Source of the DNA: Chiloscyllium plagiosum
Taxonomy: Eukaryota
NCBI RefSeq assembly: GCF_004010195.1
Contig: NC_057755.1
Location: 12,270,966-12,331,812 of the forward strand
Direction: 5' to 3'
Length of the DNA: 60,847 nt
Part shown: piece by piece, positions 1 to 60,847 of the stretch
Position numbering within the stretch: the first letter of the stretch is position 1
Layout: every line of letters begins with the position of its first letter
The notes under the pieces: model-generated
Told to the model about the DNA's origin: nothing
The model's database searches: none
Seen by the model: the letters and a program-made list of their open reading frames with translations, nothing else
Made by a program: the position numbers and the translations under genes

Positions 1-722
1 AAGGAATGATTAGGGAGAGTCAGCATGATTTTGTGTGAGAGAAATTCCCTCTCTCAGACTTGATTGAGTTTTTTGATGAAATAACCAAGAAGATTGAGGG
101 CAGAGCAGTAGACATTGTTTATTTGGACTTTAGTAACACCTTTGACAAAGTTCCACTTGGTAAACTAATTAGTAAAGTTAGACCATATGGAATTCAGTGT
201 GAGCTTGCCAATGGGATACAAAATTGGCTTAACCGCAGCAGACAGAGTGATTGTGGAGAGTTGTTTTTTGGACTGAAGGCCTGTGACTAGCAGTGTTCCA
301 CAGGGATCAGTGCTGGATTCACTTTTGTCTGTCATTTTATATGATGATTTAGGTGAGAATATGGATGACGTGGTTAGTAAGTTTGCGGATGACACCATAA
401 TTGGTAGTTTCGTGGATAGTAAAGAAGATTATCAAAAGGTATGAAGAGATCTTGATCAGTTGGTTCAATGGGCTGAAGAGTGGCAGATGGAGTTTAATCT
501 GGATGATTGTGAGGTATTACATTTTGGTCAAACAGATAAGAATAGGATTTGTACAATTAAAAGTAGGGCCTTGAGTAGATAAACTGAATGACAGGTGTAT
601 TTTCCTTAGGGTGGGGAATTTCGAGACAAGGAGCATATTTTTAAAGTAGGAGAGAGCGATTTAAAAAGACCTGAGGGGCAGTTGGATTGAAGGGTCTTTT
701 TTTCGTGCTGTGTTTCTATGGC
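1..722 (+). mobile_element. CR1 LINE 3' fragment
   Basis: LIEFFDEITKKIEGRAVDIVYLDFS, SVPQGSVL, KFADDT motifs with stops and frameshifts. Confidence 0.9.
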
Positions 723-1320
723 TCCAACTGGTATTATGTTTACTCAGTTAAACACTACTAAATACTGTGGACTCTGGAAATTTGGAAGTAAAAGAATGCT
801 GGAAAGACTTAGTAGATCTGGCAACATCCCAGTCTTTCTCTCTCCATGGGCAATGAGTTGAACTTGACTCACGTATGGCTTTGAGGAGGAGTCATATTCA
901 ACTTGAAACCTTAACTCTGTTTCTCTGAACAGATGTATCCAGTCAAGAATTTCCAGCGCAATTTGCTCCCTTTCACCCCAAACCGGTGCTATTGTTGTCG
1001 CCATGACTCCTTTCCTCCATCCATCCATCCCCAACTTTCCTTTGGAAGTGCGAATTGAACTCGAGGCCTGTATACTGGCTATAATACACAGCTCACTCCC
1101 ACCACAGCAACAAGTGCAGACACGTTGGTGGAGTGGATAACCTGGGATTGGAACCCAGCAGCACAACATTGATATTTTAAAATAGAACAAAATGTTTCTT
1201 CTGTAGTGAAAGTTTAAATATCTGGGACAGGCTTCATGTCCTGCTGTTTAGCCTCATTTGAGGAAAAGTGATGTTTCTTTTCCAGAAATGTGTCTTAAGT
1301 TGGTGCAATGTTGTTCACAG

Positions 1321-1435
1321 GTCATGTTGATGATCTCTTTCCTTATTTCCTGAGACATGCCAAACAAGTGTTCCCAATGTTGGATTGTATGGAGGATCTG
1401 CGCAAGATCAGTGATCTGAGGTTACCGGCTAATTG
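1321..1435 (+). CDS. SUPV3L1: SUPV3L1 coding exon (human exon 4 equivalent); exons 1-3 not seen in window
   Basis: cacag| acceptor, |gtaag donor. Translates (G)[37 protein letters not shown](W), matching recalled human SUV3 [38 protein letters not shown]. Confidence 0.95.
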
Positions 1436-1948
1436 GTAAGATTATCCACTCAAATTCAATCCTTATCATTTTTTCAATAATTTCCTTCCACATAACCTTG
1501 TTTAACATGATTGTTAGAGTTTACGCTTTCAATCAGTAAGGTCAACAACAATAGAGTTCCCTACCATGTGTGAGAATGTATAGCAAGCAGTTTTGTACCA
1601 CAAATATGCAACGTAATTGCACCGAAAGAATATTGGTTATAAGATGCACAGTATTAAAGATACCATGCATTGTAACAAAGAGGCCATCTGTCACAGAGAC
1701 CTATCAAAGAGAATATTATTCAATTTCTGATCTCTCAACTCTGGCATCATGCTTTTCTTTTCAAGCCCTGCTCCCAAACAGAATTTTCTGGAGATTGTGT
1801 TTTTGAAGGATTTAATTGCCAGAGCCAACCACAATAACTCAATGCTGGCTCAATGAGATCAACCAACTCAGTTCAACAGGAAGACAATGGTGTGGTTAGA
1901 GTTCAGGTCATGTAGAGTTAGCACCATGAGACAAGTAATCCACAGGGA

Positions 1949-2156
1949 TGAAAGTGAGGACTGCAAAGGAGATTAGAGTCAAGAGTGTGGCGCTGGAAAA
2001 GCGCAGCAAGTCAGGCAGCATCCGAGGAGCAGGAGAATCGATATTTCGGGCAAAAGTCCGAATGTTCCTGATGAAGGGCTTTTGCCCGAAACATCGACTC
2101 TTCTGCTCCTCGGATGCTGCGTGACCTGCTGTGTTTTTACAGAACTACACTCTCGG
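1949..2156. mobile_element. Fold-back PLE terminal-repeat insertion (family A)
   Basis: Inverted arms; CTGATGAAGGGC..GCCCGAAAC at 2068-2092; 17-bp TSD caagtaatc(c/t)acaggga (1932-1948 / 2157-2173). Confidence 0.85.
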
Positions 2157-2794
2157 CAAGTAATCTACAGGGACCATGACATTTTAGCAGCTTTTGAAAG
2201 AATAAAAGCCAAACTCAGTAATGGTGACTGTGAAACTCATCAATTGTCATCAAACGTCCTTCCTTCCTTTAGGGAAGGAAGTATGTCATAACCTCATTGA
2301 CTCCAAAGGGCAATTAGACAATTACTTCCTTCCTAGTGCCAGTCACATCACGTGAAAGAATTCAAAAACTGTAACTTTCGGCAGTAATAGCCAGGATGAC
2401 TGAATTGTAAATTCATTTCAAAAGGAAATTGGTGGAAGCTTCAGGAAAATTGATTTTCCAGGCCAGCAGAAATGAGGGAAGTATGTGACTGACTGGACAC
2501 CTACTGTACACCTGAAGCTGATATGAACTTGGGCTGAATGGCTTCCTATAATGCTGATAGTTTTGTTCAGAATGAAAGTCACACCAGCTATACGCTGTCC
2601 TGGCAAAACCACCACCACCCCTGGTAACCTGATCCAGCTCAATATGGAGGAACAATTTGTGCCTGATGCCCGAATGTGTCTAAATATAATTTTTATGTTC
2701 AATTTCTTTATGCTGTTAACTGACTTCATGGATTTAGCAACAAGTAGGGAAGACTGGCAAAATTCAGCAGATCTGGCAGCATATGTGGAGAGAA

Positions 2795-3565
2795 AGAAGT
2801 TGAATCTTAGCAGGACTGATGCACTTAATGATAAGCTCCTAGGCAGTGTTGCTGAACAGAGAGACCTTGGAGTGCAGGTCCATAGTTCCTTGAAAGTGGA
2901 GTTGCAATAGACAGGATAGTGAAGAAGGCATTTGGTATGCTTTCCTTTATTAGACAGAACATTTGAGTGTAGGAGTTGGGAGATCATATTACGGCTGTAC
3001 ATGACCTGGGTTAGGCCAGTTTTGGAATATTGTGCGCAGTTCTAATCTCCTTCCTGTTGGAAGAATGTTGTGAAGCTTGAAAGGGTTCAGAAAAGATTTA
3101 CAAGGATGTTGGCAGGATTGGAGGATTTGAGCTATAGAGAGAGGTTGAATAGGCTGGGGCTGTTTTCCCTGTAGCATCAGAGACTGAGGAATGTCTTTAT
3201 AGAGGTTTATAAAGATCATAAGGGGCATGGATAGGATAAATAGACAATCTTTTCCCTGGGGTGGGGGAGTTCAGAACTAGATGACAGAGGTTTGGGGTGA
3301 GAGGGGAAAGATATAATAGAGACCTAAGGGGCAATTGTTTTATGCAGTGGATGGTACATATATGGAATAAGCTGCCAGAGGAAGTGGTGGAGGCTAGTAC
3401 AATTGCAACATTTAAAAGGCATCTAGATGGGTATATGACTAGGAAGGGTTTGGAGGGATACGGACCACGTGCAGGCAGGTGGGACTAGATTGGGTTTGGA
3501 TATCTGGTCGGCATGGACGAGTTGGACCAAAGGGTCTGTTTCCATGCTGTACATCTCTATGACTC
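2795..3565 (+). mobile_element. CR1 LINE 3' fragment
   Basis: EQRDLGVQVHSSLKV, WNKLPEEVVEA, CR1-type 3' tail. Confidence 0.9.
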
Positions 3566-3847
3566 AATGCTCTGAAGAAAAGTTACACCAAACTCAATGT
3601 TAAATGTTTGTGTCCACAAAAGCAGCTAGACCAGCAGAGTTTCTACATTTATTTCAGATTTCCAGTATTTTCATTATTTTGTTTTTATCCATGAATTCAG
3701 AATTGGGGAAGGTCAGTGAAACTTGGTGACTGACTGGATTTCTCCGGTTAGCTCTGCCCATGAGAGTAAGTGGTTTTTGTTCCTGTTTCTGTCTCTAAGC
3801 AATATATCTGGGATGGATTTCAATGAGGCCTGGTCCACAAGTAGAGT

Positions 3848-4028
3848 CACAAAGTGTGATGCTGGAAAAGCACAGTTGACATTTCGAGATAAGCTCTTCA
3901 TCAGGAACATGAGCTTATGCTCAAAACGTTGATTCTCCTGTTCCTTGGATGCTGCCTGACAGGATGTGCTTTTCCAGCACCACACTTTGTGACTCTGATA
4001 TCCAGCATCTGCAGTCCTCACTTTCTCC
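3848..4028. mobile_element. Fold-back PLE insertion (family A, decayed)
   Basis: Inverted arms; TSD-like cctggt(cc)acaagtagagt on both sides. Confidence 0.75.
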
Positions 4029-4779
4029 TGGTACAAGTAGAGTTGGCCAAGGGAGGTGCTATTTACCTTTTAGTGAAGATGCTGATCCAGATCCTGGAAC
4101 TTTTAAAATATTGTCAATGTTGGAACAGATAGAACAAATTAACATTTTTTAAAGAATGTTATGGGGTGTTGTATTTAGAATGTTGACTTTTTTTAAAAAC
4201 GTCTTTATTCTTTCATGGGATATTGGCATCACTGGCAAGGTCAGCATTTTTGATCATACCTAAGTGAGTGACTTGCAAGGTCATTTCAGAGGTCTGTTAA
4301 GAGCCAACCACATTGCTGTGGGTCTGATACTATATGTAGGCCAGACCGGATAAGGAAGGCAGATTTCATTCCCTAAAAGTTATCAGTGGATCAGATAGGT
4401 TTTACAGCAATCATGGTTTCATGATAGTTTCATCGTCACCATGACTGAAATTAGCTTTCAGCTTTTATTGATTTGTATTGAAATTCTGCCAGCTGCTTTG
4501 GTGAGATTTGAACCCTTGTCCCTCAAGCATTAGCCAGTGGGCCTCTGGATTACTCATGCAGTGAAATTATTTTACCACAATGATAACTGTGATAATGATA
4601 TTTATTAATATCTATTGCTTGCGATAACTAGCACTTATTTATTGTGACATGTTTGTAGTGATAAGGTTTCAATGTGTGCTTGTTGGTATTTTGTTGAATG
4701 GTACTCTGATTCTTGGTCGTGGGAAATATGCACATCTCTCATCTCAATGTTACTAATACTCAAGTATATTTACTCCAAG

Positions 4780-4948
4780 GTACCCTGAGGCTAGAGCAAT
4801 TCAGAGAAAGATCATCTTTCATGCTGGGCCAACGAACAGCGGAAAAACGCATCATGCCATTCAAAGCTTCTTGGCAGCCAAGTCTGGAGTCTATTGTGGT
4901 CCTTTGAAACTGCTTGCACATGAGATCTATCAAAAGAGCAATGATGCT
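4780..4948 (+). CDS. SUPV3L1: SUPV3L1 exon 5, Walker A / motif I
   Basis: ccaag| ... |gtcagt. [56 protein letters not shown]; phase matches the previous exon. Confidence 0.96.
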
Positions 4949-6991
4949 GTCAGTATGTTTGAAGAATTCTACATTGAAACTGTTTGCTGTACAGCTAAGA
5001 TTCTATGATTCTAAATTGATTGGATTGAGAATCTATTAAACATTCTATAGTCAATGTAGGTACCTTCAAATTTCAGTTAAGAAGGCTTTGAGGAGTCAGG
5101 AGGTGAGTTACTCACCACAGAATTCCAAACTTTCTGGCCTGCTCTTGTTGCCACTGTATTTGTACGGTTGCTGTAGTTCGCTTTCAAGATAACAGGGGAT
5201 TCAGTGATTATAATGCCATTCGACGTAATTTCCTAGAGGTGAGATGATTGACCACTCATAGCCACAACCACCTTCCTTTGTGCCAGGGATGACGTACTTT
5301 TGCTGTAATTACTTTATCTGCTCCAAGGTCTGTGCACAGAGGCTGATGTAGCAACAAGCTGATTGGCGTACACTGACCTTCTGAGCAGATGCGTGGCTAA
5401 GCAGCTCCAACTAGTAAGATTTCCCCAATTCCCCTTGACCCATTACTAGGGCTCGTTGATGCCACAGTCTGTCATAAGTTGTCTTGAGGTTAAGGGCAAT
5501 CATACTTGTCCCTTCTGTTCTCCTGTACAGATGACACTTAGTAGAACTGTCAGTGTCACCTCATGTGAGAGAAAACTGGGGTGCTAATTGGTCAAGTTGG
5601 ATTTGTTCTGCTTTTTGTGCACAGAACATATCTGGGCAATCTTCCACATTATTGTTAGGTGCCGTGTTGTAACTGTACAAGCACAGTTTGGGTAGGGTTG
5701 TGGCCAGTTGTAGAGCACAGACCTCCATATAGTTGCTTGAATATTGTCACGGCCCCAGGAAAAATCTGTGCTGTCAGCTCTTTCTTGCTACCACATGGAT
5801 TGAATCAAATTAGCTGAAGATTGACATCTGTGATGCTGGGAAACTTCAGAAAATGCCAGGATGGATCATCCACCCAGCACTTCTGGCTTCCCAAGTTATG
5901 TGAAATTTTACTATTTAACCATAAACCATATAAAAGTATTGCATACAAATATAACTCTGAATTTAAAATGGAGACTGCATGCTGATCAGCTTCCTCTGCT
6001 CTTGTTTCCCTGATGTTTATTTGGACGTTCTTCATTCGTAACCTTGTTCAAGGCTGGTGTATTTTCTGAGTGCTTTCTCTAACTCTGTGCCCACTGTCTT
6101 GTTTAAGTGATTTAAGTCCACCTGATCCAGTGCCTCAATAATCTGTAAGGAGTTATTATTCAGTATATGGAGGAGAGCACTTGCAGGAGTCGTCTAAAAT
6201 GGTTACATTTTCCTTTTTTTTTTTCTAAAACTAGAATTTCCAGTATCTGTTAGAATGAATGAACATAATCCCATATGGGATTGACCACGTAGATGATCTG
6301 ATGCTGTTTGCTGAGGTAGCTGGTGTTGAACTACCACAACATCTGGTAGTTCACAGTCCACTGTGTCCTTTACTCAGGAAGTGAGCAGCTTATATTCCTG
6401 CTGTGCATCCTTGTTGTGGGCATTGCTTGAGGTCAGCATCGAGCTCAGTTGTGAAATCTTGGTAATGGACCAGCCTATCCCTCTCACTGTCACATAACCA
6501 GTTATCAGTGACCATTTGGATGTTGTACAGTCTTCAAAGTACAAGACATTTTCTTTACAGTTTTAGGCAGAGAATCGAAAAGTGGCAAAGACTGAAGAAA
6601 TGAGATGTTTGAAAATGAGTAGGTCAAGTTCCAATATAGTCTTGAAAACTTTGCCCTTTTTGTGTATGCCAGTTCAGTATACTGGATATCGTCAGGGATG
6701 TGCCGAAGTCCAAAGATGTGCAGGTTAGTGGATTGGCCATGCTAAATTGCTGACAGTGTCCAGGGATATATAGGCTAGGTGGATTAGTCATGGGAAATGC
6801 AGGTTTACAGGGTTAGGATAGTAGGGTGGGGCTGGGTAGGATGCTCTAGTGTGGACTTAATTAGCCAAATGACCTGCTTCCACACTGTGGGGATTTTATG
6901 ATTCTGATTATGGAAGAGTAGAGGGCCCAGTTTTTAGATATGCAGCATAACTTTACAAGATATTTGATTATTTTGCTTTGGTTATTTGTAG

Positions 6992-7103
6992 GGTGTGCCA
7001 TGTGATTTGGTGACTGGGGAAGAGCGAAGTTTTGTGGATCCAGATGGGAGGCAATCAGCTCATGTTGCTTGTACAATTGAAATGTGCAGTGTAACTACAC
7101 CAT
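6992..7103 (+). CDS. SUPV3L1: SUPV3L1 exon 6
   Basis: tgtag| ... |gtatgt. [37 protein letters not shown]. Confidence 0.96.
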
Positions 7104-7834
7104 GTATGTGCACACCTCTTCCTGCTCTCTATTATTTGCATTTGTATAATGTCTTTTGTAACATTAATGTTCCAAATCTTCTTATAGCCAATGAAGCACT
7201 TTTGAAATTTTGTGCAGCAGCCTCTTTGCACACAACAAGATTGTGCTAATACCAATGTGATCGTAACCAGAAAATCTGTTTTAGAACTGGATAAAGAGGG
7301 CCTGAACAGATATGATATCTGAGAGTATTTGTTTGTCTGCTTCAACATAATAATTCTTCAGTAATGAAGTAAAGACAAAATACTGCTAATACTGGAAATC
7401 TGAAATAAAAGCAAAAAGTGCTGGAAATACTCAGCTGCTTTGGCATCATCCAGTGAGAGAGAAATAAAATTAACTCTTCATGTCAAAAATGACTCTTTTG
7501 AAAAGTTAGATGGCAAGTGAGAGCATGGGTGGGATTAGACTAGATGATCCACTTGATTCTGGAGTATTCCATGAGTCTCATAGTCAGCTTTTTCTGGTAA
7601 GAGAATGAGGCAATGAGAAAGAATAGTTTGGACGTAGGATAAAAGCAAACTACTGCAAATGCTGGAGATCGGAAATAAAAGCGGTGCTGGAGAAACTGGT
7701 GAGAGAAAAAGTTAAAGTTTCAAGTTCAATATACCTTTTCTGCTCGAACTTAAAACAAAGCTCTGTATCTTGTACTCATTACAAATGCTACCAGACGTGC
7801 TGGGTTTCTGTAACACTTTTTTATGTAGAAATTT

Positions 7835-8770
7835 AAGACGTAGGAGATGGAATGGACTGTTTGGCCTTTCAAGCCTGCTCCATCATTCAAGAAGATCTTG
7901 GCTGATCTGTTTGTGGTCTTAGCTCCATTTTCCTGTCTGCATCCCATTAATCCTTCAACTCGTCTAACAAAAATGTATCTAACTCAATCTTGAATAAGTA
8001 CCCAACCTCCACTTCCTTCTGTAGGAAAGAAAACCTGCACATTGACAACTCTGTGAAGAAAATAATTCTCTGATCACTGTCTTGAAAAAAAGGAAAACCT
8101 TGTTTTTAAACTGTGTCTCCTAGTTCTAGTCTCCCCCACTGGAGGAAGCATTCTCATTCAGTTCCCTCGAGCTTTGATATTTTTCAATAAAATCAACTCC
8201 TATTTCTCTAAACTCTAATTCGTATAGACCTAACCTGTTCAAACTTCATAGGTTAACCTTACATCCAAGGAATGAGGAGATGAAGGGCTTATGCCCAAAG
8301 GTTGATTCTCTTGCTCCTTGGATGCTGTCTGACCTGTTTTTCCAGTGCTACACTTGTCGATCCAAGGAATAAGTCGCATAGAATTTCTCTGAACTGCTTC
8401 TAAAGCAGTTATGTTTTTTTTTCAAATAAGGAGACCAAAATCATTCCAGTTTGTCCATTGCTTTGTACAGCTGTGGTAAAAGTTATCTGCTTTGATATTC
8501 ATTCCCCTTGGAATAAATGACCATTCCATTTGCTTTCATAATCACTAGCCGTATTTGCATGACAATATTGTGATTCATGAATTCCTAAATCCCACTTTAC
8601 CGTTGAATCCTGTATTCTCTCTTTATTTAAATAGAATGTTCTTAAATTTTCTGTTCTTCCAACCAAAATTGATAAGGTTACCCTCATTTTATTCCATTTC
8701 CTAATTCTTTGCCCACTCTCTTAATCTGTCCACGTCCTTTTGCTGACTGTCTATCTCCTCTTCAGATCTT
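7835..8770 (-). mobile_element. Old CR1 3' fragment
   Basis: Decayed RT C-terminus and 3' UTR on the minus strand. Confidence 0.75.
8274..8359 (+). mobile_element. Short PLE terminal-repeat insertion inside a CR1
   Basis: gatgaagggcttatgccc...; 11-bp TSD atccaaggaat (8263-8273 / 8360-8370). Confidence 0.75.
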
Positions 8771-9112
8771 ATTTTTCAACTTATGGTGGCAGCCTCGCCC
8801 CTCCCTTCCCATTGTAGGAATGCAGACATTTTTAGAATTCTCTTCCCCAGGAACCTGAAGGTTGGGTCATTAACTCTATTCAAGGCTGAGTTAGAGTTTT
8901 GATAAATAAGACAGTTAAAGGTTATGGGGTACACTGAGATGAGACCATGGCCAGATCAGCCTTGCTCTTGATGAATGGTGGAGCAGGCCTAATAGCCTAT
9001 TCTGTCTCCTAAATCTGACATTCTTGTTGGGGTGGGAGCTGTTAGTCACCGATTCATGCAGAATGGACAATAGGAGTGGGTGGGAATTCATGTTGTGCTC
9101 AATATTTTGCAG

Positions 9113-9190
9113 ATGAAATTGCTGTAATTGATGAAATCCAGATGATCAAAGATCCTTCCAGAGGCTGGGCCTGGACTAGGGCACTATTAG
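9113..9190 (+). CDS. SUPV3L1: SUPV3L1 exon 7, motif II (DEIQ)
   Basis: tgcag| ... |gtaaga. (Y)[25 protein letters not shown]. Confidence 0.96.
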
Positions 9191-9932
9191 GTAAGAGTAT
9201 CTGTTCATAATTCAGGTTACACTTCATCTGGATTTATTACAGAAGCCTATCAAATAACTTCAGCCTGAACTCTGTGTAATGGATTGGATTGGATTCTGCT
9301 GTTTGAAACCAGGGCAAGTATTTTCTGCTGGCCATACGTTTGTTATGCCAGTGCAGTTAGGAGATATGTGTCAGACCTTGTGGAATCCCTATTAAAGGAA
9401 TTGGAGGAAATTGAATTTTCTGTTGGACATTTCCTCTATGACTGGACTACATAGTCGTAATTCCTAGGATGGCAATTGGGGAAGGGTAATGGGAGGTGGG
9501 ATAACTATTGCTTTCCAACTCCCTCAAGGGGAAACAGTGGCCTAGTGATATTAGCAATAGACTATTAATCCAGAGACACAGGTAATGTCCAAGCATCTGA
9601 CCTCACTTCCTCGCTTTAGTAATTGTGCCACTTTTATGACCACCACTTTTCATATTGGTGTGATTCATTCATGAGGTATCAGTAGACACAGTTTAATGAT
9701 CTGAATCCTAGACGCAGAGACTGTACAGACGGAGTTTTACTCTGCATCTGAACCATACTGTAGGGGCTGACTCTGTTTGATGCGAACTATTTAGAGGGAG
9801 CTTTTATCTGTATCGATCAGCCTGCTGAAGGGGACAGTAATAGGGGCAATTAACTGTGTATTTAACTCTATACTGTACCTTCTCTAAAGAATGTTTTGTG
9901 CATTATTTCAATGTACCTTGCTTTCACTGCAG

Positions 9933-10024
9933 GACTTTGTGCAGAAGAAATCCATATCTGTGGTGAAGCTGCAGCTATTAACTTGGTGATGGAGTTGATG
10001 TTTGACACCGGAGAAGAGGTTGAG
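9933..10024 (+). CDS. SUPV3L1: SUPV3L1 exon 8
   Basis: tgcag| ... |gtgtgt. (G)[30 protein letters not shown]. Confidence 0.95.
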
Positions 10025-10574
10025 GTGTGTGTCCTATCTCTGGGGCAAAGGCCGTAGGGAGAAATATGGTTTGGCTTTAAAACATCAGGCAGTCTAGATG
10101 TTGAAAGCATTAAAACTGAATACTGAATCATTGTTAAATATGTAGCACTACTTCCAAGCATAGATACTGATAGCAACTTGTTCAATGAAGAGGATGTGCT
10201 TGGACCAGCACCAGAATACATAAAACAGATATCAGCCCGATGAAGATATAACACAGGTCTACTTTAATGTCAAATAGCAAAAGCAGCATCTGCTAGATAG
10301 CTAACCATTGCCATTTCCAACAGGTAAAATCTAACTGCAGCTCTGCCACATCCAGTCGTAAATGGTGCTGGACAATTAAACAATTCAGTGCAAGAATTGG
10401 CTTCACAAATATTCCCATTCCCAATTATGGAAAACATTAGTGCAAAAGATAAAGGTTGTGAAGTATTTGGAGCCATCTTCAGTCAGTAATACTTGGTAAA
10501 TAACCAATCTCATTTCCTTGTTAGGTCCCCAGCATCACAGATGCCTATCTTCAGTTAATTCAGTCAGTACTCCA

Positions 10575-11043
10575 CATAGAGTCATAGAGATGTACAACAT
10601 GGAAACAGACCCTTTTGTCCGACTTGTCCATGCCAATCAGATACCCAAAATTAATCTCATCCCATTTGCCAGCACTCTGTCCATATCCCTCTAAACCCTT
10701 CCTATTCATATACCCATCCAGATGGCTGTTTAAATGTTGTAATTGTACCAGCCTCCACCACTTCCTCTGGCAGCTCATCTGATACATGTACCACCCTCTG
10801 CATAAAAACATTGGCCCTTGTGTCCCTTTTAAATCTTTCCCCTCTTACCCTAAACCTATGCCCTCTAGTTCTGGACTCCCCCAAACCAGGGAAAAGACCT
10901 TGTCTATGCATGCCCCTCATGATTTTATAAGCCTCTATAAGGTCACCCCTCAGCCTTCTGGGAAAACAGCCCAGCCTATTCAGTCTGTCTGTATAGTTCA
11001 AATCCTTCAACCCTAGCAATATCCTTGTAAATCTTTCCTGAAC
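10575..11043 (-). mobile_element. CR1 3' fragment
   Basis: VQERFTR...RRLRGDLIEAYKIMRG...ELPEEVVEAG. Confidence 0.9.
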
Positions 11044-11044
11044 C

Positions 11045-12130
11045 ACAATGTAAAGAAATGTCTGAATGGATACTGTAAAGTCCCTGGCTCTTGACAATAT
11101 TACAGTAATAGTACTGAAGACTTGTGCTGCTAAACATGCCATGCCTTTAGACAGCTGTTCGAGGACAAATACGACATCAGTATCTACCTGACAATGTGGA
11201 AAATTGTACAGGTTATGTCCTGTACACAAAAAAGACGATAAATAGAACCTGACCAATTCTTGATTACACTCAGTCGTTGGCATCATGATAAAAGATGTCA
11301 TTGACAATGTTGTCAAGTAGTACTTAGTGGTAACCTGGTCACTGATGCTTGATTTAGTTTCTGGCAGGGCTATTTACCTCCAGACTTTACTACAGCCTAT
11401 ATGAGCAAAGGACTGGCCTCTAGAGATGAGGAGAAAGTAATGACCTTGACATCAAAATAACTTTTGACTGGTACTGATTCAAGCTGCTCAAGGAAATTGA
11501 AGTCCTTGGAAATCGGGGGACAGCTCTTCACCAGTACAAAGAAAGATGGTTATGGTTGTTTGAGGCTAATTAGCTCTGTGACAAAGACATCAGCAAAGAG
11601 GTTCTTCAGGATAGTGTCCGAGATCAACCATCTTCAGTTCCTTTGTTAATGACTTTCAGTCATTGTCAGGTTGAGATACTTGCTGATAGCTTACAGTTCA
11701 ACTCTATTTGGCACACCTTGAAGCAGTCTATGCTTGCTTGCATGACTGGTAACATCAAGATTTGTGTTAACAAGTGGCAAAACATATTTAATGCCACAGA
11801 AGTGCCAAGCAATGACCATCTTCAACAAGAGGGAATCTAGCCCTCATTCCTTGACATTCACAGGCACGACCATCACTGAATCACACCAATATCAACATTT
11901 TGACGGTTACCATTGACCAGAAACTGAATTGATACATCTGGTACAAATATTATATTGAATTGGTCAGCTGTTAAGAATTCTTTTGCAAGTAAGCCACCTC
12001 CTGTCACTGCAAAGCCACTGTCTATAGGATGCAAGTCAGCAGTCTGAATAATTTCCTCTTAACACATTTACAACATTTGAGTATTTTAACACCGTCCAGG
12101 GCGAGGTAGCATTTTTGATCAGAATCACCG
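11045..12130 (+). mobile_element. Second LINE family (CR1/L2 superclade), decayed; related pieces at about 5080-5900 (-), 23690-24050 (+), 46600-47410 (-), 48260-50100 (-)
   Basis: CPVHKK / ISLLSIISK / LDIKA-type RT motifs; shared gggcaataaa tail. Confidence 0.7.
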
Positions 12131-12404
12131 GACTGCTCTGCAGCAACAGTTCTATTCAGATCATAATTGTGAAAAGGTGCTGTAATGTCTTCTGTGTTCA
12201 AATTGCTTCACAGTATCAACCCCACTCCACTGTTGCAGTCTGGCCTTTGGGAAGTGCTCTGCAATGTTCTATATGTTTTTAAACTGATCCCATAACCAAA
12301 CTGAAAAGTGTGTGTTGAGTCTATGATTATTCACTGAAAACATTTTATTCCTGCAATGTATTGTAAATTCATACCAGCATAGTACATAGTAGGATACATG
12401 ACAT

Positions 12405-12725
12405 GGGCGATATGGTGGCTTAGTGGTTAGCACTGCTGCCTCACAGCGCCAGGGACCTGGGTTCAATTCCAGCCTCAGGCGACTATCTGTGTGGAATTTG
12501 CACATTCTCCATGTGTCTGCATGGGTTTCCTACAGTCTAAAGCTGTGCAGATTAGATGAATTGACAATGCTACATTGCCAATAGTGTTCAGGGATGTGGA
12601 GGCGAAATGCATTAGTCTGGAGAAATAGAGTAATAGGGTAGGGGAATTGGTCTGGGTGAGATGCATTTTGAAGGTCAGTATGGATTTGTTGGACCTAATG
12701 ACCTATTTCCACACCTTAGGGTAAT
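12405..12725 (+). mobile_element. HE1-like V-SINE (diverged)
   Basis: tRNA-like head, partial V-domain, CR1-like tail. Confidence 0.8.
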
Positions 12726-12910
12726 TCCCTCATCTATATAACATTTACTGTAGTAGTTTTGCTCAAAGTACACTTTTCCTGTTGTGAAATGGGTGTGGGG
12801 GTGGTGTGGTTGTTGGTTTATATTTTGCTATTATCTGCACCTTTTGCTTATGCAGTGTTTCTCCAAAAGACAGAATTTTCCTAGCTAACTAACAGCTTTC
12901 TGTTGAATAG

Positions 12911-13091
12911 GTTGTCAATTATGAGCGACTAACCCCCATGGCTGTTCTGAATACTGCACTGGAGTCACTGGATAACTTGCGCCCTGGTGATTGTATTGTA
13001 TGCTTCAGTAAAAGTGACATCTACTCACTGAGTCGTCAAATTGAGACTCGCGGACTGGAATGTGCAGTGATTTATGGCAGTCTTCCACCTG
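12911..13091 (+). CDS. SUPV3L1: SUPV3L1 exon 9
   Basis: aatag| ... |gtaaat. [60 protein letters not shown]. Confidence 0.96.
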
Positions 13092-14278
13092 GTAAATAAC
13101 TTTTCAACTTTTTGTAATGTTACCAAGTATTAATATCTTGTGTGTTTGAATACTAAATAACAGTCACTGTTACTTAGCAACTGGCACCATTTCTCCATGT
13201 TCAGTGACATGGCCCAGGAACGTGACTTGGGCTTTTGCGAGCGCACGCTTTGCTCGGTTTATCACCAAGCCCGCATCCTGAAGTTGATTGACCAATTCTG
13301 ATAGATGCTACATATATTCCTTCCATGTGTGACTAAAAATCAACAGATTGTCTATATACACCACAATTGGGTTGTCCTGAAATGACTTTATTGATTAGTG
13401 TTTATACGTGGCTGGCACATGTTTCATATCAAATAGCATGACTTTAAAACTGTGCAGTCCATTCGGCATGAGCAAGTCCAACTTTGAAATATAAGTTGTT
13501 TTTCTCATCTTCTCAATGCAGTCTTCCAAATATGGGATAGAATGTCAATAAGATTTTGTAACTGCATTGACTTCGTGATAATACAGAGCTGAAAAATGTG
13601 TTGCTGGAAAAGTGTAGCTGGTCAGGCAGCATCAAAGGAGCATAAGCCTTTCTTCAGGAATGAGGAGGGTGTGCCAAGCAGGCTAAGATAAAAGGTAGGG
13701 AGGAGGGACTTGGGGGAGGGGCGTTGGGAATGCGATAGGTGGAAGGAGGTTAAGGTGAGGGTGATAGGCCGGAGAGGGGGTGGGGGCGGAGAGGTCAGGA
13801 AGAAGATTGCAGGTCAAGAAGGCGGTGCTGAGTCCGAGGGTTGGGACTGAGATAAGATGGGGGAGGGGAAATGAGAATGCATTCATCCCTTGTGATTGGA
13901 GGGTTCCTAGGCGGAAGATGAGGCGCTTTTCCTCCAGGTGTCGTGTTGCCATGGTCTGACGATGGAGGAGGCCAAGGACCTGTATGTCCTTGGCGGAGGG
14001 GGAGTTGAAGTGTTCAGCCACGGGGTGGTTGGATTGGTTTGTGTGGGTGTCCCAGAGGTGTTCTCTGAAACGTTCCGCAAGTAGGCGGCCTGTCTCTCCA
14101 ATGTATAGGAGGACACATCGGGTGCAGCGGATGCAGTAAATGATGTGAGTGGAGGTGCAGGTGAATTTGTGATGGATATGGAAGGATCTCTTGGGGCCTT
14201 GGAGGGAAGTAAGGGGGGGAGGTGTAGGCGCAAGTTTTGCATTTCTTGCGGTTGCAGGGGAAGGTGCCGGGAGTGGAG

Positions 14279-14702
14279 NNNNNNNNNNNNNNNNNNNNNN
14301 NNNNNNNNNNNNNNNNNNNNNNNNNNNNNNNNNNNNNNNNNNNNNNNNNNNNNNNNNNNNNNNNNNNNNNNNNNNNNNNNNNNNNNNNNNNNNNNNNNNN
14401 NNNNNNNNNNNNNNNNNNNNNNNNNNNNNNNNNNNNNNNNNNNNNNNNNNNNNNNNNNNNNNNNNNNNNNNNNNNNNNNNNNNNNNNNNNNNNNNNNNNN
14501 NNNNNNNNNNNNNNNNNNNNNNNNNNNNNNNNNNNNNNNNNNNNNNNNNNNNNNNNNNNNNNNNNNNNNNNNNNNNNNNNNNNNNNNNNNNNNNNNNNNN
14601 NNNNNNNNNNNNNNNNNNNNNNNNNNNNNNNNNNNNNNNNNNNNNNNNNNNNNNNNNNNNNNNNNNNNNNNNNNNNNNNNNNNNNNNNNNNNNNNNNNNN
14701 NN
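14279..14702. other. Assembly gap (other gaps at 54325-54923 and 57372-57605)
   Basis: Runs of N; all three lie in or next to PLE copies. Confidence 0.99.
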
Positions 14703-14755
14703 CAAGTCCCTCCTCCCTACCTTTTATCTTAGCCTGCTTGGCACACCCTCCTCAT

Positions 14756-14788
14756 TTCTGAAGAAGGGCTTATGCCCGAAACGTCGAT
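14756..14788 (+). ncRNA. Hammerhead core, sense to SUPV3L1 intron 9
   Basis: TT-CTGAAGA-A-GGGC(ttat)GCCC-GAA-ACGT-C-GA; core intact, stem I only about 2 bp. Confidence 0.6.
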
Positions 14789-16544
14789 TCTCCTGCTCCT
14801 TGGATGCTGCCTGACCTGCTGCGCTTTTCCAGCAACACCTTTTTCAGCTCTGATCTCCAGCATCTGCAGTCCTCACTTTCTCCTCGTGATAATACACACA
14901 ATTATTGGGTACAATTTGATTTTGGCACCATTACTATGGGTGAGGTCCATTCACTGCAACTCGCTTTGATTATATTTTCTTTGAGCATACGTTCAATCTC
15001 TTTTAGAACCTTTCCAATGTTAGACGATTACGTCGCTAAGGATGTTGCTTAATTGGAACAGCATTTCTTATATCTACATTATGCATAGTCAGATTAGTAC
15101 TTCCCAGCTTATTCACCATTTAATTGTAGTAACTCTTCCAGATCATTTTAGTTTTCCTCTGGAAGGTAACTCAATAATTTATCCCAATTTTTGAGAACTT
15201 TCTCATTGTCCAATTTACATTGAGGAATGTCCAATTTAGAATCATCTGAACTCGGTTCTTCACTGTTGTAACCAGTAACATATTCCCCTTTTGCTTTCCT
15301 TCCCTATCAAAATATCTTTTCAGCATATTCACATGACACACTGAGATTTAATTTTATCTGGTGTTCTTATCAAGTTGTTCAACTCATTCAATTTCCTTTT
15401 GATTTGATAAGGCCCCCGAAATCTTGCCTTCTAAGGTTCACTTACCACTGGTAGTAACACTAACGCTATCACCACTAGCAAAATTGCAAATTTTTGCTTT
15501 CTTATCTGCTTCCTATTTCATCATATGCTGTGCTACTTTTAAATGCTGTCTAACCAACTCACCCTCTCTACTTAAACTTTCCACTTAATTGTTCCCTAAA
15601 ATTTGACGTACAGTCCAAATGTGTGCTCTATAACTCTGAATCACCAATTTCTTCTTAATTAATCTCAATAATACTCTCATCTCATGCTCAAAAACTAATT
15701 TAAATGGACTGAATTTAGTTGACTCATCAGGTGCATCCCTAACTGCAAAAAAATACAAATGCAATTCCTTTCTCCCAATCATCTGGATAGTGTTGACTAT
15801 AAGCCCTCGACGTGGTCTTCAAAGTTTGGTGTCACTGTTTAATGCTTCCGGCCCAGTGAATTTGAATTGTTTATTTTCTAAGCTATCCATAACTCCCTTG
15901 AATAATTTTGATTGTAAAATTTGACCTTTGGTCCAATTGTACTCCTGAGGTAGTCCGTATCTAGTAAAAGAAATTGAGTAACTCTTCTACAATCCTTTTA
16001 GTCATGATACTGTGTAATGGAATGGTCTCTGGAAATCTAGTAAACACATCCATTATGGTTATTAAATACTGATTCCCACATTTTATTTTTGAGAGGGATC
16101 CTATGCAATCAAATATGACTCTTGTGTGAGGTTCCCAAAATGCAGGAATGGGTACTAAGTGTGCTGGTTTTATCACTGTCTGAGGTTTTCCAATTACCTG
16201 ATATTTATGACATGTCTGGCAAAATTCAATTGCATCCTAATGCAGTCCAGGACAATAAAAATGTTTTTGTACTTTGGCTTGAGTTTTCCTTACTCTTAGA
16301 TGACCACCTACTAGTAATTCATGTGCTACCTGCAACACCTCCTTTCTATAACTTACCAGTCATACAACTTGATCACCTTTTACCCATTTGTCATCTGCCT
16401 GAATATGTGATGGTCTCCATTTCCTCCTTAGAATAACTTGGATTTATAACATCTGTCAAGACTGCAATTTTGAAAGTAGGAAATACTGCATTGAATTCAG
16501 TGCAGCAAACTGCCACAATAAAATAAATGTTATCAAAAGTCATG

Positions 16545-17220
16545 GGAATGTACAGAATGGAAAAAGACCCTTTGGCCAATTGTGTCCATGCTGATTGAAA
16601 CCAATCGCCTAACTATTCTAATCCCATTTTCTTGTATGCCTTGGCATCTAGATTGCACATCTAAATATTACTCAAATGTTATGAAGGTTTCTGTCTCTAA
16701 TACCCTTAAAGGCAGTGAGTTCCAGATTCCCACAATCCTCTAGATGGAAAAAGTTGTTCCTTCACACCACCTCTCAACCTCTTGCCTCTTTCTTTAAAGC
16801 TATGCCCCCCTCCATCAAGGGGAGAAGTTCTTTTTTTCCTGTTTAACCATTATTTTATACATCTCAATCATGTCCCCTCTCAAGCTCCTATCCACTAAAG
16901 AAAACTGCCCAAGTCTGTCCAGTCTCTCTTTGTAGCTAAGACTACAGGCAACAATCCTGATAAATCTCCTCTGTACCCTCTCCAGTACAGTCTCATCTTT
17001 CCTTTAATGTGGATTCCAGAACTACACACTAGCTGTAGTCTAACCAATGTTTATGCAGTTCCAGCGTAACTTCCCTGCTCTTAAAATCTATGCCTTGCCT
17101 GATCAAGGCAAGTATACCATTTGCCGCCTTAACAGGTGTCCTAATACCACAGGACTGGTGGACATGCAAACCGAATTCCTACTGATCCTGTGTTTCTCAA
17201 GGTTTTACCATTCATTGTGT
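16545..17220 (-). mobile_element. Old CR1 3' fragment
   Basis: Decayed CR1 RT C-terminus and tail. Confidence 0.72.
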
Positions 17221-18805
17221 ATTAATTTGTTACGTTTGGTCCAGGAGGAAATTAATAAATTCAGAATGGGCACAGAAGTAGTGAATGAAGTGAAAGTAGT
17301 GACCTTTATAATGTGAATGTTTTGGTCGGGAGAACACGGTGGTCATTTATTACTTGGAAGGTAAAACTCTCAGATCCGGCAGAGGAAGAAAAGGATCTCC
17401 TGAGTACAAATGTTGATTTCTGTTTTATGGCCTTGCTAACCTCTGGTACAACTAAACCAAAAATTAGGATTTACTCCTAGAGAGATAGAATTAAAAAACA
17501 AAGCATGAAACATGTATTGAACATTAGTTCGACCGCACTTGAAATAATGCTTACAGTTTTGGTCACTATTATTCAAAAGAAAATGAGTTCCTGAAGAAGG
17601 CACAAGGAAGATCTGCAAAGCTGATGCCAGTAATGCTTAGGTATATGTATTGACATTGAGATTGATTCCCTCATCCCTTAGTCTGTGCGAGATGAGAGTA
17701 AAAAATGATTGAGGGAGACCTACTAGAGTTCTTAAGTTAAGAAAGTATTTGACACAAGAGATACAAAGACAATGTTTCTTCTTGTGCAAAAGAATGTATA
17801 CAAATATGATAGGTTTTTAAAAATAAGTTGAGAGCATTGTAAATTTAGGTGAGAGATGGAATGAGGCTCATGTGATGCATGTAGATGTCTGGCCCTAGTG
17901 CAGTTAAGGAAATGGAACTGAGAGGTGGAATCAACCTGCTCCTAGGAACTGCCCAATCAAGTGGGTTAGGTAGTGTAAGTGAAATGTAACATAGAAATAT
18001 ATTAAAAAGACTCTTACAACAAAGTTGTAAAGTAATCCCCATAATACTGATGAAGACTCACAATACAGTTTTATTCGGCATAATTACAGTTTTTTTTCAG
18101 GAATGCTGATTTACCACCACGAACTCAAATAGATTCTTTATCATATGCAGTTCTGGGAGAATTGCTTGTGTTCTCAGTTTCATCTTGCATCATGTTTTCA
18201 TTGATAAAGTAAAACATTGGCCTTGATAATGTTTGTTTATTTAACTGTGTAATAATATTCTTATTATTTTCTTTAAAGTCGAAAATCCACAGGAACATGG
18301 TAGGAAACAAAGTTCAAGGTAGCAGGTAGGTAGGAGGCAAATAGTATTGCTAATGAGAGAGGATCACGGTTTAGTGGCTCAGTAATGCTGAGAGGGTCAT
18401 TTTTGGATTTTGAGGATGGAGGAGGCATGTGAGGATTATCTGGGATTGGAGCATTAAAATGGGAAACTTTCCGATGTGACCGGAGGGAAGAGATTGGGAA
18501 TGAGGGAGGAGTTAGTGACTGTGTGAGAGCATGCAGCACTCTTTACTTGGAATGTTCTTTGTACTTGCATTTAGTTTCTTTTCCAAGCATCTATCTGAGT
18601 GTCACTAGTCATTTATCGGACTGAGAACAGAAAATTACAGCAAATAGGATGGGAGGATATATATTGGCATGGATCAAGAGTTAGTTAACAGATAGCAGAA
18701 TCAAAATAAATAGTAAATAAAATATTATGGATGCTGAAAATCTGAAACAAAAACAGAGAAAGCAGAGTTTTTATGTTTCAAGTCCACTGTGCCACCGTGC
18801 CGCCC

Positions 18806-19112
18806 ACGGCGGCACAGTGGTTAGCACTGCTGCCTCTCAGCGCCAGAGACTCGGGTTCAATTCCCGCCTCAGGCAACTGACTGTGCGGAGTTTGCACGTT
18901 CTCCCCGTGTCTGCGTGGGTTTCCTCCGGGTGCTCCGGTTTCCTCCCACAGTCCAAAGATGTGCAGGTCAAGTGAATTGGCCATGCTAAATTGCCCGTAG
19001 TGTTACGTAAAGGGTAAATGTAGGGGTATGGGTGGGTTGCGCTTCGGCGGGGCGGTGTGGACTTGTTGGGCCGAAGGGCCTGTTTCCACACTAAGTAATC
19101 TAATCTAATCTA
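18806..19112 (+). mobile_element. tRNA-derived V-SINE (elasmobranch HE1-like)
   Basis: A/B boxes (gtggttagc / gggttcaattcc), V-domain gtctgcgtgggtttcctccgggtgctccggtttcctccc, (taatc)n tail. Confidence 0.88.
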
Positions 19113-19229
19113 ATAAACGTTGTTCAGAACTGACAGTGGGCTAGAAATATTAGCTGGTAGCTGTGCTTTCTCTCCACAGCTGCTGCCAGATTGGCTGAAT
19201 TTTTTTCTCCGGCCATTTCTGTTTTTGTG

Positions 19230-20750
19230 GGAATAGATGAGTTGTTTTCCAGAGTTGCAGGCAATGACTGGCGGGGTACCTCAAGTATTAGTGATTGGAC
19301 CTTGGCTATTCACAATAGATTTTAATGATCTGGATGAGGGAACCAAATGCAACATTTTCAAGTCTGTTGACAACATCAAACTGGCCAGAGTTGTGAGGAT
19401 GATGCAGTAAGGCTTCATGGAGATCTAGACCAGTTGAGTGAATGGATAAACACATGGCAGATGCAGTATAACATGGATAAATGTGAAGTTATGCACTTGG
19501 CTATGAAACCAGAAAGATTATTATTTTAAATGGCAAAACAGTGGAACCTCGATTATTCGAACATTATGGGCGGGCAGTATTTCATTCAGATAATCGATTA
19601 TTTGGTTAATCGATTAAATGCCTTTCCTCTAGAGCTCTGAATTTTTAAAGTCTGCCCTCCGTTCAGGAGGTAAGGCAGCAAGACAGCATGTGAGGCCCCA
19701 CCCAACACCGCCTGCTGCCCCCGTGCAACCCTCCCGCACCCAACCCAGTCTGACACCGCCCCCCAAACTCATCCACTCTCGCCCCCTCTCCGGGGCAGCC
19801 GGACTGGACATCAACAACAAGACTGCTGCTGCTGCCTTTGTGGGGTAAGTCTCCAAACAGCACACCCACACGCAGCCACAGCCCCACACACATTTTACTG
19901 CAACTTTTTGACAGGTTCCACCTTTGCTCTGTACAGGACAATGTTGGAGAGATTATTTGGGGAAGGGGTCTTTAAGAAAGAACTCCAGGGAAAGTGTGTG
20001 TGGAGAGAGAGTGCGGGAGGTGCCTGTTTAATCACTGTAAACAAAAGACACGATGACTGTTGGAAACACATCTTTGATGTAATCCGATTTTCAGTTAATT
20101 GGTATTTGGATAATAGAGGTTCCTCTCTATTGGACCTGGCTGTCCCTTACATTAGCCAATGAAAGTAGACAAGCAGATGTTGTAAACAATTAGGAGGGCA
20201 AATGGAATATTAGCTGTCACTGGATTTGAGTTCCAAAGTATGAATGTCTACTGTAGTTAGACAGGACCTTGGTGAGACCTTTAAGAAAGTATATACTTGC
20301 CATAGAGGGAGTGTAGTAGAGATTCACTTAGCTGATACTGGGGATAGTGGGACTGTTGTATGAGGAGAAAATGGTTCAATTGGGCCTGTATTTACCAGAG
20401 TTTAGAAGAATGAGAGGGGATCTGATTGAAGTGGAGTAAAATTCTAACAGGGTTCCACAGGGGAGAATTGTTTTCTCATATTGTGGAGCCTGGAATCGGG
20501 GACATGACCTCACATTTAGGATTGAGATGACGAAAGATTTTTACACTTAATGTAATGGAATTCTCTATCACAGAAGGCCTTGGAGGCCAAGTCATTGAAT
20601 ATATTTAAGAAAGAGATAGGTAAAATTTCAGACCTTAAAGGCATAAGGAGAAAGCAGGACTGTGGCATTGAGGTAGAGGATCAGTCATGATCATACTGAA
20701 TGGAGGAGCAAGCTTGAAAGGCTGAATAGCCTACTCTTGTTCCTAGTTTC
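19230..20750 (+). mobile_element. CR1 fragment interrupted by the MITE
   Basis: GVPQ..VIGP, WQMQYN..KCEVMH, RMRGDLIEV motifs on either side of 19539-20127. Confidence 0.8.
19539..20127. mobile_element. Non-autonomous DNA transposon (pogo/Tigger-like MITE) inserted in a CR1
   Basis: TIRs cagtggaacctcgattattcgaa / tttggataatagaggttcctctc, followed by TA; no transposase. Confidence 0.75.
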
Positions 20751-21724
20751 TGAGTCTGTTTGTTATGAAAATTTAGAAATGATGTATATCAATAAGAGAG
20801 ATGATTGCAAGGAGGAGAAAATCTTGTAAGAACCATTGCTTCTATCTGCCCATTTGATATGCAGATGTCCATGGAAGAACCACTAGGAAACTAAAGGTTC
20901 TCAAATCTTGGCTAACTGAATAAAGGCACAAGACTAAACTTATTCCTTTCTATTTGCAGACGTGTGTGTGAGGATAATGATCACTTCTATAAAGTGTTGA
21001 AGAACCGTGTTCTGACCTTGGCTGATTATCTTAAATCGGTTCTTTGCGTAGCTGTTAACATTGTTAGTGGCTAATCAGAGTCAACTTGCCAACCAATCAG
21101 CAACTGTTTGTTATATAATTGGTCATGACGGTTCGAAATTTGGCATCCTTGTGTTTTATCCTAATGAGTGTAAAATAAAATGGTTTGGCAACATGTCTCT
21201 CTGCAGCAATTCAGTATTGTCAAGTACAATATATTCTGCACAAGAGAATTTTAATATTGATGAGAGTGACAGTTCTATCTCCTCATCATGATGAGAGATT
21301 GTCAATGTGGGCAAATTGTAAGGTTGCTTCTTTGTCCTGCTGTTATTGTTCTGTTCGATCTCTGATTCTTGATTCTAGGTTGGAAAGAATCAGCAAATTT
21401 CAGTCTGCAAGTACTGGTCACTGAGAGAAAGCAAGTCTGTGTGGAATGCATAATCAGACTGTTGAGACCTCAGCTTTGCATACTGTTTGTTTCTACTTAT
21501 TACCCAGCCTTTGCATACTGTTTGATTTTGGTTGCGTTGTTGTCAAACCCCTCTTTCCACCCATAATCCTAACTGGTTTGTGAAAAGCCAGCGTCTTAAC
21601 AGTGTAGTACCCTGACTCAGAATGAGACCCACATATCAGGGCCACAGTTTTCCCTCACATGTTTGGCAATTGCCAAATAGAAATCACTGTTGAATAGAAT
21701 GATACAAGAGTCTCTCATTCTACT

Positions 21725-22820
21725 TAGAGCATAGGGACTAGGAGCAGGAGTAGACCTTCAAGCCTGCTCTGCCATTCGATAAGATCATGGTTGATCTTTT
21801 CGCAGACTCGGCTCCACTTACCCACCCTCTCACTGTATCCCTTAATTCCTTTATTGTTTAAAAAAAAATCTACCTTTGTTTTAACAACGTTCACTGAAGT
21901 AGCGTCAACTACTTCATTGGGCAGGGAATTCCATAGATTTACAGCCCTCTAGATAAAGAAGTTCTTTCTCAATTCCGTCCGAAATCTGCTCCCCCTAATT
22001 TTGAGGCTATGACCTCTTATCCTAGTTTCACCTACCAGGGTGGAAACATCCTCTCTACGTCGATCTTAACTGTTCCGTTCATAATTGTATATATTTCTAT
22101 AAGGTACACCCCCCTCCCATTCTTCTAAATTCCAATGAATATAATCCCAGTCTACTCAGTCTCTCCTCATAAGCCAATCCCCTCAACTCTGGAATCTAGC
22201 TAGTGATCCTCCTCTGCACTTTCTTCTAGTGCCAGTACATCCTTTCTGAAGTAAGGAGACCAAAACTGCACGCAGTACTCCAGGTGTGGCTTCACCAGCA
22301 GCCTGTACAGCTGCAACATAACCTCCCTGCTTTTAAACTCAATTCCTTTAGCAATGAAGGATAAAATTCCACTTGCCTTCCTAATTGTTGTACTTGCAGA
22401 CCAACCCACTGTGATTTTTGCACAAGGACACCCAGGTCCCTCTGCATAACAGCACGCTGCAACCTTTTACTGTTAAAGTAATAATCCTTTTTACTGTACA
22501 AGATATTGAGAAACATAGAGTGGATAGCCAGAGACTTCTTCCCCGTGGCGGAAATGGGGCATAAGTTTAAGGTGATTGGAGGAAGGTTTAGGGGAGATGT
22601 CAGAGGTAGGTTCTTTACCCAGAGAGTGGTGGGTGCGTGGAATGCACTGCCAGCAGTGATACCAGAGTCAGATACATTAGGGACATTTAAGCGACTCTTG
22701 GATAGGCACATGGAAGTTTGTACAATGTAGGTATGTAGGTTAGTTTGATCTTAGAGTAGAATGAAAGGCCGGCACAACGTCAAGGGCTGAAGGGCCTTTA
22801 CTGTGCTGTACTGTTCTATG
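21725..22820. mobile_element. Two CR1 3' fragments back to back (21725-22500 minus; 22500-22820 plus)
   Basis: KPHLEYCVQFWSPY on minus; FFTQRVVGAWNALP on plus. Confidence 0.88.
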
Positions 22821-22927
22821 ATGCACAGCATGCATCGTCAGCTGCTGCAACTGGTGCTTGTGTTGTGACATTTAGTCCTCAGTGGTCTGGTTCAGTTTAC
22901 TGACAGTGTCTGTATTCTTGATCTTAG

Positions 22928-23021
22928 GAACAAAGTTGGCTCAAGCAAAAAAATTCAATGACCCTGACGATCCCTGTAAGATCCTTGTTGCTACTGATGC
23001 CATTGGAATGGGTTTAAATCT
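22928..23021 (+). CDS. SUPV3L1: SUPV3L1 exon 10, motif V region
   Basis: cttag| ... |gtgagt. (G)[30 protein letters not shown](L). Confidence 0.96.
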
Positions 23022-23360
23022 GTGAGTAAACCATTCACCTTGTTGCTGTTTTCACTTCTTTGCTGAACGAATTGTGCTGAGATTATGTGCCTTGGTTGTT
23101 GCTTCCTCGCCTTCAGAGAATCAAAGTCCATCCAGCACACCATTCATTATGAGTGAGTCTCTGTAGACTGAGAGACATTGGCAATAAGGGCCAGGGACTT
23201 TATCCATTTAGTTATATTCATTGCTATCTCTACAAGAGGGTGCTTGATACTGTGAGATTACCTCCCTGTATGGATCACAGGACAATGTGGAACAAACTAA
23301 TTGAAGCCCAGTTCTATCATCTAATAATCTGCAAGAACAATTTTTCTCTGTTTTGTTCAG

Positions 23361-23580
23361 GAGCATAAAACGCATAATTTTCAATTCTCTTGTGAAACCA
23401 AGTATCAATGAAAAAGGAGAGAAAGAAATGGACCGGATAACTACGTCACAGGCCCTACAGATTGCTGGCAGAGCTGGCAGATTCAGCTCCGCCTTTAAAG
23501 AAGGGGAAGTTACTACAATGAATCGGGATGACCTTCCTGTGCTGCAAGAAATCCTGAGCAGGACCGTCGAACCCATTGAG
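23361..23580 (+). CDS. SUPV3L1: SUPV3L1 exon 11, motif VI (QIAGRAGR)
   Basis: ttcag| ... |gtgagc. [73 protein letters not shown]. Confidence 0.97.
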
Positions 23581-24244
23581 GTGAGCATACTGAAGAAAAA
23601 AGGTAAGGCTCCCCATCATCACCATCTTGTGGGTTAATATAGACAAGAATTTGCTATGGACTGGTCATATAAGTACAGTGGCTTACAACAGCAAGGCAAA
23701 GGTTAGGAATACGTAGTGAGTAACTCACTTCATTGACTCCCAAAAGTGTGTACACAAGGTACAAGTCAAGGGTATAATGGAATACTCCCCACAGTAGACA
23801 AGGGCAGCAGAAACATGGAAACACCACTATGGTTCCTCTTCAAGCAACTCACTATCTTGACTTGGAAATATGTTGACTGTTTTTTAATCAGTATCTTGGA
23901 GTTTCCTCCCTAATGGTATTACTGGTTTTCTTGCAACAATAGACTGCAACAATTCAAGGAAGCAGCTCCTCACTACCATATATTCTGCAACTAAGGATGG
24001 GCAATAAATAATGGCCCAGCCAGTGAAGCCCACAATACCTAAATTAATTTTTTTTTTATAAAGCTCAATGATTGTTGTAAATAATGAAATTCAGAGCACT
24101 TTATTTGAGTGTTCAAAGTATCCACAATGATATAGATGAGCTAGTATCCCAAATACAGAAAAGTAGTTTGTATTTAATTGTAATACAGCGACTTGGTTAC
24201 AACATGGCGAAGGTTAAGAAAATAAAATATTCTAGAGTGCGCTC

Positions 24245-24279
24245 TATATATATATATATATATTATATATATATATATA
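24245..24279. repeat. (TA)n microsatellite
   Basis: Visible dinucleotide run with one interruption. Confidence 0.95.
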
Positions 24280-24552
24280 AGAATCTGGGACAGATTGGCA
24301 AAGAGGGGATGCTGCGTTAAAAAAATGGATGGGTTAAAGGCATTAGTGAGGACGGAGGTCATGAGCGAGAATTTGTATGAGTCAAGGTGAAGATCACGAA
24401 TCAGAGATACTGATGGAAGTGGTTTATAGGCTTCCTAGCAACAGCTATACTGTTGGACAGATTATTAAGTAATAAATTATTTGAGCTTAAAGCAAAGGCA
24501 GTGAAATAATTCTTCTAAACTGGGGTACTCAAATTGGCAAGAGAATTTTGAC

Positions 24553-25340
24553 GTCAAAAAATGTGCTGGAAAAGCACAGCAGGTCAGGTAGCATTTGAGG
24601 AGCAAGAGGGTCGATGTTTTGGGTATAAACCCTTCATCAGGAATGTGGAGGGGCAAGGGAGCTGAGAGATAAATAGTGGGGTGGTGCTGGGGGCAAGGTA
24701 GCTGGGAAGGCAGTAGGTGGATTCAGTTGGGGGTAATTGTTATTGGTCAGTGGGCAGAGTGGAGTGGGCAGGTGGGAAGGTAAATGCATAGGTCAAGAGA
24801 GCGGTGCAGAGTTGGAGGGTTGGATCTGAGATGAGGTGGGGGGAGGGAGATTTGAAAACTCGTGAAATCGATATTGTAACCATGTGGTTAAAGGGTCCTG
24901 TGGCAGAAGGCAAGGCATTGATTTGGCAGTGGAGGAGGCCCCGAACATGCATGTCTTGCGGGGAGTGGGAGGGGAATTTGAAGTGGTCGGCCACAGGGCA
25001 ATTGGATTGTTTGGTGTGTGTGTCCCAGAGATGTCCCCTGAAATGCTCCGCGAGTTGGGAGCCTATCTCCCTGATGTAGAGGAGCCAACATCGAGAACAA
25101 CGGACATAGTAATTGAGGAAGGTGGATGTGCAGAAAAATCTCTGCCAAATATGGAAAGATCCTTTGGGACCTTGGATGGAGCTGAGGGGGGGGGAGGTGT
25201 GGGTGCAGGTTTTCACCTCATGTGGCAGTAAAAACAATGACTGCAGATGCTGGAAACCAGATTCTGGATTAGTGGTGCTGGAAAAGCACAGCAGTTTAGG
25301 CCTCATGTGGCGGCAAGGGTAGGTGCCAGATGTAGAGGGT
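24553..25340 (-). mobile_element. Decayed Neptune-type PLE (GIY-YIG + terminal repeat) with a nested 74-bp PLE tail at 25227-25300
   Basis: FFCTSTFLNYYVRCSRCWLLYIREIGSQLAEHFRGH...VADHF. The nested piece is flanked by an 11-bp TSD cctcatgtggc (25216-25226 / 25301-25311). Confidence 0.85.
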
Positions 25341-26088
25341 GGGTTGGTGGGTGGCATGGACGTAACCATTCCCCTAATTATAGAGCCCCCGACAACTACC
25401 TTTTTGCTTCCCCTCTTGAATGGCCTCCTGTACCATGGTTCAGTTTTCAGTTGGCTCATCCTCCCTGAAGCCCTGTTCCTTGTCCACTCAGGGAGCTGAG
25501 GCTCCTCTGTCACATCTTGCTGGGCATGGCCACTGAACTAATTTTAAGTACTTAATCTACCAGCTGTGACTGCTTCCTGAAACCGTGTCCAGGTACTTCT
25601 CTCTCTCCCAGATATTCCATAGTGTTTAAAGCTCAGATTCCAGCTCATCAACTCTGAGCCGAAGTTCCTTGATCAACCAACACTTGCTGCAGATGTGGTC
25701 ACTGCAGTTCACAATGGGATCAGCCAGCTCCCACATCATACAGCTAGAACGCATCACTGTCCAATCATTTCTACTTAGTTAATTACTTTATTATATATTT
25801 TTTTAAATGATTTAATTAAATTTATTGATACTTTGCTGGGTTCTTTTTCAAATTTAGTACAGATTTCCTACCAGCCAATCAGGTCACAGCCTCCCTGTGA
25901 CATCAGTCCAGTTTTTTTTGCAGCTACGGTGCCCCAAGTTCCAGTAGTTTTATACTCTGCTCTGCCTTCTGATAGCTTCCCGCTGACTAGCATTATAAGA
26001 TCATTCAATAACACCTGTCTTTGGAAGGTGGAAGATGTTTCAACTTCTAAAACGTATTTATTTATTATCCACTTTGAACTTTTTTAAG

Positions 26089-26169
26089 GCAGCAGGATTG
26101 CACCCCACAGCAGACCAGATCGAGATGTTTGCCTACCAGTTGCCAGATGCCACCCTGTCAAATCTGATC
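26089..26169 (+). CDS. SUPV3L1: SUPV3L1 exon 12
   Basis: ttaag| ... |gtaagt. [27 protein letters not shown]. Confidence 0.96.
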
Positions 26170-26218
26170 GTAAGTGTTTTGCTCAGAGTTACTGCTTACT
26201 GTGAAATTTCTTTGTGAA

Positions 26219-26786
26219 GATGTGGAGATGCCAATGTTGGACTGGGTTGAGCAAGGTCAAAAGTCACACAATACCAGGTTGTAGTCCAACAAGTTTATTT
26301 GAAAGCACTAGTTTTTGAGCATTGCACCTTCATTAGGTGCTAGAGAGGGAGGAAGACCTTAGATGCAAAATTTATAAGGAAAAGATCAAAAGGTCATACA
26401 ACTCGTGAACATTTTGAACACACCTAAGACAGCTCTTAAATCTTTAATCAGTTAGAATGGAGGTGCAGGTTTCGATTGATTTAAACTGCAAATCCTGGAA
26501 TTTTTTTCAAGTCACTGTCTTGTGATAACTTATGGTGTTATCAATACTTTATCTTGGGGCAATGACTTGAAAGAAATTCTGAGATTGGCATATTAAATCA
26601 ATCAAAACCTGCACCTCCTTTCTAACTAATTTAAAAATTGAAGAGCCATCTTAGGTGTGTTCGATTCACTCACAAGAGTTGAATGGCCTTTTGATCTTTT
26701 CCTTAAATTCTGTCTAAGGTCTTCCTGTCTCACTAGCACCTGATAAAGAAGCAGCACTCTGAAAAGTAGTGTTTTCAAATGAATCC
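26219..26786. mobile_element. Older, long fold-back element, family B, in SUPV3L1 intron 12
   Basis: Arms about 26293-26529 / 26549-26783 with a decayed HHR near each outer end; 12-bp TSD tttctttgtgaa (26207-26218 / 26787-26798). Confidence 0.85.
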
Positions 26787-26884
26787 TTTCTTTGTGAAAC
26801 ACCTTTATTGACTGATCACTTCTCTACAAATTTAAAGCTAAACCAATGTTCCTTTACTTTTTCTTGCCTTTCCTCTGAACACAG

Positions 26885-27061
26885 GACATATTTGTGAGCC
26901 TCTCGCAAGTCGATGGACTATACTTCGTGTGCAATATCGATGATTTCAAGTTCCTGGCTGATATGATTCAGCATATCCCATTGAATCTCCGTGTACGATA
27001 TGTTTTCTGCACTGCACCAATAAACAGGAAGCATCCCTTTGTCTGCACCTCCTTTTTAAAG
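26885..27061 (+). CDS. SUPV3L1: SUPV3L1 exon 13
   Basis: acag| ... |gtattt. [59 protein letters not shown]. Confidence 0.96.
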
Positions 27062-27279
27062 GTATTTTACTCATCCGTCAGTCATATACCAATGAGATTG
27101 TTTCTTCTTCCTTCTTCATACATTAACCATTACATTATGATACAAAGAATGTGGATTTACTTAACACGTTTTCTGACTTCAAGATACTCCAGTGGAGTAT
27201 GTATTGCAAGTGTAGATGATGATGTAATGTGGCAGATGCAGTGTGCACGCAGCAGTCTTTAATCAACAGCAATGTGACG

Positions 27280-27604
27280 ATTAGATTAGATTAGACTACT
27301 TACAGTGTGGAAACAGGCCCTTCGGCCCAACAAGTCCACACCGACCCTCCGAAGAGCAACCCATCCAGACCCATTCCCCTACATTTACCCCTTCACCTAA
27401 CATTACGAGCAATTTAACATGGCCAATTCACCTAACCTGCACATGTTTGGACTGTGGGAGGAAACCGGAGCACCCAGAGGAAACCCACGCAGACACGGGG
27501 AGAATGTGCAAACTCCACACAGTCACTCGCCTGAGGCAGGAATTGAACCTGGGTCTCTGGCGCTGTGAGGCAGCAGTGCTAACCACTGGGCCACCGTGCT
27601 GCCC
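27280..27604 (-). mobile_element. HE1-like V-SINE
   Basis: Reverse complement of the same consensus, with an (attag)n tail. Confidence 0.88.
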
Positions 27605-29438
27605 AAAATTTAATGATTTGAGGTGTAAGGATTGGCTAGATACCAGAAAATATTTCTCTGCTATTTGATCAGGACAATAGGATCTTATTTGCATTCTTAA
27701 GAGAAAACAGACTAAACCTCAGTTAAACTTGGCATCAAAAGACAACACCTCTAACAGTGCAGCATGTTTGCGGCCTCTGCTGCAGATTTTGAGCTCTCGA
27801 CCTTCTGAATGAGAAGTGAGAGTGAGCTATATTTTTCTGGAAGAACAATTCCCTGAAATAAAGCCTCTACATTAATCGTGTGGCAATACTGTTCTTACAC
27901 CACACAAAATGTTGGCAGTTGTCCAGACAAGCAGTAGTCAGTCTATTGGCTTTAATAAACTGTGTTTTCAGGGTTCGTGATCATAGTTAAGCAGTCAACT
28001 ATTAATTGCAATTATCTGATAGCTTTTGAGTTTCAGAAGTAGTTTAAATATGATACCATTAGTTAGAGAAAGAAAATATACTACTGTGACGTTTAGAAAT
28101 AATTCAGTGATACCAGAGGATAGGAAGTACCAGTGATAGGAGGAAGACTCCCTATCCCCTTTCCTTCTGATCTACCTTCTATCTGCCTGGTGAAGACTGC
28201 TGTCTGGGAAAACTGCACTCTGCAGTCAGTCTGCTCTATTCTTGATTCCTGCATGGATTTGACTTAGTCTTAGCATGGTACCACTCCAGCGTGGTATCTG
28301 GTTCCTTACCTATTGCGGCTTCTGTGTAGTTATTCCAGTGTAGAACTGGCCTAGTTCCTGTGGGCTTCCCATGGCAATTCCTATCCTGAGTACTTCTCCC
28401 GCGCTCTCTCATGTGCTCTCTGTTTGTAGTGACAGTTTTTTTTTTTGGCCAATGGCACAGTGGGACAACTATTATCACCCCATTTCATGCCTTCATCTGA
28501 GGGTTAGTTTACTATTCTTTTTGAAAATGACCTTAGAAAGAAGACAAATAAGTGTGTTTGCTACCAGATGAATTGTAGATGCTGGTTTTGGACGACATGA
28601 CCTGTCTGTTTTTCCTAAGTCTTCCCATTGTTTTCATGCACTAAAATTTTGGAGAGTTAATTACTGCTGTAATACCTATTAAATGCAACCTACTAGTACA
28701 CGGTGAATACTGGGAAAATTCAGTTCATAAGGGACCCAACATATGTTACATAAGGAAGTTCCCTTTAGAATAACTATTGAGAGAATTTTGTGGTGAAAGG
28801 CCAAATTAATGTATAATGTAATATCCTCGTGTATTAATGCTCTGGACTTTGGTGTGCCAAGGACAGTTTCCATTTGCAGAATACACTAAACTTAGAGTTG
28901 TAAATTGTGAAGAGAATACTGTGGAACTTCAAAATGACATCGATAAATGAGGGGCAACTACTGCTGAATGTGGAGAAGTGATGCATTTTTGTTGGAAGAA
29001 CATTGAAAGACAATACAAAATAGGGGTACAATTCTAAAGGGGGTGCAGCAGCAGAGGAACCTGATGTGCACAGATCATTGATCGTGGCAGGCCAGGTGGT
29101 GGCCAGTTAATAAACATTTTCTGTGATCTCACTCTTGAATATTTTCAAAATCCATCCCTCTTATGCAGCTATTCAACTGCTGCTTTCATTGACACAGATT
29201 GAAAATGGGAAAAGAAAACTTCTCTCCCTCTTTCCCGGTTCAGTCTTGATACCCTGCCCTAGTGACAGAGCATTTGATCTCTCTCATTTGAACTACTGGG
29301 ACTTGAATCCCATTCCCATCAAGCAGTTACAAAACCCAGTAAGCCAGTTACTTCATTGACAGATCTCACTTGCTGTGCAGCAGAGTTCTTCATTTTCTTG
29401 TTTAGCCTTGCCTCCCACCTCTAAGAGACATAAACTTA

Positions 29439-29583
29439 AACGTTAAAAATCACACAACACCAGGTTTTAGTCCAACAGGTTTAATTGGAAGCACACTAGC
29501 TTCCAATTAAACCTGTTGAACTATAACCTGGTGTTGTGATTTTTAACTTTGTACACCCCAGTCCAACACCGGCATCTCCAAAT
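29439..29583. mobile_element. Short fold-back element, family B
   Basis: Arms pivot at cactagcttcc; 10-bp TSD cataaactta (29429-29438 / 29584-29593). Confidence 0.85.
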
Positions 29584-31173
29584 CATAAACTTATAACAGT
29601 AGCTTCCCTTAAAGTTACACATAAGTAATCCTACATTTTATTTTTATAAATCCCTTATAAAGCCCTTACAAATCAACACAACAAGAAAGGCCATTCTTAT
29701 GGATGATTTGAAATCCAGTTTACAAGTTGAGTGTGGAACAGTTTTGATTCTGCAAGACCATCTAGCATTTTCTGCTCAGAACTTTCAAGTATTTCGCACA
29801 TGGGGTTCCGGATGAGCTTTTGTTCTGAGCACTCACCATCAATAGAAAAATTCTTGTCCTTTTTAAAGCTCCTGCAGTACCAGAATTAACACTTATTTCA
29901 TCCATTTTAATGGAAGATCCCAGATGGAAACTGAGATGTGGTTTAAAATATTCTGATTCGGGACACAACAACTCAAATACAAAGGGAAGGAATATAAATC
30001 AGGAAATTGTGATTATGTGCTGCCAAGATTAGGTTTCAAGCCAACTTGATTAGAGGACTGAGTTCAGAGGGTTCACACAGTTAACATACTGAAACTCAAC
30101 AGTGAGCTGGAACAGGAGTTCACTACTGTTGTTGATTTCAGAAATACTGAGGAGGTAGAGTCTGTTTAAAATTTGGGTGCGTGGGAGAATGCACTAAAAT
30201 GCATTTACTTTGTCTGGAATGATCAAATCAATGCAAAAATGTAATTATCAACCATGAGCTTTTCTTGTACAGATTTTATTTGAGCCTCTGGGGTTTGGGA
30301 GCAATCAATATGTCTTGGAAGAATTGCACTTCATGGAAGGTTAAAAGTTAAAAGTTAAATGGTTTAATCTGAAGGAGATAATTGAGTTGGAGATGAGTAG
30401 AACATAACAATAGAAGTAGACTGTTCAGTTTGAAAAAAAGGGAGTGCAAATGTGGAATTCAAGACAAATAGATCAGTCGTAATCTTATTGAATAGCGGAG
30501 TAGGCTCAAGGAGCTGAATGGTCTCCTACTCTTGATGTGTATGTATGAACCTGCTCTGTGATTTAATTAGATCATCGCTGATATCTACCTCAATGCCACA
30601 CATCACTGCCAAATCCTTCACTGTAATTATAGTGTGTTTTCCATTCAGGGGTCAGCAATAGTGGGGTCAAGTCTGAGAAGAGGCAAAGGAGAAATGTTAA
30701 AACTGCAAAAGAAGAGGATGTAGCTCCTGGTTACATTTTAAGAAATGATCTCTAGGAGAGGGATGATTTTCCCTGTGCCGTTAGAAACTGAGGATAATCA
30801 CAAATTCTGGTGATGAAGTGAAATCATCAGAACAGGAAATAGTTAAATTATAATATTGGTACCAGGAAGGAAACTGGAAACCTCCAAAGATAAATTACAA
30901 ACCACACTTGGTTATCGCAAATCAGCTTTAAGCTACTCTGCCACGGGTCCATATGAGAAAGCATATGTGAACAACAGAGAAAATTGTCAGTTGCATTAAT
31001 ACATACTCTGGAAGGTGTGGTTAATGAGTCGTAGCTCTACCAGATAAGCTCGTACAATGAAACCATTAGAAGGAAAACAGCTATTTCGATCAAAATAAAT
31101 CTTTTAAAAATTTTGGATTTTACTATGGTCTCCCAAAATAGTTTGTGATCCCTAACAGTCAGGATTCCTGGCT

Positions 31174-31262
31174 ATTCAGTATTGTGTATTCACTATTGTG
31201 ATATCCACAACATTCAGCATTGTGTATTCACTATTGTGATATCCACAACATTCAGTATTGTG
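31174..31262. repeat. 38-bp tandem repeat, about 2.3 copies
   Basis: attcag(t/c)attgtgtattcactattgtgatatccacaac at 31174, 31212 and partial at 31250. Confidence 0.9.
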
Positions 31263-31352
31263 AATAGCACATTACATCATTGATCTGTTGATTTGACATT
31301 TGCAGTCTAATTTTCCTTTTTTCTTAACTTTGAGTCTGTTTGCATTTTTTAG

Positions 31353-31501
31353 TTTGCCAGACAGTTCAGCAGGAATGAGCCACTGACGTTCGAGTGGTTA
31401 TGTCGACACATTAACTGGCCATTAGTGCCACCGAAAAATATCAAAGACCTTGTACACTTGGAGGCTGTGCATGACGTATTGGATCTGTACTTATGGTTAA
31501 G
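31353..31501 (+). CDS. SUPV3L1: SUPV3L1 exon 14
   Basis: tttag| ... |gtaagt. [49 protein letters not shown](S). Confidence 0.96.
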
Positions 31502-33627
31502 GTAAGTTAAGGAGCCTGGATCCATTGTTTGGGAATGTCTTTCAACTCTGATATTTGATAAAGCTCATTTTGTCTAGCAAATCCATTTGATAGCTATTCA
31601 TCCAAAGCTGAGATGTTTTGAACGGTATCTTGATTGGTTCTGGTCTCTTTCTGTACCTTGTCTTGGATTGGCTCTGATTCCTGGTTCAGATTGAAATATA
31701 TGAATTATAGCAGTTTAAGACAGGATTTACACATGTTTACCTATTCTGCCCAGCCTAATCCCACTTCCCAGCTCTTGGTCCCTGATCTTGTAGTTTAAAG
31801 TATCAAAAATATTTCACTTGGTAGTATAAAAGTTAAACGTTGCTGAAAGTGACTCATTGACAGAGCTTTTCAGCTTGCATTCATCCAAACTAAGGTGCCA
31901 AATTTCAAACCATCACAATAGCTTATACTACAGGAAAAAGCAAGTTGTTTGTTTGGCAAGTCAGCTGGAGCTGAAGCTTTGCTGTGGGGAAAGCAACAGG
32001 GAATTATAGACAACCCAAACTCTTGGGTAAGGCTTCAGCATTTTACTGTTGTTTGCAAAGAACAGGTCCCTTCTGAATTATGGTACCCGTGAGTGTAAAC
32101 GAGCTCCAACAGATTGCCTTATGTTGGTGATGATTTTGGGCTTGCTGTCTTGTCAAATCATTGCTCACAGATTTTTATGCTTTGCTTGCGTGTCTCGGCT
32201 GAGTGCAGACATGACCTCCATTATTACCTCTTCTAAGCAAAACCTTATGAAGTTAGTCAAATATATGTCTTAAATCTCTGCTGTGTTTTTGATTAACCCA
32301 TGCCTTACTAAATGAAGATTTACATCTTTCATAAAGTCATTTAACTCCTTAATACTTCCTCTCATTTTATTTAATCTAATACTTCACACCATCTATACTG
32401 AATCACTGTTCTGAGAACCAAATATTTGTGAAGAGTCATTTTAATGTCTTCCATCTCTGTGGTTTATTCTAACTGGCCTGACTGTTAACCTCTTGCTGTT
32501 TATGTAGTTACATTTTTTAAAACCTTCAGGTTTTCCTTGATTTATGTTTTTCATTACCTTTGTTTTCTTCATGACATGTTGGGCCCTCTGCTATAAGCTT
32601 TCCTTTTTTTTAAACCTCTCCTTTGAACTCCTTGACTAGCAGATGCTAGTTTGTTGATCTCTTTTACTGTAGGTGAATATTAAGGCCACACCATGAGGAT
32701 GTTGCCTTGTGGGGCAATCTGGGTCATGATTTTAGGATAAGGGATAACAAATTTAATACAGGGATGTGCAGACATGACTTCTGTCAAACGGTCATAAATC
32801 TGTGGAATTCACTATTGCAGAGTGCTGGATGCCAAGATGTAGAGTAAATTCAAGGGGATAGATTTTTAGTCAGCAATAGGCTGAAGGGTTATGAAGAGCA
32901 GGCAAAAAATTGAATTATGGTAAAAATAGTATCAGCCATGGTTATATGGAATGGCAAAGCAAGCTCAAGGATCTTAATTATCAGCTCTTGCTCTTAGTTC
33001 TTATGTGAATCCTCCCTATCTCTTCCTTGAATACCTCCCACTGACCTGGCATTGATGATAAACTTACAAGGAGCTATTTCTAGTTGACAGCTAAATCACA
33101 TCACAGTTGAAGAAAATTAGTTTTTTTGAGTTGAGAATTGTTTTTTCCAGTTTATGTTTATCTTTTTCTATAACTATGCTTTAAGTCCAACTAAATTATG
33201 ATAAGTTCTAGAAAAGCGCTCCCCAAATTGATACCCTTTTCCCTGCTGCTCAGTTTCTGTAAAACTAAATCCACGTCCTTTGTTGAGGGCATTATGGATT
33301 GGCTAAAATGTGTTCTCTTGAATGAAGAATTCAGATTCCCCCCACCCCCGACCCCTGCCCCAAAACCATTCACACTAATGCTATCCAAGTTAATAATGTA
33401 GCATTTCAGACATTTGCTTCTAGGTTTGCCCTTCCACTTCCCTTGACTGTTTGGCAGTCTAAAGTGCGTTCCCAGCCTTGTGTGATGTTTCCTTTTTGGT
33501 TCTTCTCGTCAGTCTGGTGATTTATTTGATGACCCTTATGCCAAACCATTCCCCTCTCTCAACTTTAATTATTTTCCTTCCTGATCTCAAGCTGGTACTA
33601 ACCTCTGTTCCTTTTCATCTGTCTTAG

Positions 33628-34099
33628 TTACCGGTTCATGGACATGTTCCCAGATGTGAACCTTGTGCGAGAGATCCAGATCGAGCTGGACAGCATCATA
33701 CAGATTGGGGTGAAGAATATCACTCGTCTGATCCGTGCTTCGGATTCCATCTCCACAACAACTGCTGCAGGCGCCGAAGATGCTTCTGTTTATGGAGGAA
33801 TATGGATTAATGAGAGGACAAACGTGGAGAACATGAATTCCAAGGATCAGGTTTACATTGGATCTAGACGGATACGAGGGTCCAAGATTTTAGGCTACAG
33901 AGGAGAGGTTTATAAAGCGGAAATGCCTGGTGACTCTTTGAGTGCCAGGCTGGTTCAGCAAGGACATCTGACAGCTGAATTATTGCAGCAGCTTCAGGAG
34001 GAGTGGGCAGCCAGCCATGGTCTCCAAACCTCCAGAAATGCCACGACCCAAGAGCCAAGTAAATCCACATCCAGAGGATTGAGGAAGAAAAAGAAATAG
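33628..34099 (+). CDS. SUPV3L1: SUPV3L1 terminal coding exon 15 (stop TAG)
   Basis: cttag| acceptor. YRFMDMFPDVNLVREIQIELDSIIQIGVKNITRLI...SLSARLVQQGHLTAELLQQLQEEW...RGLRKKKK*. The 12 exons sum to 1940 nt, +1 nt from exon 3 = 647 codons including the stop. Confidence 0.96.
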
Positions 34100-34146
34100 C
34101 TTCAGTATATTTATTCTACTCTGAAAATGTTCTCTCCAGTTTAAAC

Positions 34147-34152
34147 AATAAA
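34147..34152 (+). promoter_or_regulatory. Candidate SUPV3L1 polyadenylation signal AATAAA
   Basis: Canonical hexamer 48 nt after the stop codon; usage not shown. Confidence 0.6.
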
Positions 34153-37000
34153 GAAGTGATTGGACTATGTGCAAAAAACCTGGTTTTCCCAGTTTGCTTG
34201 ATGTCTTTGACTGCCAGCTGCACAGAAATCAAAGTAAAGATTTTCCATTCCGGTGCCTCCCTGTAATCTTGATTGTTGGATCATGGTGTCAGAACCGATA
34301 CTGTAACTCTCAGTTCATGCAGGTATCACAGATCCTATCAACCCATGTGTGTTAAGAGCACCTAATATTTGCATAATGCCTTCAATTAAGGATGGAAGAT
34401 TTAAAAGAGAGGGGAGAGTTTTGGGGATAGCATTCCAAAGCTTAAGGCCTTGGCAGCAGAAAAGAGGGGCATCAGTGAGGGTCGTGGGGAATACGCAAAC
34501 TTTGGGCATTTGGTGAATGAGAGAATTTTGTATGATGAATGAGGAAATGCATTTTAACAAAAAAAAAAGTCGAGAGGGAGCAGATGGTGGTGAATCTTCG
34601 AAATCCTCTACCCTAGAGGTCTGTGGAAGCTCAGCTATTGAACATGTTCAAGACAGAAATTCACAGATTTCTCCATATTAAAAACTTAAAGGGCTATCAG
34701 TAGGGTGCAGGAAAATAGTGTTGAAGTAGATTAGCAATGATCCCATTGAATGGCACAGTGGGCTGAAAGGGCTGGACAGCCTCTGCTGCCAATCTGTTCT
34801 TCTGAGTTCAAGAAACTAATTAAAGTCTAAAAGCAGGAACACATTTTGGGATCATGGATAAGCAGGTGAGACCTGTTGCTTGCACTTCTCCAATTTTGGG
34901 ATTGTCAGCCACTTCATTGGGCTTGTGCCAAAGTTCATATTAAGAAACAGTGAACCTGAGGATTGGGAGGAGTCTAGAATTGGAGCATGAGGGGGGAAAA
35001 GTAGTGAGAGTGAACTGACGAGGAACATAAAAGTTGATTGTAAAGGTTATTTAATATAAAAGGATGAGTGTAGATAAATAAAGGTCCTTATGCTCTAAAG
35101 AGAGGAATGGATAGTGAAAAACAAGGAAAGGATAGAGCAATTAAAGAAGTATTTTAGCTCTGCCTTCATAGAAGAAGTCACAAGTATGTTTTCAGAAATG
35201 CTAGGGAAGCCAAGGTCTGTTAGCAAGAAGAAGTTGAAATTAGTTCTAAAAGAAAGAATTGCGGAGAAATTAATAGGATTGAAAGCTGATATTCCAGGAG
35301 CCTGATAATTCACATCCTTGGGTATTAAAGGAGGTGACCATCGAAATAATGGATGTGCTTGTTGGGGTTATTGAGGGAATTGTGCATAATGTATCTAAGT
35401 TTGCTGCCAACACAAAAATGGATGTTCGAACGGTGGTAAGAATGCAAAGTGGTTCAATAAATATCATTGCAGTCCTTAAGCATTATAAAGTTTGTTCCCA
35501 TATTTTTAATTATCTGCAAATATTTCATTTTTTCCAACTACTTTTCCAGATTGTAATCTCATTTCTTTCTGCTGTTACCTCATTCTAGTATCTTTGGTAC
35601 AAATTAATTCATGTCAACATTCTGTTTCAGATTTTTGATTTCTTCAATATGCTCCTTGGATCTTATTTCATCAGTTTATTGTTAAACATCTTTCTTTCTT
35701 TCTGTCTTTCTTTATATTGTTGTTTTCAGTCCTTCAGGCTAAGTACCACCTTTTTGCTTTTGCATACTCTATTTTTTGCACTTCCTAGTCAATCCAGTTC
35801 TTCAGGTATATTGTACACTTAGTTTCATTGTCTTCGTAGAATCCCGATAATGTGGAATGAGACCATTTGGTTCAGCAAGTTCACACCGACTCTCTGAAGA
35901 ATAACCTACCCAGACCCATCCCCCTACTTTGTTCCACATTTTCCCAGACTAATGCATCTCACCTACGCATCCCTGAACACTCTGGGCAATTTAGCATTGC
36001 CAATTCACCATGGATCGTGGGAGAAAACCAAAGCACCTGGATAACTTTCCTCACTATCAACGATATCTCCTAATTCTGTATCATCCTCAAACTTACTTAA
36101 TCATGCCTAGTACATTCACATCCAGATCATTTATGGAAATAACAAAGGTCCCAGCACCGACCCCTGTGGCACACTACAGTCTGAGAAACAACCTTCCAAC
36201 TTCACCCTTTGCTTCCTACCATTGAGCCAATTTTGAATCCAATTAGCTAGCTCTTCCTGGATCCCATGCGATCTTATCTTCATGAATCGTCTGCCATGTG
36301 GGACCTTGTCAAAGCCCTTACTGACGTCCATATAAACAACATCCACTTCCCTGCCCTCATCTATCCTTTTGGTTACCTCTTCAAAAACTCTAAAAGGTTT
36401 GTCAGACATGATTTCCTGCACACAAATCCATTCTGACTATCCCTAATCAGCATTTGACTTTCCAAATGTTAGTTCATCTTGTCCCTCAGTATCCTTTCCA
36501 ATAACTTGCCTACCGCTGATGTCAGGCTCGCTGGCCTGTAGTTCCCTGGCTAGTCTTTGCTACCTTTCTTAAAGGATGGAACAATATTAGCCACCCTCCA
36601 GTTTTCTGGAACTTCACCAGCGGCTAAAGCTGAAGCAAAACTCTGCAGAGGACTCTACAATTTCTTCTCTGGCCTCCCAATGTCCGAGAATGGACTTGAT
36701 CAAGCCCAGGGCACTTATCCACCTTTAATGCGCTTTGAGGCTGCAAACACCTCCTCTCTAGTGATATGTTTGCGGTCCAAAACATCCCTTATTTCTTTAG
36801 TATCATTGATTCTCTCCTCACTAAACATTGAGGAAAAATACTCATTGAAAATCTTCACCATCTCCTGTGGCTCCACAAGTAGATGACCATGCTGATCTTT
36901 AAGGGACCTATTCTCTCCCTGGCCACCTTTTTACTCCTAATATAGCTACTGAATCTCTTGAGATTATCTTTAACTTTATCTACCAGATCTATCTCATACC

Positions 37001-37177
37001 TTAGCGAGTTTTGAGAAGATTTGTTGACATCACCAACCCAAGGAAACCCAAACATATAAATAAAAAGCAGGCTACACCACCATCAATGGGCGTGCTGAAA
37101 ATGTTACCTAGTATGATGATGATGATGAAACATCTGAAAATGAACCTTCCAGCTCAGCAAGCAAACCTACATCCAGA
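37001..37177 (+). mobile_element. Short Poseidon-type 3' fragment, probably with an inverted terminus
   Basis: 10-bp TSD atctcatacc (36991-37000 / 37178-37187); decayed HHR. The first ~23 nt resemble the terminus seen at 57184-57204. Confidence 0.75.
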
Positions 37178-37502
37178 ATCTCATACCCTGTTTTTGCTGT
37201 TCTGATTTCCCTCTTAAATGGGTTCTGACACTTTTTATAGTCATCTGTAGATTCGCTTAAACCCAATGTATGCCTTCTTCCCTGTTTTCTTTGTATTCCT
37301 CAGGCCCTGTCAAATTTTAGCTTCCCAAACATTCCATATGCTTCCTTATATTTTTGTTTTTATTAAGTTCACAACCTCCCTCATCATCTAAGGGTCCCTT
37401 ACCTTACCAGGAGAAAGTGAGGTCTGCAGATGCTGGAGATCAAAGTTGAAACTTTATTGCTGGAACAGCACAGCAGGTCAGGCAGCATCCAGGGAACAGG
37501 AG

Positions 37503-37538
37503 ATTCGACGTTTCGGGCACAGGCCCTTCTTCAGGAAT
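37503..37538 (-). ncRNA. Minimal hammerhead ribozyme motif, minus-strand twin of 37754-37789
   Basis: Reverse complement is identical to the + strand motif. Confidence 0.8.
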
Positions 37539-37753
37539 GAGCAGAGAGTGTTCAGCAGGAGAAGATAAAAGGTAGGGAGGAGGGACTTGGAGGAGGGGAG
37601 TTGGAAATGTCTTCTTCTTGACCTCTCCGCCTCCACCCTACTCCGACCTATCACCCTCACCTTGACCTCTTTCCACCTATCACATTTCCAACGCCCCTCC
37701 TCCAAGTCCCTCCTCCCTACCTTTTATCTTCTCCTGCTGAACACTCTCTGCTC

Positions 37754-37789
37754 ATTCCTGAAGAAGGGCCTGTGCCCGAAACGTCGAAT
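37754..37789 (+). ncRNA. Minimal hammerhead ribozyme motif in a PLE terminal repeat
   Basis: ATTC-CTGAAGA-A-GGGC(ctgt)GCCC-GAA-ACGT-C-GAAT: 4-bp stem I, conserved core, 4-bp stem II, palindromic ACGU stem III, GUC cleavage triplet. Confidence 0.8.
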
Positions 37790-39257
37790 CTCCTGTTCCC
37801 TGGATGCTGCCTGACCTGCTGTGCTGTTCCAGCAATAAAGTTTCAACTTTGATATCCAAATGAATCCAACAAGAACTGGACCAAGCATATGTGGTACTCA
37901 TAATCTTCTTCATCCTAAGTATACGCATGATTTTACTACAACTGCTAAGTATTTCATCAGTAATATTTTCAGCAACATAACACAAAACATCGCAGATAAG
38001 AAAAACTGCAGCATATTAACATGCCAAATTTCCCCTAAAGTAAATGCATTAAAATTCCATCAAATTTGACAATATTGTTATGTATTTGGCTTTAAGGGGT
38101 TAACACGTAGGGGGTTCCATACAACAGCCAAGCAGGGTGAGATCAATAGTTGTGATGTTGAGAAGATATGCTCTTCTTCATTAGGGTAAATAAAACCACA
38201 GAAAGTAGACAAAATCAAACACAAAATATTGCTGAGGAAAGGAGTGAACAAAGACAGAAATGGGAACTATTTAAATGTAAATCTATGATTCGCTCCAGTA
38301 ATAATATCTAACAATATTCAATATCTAGGATCATACCAAAAGAGTACTTTGAAGTATTAAAGGGATTTTCTGCTATCTAGTGATCTCTGAGGCATGAAGT
38401 TTCCCTTTCTTGATATGTGCAAGATCAAGACAAACACTAGGCATACAGTAACAGTGATATCACCGCAGGGAGTTGGCAGCCAATTACACTGAAGTATTCT
38501 CAAACAGCAAATCAGAAAGTAAAATGCAGTAAAATCTTCTACTCAATTAAAATTTCCACAGAGTAAATACAAATCATCAGTGATACACATGGGATTAAAG
38601 TAGCTGAAATATCATAACTTTTTTTTAAATTTGAAAAAAACATTATTGCCATAATAATGGCAAAAAAGCATCCCAGTGATATAACATTAGATTTCTATGA
38701 GTAACTATTGAGTTATTAAAATTAAATTGCATTTATATAGTAACTGTTATGGCCACAGAAAGATCCAAAATGCTTTACAGCCAATAAAGTACTTTGGAAG
38801 TACAGTCAGTGTTGACACATAGCAGGCAATTTACATGTAGCAAGCTCCCACAAAAAGAAATGCTGTACTAATTATTGAAAAAATATTGACTATGACACCT
38901 GGAACAACTTTCTCATCAGTGGTGAGGTTCTGGAACCCACGAGTTCAAAGGGTAATACAGGCAAAAACCATAATCACATTAAAACATGCGGTGGAACAGT
39001 CAATGGGTTTAGGAATCAAAATTTGGAGAGTGGGATTAGTGTGACGAGGTATTCATCGACTGGTATGGACATAATGTGCCAGACGACTACCTTCTGTGCA
39101 TGAAATCTTACTGTGTTTTCTATGTATCTATAACTCTTATTAAAAATAGTGCCATTGGCTCTTCTATGTCTACATTAGAGGACAGACAGGCCTTCACTTA
39201 GTAGGCTCTCGTCAAAAAGATAGCAGCTTAAATCTTCCAACTTCCCTCACTGGATTG

Positions 39258-39605
39258 GAATGTGTTGCTGGAAAAGCGCAGCAGGTCAGGCAGCATCCAG
39301 GGAACAGGAGAATCGACGTTTCGGGCATAAACCCTTCTTCAGGAATGAGGAAAGTTTGTCCAGCAGGCTAAGATAAAAGGTAGGGAGGAGGGACTTGGGG
39401 GAGGGGCGTCGGAAATGTGATAGGTGGAAAGAGGTCAAGGTGAGGGTGATAGGCCAGACTGGGGTGGGGGCGGAGAGGTCGGGAAGAAGATTGCAGGTTA
39501 GGAAGGCGGTGCTGAGTTCGATGGATTTGACTGAGACAAGGTGGGAGGAGGGGAAATGAAATTTTCAGCTCTGATCTCCAGCATCTGCAGACCTCACTTT
39601 CTCCT
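39258..39605 (-). mobile_element. Neptune-type terminal repeat with a short inverted tail
   Basis: Similar to 13590-13870; inverted tail at 39562-39605; no clear TSD. Confidence 0.8.
39313..39344 (-). ncRNA. Hammerhead core in a Neptune-like terminal repeat
   Basis: Reverse complement: TC-CTGAAGA-A-GGGT(ttat)GCCC-GAA-ACGT-C-GA. Confidence 0.6.
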
Positions 39606-41204
39606 AGCCATAGTGAAGCCACACAGTGTCTAACTCAATGACTCGTCTCTGGTAAATACGAACGTTGTTGATCTCCTCTTGTGTTGAAATCAGAAACAGA
39701 CATGAAGGTGACAATTGGAAGCCACCCACCCTGCACTGAGACTGAAGCCAGCCGTGAGGGGCCGTGCCCGAAACGTCGAATCTCCTGTTCCCTGGATGCT
39801 GCCTGACCTGCTGTGCTGTTCCAGCAATAAAGTTTCAACCCTTACCTTACCACCCTTGTCCTTTCTTTTTACTGGACTCTCATCCTGAACTCTCATCAAT
39901 AGACCTTTAAACAATGACCACATGTCAAATGTAGATTTGCCTGATAACAGTTGATCCCAATTAACTCTCCCTAGCTCCTTCCTAATACAGTTGTAATTTG
40001 TCCTGCCCCAATTTTGTACTTTCCCACAAGGACCAGATTTATCTTTATTCATAGCCATTTTAAAACAACAATCACTGTGCATCACAAAATGCTATCCCAC
40101 TGTCAAGTCAGTTACCTGTCCTCTAGTTGACGTATCCAAATACTGTTTCAAGAAATTCTCTTGGATGTGCCTAACAAATTGTCTTGTCTAAGCCTCTTGC
40201 TGTAAAGAAGTTCCAGTCCACATTGGGGACGTTGAGTGTAGCAACTTTGATTTTTATTGTATCTTTCCATAATGTGCCTACATGCCTGTTCTTCAATGTC
40301 CCTGTCTCTGCTGAGGGGCCGATCATATAATCCCATTAGAGTGTTTGCATCTCTAATTTTTGAACTCCTCCCATATTGCCTCAGTGGATGAAACCTGCAG
40401 CATGTCCTCTCTGACTATAGTTGTGACATTCTCTCTGATCAGTAACTCCTCCATTTCTTTTACCTCCTTCTCTATCTCATCTAAAACGTCTAAACCCTGG
40501 AATGTTGAGCAGCCAGTCCTGCTCCGTTGCCAACTAGGTCGTTGTAATGGCCACAACATCATAGTCCCATGTACTGATTCCAGCATTAAGCCCATCTGCC
40601 TTACCCATAATATTCCTTGCATTGAAATAAACACACCTGCTCATCAGTCCTATCATGTACCTGGCCCTGTCTGTCTTTCCTTTCAGACTTGCTGTTATGC
40701 TTTTTTAAAATCAGTTTGTTCAAAGTCCAGCTAGAAAGGAGGATGTAGTGTTGGGAAATTAACTGGACCAAGTACCTGTGGGGAACAGATGGGAATAGTG
40801 ATCACATGATAAGATTTGATTCACAACAGAAGAGAGCAAGGGGCAATCTAAATCAAACTTTCTAAACTGGAAGACACTAATTTTGAGGAGATGGCAGGAG
40901 ACCAAGTCAGAGTAAAACAGGTTTGTGGGAAAAACTAAGAATATTGGACAATCTTTAAGAAGATAATGTTTTGAGTATGGGCTGGGTACATTTAAATAAG
41001 ACCAGACTGGGGAACCAAAGTCAGCTCTTTGGATGACAAGAGGAGACTTTGAATATGATGAAACAAAAAGAGGACATCTGATAGAGGTCAGGTGTAATTT
41101 TCAATTGGGATGCAGATCAAATATGATAAATTGAGAAGGGAAGTGAAGAGGAAAATCAGACTGACAATATATGAGAATAGAAAAGCAGTTGATGTAACAG
41201 AGAA

Positions 41205-41430
41205 GGAGAAAGTGAGGACTGCAGATGCTGGAGATCAGAGCTGAAAATGTGTTGCTGGAAAAGCATCTCCTCCACTTCCCGCTCCTCCGCCCTTGAGCCC
41301 CGCCCCTCCAACCGCCACCAGGACAGAACCCCACTGGTCCTCACCTACCACCCCATAAGCCCGAAACATCGATTCTCCTGTTCCTTGGATGCTGCCTGAC
41401 CTGCTGCGCATTTCCAGCAACACATTTTCA
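41205..41430. mobile_element. Fold-back PLE insertion with an internal ORF scrap (…RTPLVLTYHP)
   Basis: Inverted arms; 14-bp TSD gatgtaa(c/a)agagaa (41191-41204 / 41431-41444). Confidence 0.85.
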
Positions 41431-43933
41431 GATGTAAAAGAGAACTCAAACATTGGCATGATTTATAGTGGCCATTGAGATGGAGTGGAACCTATTAGGG
41501 AAGTTAAGGTGACGTGTGCTAAGAGACTCAGGGGAAGTCTGGAATAATGAGTAAGTTCTTTGTATCAGTATTTACTAACGAAAAGGAGCATGGCAAAATA
41601 TTAGAAGTGGAGATGGTGCAGTTATTTTGAAAGGCAGGGTGCCCTAGAAAGTCTAGCTACACTTGGAGTGGATAAATTGACAGCTTCTAACTACTAAAGG
41701 AAGTGGGCATGGACATAGCAGGGCATCTTACCATAATGTTTCAAGTTTCCCTCAATAAATATCAAACAATTGGAGAGCAGTAAGTTGACACCTTCAGAAG
41801 TGGGTACAGAATCAATCCTAATAAATAGAGGCCAGTTCATTTAATATCTGTTGTAGGTAAGGTTTTAAAATAATAGAGGGAAATAACACTAACAGCTGTT
41901 TGTAGTAATGTGCAAACTCCACACAGACTGTTGCCTGAGGCTGGAATCGAATTTGGGACCCTGATGCTGTGAGGCAGCAGTGCTAACCACAGCCACCATA
42001 CCAGGGTGTTAATTAATTAACTATCCTGACTAGCCTTCTGGGAGCACATCCAAAACTTTATTGCCAAATTAGCTCTCTCTAATTCAGATTCCCCAATCAA
42101 TCTCAAGCTAATTGCCTTACACTGGCTCCTGGTCCAGAAACATCAGATTATATGCATTAAAATTAATAATCAAATGCTTCCATGATCTTGTCAATCCCAT
42201 TCAACATTAGCTCCTATATTGCCACAACTATCGCTGCTATCAGCACTCTTCCAGTTCTGGCCACTGGCCTATGTCTTGTTAATGTCATACTTGGCAAATT
42301 TTGAAATTTTACTCTGTATTCCCATATACATTATGTAACAAAAGTGACAGTGACTCTTGGGACATACACTGTCCATCATCCTCCAGTCTCAAAAGCAACT
42401 ATTTACAATCAATCAGTTTTGTTTTGTCCTTATGCCAATTTTTTTAATCCAAGTTGACCCTCCCATCTCGTAAGCTTCAAATTTATTAACCAGATTTTGA
42501 TGTGCTACTTTATAAAATATGTTTATATCCACATAGACAACATCCACTGCATTTCCTTCACCAAATTGCTGTTGCTTGATCAAAAGTATCACATTCAAAA
42601 GTCAATTCATGAATGTGTTCCACTTCTTACAAATCTTCAAAGGGTTTGGTTAACTGCCAAGCTTTGTTTAAATTTAAATCGGGCAAGTTGGTCTAAGAAA
42701 TAAACCAGAGAATAAAACCATCACTTGTTTGATTGGAACACGTGCAGTAGATGATCGTAGGATATAGAAGCAAGGGTAGGCTATTCAGTCCACTGGGTCT
42801 GCTCTGCCAAATCATGGTGGGTGTGACAATAATACCGAACTCTACCTTCCTGCCTTTTCCCCATAACCTTTGATTTTCTTACTGGTCAAAAAGATGTCTT
42901 TCTTGGCCTTGAATATACTAATAACTAACGTCCCATTTTTTTCTCTCCTGGTGCAAACCTCCTAGAGCTCAATGCTGTGTTCTGGGTCAGCACGGTCGAT
43001 CACTGTGTGTGAAATTGCAGAGTGGCACATGAGCCAACTGCTAAAGCCCTCTGTGCTTTTAAACCAAATGCACAGATTCATTGCCTTTTGAGAGAACAAA
43101 TTTCTCCTCACCGCTATTCCAACTGGGCAGCCCAATATTCTGAGAATATGTTTTCTGGCATAAGATTCTCTCACAAGGGAACACAACCTCTTGGTACCTA
43201 CACTGTCAAGTCTTAAAATAGTCTTGTATATTTAAATAAGTTGCCTCTCATTATTCTAAATTTCAATGTATATAGGCCCATCAATTCTCCTGGGACATCA
43301 GTTTCTACCACACAAACTCCTGTTTAATCTCATCAGGCACCTGTTCATTATTAAGGTGTATTTTGTTGTACTTTTGCTAGCTTGTCTATCTTCGTCACAT
43401 CAACCTGGGGATGCATGGTGCTGGACTAGCAACCCAAAGTATGAAATAATTAACACCAATTTCAAAAGTGAAATCCTTGCTAATCTCATTTTGAGGAGGT
43501 AACTGTGAGAGTAAAGACACCACAGTCTTACTAGACCATAGGGTTACTCTCTCATTATAGAGAGAGTTGATTTGTGCTGGGTTAATCTGAGGATCAGGTG
43601 ATGGGAGAGGTTGGGAGGGCAAGTCCTTCATAGTAACTTCAACTGATGCAGGAATTGCACCCACATTGTTGGCATCCCTCTGTAGCACAAGTCAGCATTC
43701 AAGCTGAGTGAGTGGATAATGAAAATTCAGCAGATGTAATTGTCTGCAGTTTCTGAGTGTTCTGTAGTACATTAACAAATTAGGTCAGAGAATGTGGAAT
43801 CATGGACAATTGGAAGAACAGACTGTGAGCTGGCTGCACTACAAAAGTGTCCAACCTGCCTTGATCCCAGCCCCAACCCTACCCTCATATTTATCTCTCA
43901 GCCTCCTTCCTCCATCACATTCCTGATGAAGGG

Positions 43934-44965
43934 CTTATGACCAAAACGTCGACTCTCCTGCTCCTCGGGTGCTGCTTGTGTTTAATTCAATGCTATCTAC
44001 TAAGAGATCAAGACAGAAACTGCTGCCAGGCCAAACAGACAGCAGCTTGTCAATTCCTGACCTGTACTGAGACCAATGAATGTGGTGAAAATAGGCCAAG
44101 ATGTTCCATGTAGTTTGTGCATCCAGGGCTAAAGGATGGGTATTACACAACTGAGAATTGTGCTATAGATCACCTCTGTGGCCCAAGGTAGAAAGAGGGA
44201 ATGTGAAACGTTCTTATTCAAGTTTTCTTGTGCCTCGTCAAACAGCTAGCCAGTGCTGAAAAGTCTCCTCCTCGGGGAGAACGAGGACACCTGAACCAAT
44301 ACAACTATCTCTGTCAGGGGAGAGGGAGAAAGTGCACCAGTGTAAAGATGATGAGATACACGGACTGTAAATGCATGTCCGTCCCACAGTCAGTCTCTGT
44401 GTTATTCTGTGGAGGGGATTTTAGTAATGAAGCCCAATTCTGAGCTGTGGAACACAGTGAATCGAGCACATCAAATATGACTGCAATTATCACATCACAA
44501 TGGCTGAGTGACTCATCAGCTGCTTCTAGCTCCAGGAGTTTGGTGGAGGCGGAGTGCGTAGTGAGGATTGGGAATTGTCAATGAAGGAGAAAACCAACGG
44601 ACAGTTCCAGACTGGAGTTCAGATGGTCATCCAGGCTTTCTCCTGATTAAAACCTCTCCTTCCTGTCCTGCTGTTGTTCGCATGCAATTACTACAGAATG
44701 GTAAGAGCAGTGTTTACAATCAATGAGTTGATCAAAACTGGCTGATATGCTTGAACAGGAGGATGTGCTGAAAATTTTGAAAAAATAAGGATACTGGGCC
44801 TATTTTCACCACATTCATTGGTCTCAGTACAGGTGAGGAATTGTATTTAGAAGCTGCTGTCTGCTTGGCCTGGCAGCAGTTTCTATCTTGATCTCTTAGT
44901 AGATAGCATTGAATTAAACACAAGCAGCACCCGAGGAGCAGGAGAGTCGACGTTTTGGTCATAAG
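43934..44965. repeat. ~165-bp inverted duplication (43934-44097 / 44797-44965) with a 700-bp spacer
   Basis: Arms are reverse complements with a few mismatches and one small indel. Confidence 0.9.
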
Positions 44966-46485
44966 GGCCAGGTTATCCCCTGGCCCACAAGGTTACTCCG
45001 GGAAGCAAGGGAAGAGATTGCTGTGACTTTGGCGATGATCTTTGCAGCCTCACTGTCCACTGGAGAGTGGCAAACTTTATTCACTTGTTCAAGAAAGAGA
45101 ATAGGGATAACCCTGAGAATTACAGACCAGCCTGTCTTACATCTGTGGTGGCCAAATTATTGGAGAGAATTCTGAGAGACAGGATTTATGATTATCTGGA
45201 AAAGCATTGTTTGATTTGCGATAGTCAGCATAGCCTTGTGAGAGGAACACCATGCCTCACAGGCCTTATTGAATTCTTTGAGGATGTGACAAAATATTTT
45301 ATGAAGGTAGAGCTGTGGATGGATTTTAGGAAGGCACTTGACAAGGTTCCTCATGATAGCTCCTTCAGAAAGTAAGGAGGCATGGGATACAGCAAAATTT
45401 GCCTGTCAGGATACAGAATTGGCTGGACCATAGAAGACAGAGGGTGGTAGTAAGTGGAAAGTACTCCGCCTGGAGCTTGGTGACTAGTGGTGTTCCACAG
45501 GGATCTGTTTTGGGACCTCTGTTCTTTGTGATTTTTATCACTTCCTCCTTGGATGAGGAAGTGGAAGGGTGGTTAGTAAGTTTACCAATGACATGAAGGT
45601 TAATAGAGTGGTGGATAGTGTGGAAGGCTGTTGTAGGTTGCAACAGGACATTGACAGGTTGCAGAACTGGGCCAATAAATGGCAGATGGAGTTCAACCTA
45701 GAAAAGTGTGAAGTGATTCATTTTGGAGGTCAAATTTGAATGCAGATTACAGTGTTAAAGGCAGGATGCTTGGGACTGTGAAGAAACAGAGGGATCTTGG
45801 GGTCCATGTCCGTAGTTCCCTCAAAATTGCCACCCAAGTTGATAGAATTGTTAAGTAGGTATATGGTTGTTGGCTTTCATTAGCAGGGGTATTGAGTTTC
45901 AGAGCTGCGAGGTTGTTCTGCAGCTGTTATAGAGCCCTGGTTAGACCACACTTGGAATACTGTGTTCAGTTCTGGTCATCTCATTATAGGAAAGATGTGG
46001 AAGCTTTAGAGAAAGTGCAGAGGAGATTTACCAGGATGTTGCCTGGACTGGAGGGAAAGTGTTATGAAGTAAGGTTGAGGGAGCTAGGGCTTTCCTCATT
46101 GGAGAGAAGAAGGATGAGAGGTGACTTGGTAGAGGTGTACAAGATGATGAGAGGCATAGACAGAGTGGATAGCCAGAGACATTTTTCCCCGGATGGAAAT
46201 GGCTATCATGAGGGGTCATAATTTTAAAGTGATTGGAGGAAGGTTTAGGGGAGATGTCAGAGGTACGTTCTTTACACAGAGTGATGGGTGTGTGGAATGC
46301 ACTGCTAGTGGTGGTAGCAGAGTCAGATACATTAAGAACATTTTTAGCAACTCTTGGATAGGCAAATAGAAAATAGTACAATGCAGGATACGTAAGTTAA
46401 TGTGACTTTAGAGTAGGATAAAAGGTTGCCACAACATCAAGGGCTGAAGGGCTTGCACTGTGTTTTACTATCCTACGTTCTATAT
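44966..46485 (+). mobile_element. 5'-truncated CR1
   Basis: [40 protein letters not shown], 3' tail. Confidence 0.92.
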
Positions 46486-46874
46486 TAATGAAGGAACAGC
46501 TTTAATAGGGTCCTCGTACTGGGTAGTGTGTCTTTTGCCCCTCTCCTTCCTTTTCCCTTCCATTGTTCTTGCTGTTTGGCTCAATTCAATAACTGGATTT
46601 CAGGGTTTGGATGAGAGTTTCAGGATTTGACCCGATGACAATAAAGGAAAGGCAATAAAATTCCAGGTCAGGATGGTGTGATGCTTGAATGGGACTTGTG
46701 TGTCTTCCCATGCATCTGCTGCCTTTGTCCTTCTATGTTGCGGGTTCGAAAGATGCTGTCCAAGCAGTTTGGATGAGTTGTTGCACTGCATCTTGTAGAT
46801 GCTATGTGCTGCTGGAGTGAATGTTTTAAGCTGGTGGATGTGATGCCATTTCAGGTGGGGTGCTTGTATTAGAA

Positions 46875-47050
46875 GGAGAAAGTGAGGTCTGCAGATGCTG
46901 GAGATCAGAGCTGAAAATGTGTTGCTGGAAAAGCGCAGCAGGTCAGGCAGCATCCAGGGAACAGGAGAATCGACGTTTCGGGCATAAGCCCGATTCTCCT
47001 GTTCCCTGGATGCTGCCTGACCTGCGCTTTTCCAGCAACACATTTTCAGC
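46875..47050. mobile_element. Young fold-back PLE insertion (family A)
   Basis: Near-perfect inverted arms; TSD tgcttgtattagaa(gg) (46861-46876 / 47051-47066). Confidence 0.9.
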
Positions 47051-47411
47051 TGCTTGTATTAGAAGGTGCCTCCTGAATGTTGTTGGAGCTGCACTCATCC
47101 AGGCAAGTGCCATCACACGCCTCACTTGTGCCTTGTAGATCGTGGACAACCTTTGAGGAGTCAGAAAATGAATTACTTGCCATAGAATCCTCATAGGCCC
47201 AGTGTCTATATGGCTGGTCCAGTTCAGTTTCTGTTCAATTGGAACAAGACATTGATTCTCAGCACACAGACACCACCATCACCATTCCTGGAGATTGTTG
47301 TGTGCCACTGTTGACCTCTGATCTTGCAGGCACTGTGTTTATGTGGCTAATCCAGTTCAGTTTCTGATAACCCCCAGAATGTTAATAGTAGGGCATTCAG
47401 TGATAGTAATA

Positions 47412-47932
47412 TCATAAGAACATAAAAACATTAGAACCAGGAGCTGATTTAGGCCAGCTGGCCATTCGAGCCCATTCTACATTCAATAAGATCATGGCTG
47501 ATATTTTCATGACCTCTGTTCCACTTACCCACCCTCTCACCATAATCCTTCATTCCTTTATTAATCAAAAATTATCTGTCTTAGCTTTAAAAACATTCAT
47601 TATGGAAGTCTCAGCTAATTCACTGGGGAAGGAATTCCACAGATTCACAACCCTCTGGGTGAAGAAGGTCCCTCTGCTCCCCCTAATTTTGAGGCTGTGC
47701 TCTCTTGTCCTAGTTTCACCCACCAGTGGAACCACCCTCTATGTTTCTATCCTATCTATTCCCTTCATAATTTTGTATGTTTCTATAAGATCCCCTCTCG
47801 ATCTTCTAAATTCCAATGTATTTAATCCCAGTCTACTCAGTCTCTCCTCGTAAGCCAACCCCCTCAATTCCAGAATCAACCTGGTGAACCTCTTTTGCAC
47901 CCCTTCTAGTGCCAGAACATCCTTTCTTAAAT
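47412..47932 (-). mobile_element. CR1 3' fragment
   Basis: Same subfamily as 21725-22250. Confidence 0.85.
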
Positions 47933-48024
47933 AATGATTCGGAGATGCCGGCGTTGGACTGGGGTGTACAAAGCTAAGAATCAGACAACACCAGGTTAAA
48001 GTCCAACAGGTTTAATTGGAAGCA

Positions 48025-48059
48025 CACTAGCTTTCGGAGCGACACTCCTTCATCAGGTG
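48025..48059 (-). ncRNA. Minimal hammerhead ribozyme motif, second family (AGCU stem III, CUA site)
   Basis: Reverse complement: CAC-CTGATGA-A-GGAG(tgtcg)CTCC-GAA-AGCT-A-GTG. Confidence 0.8.
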
Positions 48060-48111
48060 ATTGTGGAGGGCTCGATCGTAAATTCTGTGTTACGATCGAG
48101 CCCTCCACAAT

Positions 48112-48146
48112 CACCTGATGAAGGAGCGTCACTCCGAAAGCTGGTG
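48112..48146 (+). ncRNA. Hammerhead motif with a cleavage-site substitution (CUG instead of CUA)
   Basis: CAC-CTGATGA-A-GGAG(cgtca)CTCC-GAA-AGCT-G-GTG; G at position 17 violates the NUH rule. Confidence 0.7.
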
Positions 48147-48928
48147 TGCTTCCAATTAAACCTGTTGGACTTCAACCTGGTGTTGTCTGATTTTTAACTT
48201 TCTTATCGAAGAATGATAACTACATTCTCTTTTTTTGAAGATTATGATCAATTGGCACTTCATAACATTTGGGCTATTTTTTATTGGTGATGGTCAATAC
48301 CTGGCATTGTGTGGTGTGACTGTTAATTGTTATTTTTCAGCCTAGACCTGGACATTGTCCAGATCTATTTGCATCTTACACAGACTGCTTCAGTATCAGA
48401 GGAGCCGTACTCCTTGATGCCACACTCAGCCTTGATGTCTAGCAGCACTCTCCTTCCCTCTGGAATTCTGCTCTTTTGTCCATGTTTGAACCAAGGCTGT
48501 AATGAGATCAGGAGCTGAGCGGCTCTGTTAGAACCCAAACTGGGCATCACTGAGCAGTGTATTGCTGAACAGGTGCTGTTTGATAGCACTGTGGATGATA
48601 CTTTACTGATGATTGAGAGTAGACTGATGAGGTTGAAATTGTCCTGCTTTTCATGTACAGGACATAACTTGGGCAATTTTCCACATGGTTGCATAGATGT
48701 CAGTGTTGGAACTGTACTGGAACAGCTTAACTAGGGGAGCAACAAGTTCTGGAGGTCAAGTCTTTACTATTACCAGAATGTTGTCAGGATACATGGAGTG
48801 GATCGAATTGGCTGAAGCTTGGTATCTGTAATGCTGGGGATCACTGGAGGAGGCCACAGTGGATTATTCACTCGGCACTTCTGACTTAAGGTTGTTGTGA
48901 ATGCTTCAGCCTTACCTTTTACACTGAT

Positions 48929-49057
48929 AGGAGAAAGTGAGGACTGCAGATGCTGGAGATCAGAGTTGAGAATGTGGTGCTGGAAAAGCACAGCCAGTCA
49001 GGCAGTATCCAAGGAGCAGGAGAATCGACGTTTTGGGCATAAGCCCTTCATCGGGAA
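48929..49057 (-). mobile_element. Single-arm PLE terminal repeat starting at the HHR 5' edge
   Basis: 13-bp TSD ctttta(c/a)actgat (48916-48928 / 49058-49070). Confidence 0.85.
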
Positions 49058-51299
49058 CTTTTAAACTGATGTGCTGGGCTTTTCCATCAGTGAGGATGGG
49101 GATATTTGTGGAGCTTTCTCCTCCAGTGAGTTGTTTAATTGTCCACCACCGTTCACAACTGGATGTGGCAGGACTACAGAGCTTAGATATGATCCTTTGG
49201 TTGTGGAATCATTTAACTTTGTTTATCACTTGTTGTTTATGCTGTTTGGCTTGCAAGTAGTCCTGTTTGGTAGCTTCACCAGGTTGACACCTCATTTTCA
49301 GGAATGCCTGGTGCTGCTCCTGGCATACCGTCCTGTACTCTCCATTGAACCAAGGTTGATCCCCTGGCTTGATGATATGGTTGAGTGGGGGTTATGATGG
49401 ATCATGGGGTTATAGATTGTGCTGGAGTACAATTCTGCTGCTGTTGATGGCCCGCAATGCTTCTTGAATCCCAGTCTTGAGTTGCTACATCTATTGAAGT
49501 TTGCCCCATTTAGCACGGTGATAGTGCCACACAACACAATGGAGGTTATTCCCAATGTGAAGGCGGGACTTTGTCTCTATAAGGACTGTGCAGTGATCAC
49601 CCTTACCAATACTGTCATGGACAGATGCATCTACGGCTGGCAGATTGGTATGCATGAGGTCAGTTATGTTTTCCCTCTTGTTGGTTCCCTCACCACCTGT
49701 CACAGACCAGTCTAGCAGCAATGTCATTTTAGGACCCAACTAGTTCAATCAGTAGTACCATCACTGAGCCACTCTTGGTGGTGGATATTGAAATTCACTA
49801 CCCAGAGTACATTTTGTGCCACTCTCAGTGTTTCCTCCAAGTCGGGAGGTTTCCTTGCCCATGTTTAACCTGAAACTGTGAGATTTCATGGGGCTTGGAT
49901 TCAATGCTGAGAACTCCCAGGGCAGCTCCTGTATATCACTATGCCATTACCTATGCTGGGTCTGTCCTACTGGTGGGACAGGAAACATCCAAGCATGGTA
50001 AAATGGTGTCTGGGACATTAGAATTTTAGAATTAGATTTTATTGACATTGTCTGTAAGGTATGTTACTGCATGACCATGTCAAGTTGTTGCTTGACTGTT
50101 TCAGAGGATATTTAGGAGTCAGCCATATTGCTGTGCTCTGGATTCTCATGTAGGTCTCACCAGATGGGAATGACAGATCTCCTTCCCTAAAGGGCATTAA
50201 TGTTGGTGGCAAGGTCAGTTTGAAGTAATATTAGAATTTCCAGCAAATATAAAAATGAACAACTACATCCTTCATCCTCAGCTCAAAATCCTTTCAACAG
50301 GTAAACTTGGTGGAGGTGACTTGAGAATCAAGAAAATGTGTGAAAATACTGAATGATTATGGAGACAATGAGGCAAAGAGGAGGATAGAATGAAGGACTG
50401 TGAGCAGGGGATTAGAAGGGAGGGATTTGGTTGATCATAAGCAGGAGTAGGCCTTTTGACCCCTCAAGCCTGCTCCATCATCCGCTAAGATGATGGCTGA
50501 TGCGATTGTGCCTTAACTTCACTCTCAACATATTCTCTATTATTGTTGTGTGAGGTAAGATCTCCAGTAAGCAGATTTACTTATCTACTGAGGGGTGTAG
50601 AGGAGACCAGAATGTACTGTTCACCAGATGAGTTTCTGGAGCGGTATATTCAGGAACCAGTGACGGATTGGGCTATTTTGGATTTAGTGTTCAGTGATGA
50701 GAAATCTTGCAATAAAGAGCCTGGTGAAATAGTGACCATAATGTGATAGAATTTCATGTTATGTTTGAACGTGATATAGTCCATTTCGAAACTTGAAATT
50801 TGAACAAAGGGAAAAATAGGGGTCAGGTTGGCTAGGATGATTTGTGAAAATGTGCTAAAAGATTTGGTAGGTAGTATTTGAAAAAAAAATAGTACACAGT
50901 CTATAACTAATATACATTACTCTAAGGTACCAACAAAGGGAAATATGAAACAATTGTGGCTAATGAAAGAAACTAAATGTTGCATTTGATCAGAGGAAGT
51001 GGCTTATAAGGATGTCAGGAAAAAAGTGTTACAACTGGGATTGGGAGACATTCAGAGCCTAGCAAAAGGTAGATCAAGGAAATGATTAAGAAAGGCAAAA
51101 GATAATATGGAAACTTAATTGCAATACCCAAAAAGACAGGCTGGAAAGGTTTTTTTTAAGAATGCAAAAAGGAAGAGATTGAACAGGACAAATAAAAGCA
51201 AATTTCTGCAGATGTTGGAAATCTGAAACAAATATGTAGAATGGTAGAGAAACTCAGCAAATCTGGTAGCATCTGTAGAGAGAGAAAGAGAGTTAACTG

Positions 51300-52424
51300 G
51301 ACATAGATTTGTTTGCTGAGCTGGAAGGTTCATTTTCAAATGTTTCATCATCATACTAGTTAACATCATCAGTGAGCCTCTGGATGAAGCACTGATGGTA
51401 TGGCCTGCTTTCAACTCAAGTGTTTAGGTTTCCTTGGGTTGGTGACATCATTTTATGTGGTGATGCCATTTCCGTTATTTTTCACAGGGGGTGGTAAAGG
51501 GGATCCAAGTCAATGTTTTTATTAATGGAATTCTCGTGCATGTCTCTGTTTGACTTGTCCTAGGACGGATGTGTTGTCCCAGTTGAATTGGTATCCTTTC
51601 TCATCTGTATGTAAAGAGGGTAGTGAGAATAGATCATGTCTTTTTGTGGCTAGTTGATGTTCATGTATCCTGGTGGCTAGTTTTCTACCTGTTTGTCCAA
51701 TGTACTGTATTTTGCATGGTATTTTGCAAATGACATTAGTTTTGTTTGTTGTCTGTATAGGGTCTTTCAAGTTCATTAGCTGCTATTTAAGTGTGTTGGT
51801 GGGTTTGTCGGCTACCAAGATGCCAAGAGGTCTGAGTTGTCTGCAGTCATTTCCAAGATGTCTTTGATGTAGTGGAGAGTGGCTGGGGTTTTTGGACACG
51901 TTTTGTTGCTTGTTTGGGTTTGTTGCATCTTACACAGACTGCTTCAGTATCTGAGGAGCCGTACTCCTTGATGCCACACTCAGCCTTGATGTCTAGCAGC
52001 ACTCTCCTTCCCTCTGGAATTCTGCTCTTTTGTCCATGTTTTTTTTAATACACTGTCCAGGTGATTTTCCTCTGCGCCACAGTGAGTGGTGGCTCATTGA
52101 AATAATATTCTAAAGGAGCTCTGTTTGTGGGTGTTAGGATGATTGCTTCTGTAGTTCAGTATTTGGTCCGTATGTGTTGTTTTCCTGTAGACGTTCCCTA
52201 TTGGCTGTTTGCTCTACTGCGACATCTAGGAATGGCAGTTTGTTGTTGTTTTCCTCTTTAGTGAATTTTATGCAAGTAAGGGTGTTATTGATGGTCTTGA
52301 AGGTTTCTCTAATTTGTTTTGTTTAGTGATGACAAAGGTGTCATCCATGTAGCGGATCCAAAGCTTGGGTTGGATAGTTGGCAGGACTGTTTGTTTGAGT
52401 CTCTGCATTACTGCCTCTGCTAAG
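51300..52424 (-). mobile_element. Poseidon/Penelope-type PLE remnant (RT C-terminus, GIY-YIG, 3' repeat with decayed HHR)
   Basis: NVICKIPCKIQYIGQTGRKLATRIHEH; minus strand reads ...WIRYMDDTFVI near 52330-52360; CTGATGA...GAAAC at about 51340-51375. Confidence 0.85.
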
Positions 52425-52551
52425 AGAATTAACATTTTGAGTCTGGTATGACTATTCAGAATGGAAAAAGGCTGGAAAATCAGAGATCAATGACAAAGTG
52501 TGAGTGACTTTCCTCTCAGAAAGGACAGATAAGATCAGCAGGCACCCACAG

Positions 52552-52950
52552 TGTGTTGGTGAGTTTGTGGGCTACCATGATGCCAAGAGGTCTGAGTCGT
52601 CTGACAGTCATTTCCGAGATGTCTTTGATGTAGGGGATAGTGGCTGGGGCTTTTGGATGTGTTTTGTTGCTTGTTTGGGTTTGTTGCTGAGAAATCGGTG
52701 AACTGTGTTCATTGGGTACCCGTTCTTTTGGAATACACTGTATAGATGATTTTCCTCTGCTCTTCATAGTTCCTCTGTGCTGCAGTGTGTGGCGGCTCAT
52801 TGAAGTAATGTTCTAATGCAACTTCGTTTGTGGGTGTTGGGATATTGCTTCCGTAGTTCAGTATTTGGTCCATATCTGTTGTTTTCCTGTAGACGCTGGT
52901 TTGACATTCCCCATTGGCTGTTTGCACTACTGCAACATCTAGGAATAGCA
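52552..52950 (-). mobile_element. Internal Poseidon-type PLE fragment
   Basis: LFLDVAV...TSVYRKTTDMDQILNY and TIPYIKDISEMTVRRLRPLGIMVAHK; similar to 51791-52235. Confidence 0.8.
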
Positions 52951-53039
52951 CAATGACGAAAGTGTGAGGGATTTCGTCTCAGGAAGGACAGATAAGGTCA
53001 GCAGGTACCCACAGGGAGGATGATCACACTGGCTTATAT

Positions 53040-54320
53040 GTAGAGCATAGAACATTACAGCACAGTACAGGCCTTTGGCCCACGATGTTGTACCAACCAG
53101 TGAAATTAATCTGATGCCCATCTAACCTACACCATTCCATTATTATCCATATGTATGTCCAATGCCTACTTAAATGCCCTTAACAACGGGGAGTCTACTA
53201 CTGTTGCAGGAAGTGTGTTCCATGCCCCTACTACTCTCTGAGTAAAGAAACTATCCCTAATATCTGTCCCATGTCTATCATCCCTCAATTTAGAGCTGTG
53301 TCTCCTCGTGTTAGCTTCACCATCCGAGGAAAAAGACTCTCACTGTCCACTCTATCTAACCCTCTGATTATCCTACATGTCTTGATTAAGTCACCTCTCA
53401 ACCTTTTTCTCTCTAACGAAAAGAGCCTCAGTTCCCTCAGCCTCTCTTCGTAAGACCTTCCCTCCATACCAGGCAACATCCTTGTAAATCTCCTCTGAAC
53501 CCTTTCCAAGACTTCCAGATCTTTCCTATAATGTGGTGACCAGAACTGTACACAATACTTCAGGTGAGGCCTTACCAGTGTCTTGTACAGCTGAAGCATG
53601 ACCTTGTGGCTCCAAAACTCAATCCCCCTATCAATAAGCACCAGCACACCATATGCTTTCTTAACAACTCTATTAATCTGGGTGGCAACTTTCAGGGATT
53701 TATGCACCTGGATACCAAGATCTTTCTGTTCATCGAAACTGCCAAGAATTTTACCATTAGCCCAGTACTCTGCATATGATAGCACTGGAGAGAAATTCAG
53801 AGGAGATTTACCAGAATGTTATCAGGCCTGGATAGTTTGTCATGAGGATGAAGTTGTTTCTCTTGGAGCAGAGGAGACCGAAGGGATCATGTTTGAGATG
53901 TATAAAATAGTGAGGAGTAGACAAAGGGAAACGTTGCTCCCTGGTAGAAGGATCAATGACTGGGGGTATAGATTTAGGGAGGTTTAGATGGGATGTGAGA
54001 ACATAGAACATAGAACAATACAGCACAGAACAGGCCCTTCGGCCCACGATGTTGTGCCGAACATTTGTCCTAGCTTAAGCACCCATCCATGTACCTCTCC
54101 AATTGCCGCTTAAAGGTCACCAATGATTTTGACTCTGCCACTCCCACAGGCAGCGCGTTCCATGCCCCCACCACTCTCTGGGTAAAGAACCCACCCCTGA
54201 CATCTCCCCTATACCTTCCACCCTTCACCTTAAATTTATGTCCCCTTGTAACACTCTGTTGTACCCATGGAAAAAAAGTTTCTGACTGTCTACTCTATCT
54301 ATTCCTCTGATCATCTTAAA
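53040..54320 (-). mobile_element. Cluster of CR1 3' fragments (53040-53775 minus, 53785-54000 plus, 54000-54320 minus)
   Basis: RPHLKYCVQFWSPHYRKD...; (agaacat)n tails. Confidence 0.88.
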
Positions 54321-54924
54321 AACCNNNNNNNNNNNNNNNNNNNNNNNNNNNNNNNNNNNNNNNNNNNNNNNNNNNNNNNNNNNNNNNNNNNNNNNNNNNN
54401 NNNNNNNNNNNNNNNNNNNNNNNNNNNNNNNNNNNNNNNNNNNNNNNNNNNNNNNNNNNNNNNNNNNNNNNNNNNNNNNNNNNNNNNNNNNNNNNNNNNN
54501 NNNNNNNNNNNNNNNNNNNNNNNNNNNNNNNNNNNNNNNNNNNNNNNNNNNNNNNNNNNNNNNNNNNNNNNNNNNNNNNNNNNNNNNNNNNNNNNNNNNN
54601 NNNNNNNNNNNNNNNNNNNNNNNNNNNNNNNNNNNNNNNNNNNNNNNNNNNNNNNNNNNNNNNNNNNNNNNNNNNNNNNNNNNNNNNNNNNNNNNNNNNN
54701 NNNNNNNNNNNNNNNNNNNNNNNNNNNNNNNNNNNNNNNNNNNNNNNNNNNNNNNNNNNNNNNNNNNNNNNNNNNNNNNNNNNNNNNNNNNNNNNNNNNN
54801 NNNNNNNNNNNNNNNNNNNNNNNNNNNNNNNNNNNNNNNNNNNNNNNNNNNNNNNNNNNNNNNNNNNNNNNNNNNNNNNNNNNNNNNNNNNNNNNNNNNN
54901 NNNNNNNNNNNNNNNNNNNNNNNN

Positions 54925-55310
54925 TAGCCCTACACACGGATGAAAGAAACCATCAATTTGACTGGGACAACGCATCTATCCTGGGACAGGCTAAGCAAAG
55001 TCATGCCAGAGAATTCCTAGAGGCCTGGCACTCCAACCACAACACCATAAACAAACACATAGATCTAGATACCATCTATCAACCCCTCAGAAAACGAACA
55101 GGAAATGACATCAACACAAACCCCAGGAACCCCATCCAGGAGAAAGATATAAATAGAAAGCAGGAGACAACAGCTTCGCTTCACTTGGAGGTCGCCACTG
55201 ATGATGTTACCTAGCCAGGTAATGAAACGTCTGGATATCAAACCTACAGCTCAGCGAGCAAACCTACACTCTAAACCTCAACCTGAACTACAAACCTTCA
55301 CAAACCTTGC
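54925..55310 (+). mobile_element. Poseidon-type PLE 3' end (GIY-YIG C-terminus + HHR repeat)
   Basis: HTDERNHQFDWDNASILGQAKQSHAREFLEAWHS..INKHIDL followed by the HHR. Confidence 0.85.
55195..55234 (+). ncRNA. Minimal hammerhead ribozyme motif in the 3' repeat of a Poseidon/Penelope-type element
   Basis: CCA-CTGATGA-T-GTTACCT(agcc)AGGTAAT-GAA-ACGT-C-TGG: 3-bp stem I, 7-bp stem II, GUC site. Confidence 0.82.
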
Positions 55311-55810
55311 ATCCTTGTAAATCTTTTCTGAACCCCTTCAAGTTTCACAACACCTTTCCGATAGGAAGGAGACCAGAATTGCACGAAATATTCCAACATG
55401 GCCTAACCAAAGTCCTGTGCAGCCGCAACATGACCTCCCAACTCCTGTACTCAATACTCTGACCAATAAAGGAAAGCATACCAAATGCCTCCTTCACTAT
55501 CCTATCTCCCTGCGACTCCACTTTCAAGGAGCTATGCACCTGCTCTCCAAGGTCTCTTTGGACACTCCCTAGGACCTTACCATTAAATGTATAAGTCCTG
55601 CTAAGATTTGCTTTCCCAAAATGCAGCATCTCGCATTTATCTGAATTAAACTCCATCTGCCACTTCTCAGCCCATTGGCGCATCTAGTCCAGATCCTGTT
55701 GTAATCTGAGGTAACTCTCTTCGCTGTCCACTACACCTCCAATTTTGGTGTCATCTACAAACTTACTAACTGTACCTCTTATGCTCGCATCCAAATCATT
55801 TATGTAAATG
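55311..55810 (-). mobile_element. CR1 RT fragment
   Basis: WAEKWQMEFNSDKCEMLHFG. Confidence 0.88.
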
Positions 55811-55954
55811 GCATGGTCAGTAGGAGTTTGTATTTTGTTCACTGGACTGTGGGCATCACAGGCTGGGCCAATATTTATTCCCCATCTCTAATTGCTGCTT
55901 GAACTGATTTGGCTTCTTGGGTCATTTCAGAGGGCAGTTAAGAATCAATCACAT

Positions 55955-56510
55955 TAGGTTAGATTAGATTCCCTACAGTGTGGAAACAGGCCCTTCGGCC
56001 CAAACAGTCCACACCGATCCTCCGAAGAGTAACCCACCCAGACCCATTTCCCATTGACTGATGCACCTAACACTACGGACAATTTAGCATGGCCAATTCA
56101 CCTAACCTGCAAATCTTTAAATTGTTGGAGGAAACCGGAACACCCGGAGGAAACCCACGCAGACACGGGGAGAATGTGCAAACTTCACACAGACAGTCAC
56201 CCGAGGCTGGAATCGAACCCGGGACCCTGATGCTGTGAGGTAGCAGTGCTAACCACTGAGCCACCGTGCCACCCCAAATCGTCAAATCTCCTAAAGCATC
56301 CCACCCAGACCCACACACATTCCGCCCTATCTCTATTACCCTGCATTTTCCATGGCTAATCCATCTCATCTGCATATCCTGAGAAACCAGGGGACAATTT
56401 AGCATGGCCAATCCACCTAGTGTTCACATCTTTGAACTATGGGAGGAAACCGGAGCACCTGGAGGAGATCCATGCAGACACAGGGCAAATATGCAAACAT
56501 CGCATAGACT
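55955..56510 (-). mobile_element. Two adjacent HE1-like SINEs (55955-56272 near full length; 56290-56510 partial)
   Basis: Same consensus on the minus strand. Confidence 0.82.
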
Positions 56511-57180
56511 GCTGTGGATCTGGAGTCACATGAGGACCAAACAGGGATGGCAGATTTCCTTCTCTAAAGTGCATTAGTGCAGCAGATGGGCTTTCACAGG
56601 TATACATGGTTATCATTAGATTAATTTGTTTTTAAAGTTTCAGGTCTTTACTGAGTTCAAATTTCACCACCTGCCGTGGTGCAATATGAAGCCCCGGAAC
56701 ATTAGTTTCAGACTCTGGATTACTGCTAATACAATGCCACCATGCTCCTGTGTTGGAATGCGCTAAAGTAATGACAAGAGGTTTATTTAGCATCACACAG
56801 GTCAAGGACTTCAAAAATAACTGGGTCCACATATTTATTCTCTTAAGCAGAGGACCAACAGAACTGCAAACAGTTTAATGAGAAGTAAAAACAGAAATTG
56901 CTGGAGAAACTCAGTAGCTCTGGCAGCGTCTGTGGACAGATAGCAGATTTAATGTTTCAAGCCCAGTGACAACTGTTCAGAACTGATATAGCTAGGAGAA
57001 TGTGGTATATATGCTGAATACTGGGATGGGGGAGAAAGGAATAAATGGATGGGTGAAGACAGAGCATAGAGAGAGAGCACTGGAACAGGGCATTCGCCCC
57101 TCCATGTCACATGCTCCATATCCCTCTATTATTTGCCTGTTCATGTGTCTGTCCTTGATGCCTCTTAAACGTTATCATAT

Positions 57181-58065
57181 CTTCAAAGTTTGTGAGAAGA
57201 TTTGTAGCTCGGGTGCTCGTTGTTGTGGTTCTATTCGCCGAGCTGGGAATTTGTGTTTCGTCCCCTGTCTAGGTGACATCCTCAGTGCTTGGGAGCCTCC
57301 TGTGAAGCGCTTCTGTGATGTTTCCTCCGGCATTTATAGTGGTCTGTCCCTGCCGCTTCCGGTTGTCAGTTNNNNNNNNNNNNNNNNNNNNNNNNNNNNN
57401 NNNNNNNNNNNNNNNNNNNNNNNNNNNNNNNNNNNNNNNNNNNNNNNNNNNNNNNNNNNNNNNNNNNNNNNNNNNNNNNNNNNNNNNNNNNNNNNNNNNN
57501 NNNNNNNNNNNNNNNNNNNNNNNNNNNNNNNNNNNNNNNNNNNNNNNNNNNNNNNNNNNNNNNNNNNNNNNNNNNNNNNNNNNNNNNNNNNNNNNNNNNN
57601 NNNNNNGTTTTTGGCGAATACATTGTATAGGTGTTCCTCTTCCTCTTTTTGCAGTTCTGGTGTACTGCAGTGTGTTGTGGCCCTTTTGAACAGTGTCTTG
57701 ATGCAACTTCTTTTGTGTGTGTTGGGGTGGTTGCTTTCGTAGTTCAGGACTTGATCTGTGTGTGTGGCTTTCCTGTATACCTTTGTGGTGAGTTCTCCGT
57801 ACCATCATGTCAAGGAATGGGAGTTGGTTGTCCTTTTCTTCCATTCTAGTGAATCGGATTCCTGTGAGTGTGGCGTTGATGATCTGGTGTGTGTTCTCTA
57901 TTTCTGTGTTTTTAATGATTACAAAGGTGTCATCCACATATCTGACCCAGAGTTTGGGTTGAATTTGTGGTAAGGCTGTTTGTTCTAATCTTTGCATTCC
58001 CACTTCTGCTATGAGTCCAGAGATGGGTGAACCCAGGGGTGTGCCGTTGATTTGTTCGTATATTT
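57181..58065 (-). mobile_element. Poseidon-type PLE remnant with RT catalytic motif; spans an N-gap
   Basis: GTPLGSPISGLIAEVGMQRLEQ...PKLWVRYVDDTFVII...LPFLDM. HHR core at 57255-57288 (-) lacks the cleavage triplet. Confidence 0.88.
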
Positions 58066-58067
58066 GG

Positions 58068-58320
58068 TTGTTAGCACTGCTGCCTCACAGTGCCAGAGAC
58101 CCGGGTTCAGTCTGCGTGGGTCCCCTCCGGGTGCTCTGGTCTCCTCCCACAATCACAAAGATGTGCAGGTTAGGTGAATTGGCCATGTTAAATTGCCCGT
58201 AGTGTTAGGTGAAGAGGTAAATGTAGGGGAATGGGTCTGGGTGGGTTACTGTTCGGAGGGTGGTTGTGGATTTGTTGGGCTGAAGGGCCTGTTTCCACAC
58301 TGTAAGTAATCTAATCTAAA
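58068..58320 (+). mobile_element. HE1-like V-SINE with an internal deletion
   Basis: ttagcactgctgcctcacag...gtaatctaatctaa. Confidence 0.82.
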
Positions 58321-58360
58321 ACTCCAAAGAAACATGAGAACTGAGTCTCTGAGGAGAGAG

Positions 58361-58441
58361 CTGAAAATGTGTCGCTGGAAAAGCGCTCCAGCAACACATT
58401 TTCAGCTCTGATCTCCAGCATCTGCAGTCCTCACTTTCTCC
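58361..58441. mobile_element. Miniature fold-back PLE insertion
   Basis: Inverted arms; TSD tctctgaggagagag (58346-58360 / 58442-58456). Confidence 0.85.
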
Positions 58442-58639
58442 TCTCTGAGGAGAGAGTTGGCTCCCTGAGATACCCAATAAATCAGACCAAACTATCAGAT
58501 TTCAGTAATGCAGAAATCCATGTTCTGAAATCCCTTATACTTAGAAACTGCTGACTGCCCACAACTATCAATCGCTCCTCAATTTCCAGTTCCCCATTAC
58601 CAGACTCTTGCCTGATGCTTGTACAATCTCTGACCACTT

Positions 58640-58947
58640 CATCCCTCCCTCCTATTTGAGTAAATTCATTCCCACTGACACCCCACGCCCACTCCCGAGC
58701 CAAAACTTTGCTTCGTTTTGAACAAATGTTATGGTTTGTGCAGTGTGTCCCTTTGTTGATGCTGAGAGTTCTCACTGATGACTGCAGAGGGCAGAACTAG
58801 GCTTAGAGCTCAATGAAGCAAGTTTAATGGGACTGTATATCTTGGTATCTCAGAAACTCCTGTGAAATTGATTGAATTAAGTTGACTGACGTTCTGAAAA
58901 CATTTCTTTTCCCCCTCAGAACTGAAGAGGCCGAAACACTTTGCAAA
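58640..58947 (+). promoter_or_regulatory. Non-repetitive region upstream of the HKDC1 ATG: possible proximal promoter and/or 3' splice site
   Basis: CCACGCCC (SP/KLF-type box) at 58683-58690; ctgac + pyrimidine tract + cag ending at 58919. Confidence 0.35.
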
Positions 58948-59010
58948 ATGTTTGCAGTACACCTTTTGGCTTTTTATTTGTCGAAAATACGTGATGATCA
59001 GGCGATAAAG
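58948..59010 (+). CDS. HKDC1: HKDC1 (hexokinase domain-containing 1) first coding exon
   Basis: aaaATG ... aag|gtaagg; 63 nt, MFAVHLLAFYLSKIRDDQAIK vs recalled human HKDC1 N-terminus MFAVHLMAFYFSKLKEDQIKK. HKDC1 follows SUPV3L1 on the same strand in human. Confidence 0.88.
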
Positions 59011-59201
59011 GTAAGGGAGATATGAAGAGGTCAGGTGGTTTTATTTGCTCTAAAAGATGTAGGTGACACGGGAAAGAGTTATTTATTGCTGAATTACCCT
59101 AAGATGTTGGAGGTGCTGAGTGTGAGTAGATTCCAAGCCCACTTGATGAGATTATAACCAGGACACAAATACCTTTTTACTTTGAAGAGGGAGTTCTTAA
59201 A

Positions 59202-59755
59202 CACTGCTGCTTCACAGCACCAAGGACCTGGGTTCAATTCCACCCTCAGCTGACTGTGGAATTTGCACATTCTCTCCCGTTTTGGTGTGGGTTTCCTCCG
59301 GGAGTTCTGGTTTCCTCCCAAAGTCCAAAGAGGGGTAGATTAGTAGGACGACCATGCTAAATTGACCATACTAGACAAGCAGGAGGCTGGAAGAACACAG
59401 CGAGCCAGGCAGCATCAGGAGGTGAAGTCAATGGATTGGGTGTAATTCTTCTTCAGGGCCTGAAGAAGGGTTCATTCGAAACGTTGACTTCTCCACTTCC
59501 TGATGCTGCTTGGCTTGCTGTGTTCTTCCAGCCTCCTGCTTGATGACCTTGGATTCCGACATCTGAAGTTTTTTTTGTCTGTGAAATTGCCCATAGTGTC
59601 CATGGATGTGCAGTCTAGGTGGATTGGCCATAGATAATGCAGGATTACGGGGATAGACTGGGGAGGTGGGTCTGGGTGGAATGCTCTTCAGAGGGTCAGT
59701 GTGGATTCAACAGACCTAATGGCCTGCTTCTACATTGGAAGGATTCTATGATTCA
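59202..59755 (+). mobile_element. HE1-like SINE interrupted by a PLE palindrome
   Basis: Head at 59202, resumes after 59584. Confidence 0.78.
59371..59583. mobile_element. Fold-back PLE insertion (related subfamily) inside a SINE, in HKDC1 intron 1
   Basis: Pivot cttcttcagg-g-cctgaagaag; TSD aaattg(a/c)ccata (59359-59370 / 59584-59595). Confidence 0.8.
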
Positions 59756-59804
59756 AAGCAATCGATATTACTACTTATTTCTCTTACATAAAGACTTTCA
59801 AGAT

Positions 59805-59985
59805 TGATTTGGAGGTGCCGGTGTTGGACTGGGGTGTACAAAGTTAGAAATCACACAACACAACATTATAGTCCAACAGGTTTATTTGGAAGCACTAGCT
59901 TTCGGAGCACTGCTTCTTTTTCAGGTGGTTGTGGATTATAAGATTGTAAGACACAGAACTTATAGCAAAAGTTTACCGTGTGATG
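59805..59985 (-). mobile_element. Family B terminal repeat, single arm, decayed HHR
   Basis: ggaggtgccggtgttggactggggtgtac...agcactagctttcggagc...tcaggtg, similar to 47941-48060. Confidence 0.8.
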
Positions 59986-60132
59986 CTTTTGCACTGTGAT
60001 TAACCACATCTTAAAGAACAGAAAAAAAATCTGTTAAATCCAAAATCTTGTGGCAATCTTTACAGAACTAATCAAAATAATATGTCCTTATGTTTCCTTG
60101 ATGATGCACGTTACTCCACAACTAGCCATTAA

Positions 60133-60847
60133 TAGAACATAGAACATAGAACAATACAGCATAGAACAGGCCCTTCGGCACACGATGTTGTGCCGAACAT
60201 TTGTCCGAACTTAAGCACCTATCCATGTACCTACCCAATTGCCGCTTAAAGGTCACCAATGATTCTGACTCTGCCACTCCCACAGGCAGCGCATTCCATG
60301 CCCCCACCACTCTCTGGGTAAAGAACCCACCCCTGACATCTCCCCTATACCTTCCACCCTTCACCTTAAATTTATGTCCCCTTGTAACACTCTGTTGCAC
60401 CCGGGGAAAAAGTTTCTGACTGTCTACTCTACCTATTCCTCTGATCATCTTATAAACCTCGATCAAGTCACCCCTCATCCTTCGCCGTTCCAACGAGAAA
60501 AGGCCGAGAACTCTCAACCTATCCTCGTACGACTTCCACTCCATTCCAGGCAACATCCTGGTAAATCTCCTCTGCACCCTCTCCAAAGCTTCCACATCCT
60601 TCCTAAAGTGAGGCGACCAGAACTGCACACAGTAATCCAACTGTGGCCTAACCAAAGTCCTGTACAGCTGCAACATCACTTCACGACTCTTGAATTCAAT
60701 CCATCTGCTAATGAACGCTAATACACCATAGGCCTTCTGACAAGCTCTATCCACCTGAGTGCCAACTTTCAAAGATCTATGAACATAGACCCCAAGATCC
60801 CTCTGCTCCTCACCTTACTAAGAACCCCACCGTTAACCCTGTATTCC
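60133..60847 (-). mobile_element. Young CR1 3' end (runs off the window)
   Basis: Uninterrupted 216-aa RT C-terminal ORF; (agaacat)n tail; very similar to 54000-54320. Confidence 0.93.

Follow-up and report, generated by a model that had tools for sequence, protein, structure and literature searches.

How Penelope-like elements (PLEs) form inverted inserts with a tail at one end only, and what function their hammerhead motifs serve, are two questions raised by a 60,847-nt stretch of the shark Chiloscyllium plagiosum (GCF_004010195.1, NC_057755.1, positions 12,270,966-12,331,812, forward strand), called here, at its whole length, the window. An earlier note on this DNA had counted about ten TSD-flanked palindromic inserts; all 12 of those named exist, with a TSD call of 8-18 nt for each. 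The inserts are end pieces (3' ends) of Penelope-like retroelements, set head to head, flanked by TSDs and carrying a tail on one arm only. Element positions take the C of the CUGA core as 0, the cut then being between +27 and +28 in family A and at +29 in family B. The features are as follows, with the strand where one is assigned:

1949..2156: head-to-head pair of family A (S3); 5' ends at +8 (tail arm) and -3 (tailless arm); 17-nt TSD
3848..4030: family A pair; 5' ends at -3 (the tailless arm, on the left, which has an internal deletion) and +10 (tail arm); 11-nt TSD
8274..8359, plus strand: single tailless family A arm starting at +2; TSD
13586..14885: long family A pair, absent from the earlier note; contains an assembly gap
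13686-14276, minus strand: putative GIY-YIG endonuclease remnant inside the preceding pair
24555..25537, minus strand: long copy of family A, with an endonuclease-like frame, a TATA-like box in its 3' UTR and a hammerhead core at 24640
26220..26787: palindrome like family B, old and long-armed; its centre, near 26538, is far upstream of the hammerhead; 12-nt TSD
29440..29584: family B pair; 5' ends at +23 (tailless arm) and +33 (tail arm)
37410..39838: one insert, in which a young multi-copy unit (a 2.35-kb copy) is followed by a short tailless S1 arm
37410-37858 and 39259-39605: palindromes inherited within that unit
39757-39838: the short tailless S1 arm of the same insert, from +7
41205..41431: family A pair; 5' ends at +65 (tail arm) and +13 (tailless arm), with 90 nt of element interior as a spacer between the arms
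46875..47051: pair of family A (S2); 5' ends at +8 (tail arm) and +27/+28 (tailless arm), 1-nt overlap
47935..48201: family B insert; arms to -25 and -36; hammerhead cores at 48056 (minus) and 48115 (plus)
48929..49057, minus strand: single family A tail arm starting at -3
55148..55310, plus strand: family D pLTR, from a control family without pile-up; TATA box, hammerhead core at 55198, tail
57183..57340, minus strand: family C pLTR; TATA box, hammerhead core at 57285, tail; RT remnant upstream at 57608-58084
58361..58443: very short family A pair; ends at +63 and +70, downstream of the hammerhead
59372..59582: pair of a family-A sister subfamily; both arms end at about -1, as read from the sequence

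At 37410, the local palindrome has its arm ends at -76 and -149, the TSD partner is at 39839 and not at the end of this local palindrome, and the insert as a whole joins an 82-nt arm to a 2.35-kb arm.

The hammerheads are of the minimal type and were identified by core, stem I and stem II. The features of a minimal type I motif are present, i.e. a CUGAnGA (or UUGACAA) core, stem II, GAAA, a palindromic stem III, NUH and a stem I of 3-4 bp, and families C and D also have intact motifs, with a longer stem II and different cores. An Rfam scan gave no hammerhead at E<=1, only spurious miRNA-hairpin matches, and the folding of the hammerhead monomers does not surpass that of shuffled sequences (z between -0.65 and 0.51). 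The type I motif, the palindromic stem III, the solo copies and the opposite-strand pairs 100-700 bp apart resemble what is described for minimal hammerheads of metazoan PLEs, among which the U3-A8 core variant is that of family G (Cervera and De la Pena 2014, PMC4209133).

Family-A statistics were drawn solely from a random 1.6 Mb sampled across the genome, where pairs of this family occur at about 54 per Mb; most inserts measure only about 130 nt per arm. Exactly one arm bears a tail of 30-40 nt in 74 of 84 family-A pairs of this sample, a one-end tail being found also in families B, C, D and G, and the ends of the tailless arms are clustered 31-42 nt short. The inverted 5'-truncated copy lies head to head with its partner, the entire unit being enclosed in TSDs that are long and variable in family-A pairs (9-28 nt). 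The earlier note was right that these PLE palindromes are made by a retro mechanism. This architecture is itself already published: the accounts of endonuclease-bearing PLEs describe the inverted, 5'-truncated head-to-head copy, the single 30-40 nt tail and the TSD, as well as junction palindromes and the capture of other DNA between pLTRs, from which the shark inserts differ by their short arms, their abundance and their ends at one family-specific position (Arkhipova et al. 2013, PMC3846280; Craig et al. 2021, PMC8557442).

The two arms of a pair share derived differences (62 vs. a null mean of 15) and concordant diagnostic calls (45/47 vs. 26 expected), while their end positions are uncorrelated (rho 0.04). 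In the 51 clean A pairs, the longer reach upstream belongs to the tailless arm in 31 cases and to the tail arm in 18, with 2 ties; counting only differences above 5 nt, the tailless arm extends further in 21/51 A pairs and 7/17 B pairs, and the tail arm in 15/51 A pairs. Junction coordinates are unique in 44 of the 51, and the remaining 7 fall into two microhomology classes (-3/+2 four times, -1/+9 three times) spread over several subfamilies and both polarities. Spacers of 1-14 nt occur at 28/51 junctions; where there is no spacer, microhomology of at least 2 nt is found in 13/23 vs. 16%.

Regarding where the arms end, the earlier note had the pivots cluster within the hammerhead, with 58361, 47935, 26219 and 37410 as exceptions. 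The clustering is real, but its mode is at -4/-3, on the upstream edge of the motif and not in its interior or at the cut. Of the 265 family-A arms outside the window, 150 have their end in the range -13 to +31, far above chance, and the end rate at -5..-1 (55 ends in 575 nt at risk, i.e. 0.096/nt) exceeds about 30-fold the 0.003-0.004/nt recorded up- and downstream (p=8e-43). Single arms have the same mode as pairs, so that a hairpin is not required for the pile-up. Similar walls occur in two other families. Family-G ends, mapped against the genomic reference, fall exactly at -4 in 18/59 cases and within -6..-1 in 33/59, with 0/59 at 29..33, an expectation fixed beforehand; in family B the wall is at -8, with 12/43 ends at -10..-7 and 5 at the stem-I edge (-4..-2). 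A TATA box sits 30-32 nt above the wall in both (at -35 in G and at -38/-40 in B), and the box of family A (TTTATC, around -35 to -37) is degenerate and only TATA-like. Ends thus concentrate at the hammerhead in A and B, as had been claimed, but not in C and D despite their hammerheads; neither of the latter shows an end pile-up, including 30 nt below their TATA boxes (at -53 and -50), and a hammerhead alone is therefore insufficient. A 3' splice site was considered for the wall and rejected, as AG sites near -25 in A have no pile-up, and in G the pyrimidine tract is followed by an AG at -4/-3 that lies inside the ends.

The broken coding remnant of family A matches Pfam GIY-YIG at E=5e-4 (20.7 bits, below the 22.6 cut-off), one of its frames holds a CX4CxxC string, and a relative lies upstream of G in one sequence; GIY-YIG-like text also precedes family D. 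The Neptune clade is described as having a CX2-5CxxC linker before the endonuclease (PMC8557442); families A and G look Neptune-like. The family C remnant matches RVT_1 (E=7e-7). Upstream of family B neither an endonuclease nor an RT turned up, and no RT could be tied to A, B or G.

The one tail, the TSDs, the sharp wall, the TATA box in B and G, the variants shared by the arms, the junction features and the fact that either arm can be the longer are the basis for an explanation that we consider probable, with reservations, namely double-primed cDNA synthesis on one uncleaved RNA, run-off where transcription would begin, a few bases ahead of the hammerhead, and joining by microhomology. Both nicked target strands would prime cDNA on the same RNA molecule, one arm probably starting at each of two sites flanking the tail, and the second RT would displace the first cDNA. 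The cDNAs would run off at the RNA 5' end, to which the wall would correspond, and the two copies would be joined by microhomology repair. The short RNA may be transcribed as such, from promoter to tail, or it may be the 5' end of a longer mRNA on which initiation is internal. In LINE-1 twin priming, two primers from both target strands likewise yield a 5' inversion with a microhomology join. The LINE-1 arms copy non-overlapping parts of the RNA, whereas the shark arms copy the same stretch, hence the palindrome. Of a nature to count against this explanation, the wall of A and G coincides with the first base of stem I, the variants common to both arms could equally stem from snap-back, from two RNAs of a single locus or from gene conversion, and later asymmetric deletion of palindrome centres could imitate the polarity result. 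The degenerate box of A and the missing pile-up below the TATA boxes of C and D also speak against it. A broader view, which we hold only tentatively, is that PLE integration is normally a double first-strand reaction in which a dimer would prime both target strands, the inverted pLTR plus one tail being the second cDNA; Neptune-like shark transcripts would start on the first bases of the hammerhead, so that the ribozyme would decap the RNA and not release it, and internal initiation beside the cap would mass-produce hairpin stubs, in the order of 10^5, recording the start site base by base.

It had been suggested instead that ribozyme cleavage sets the template end, and the insert at 46875 does have a second arm beginning at the base after the GUC, as the note had correctly read; besides, eight family-A ends lie at 27-29 (p=0.0095 vs. 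flanks), five of them exactly at +28. These 8 of 223 nevertheless compare with 41 at -5..-3, no end is at the cut in B (0/43) or G (0/59), and the bump belongs to old subfamilies (7 ends), being absent in the young ones (1 in 100 arms, p=0.56). The bump also adjoins two CpGs without ends called at 24-26 (p=0.09 over 24-31), the junctions at 27-31 include three joined by microhomology in stem I and one internal deletion, and the in vitro products published come from uncleaved RNA (PMC11167929). Cleavage as the origin of the template 5' end is thus very improbable, and might apply to a small minority of arms. It is possible that structure sets the end, because the 4-bp stem I has its first base exactly at -4 in A and G: on a longer RNA, a folded hammerhead or a bound protein would make the RT, or else a 5' exonuclease, stop at the upstream side of stem I, with joining as in double priming. 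Such a stop dispenses with promoter activity and would accommodate C and D, whose motifs differ and which lack a pile-up despite their TATA boxes, but the wall of B is at -8 with a stem I starting at -3, an RT would presumably reach the 3' side of stem I first, and the motifs fold no better than shuffles; we regard it as unlikely. Promoter and structure are separable only in B, where a bulged stem could reach -7 in one variant.

Snap-back, in which a single cDNA reaches the RNA end, folds and copies itself, the hairpin centre being altered later by asymmetric deletion, is somewhat less likely again. Self-priming on an antisense template was proposed by Arkhipova et al. 2013 (PMC3846280), and the variants common to both arms, the short hairpin-type microhomologies of the recurrent junctions and the pairs with a longer tail arm, which it predicts, speak in its favour. 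A tailless arm that is the longer is not a copy of the tail arm, unless the centre was deleted later, and the frequency of this configuration in A and B speaks against snap-back as the general route that the earlier note had made of it. The recurrent junctions occur in both polarities, many junctions hold spacers, single arms show the same wall, and the second arm stops at the base of the tail, where RT is known to start; self-copying leaves this unexplained. As for the copying of entire MITE-like or SINE-like master elements together with their junctions, one real case exists, the palindrome junction of the young multi-copy unit at 37410 being identical in 3 of the 4 copies compared; the predominance of junctions seen once, the dispersion of the other seven over subfamilies and polarities, and the long, variable TSDs already disfavour it as a general route, for which it has very little probability. 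The inserts are likewise no MITEs, the copies of which derive from one fixed master, have identical interiors and are flanked by a TSD that is short and fixed.

Regarding an RNA start at the wall, the cap-derived G was found in 10/44 family-A cases vs. 12.3 expected, and in 8/17 vs. 16/56 when pooled (p=0.13), neither being significant. Single-cell polyA reads of one run that fall on one A and one G copy come from both strands, 91-99% of them continuing into unlike sequence, and neither starts nor ends accumulate at any site; a second run had no reads on these copies. The reads have the behaviour of host transcripts carrying the copies and are silent on the start site. The Penelope promoter of D. 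virilis is TATA-less, further upstream and placed before an intron (PMC2377424), a further point against a start at the wall.

With its density of family-A pairs, this genome is a very large natural record of the PLE insertion reaction, and this record argues for uncleaved RNA as template, in agreement with the one in vitro study (PMC11167929). From it follow predictions, exact to the base, of the RNA 5' end and of priming on two strands, which can be tested by the in vitro system and by CAGE. In that study, on the Anolis Poseidon element PAc (Frangieh et al. 2024, PMC11167929), both target strands are nicked and extended, RT initiates at two sites flanking the tail, a dimer is predicted, hammerhead mutants leave the product unchanged and no RNA-seq ends were found at the cut. 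The likeness to the proposed double priming lies in the two strands cut and extended, the two RT start sites, the predicted dimer and the dispensable hammerhead cleavage; the available text of the study neither explains inverted inserts nor maps genomic 5' ends. A resemblance to PAc exists in families C and D, where the reading frame opens at stem II and the pile-up is lacking. Cleavage and a circular RNA were proposed as the template route for the metazoan PLE hammerheads (PMC4209133), whereas the shark ends avoid the cut site. Finally, non-LTR retrozymes are, like the inserts, non-autonomous, PLE-derived and equipped with a type I hammerhead, but they are described as tandem direct repeats with cleavage-defined monomers (bioRxiv 10.64898/2026.07.22.740005); the shark stubs are dispersed, single or inverted, and begin upstream of the core, which sets them apart from the retrozymes.

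In three PLE families with hammerhead-bearing terminal repeats (pLTRs), namely A, B and G, the clustering of arm 5' ends is real and non-random, and constitutes a variation on an already known architecture. The random sample was drawn from a 3.56-Gb genome whose repeats look shark-like; its 160 pieces, each 10 kb long and placed at round coordinates, come from contigs C1-C21 and total 1.546 Mb excluding N. Regarding family A, five references gave 418 hits, reduced to 344 by removing 43 of a sister family and 31 ending before +55, and brought to 352 by adding partner arms; 265 were used (outside the window, clean 3' end, at least 85% identity), and in 42 of these the end was censored by a gap, an edge or the length of the reference. 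For families B, C and D, a 3'-terminal query of 62-66 nt was used, and of its 40 scored matches the best 30 were kept in each family, the copy in the window being one of them; family G is represented by 39 places. These four sets were selected by their 3' end alone.

Coordinate zero is the base with which the hammerhead core (CUGA or UUGA) opens. For families A, B and G the cut is predicted just before +28, +29 and +31, respectively, and for both C and D just before +34. In family A, ends are most numerous at -4 and -3 (18 each), with a rate of 0.096 per nt at -5 to -1 vs. 0.003-0.004 at +32 to +90 and -14 to -145 (p=8e-43); the rate decays downstream of the peak (0.024 at 0 to +11), drops upstream of it, and the mode is identical in single arms and pairs. 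Family B, with a TATA box beginning at -38 or -40, has 23/43 ends at -12 to -3 and 12/43 at -10 to -7, and the random sample, which contributed 31 B arms, agrees with this distribution. For family G, ends at -5 to -3 were expected from the TATA box at -35, as set beforehand with about five copies seen; 18 of the 59 ends fall exactly at -4, 33 within -6 to -1 and two beyond -8, although the self-complementary word at -4 to -1 leaves an uncertainty of up to 4 nt in some of them. The pivots cluster at the hammerhead in A and B, as the earlier note had it, and also in G, but peak upstream of the core rather than at the cut.

That cleavage sets the template end, also proposed there, is not supported by the ends in the cut region: 0/43 at 28-30 in B, 0/59 at 29-33 in G and 8/223 at 27-29 in A. 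The latter exceed their flanks (p=0.0095), seven of the eight belonging to old subfamilies and one to the 100 young arms, while p is 0.09 for positions 24-31 and the stretch 24-26, with its two decaying CpGs, has no called end. Since most arms end away from the cut, cleavage does not set the main cluster, hereafter the wall. Besides, hammerhead motifs are intact in families C and D, where arms bearing the 30-40 nt 3' extension (the tail) ended at -13 to +35 in 2/30 and 2/30 cases vs. 84/128 in A and 19/30 in B (p=2e-16 and 2e-8); as intact motifs occur without pile-up, the hammerhead alone does not set the pivot.

The wall can be read as the 5' end of an RNA. In B and G a canonical TATA box stands 30-32 nt above the wall, which falls on an A preceded by a pyrimidine; in family A the wall falls on the A within TCATTC, which we take to be an initiator-like word, with a degenerate box some 31-33 nt above. 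Against this reading, stem I of A and G also begins at -4, and TATA boxes at -53 in C and -50 in D have no pile-up below them. A cap-derived extra G was not enriched in family A (10/44 vs. 12.3 expected) nor significantly in the pooled set (8/17 vs. 16/56, p=0.13), in which B and G cases were judged by eye. The D. virilis promoter, being TATA-less, also counts against this reading (PMC2377424).

Outside the window, 84 head-to-head family A pairs were found (54 per Mb), of which 74 have one full 3' end and another arm short, mostly by 31-42 nt, with both tails in two and neither in eight; TSDs measure 9-28 nt in the 51 clean pairs. The same one-tailed architecture occurs in B, C, D and G (7/30 in C and 7/30 in D, among the best 30 of 40 matches each). 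It matches the inverted PLE pattern published in PMC3846280 and PMC8557442, and the two 3' ends correspond to the two RT start sites in PMC11167929. Already published are this architecture with its tail, the minimal hammerheads and the pairs on opposite strands; a search of openly readable article text found no paper that places PLE 5' ends at a start with TATA spacing or that invokes twin priming for the one-tailed inversion. New here are the TATA register in three families, the use of two families as negative controls, and the tests of polarity and of concordance between the arms of a pair.

Snap-back synthesis would copy only the content of the first cDNA, and sense RNA cannot template a sense-strand tail, so that the tail arm is expected to be the longer. 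By more than 5 nt, it is instead shorter than the tailless arm in 21/51 A pairs (longer in 15/51) and in 7/17 B pairs (longer in 2/17), and the upstream ends of the two arms are uncorrelated across family A pairs. Old copies may be snap-back hairpins whose centre was deleted later; with arms of this polarity and a wall off the cut, the cleavage-primed snap-back of the earlier note is not supported. Both arms come from one source, as derived differences are shared (62 vs. 15 by permutation), 45/47 diagnostic calls are concordant, and the subfamily is the same in 49/51 pairs. Among family A junctions, 23/51 are flush or overlapping, with microhomology of at least 2 nt in 13/23 (16% expected), and 28/51 have 1-14 nt spacers. 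Arm polarity, single source and junctions together fit two first-strand cDNAs, which would be made on one RNA and then joined by end-joining repair.

In the window, self-comparison recovered the palindromes; all 12 named inserts received a TSD call, and their mapped ends lie near those described. One further pair, at 13586-14885, had been overlooked. An Rfam search of the window returned no hammerhead match; its motifs resemble the minimal hammerheads of PMC4209133 in their core, in stem II, in a stem III that is palindromic and in a stem I of 3-4 bp. The insert at 37410, previously counted as pivoting elsewhere, does exist, but its end is corrected to 39838, and it contains:

Window 37410-39756 (also L320-L323 and L150:9760-10000, other stretches of the genome): very young, non-autonomous unit, 2.35 kb long or more

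This unit consists of a pLTR palindrome of family A subfamily S1, ~1.4 kb of non-coding DNA and a nested palindrome of subfamily S2. It matches at 100% in at least 40 places (181-237 candidates), behind which may lie assembly collapse or gap filling, and the inner junction is identical in 3/4 fetched copies, only the 82-nt arm at 39757 being site-specific. As the palindrome belongs to a multi-copy unit, one exceptional pivot is explained, and inheritance of a junction is thereby shown for a few cases.

Several minor observations were also made. Family G (L104:4790-4956; L281-L319) combines a U3-A8 variant of the hammerhead core with its canonical TATA box; exactly where stem I begins it has a pyrimidine tract with an AG, which recalls the intron end described at helix I for D. 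virilis. Past the hammerhead (window 37795-37835 and equivalents), families A and G both conserve a CTGAC/CAGAC word that looks like a branch point, a run of pyrimidines and a CAG immediately before the tail base, an arrangement resembling a 3' splice site. At L079:1606-1900 and L162:4871-5230, 150-250 nt of unrelated DNA separate head-to-head arms, possibly captured between two cDNAs. The spacer between the arms at window 41266-41355 is an interior piece of family A that the sample matches 12 more times, which suggests a template jump. At 43866-44965, the last part of a family A copy and ~120 nt of non-PLE sequence are duplicated tail to tail, an orientation opposite to the usual inserts. Many RT fragments of another retroelement, presumably CR1-like, are scattered through the window at 2418-3041, 22292-22750, 44965-46396, 53285-53818 and 60122-60814.
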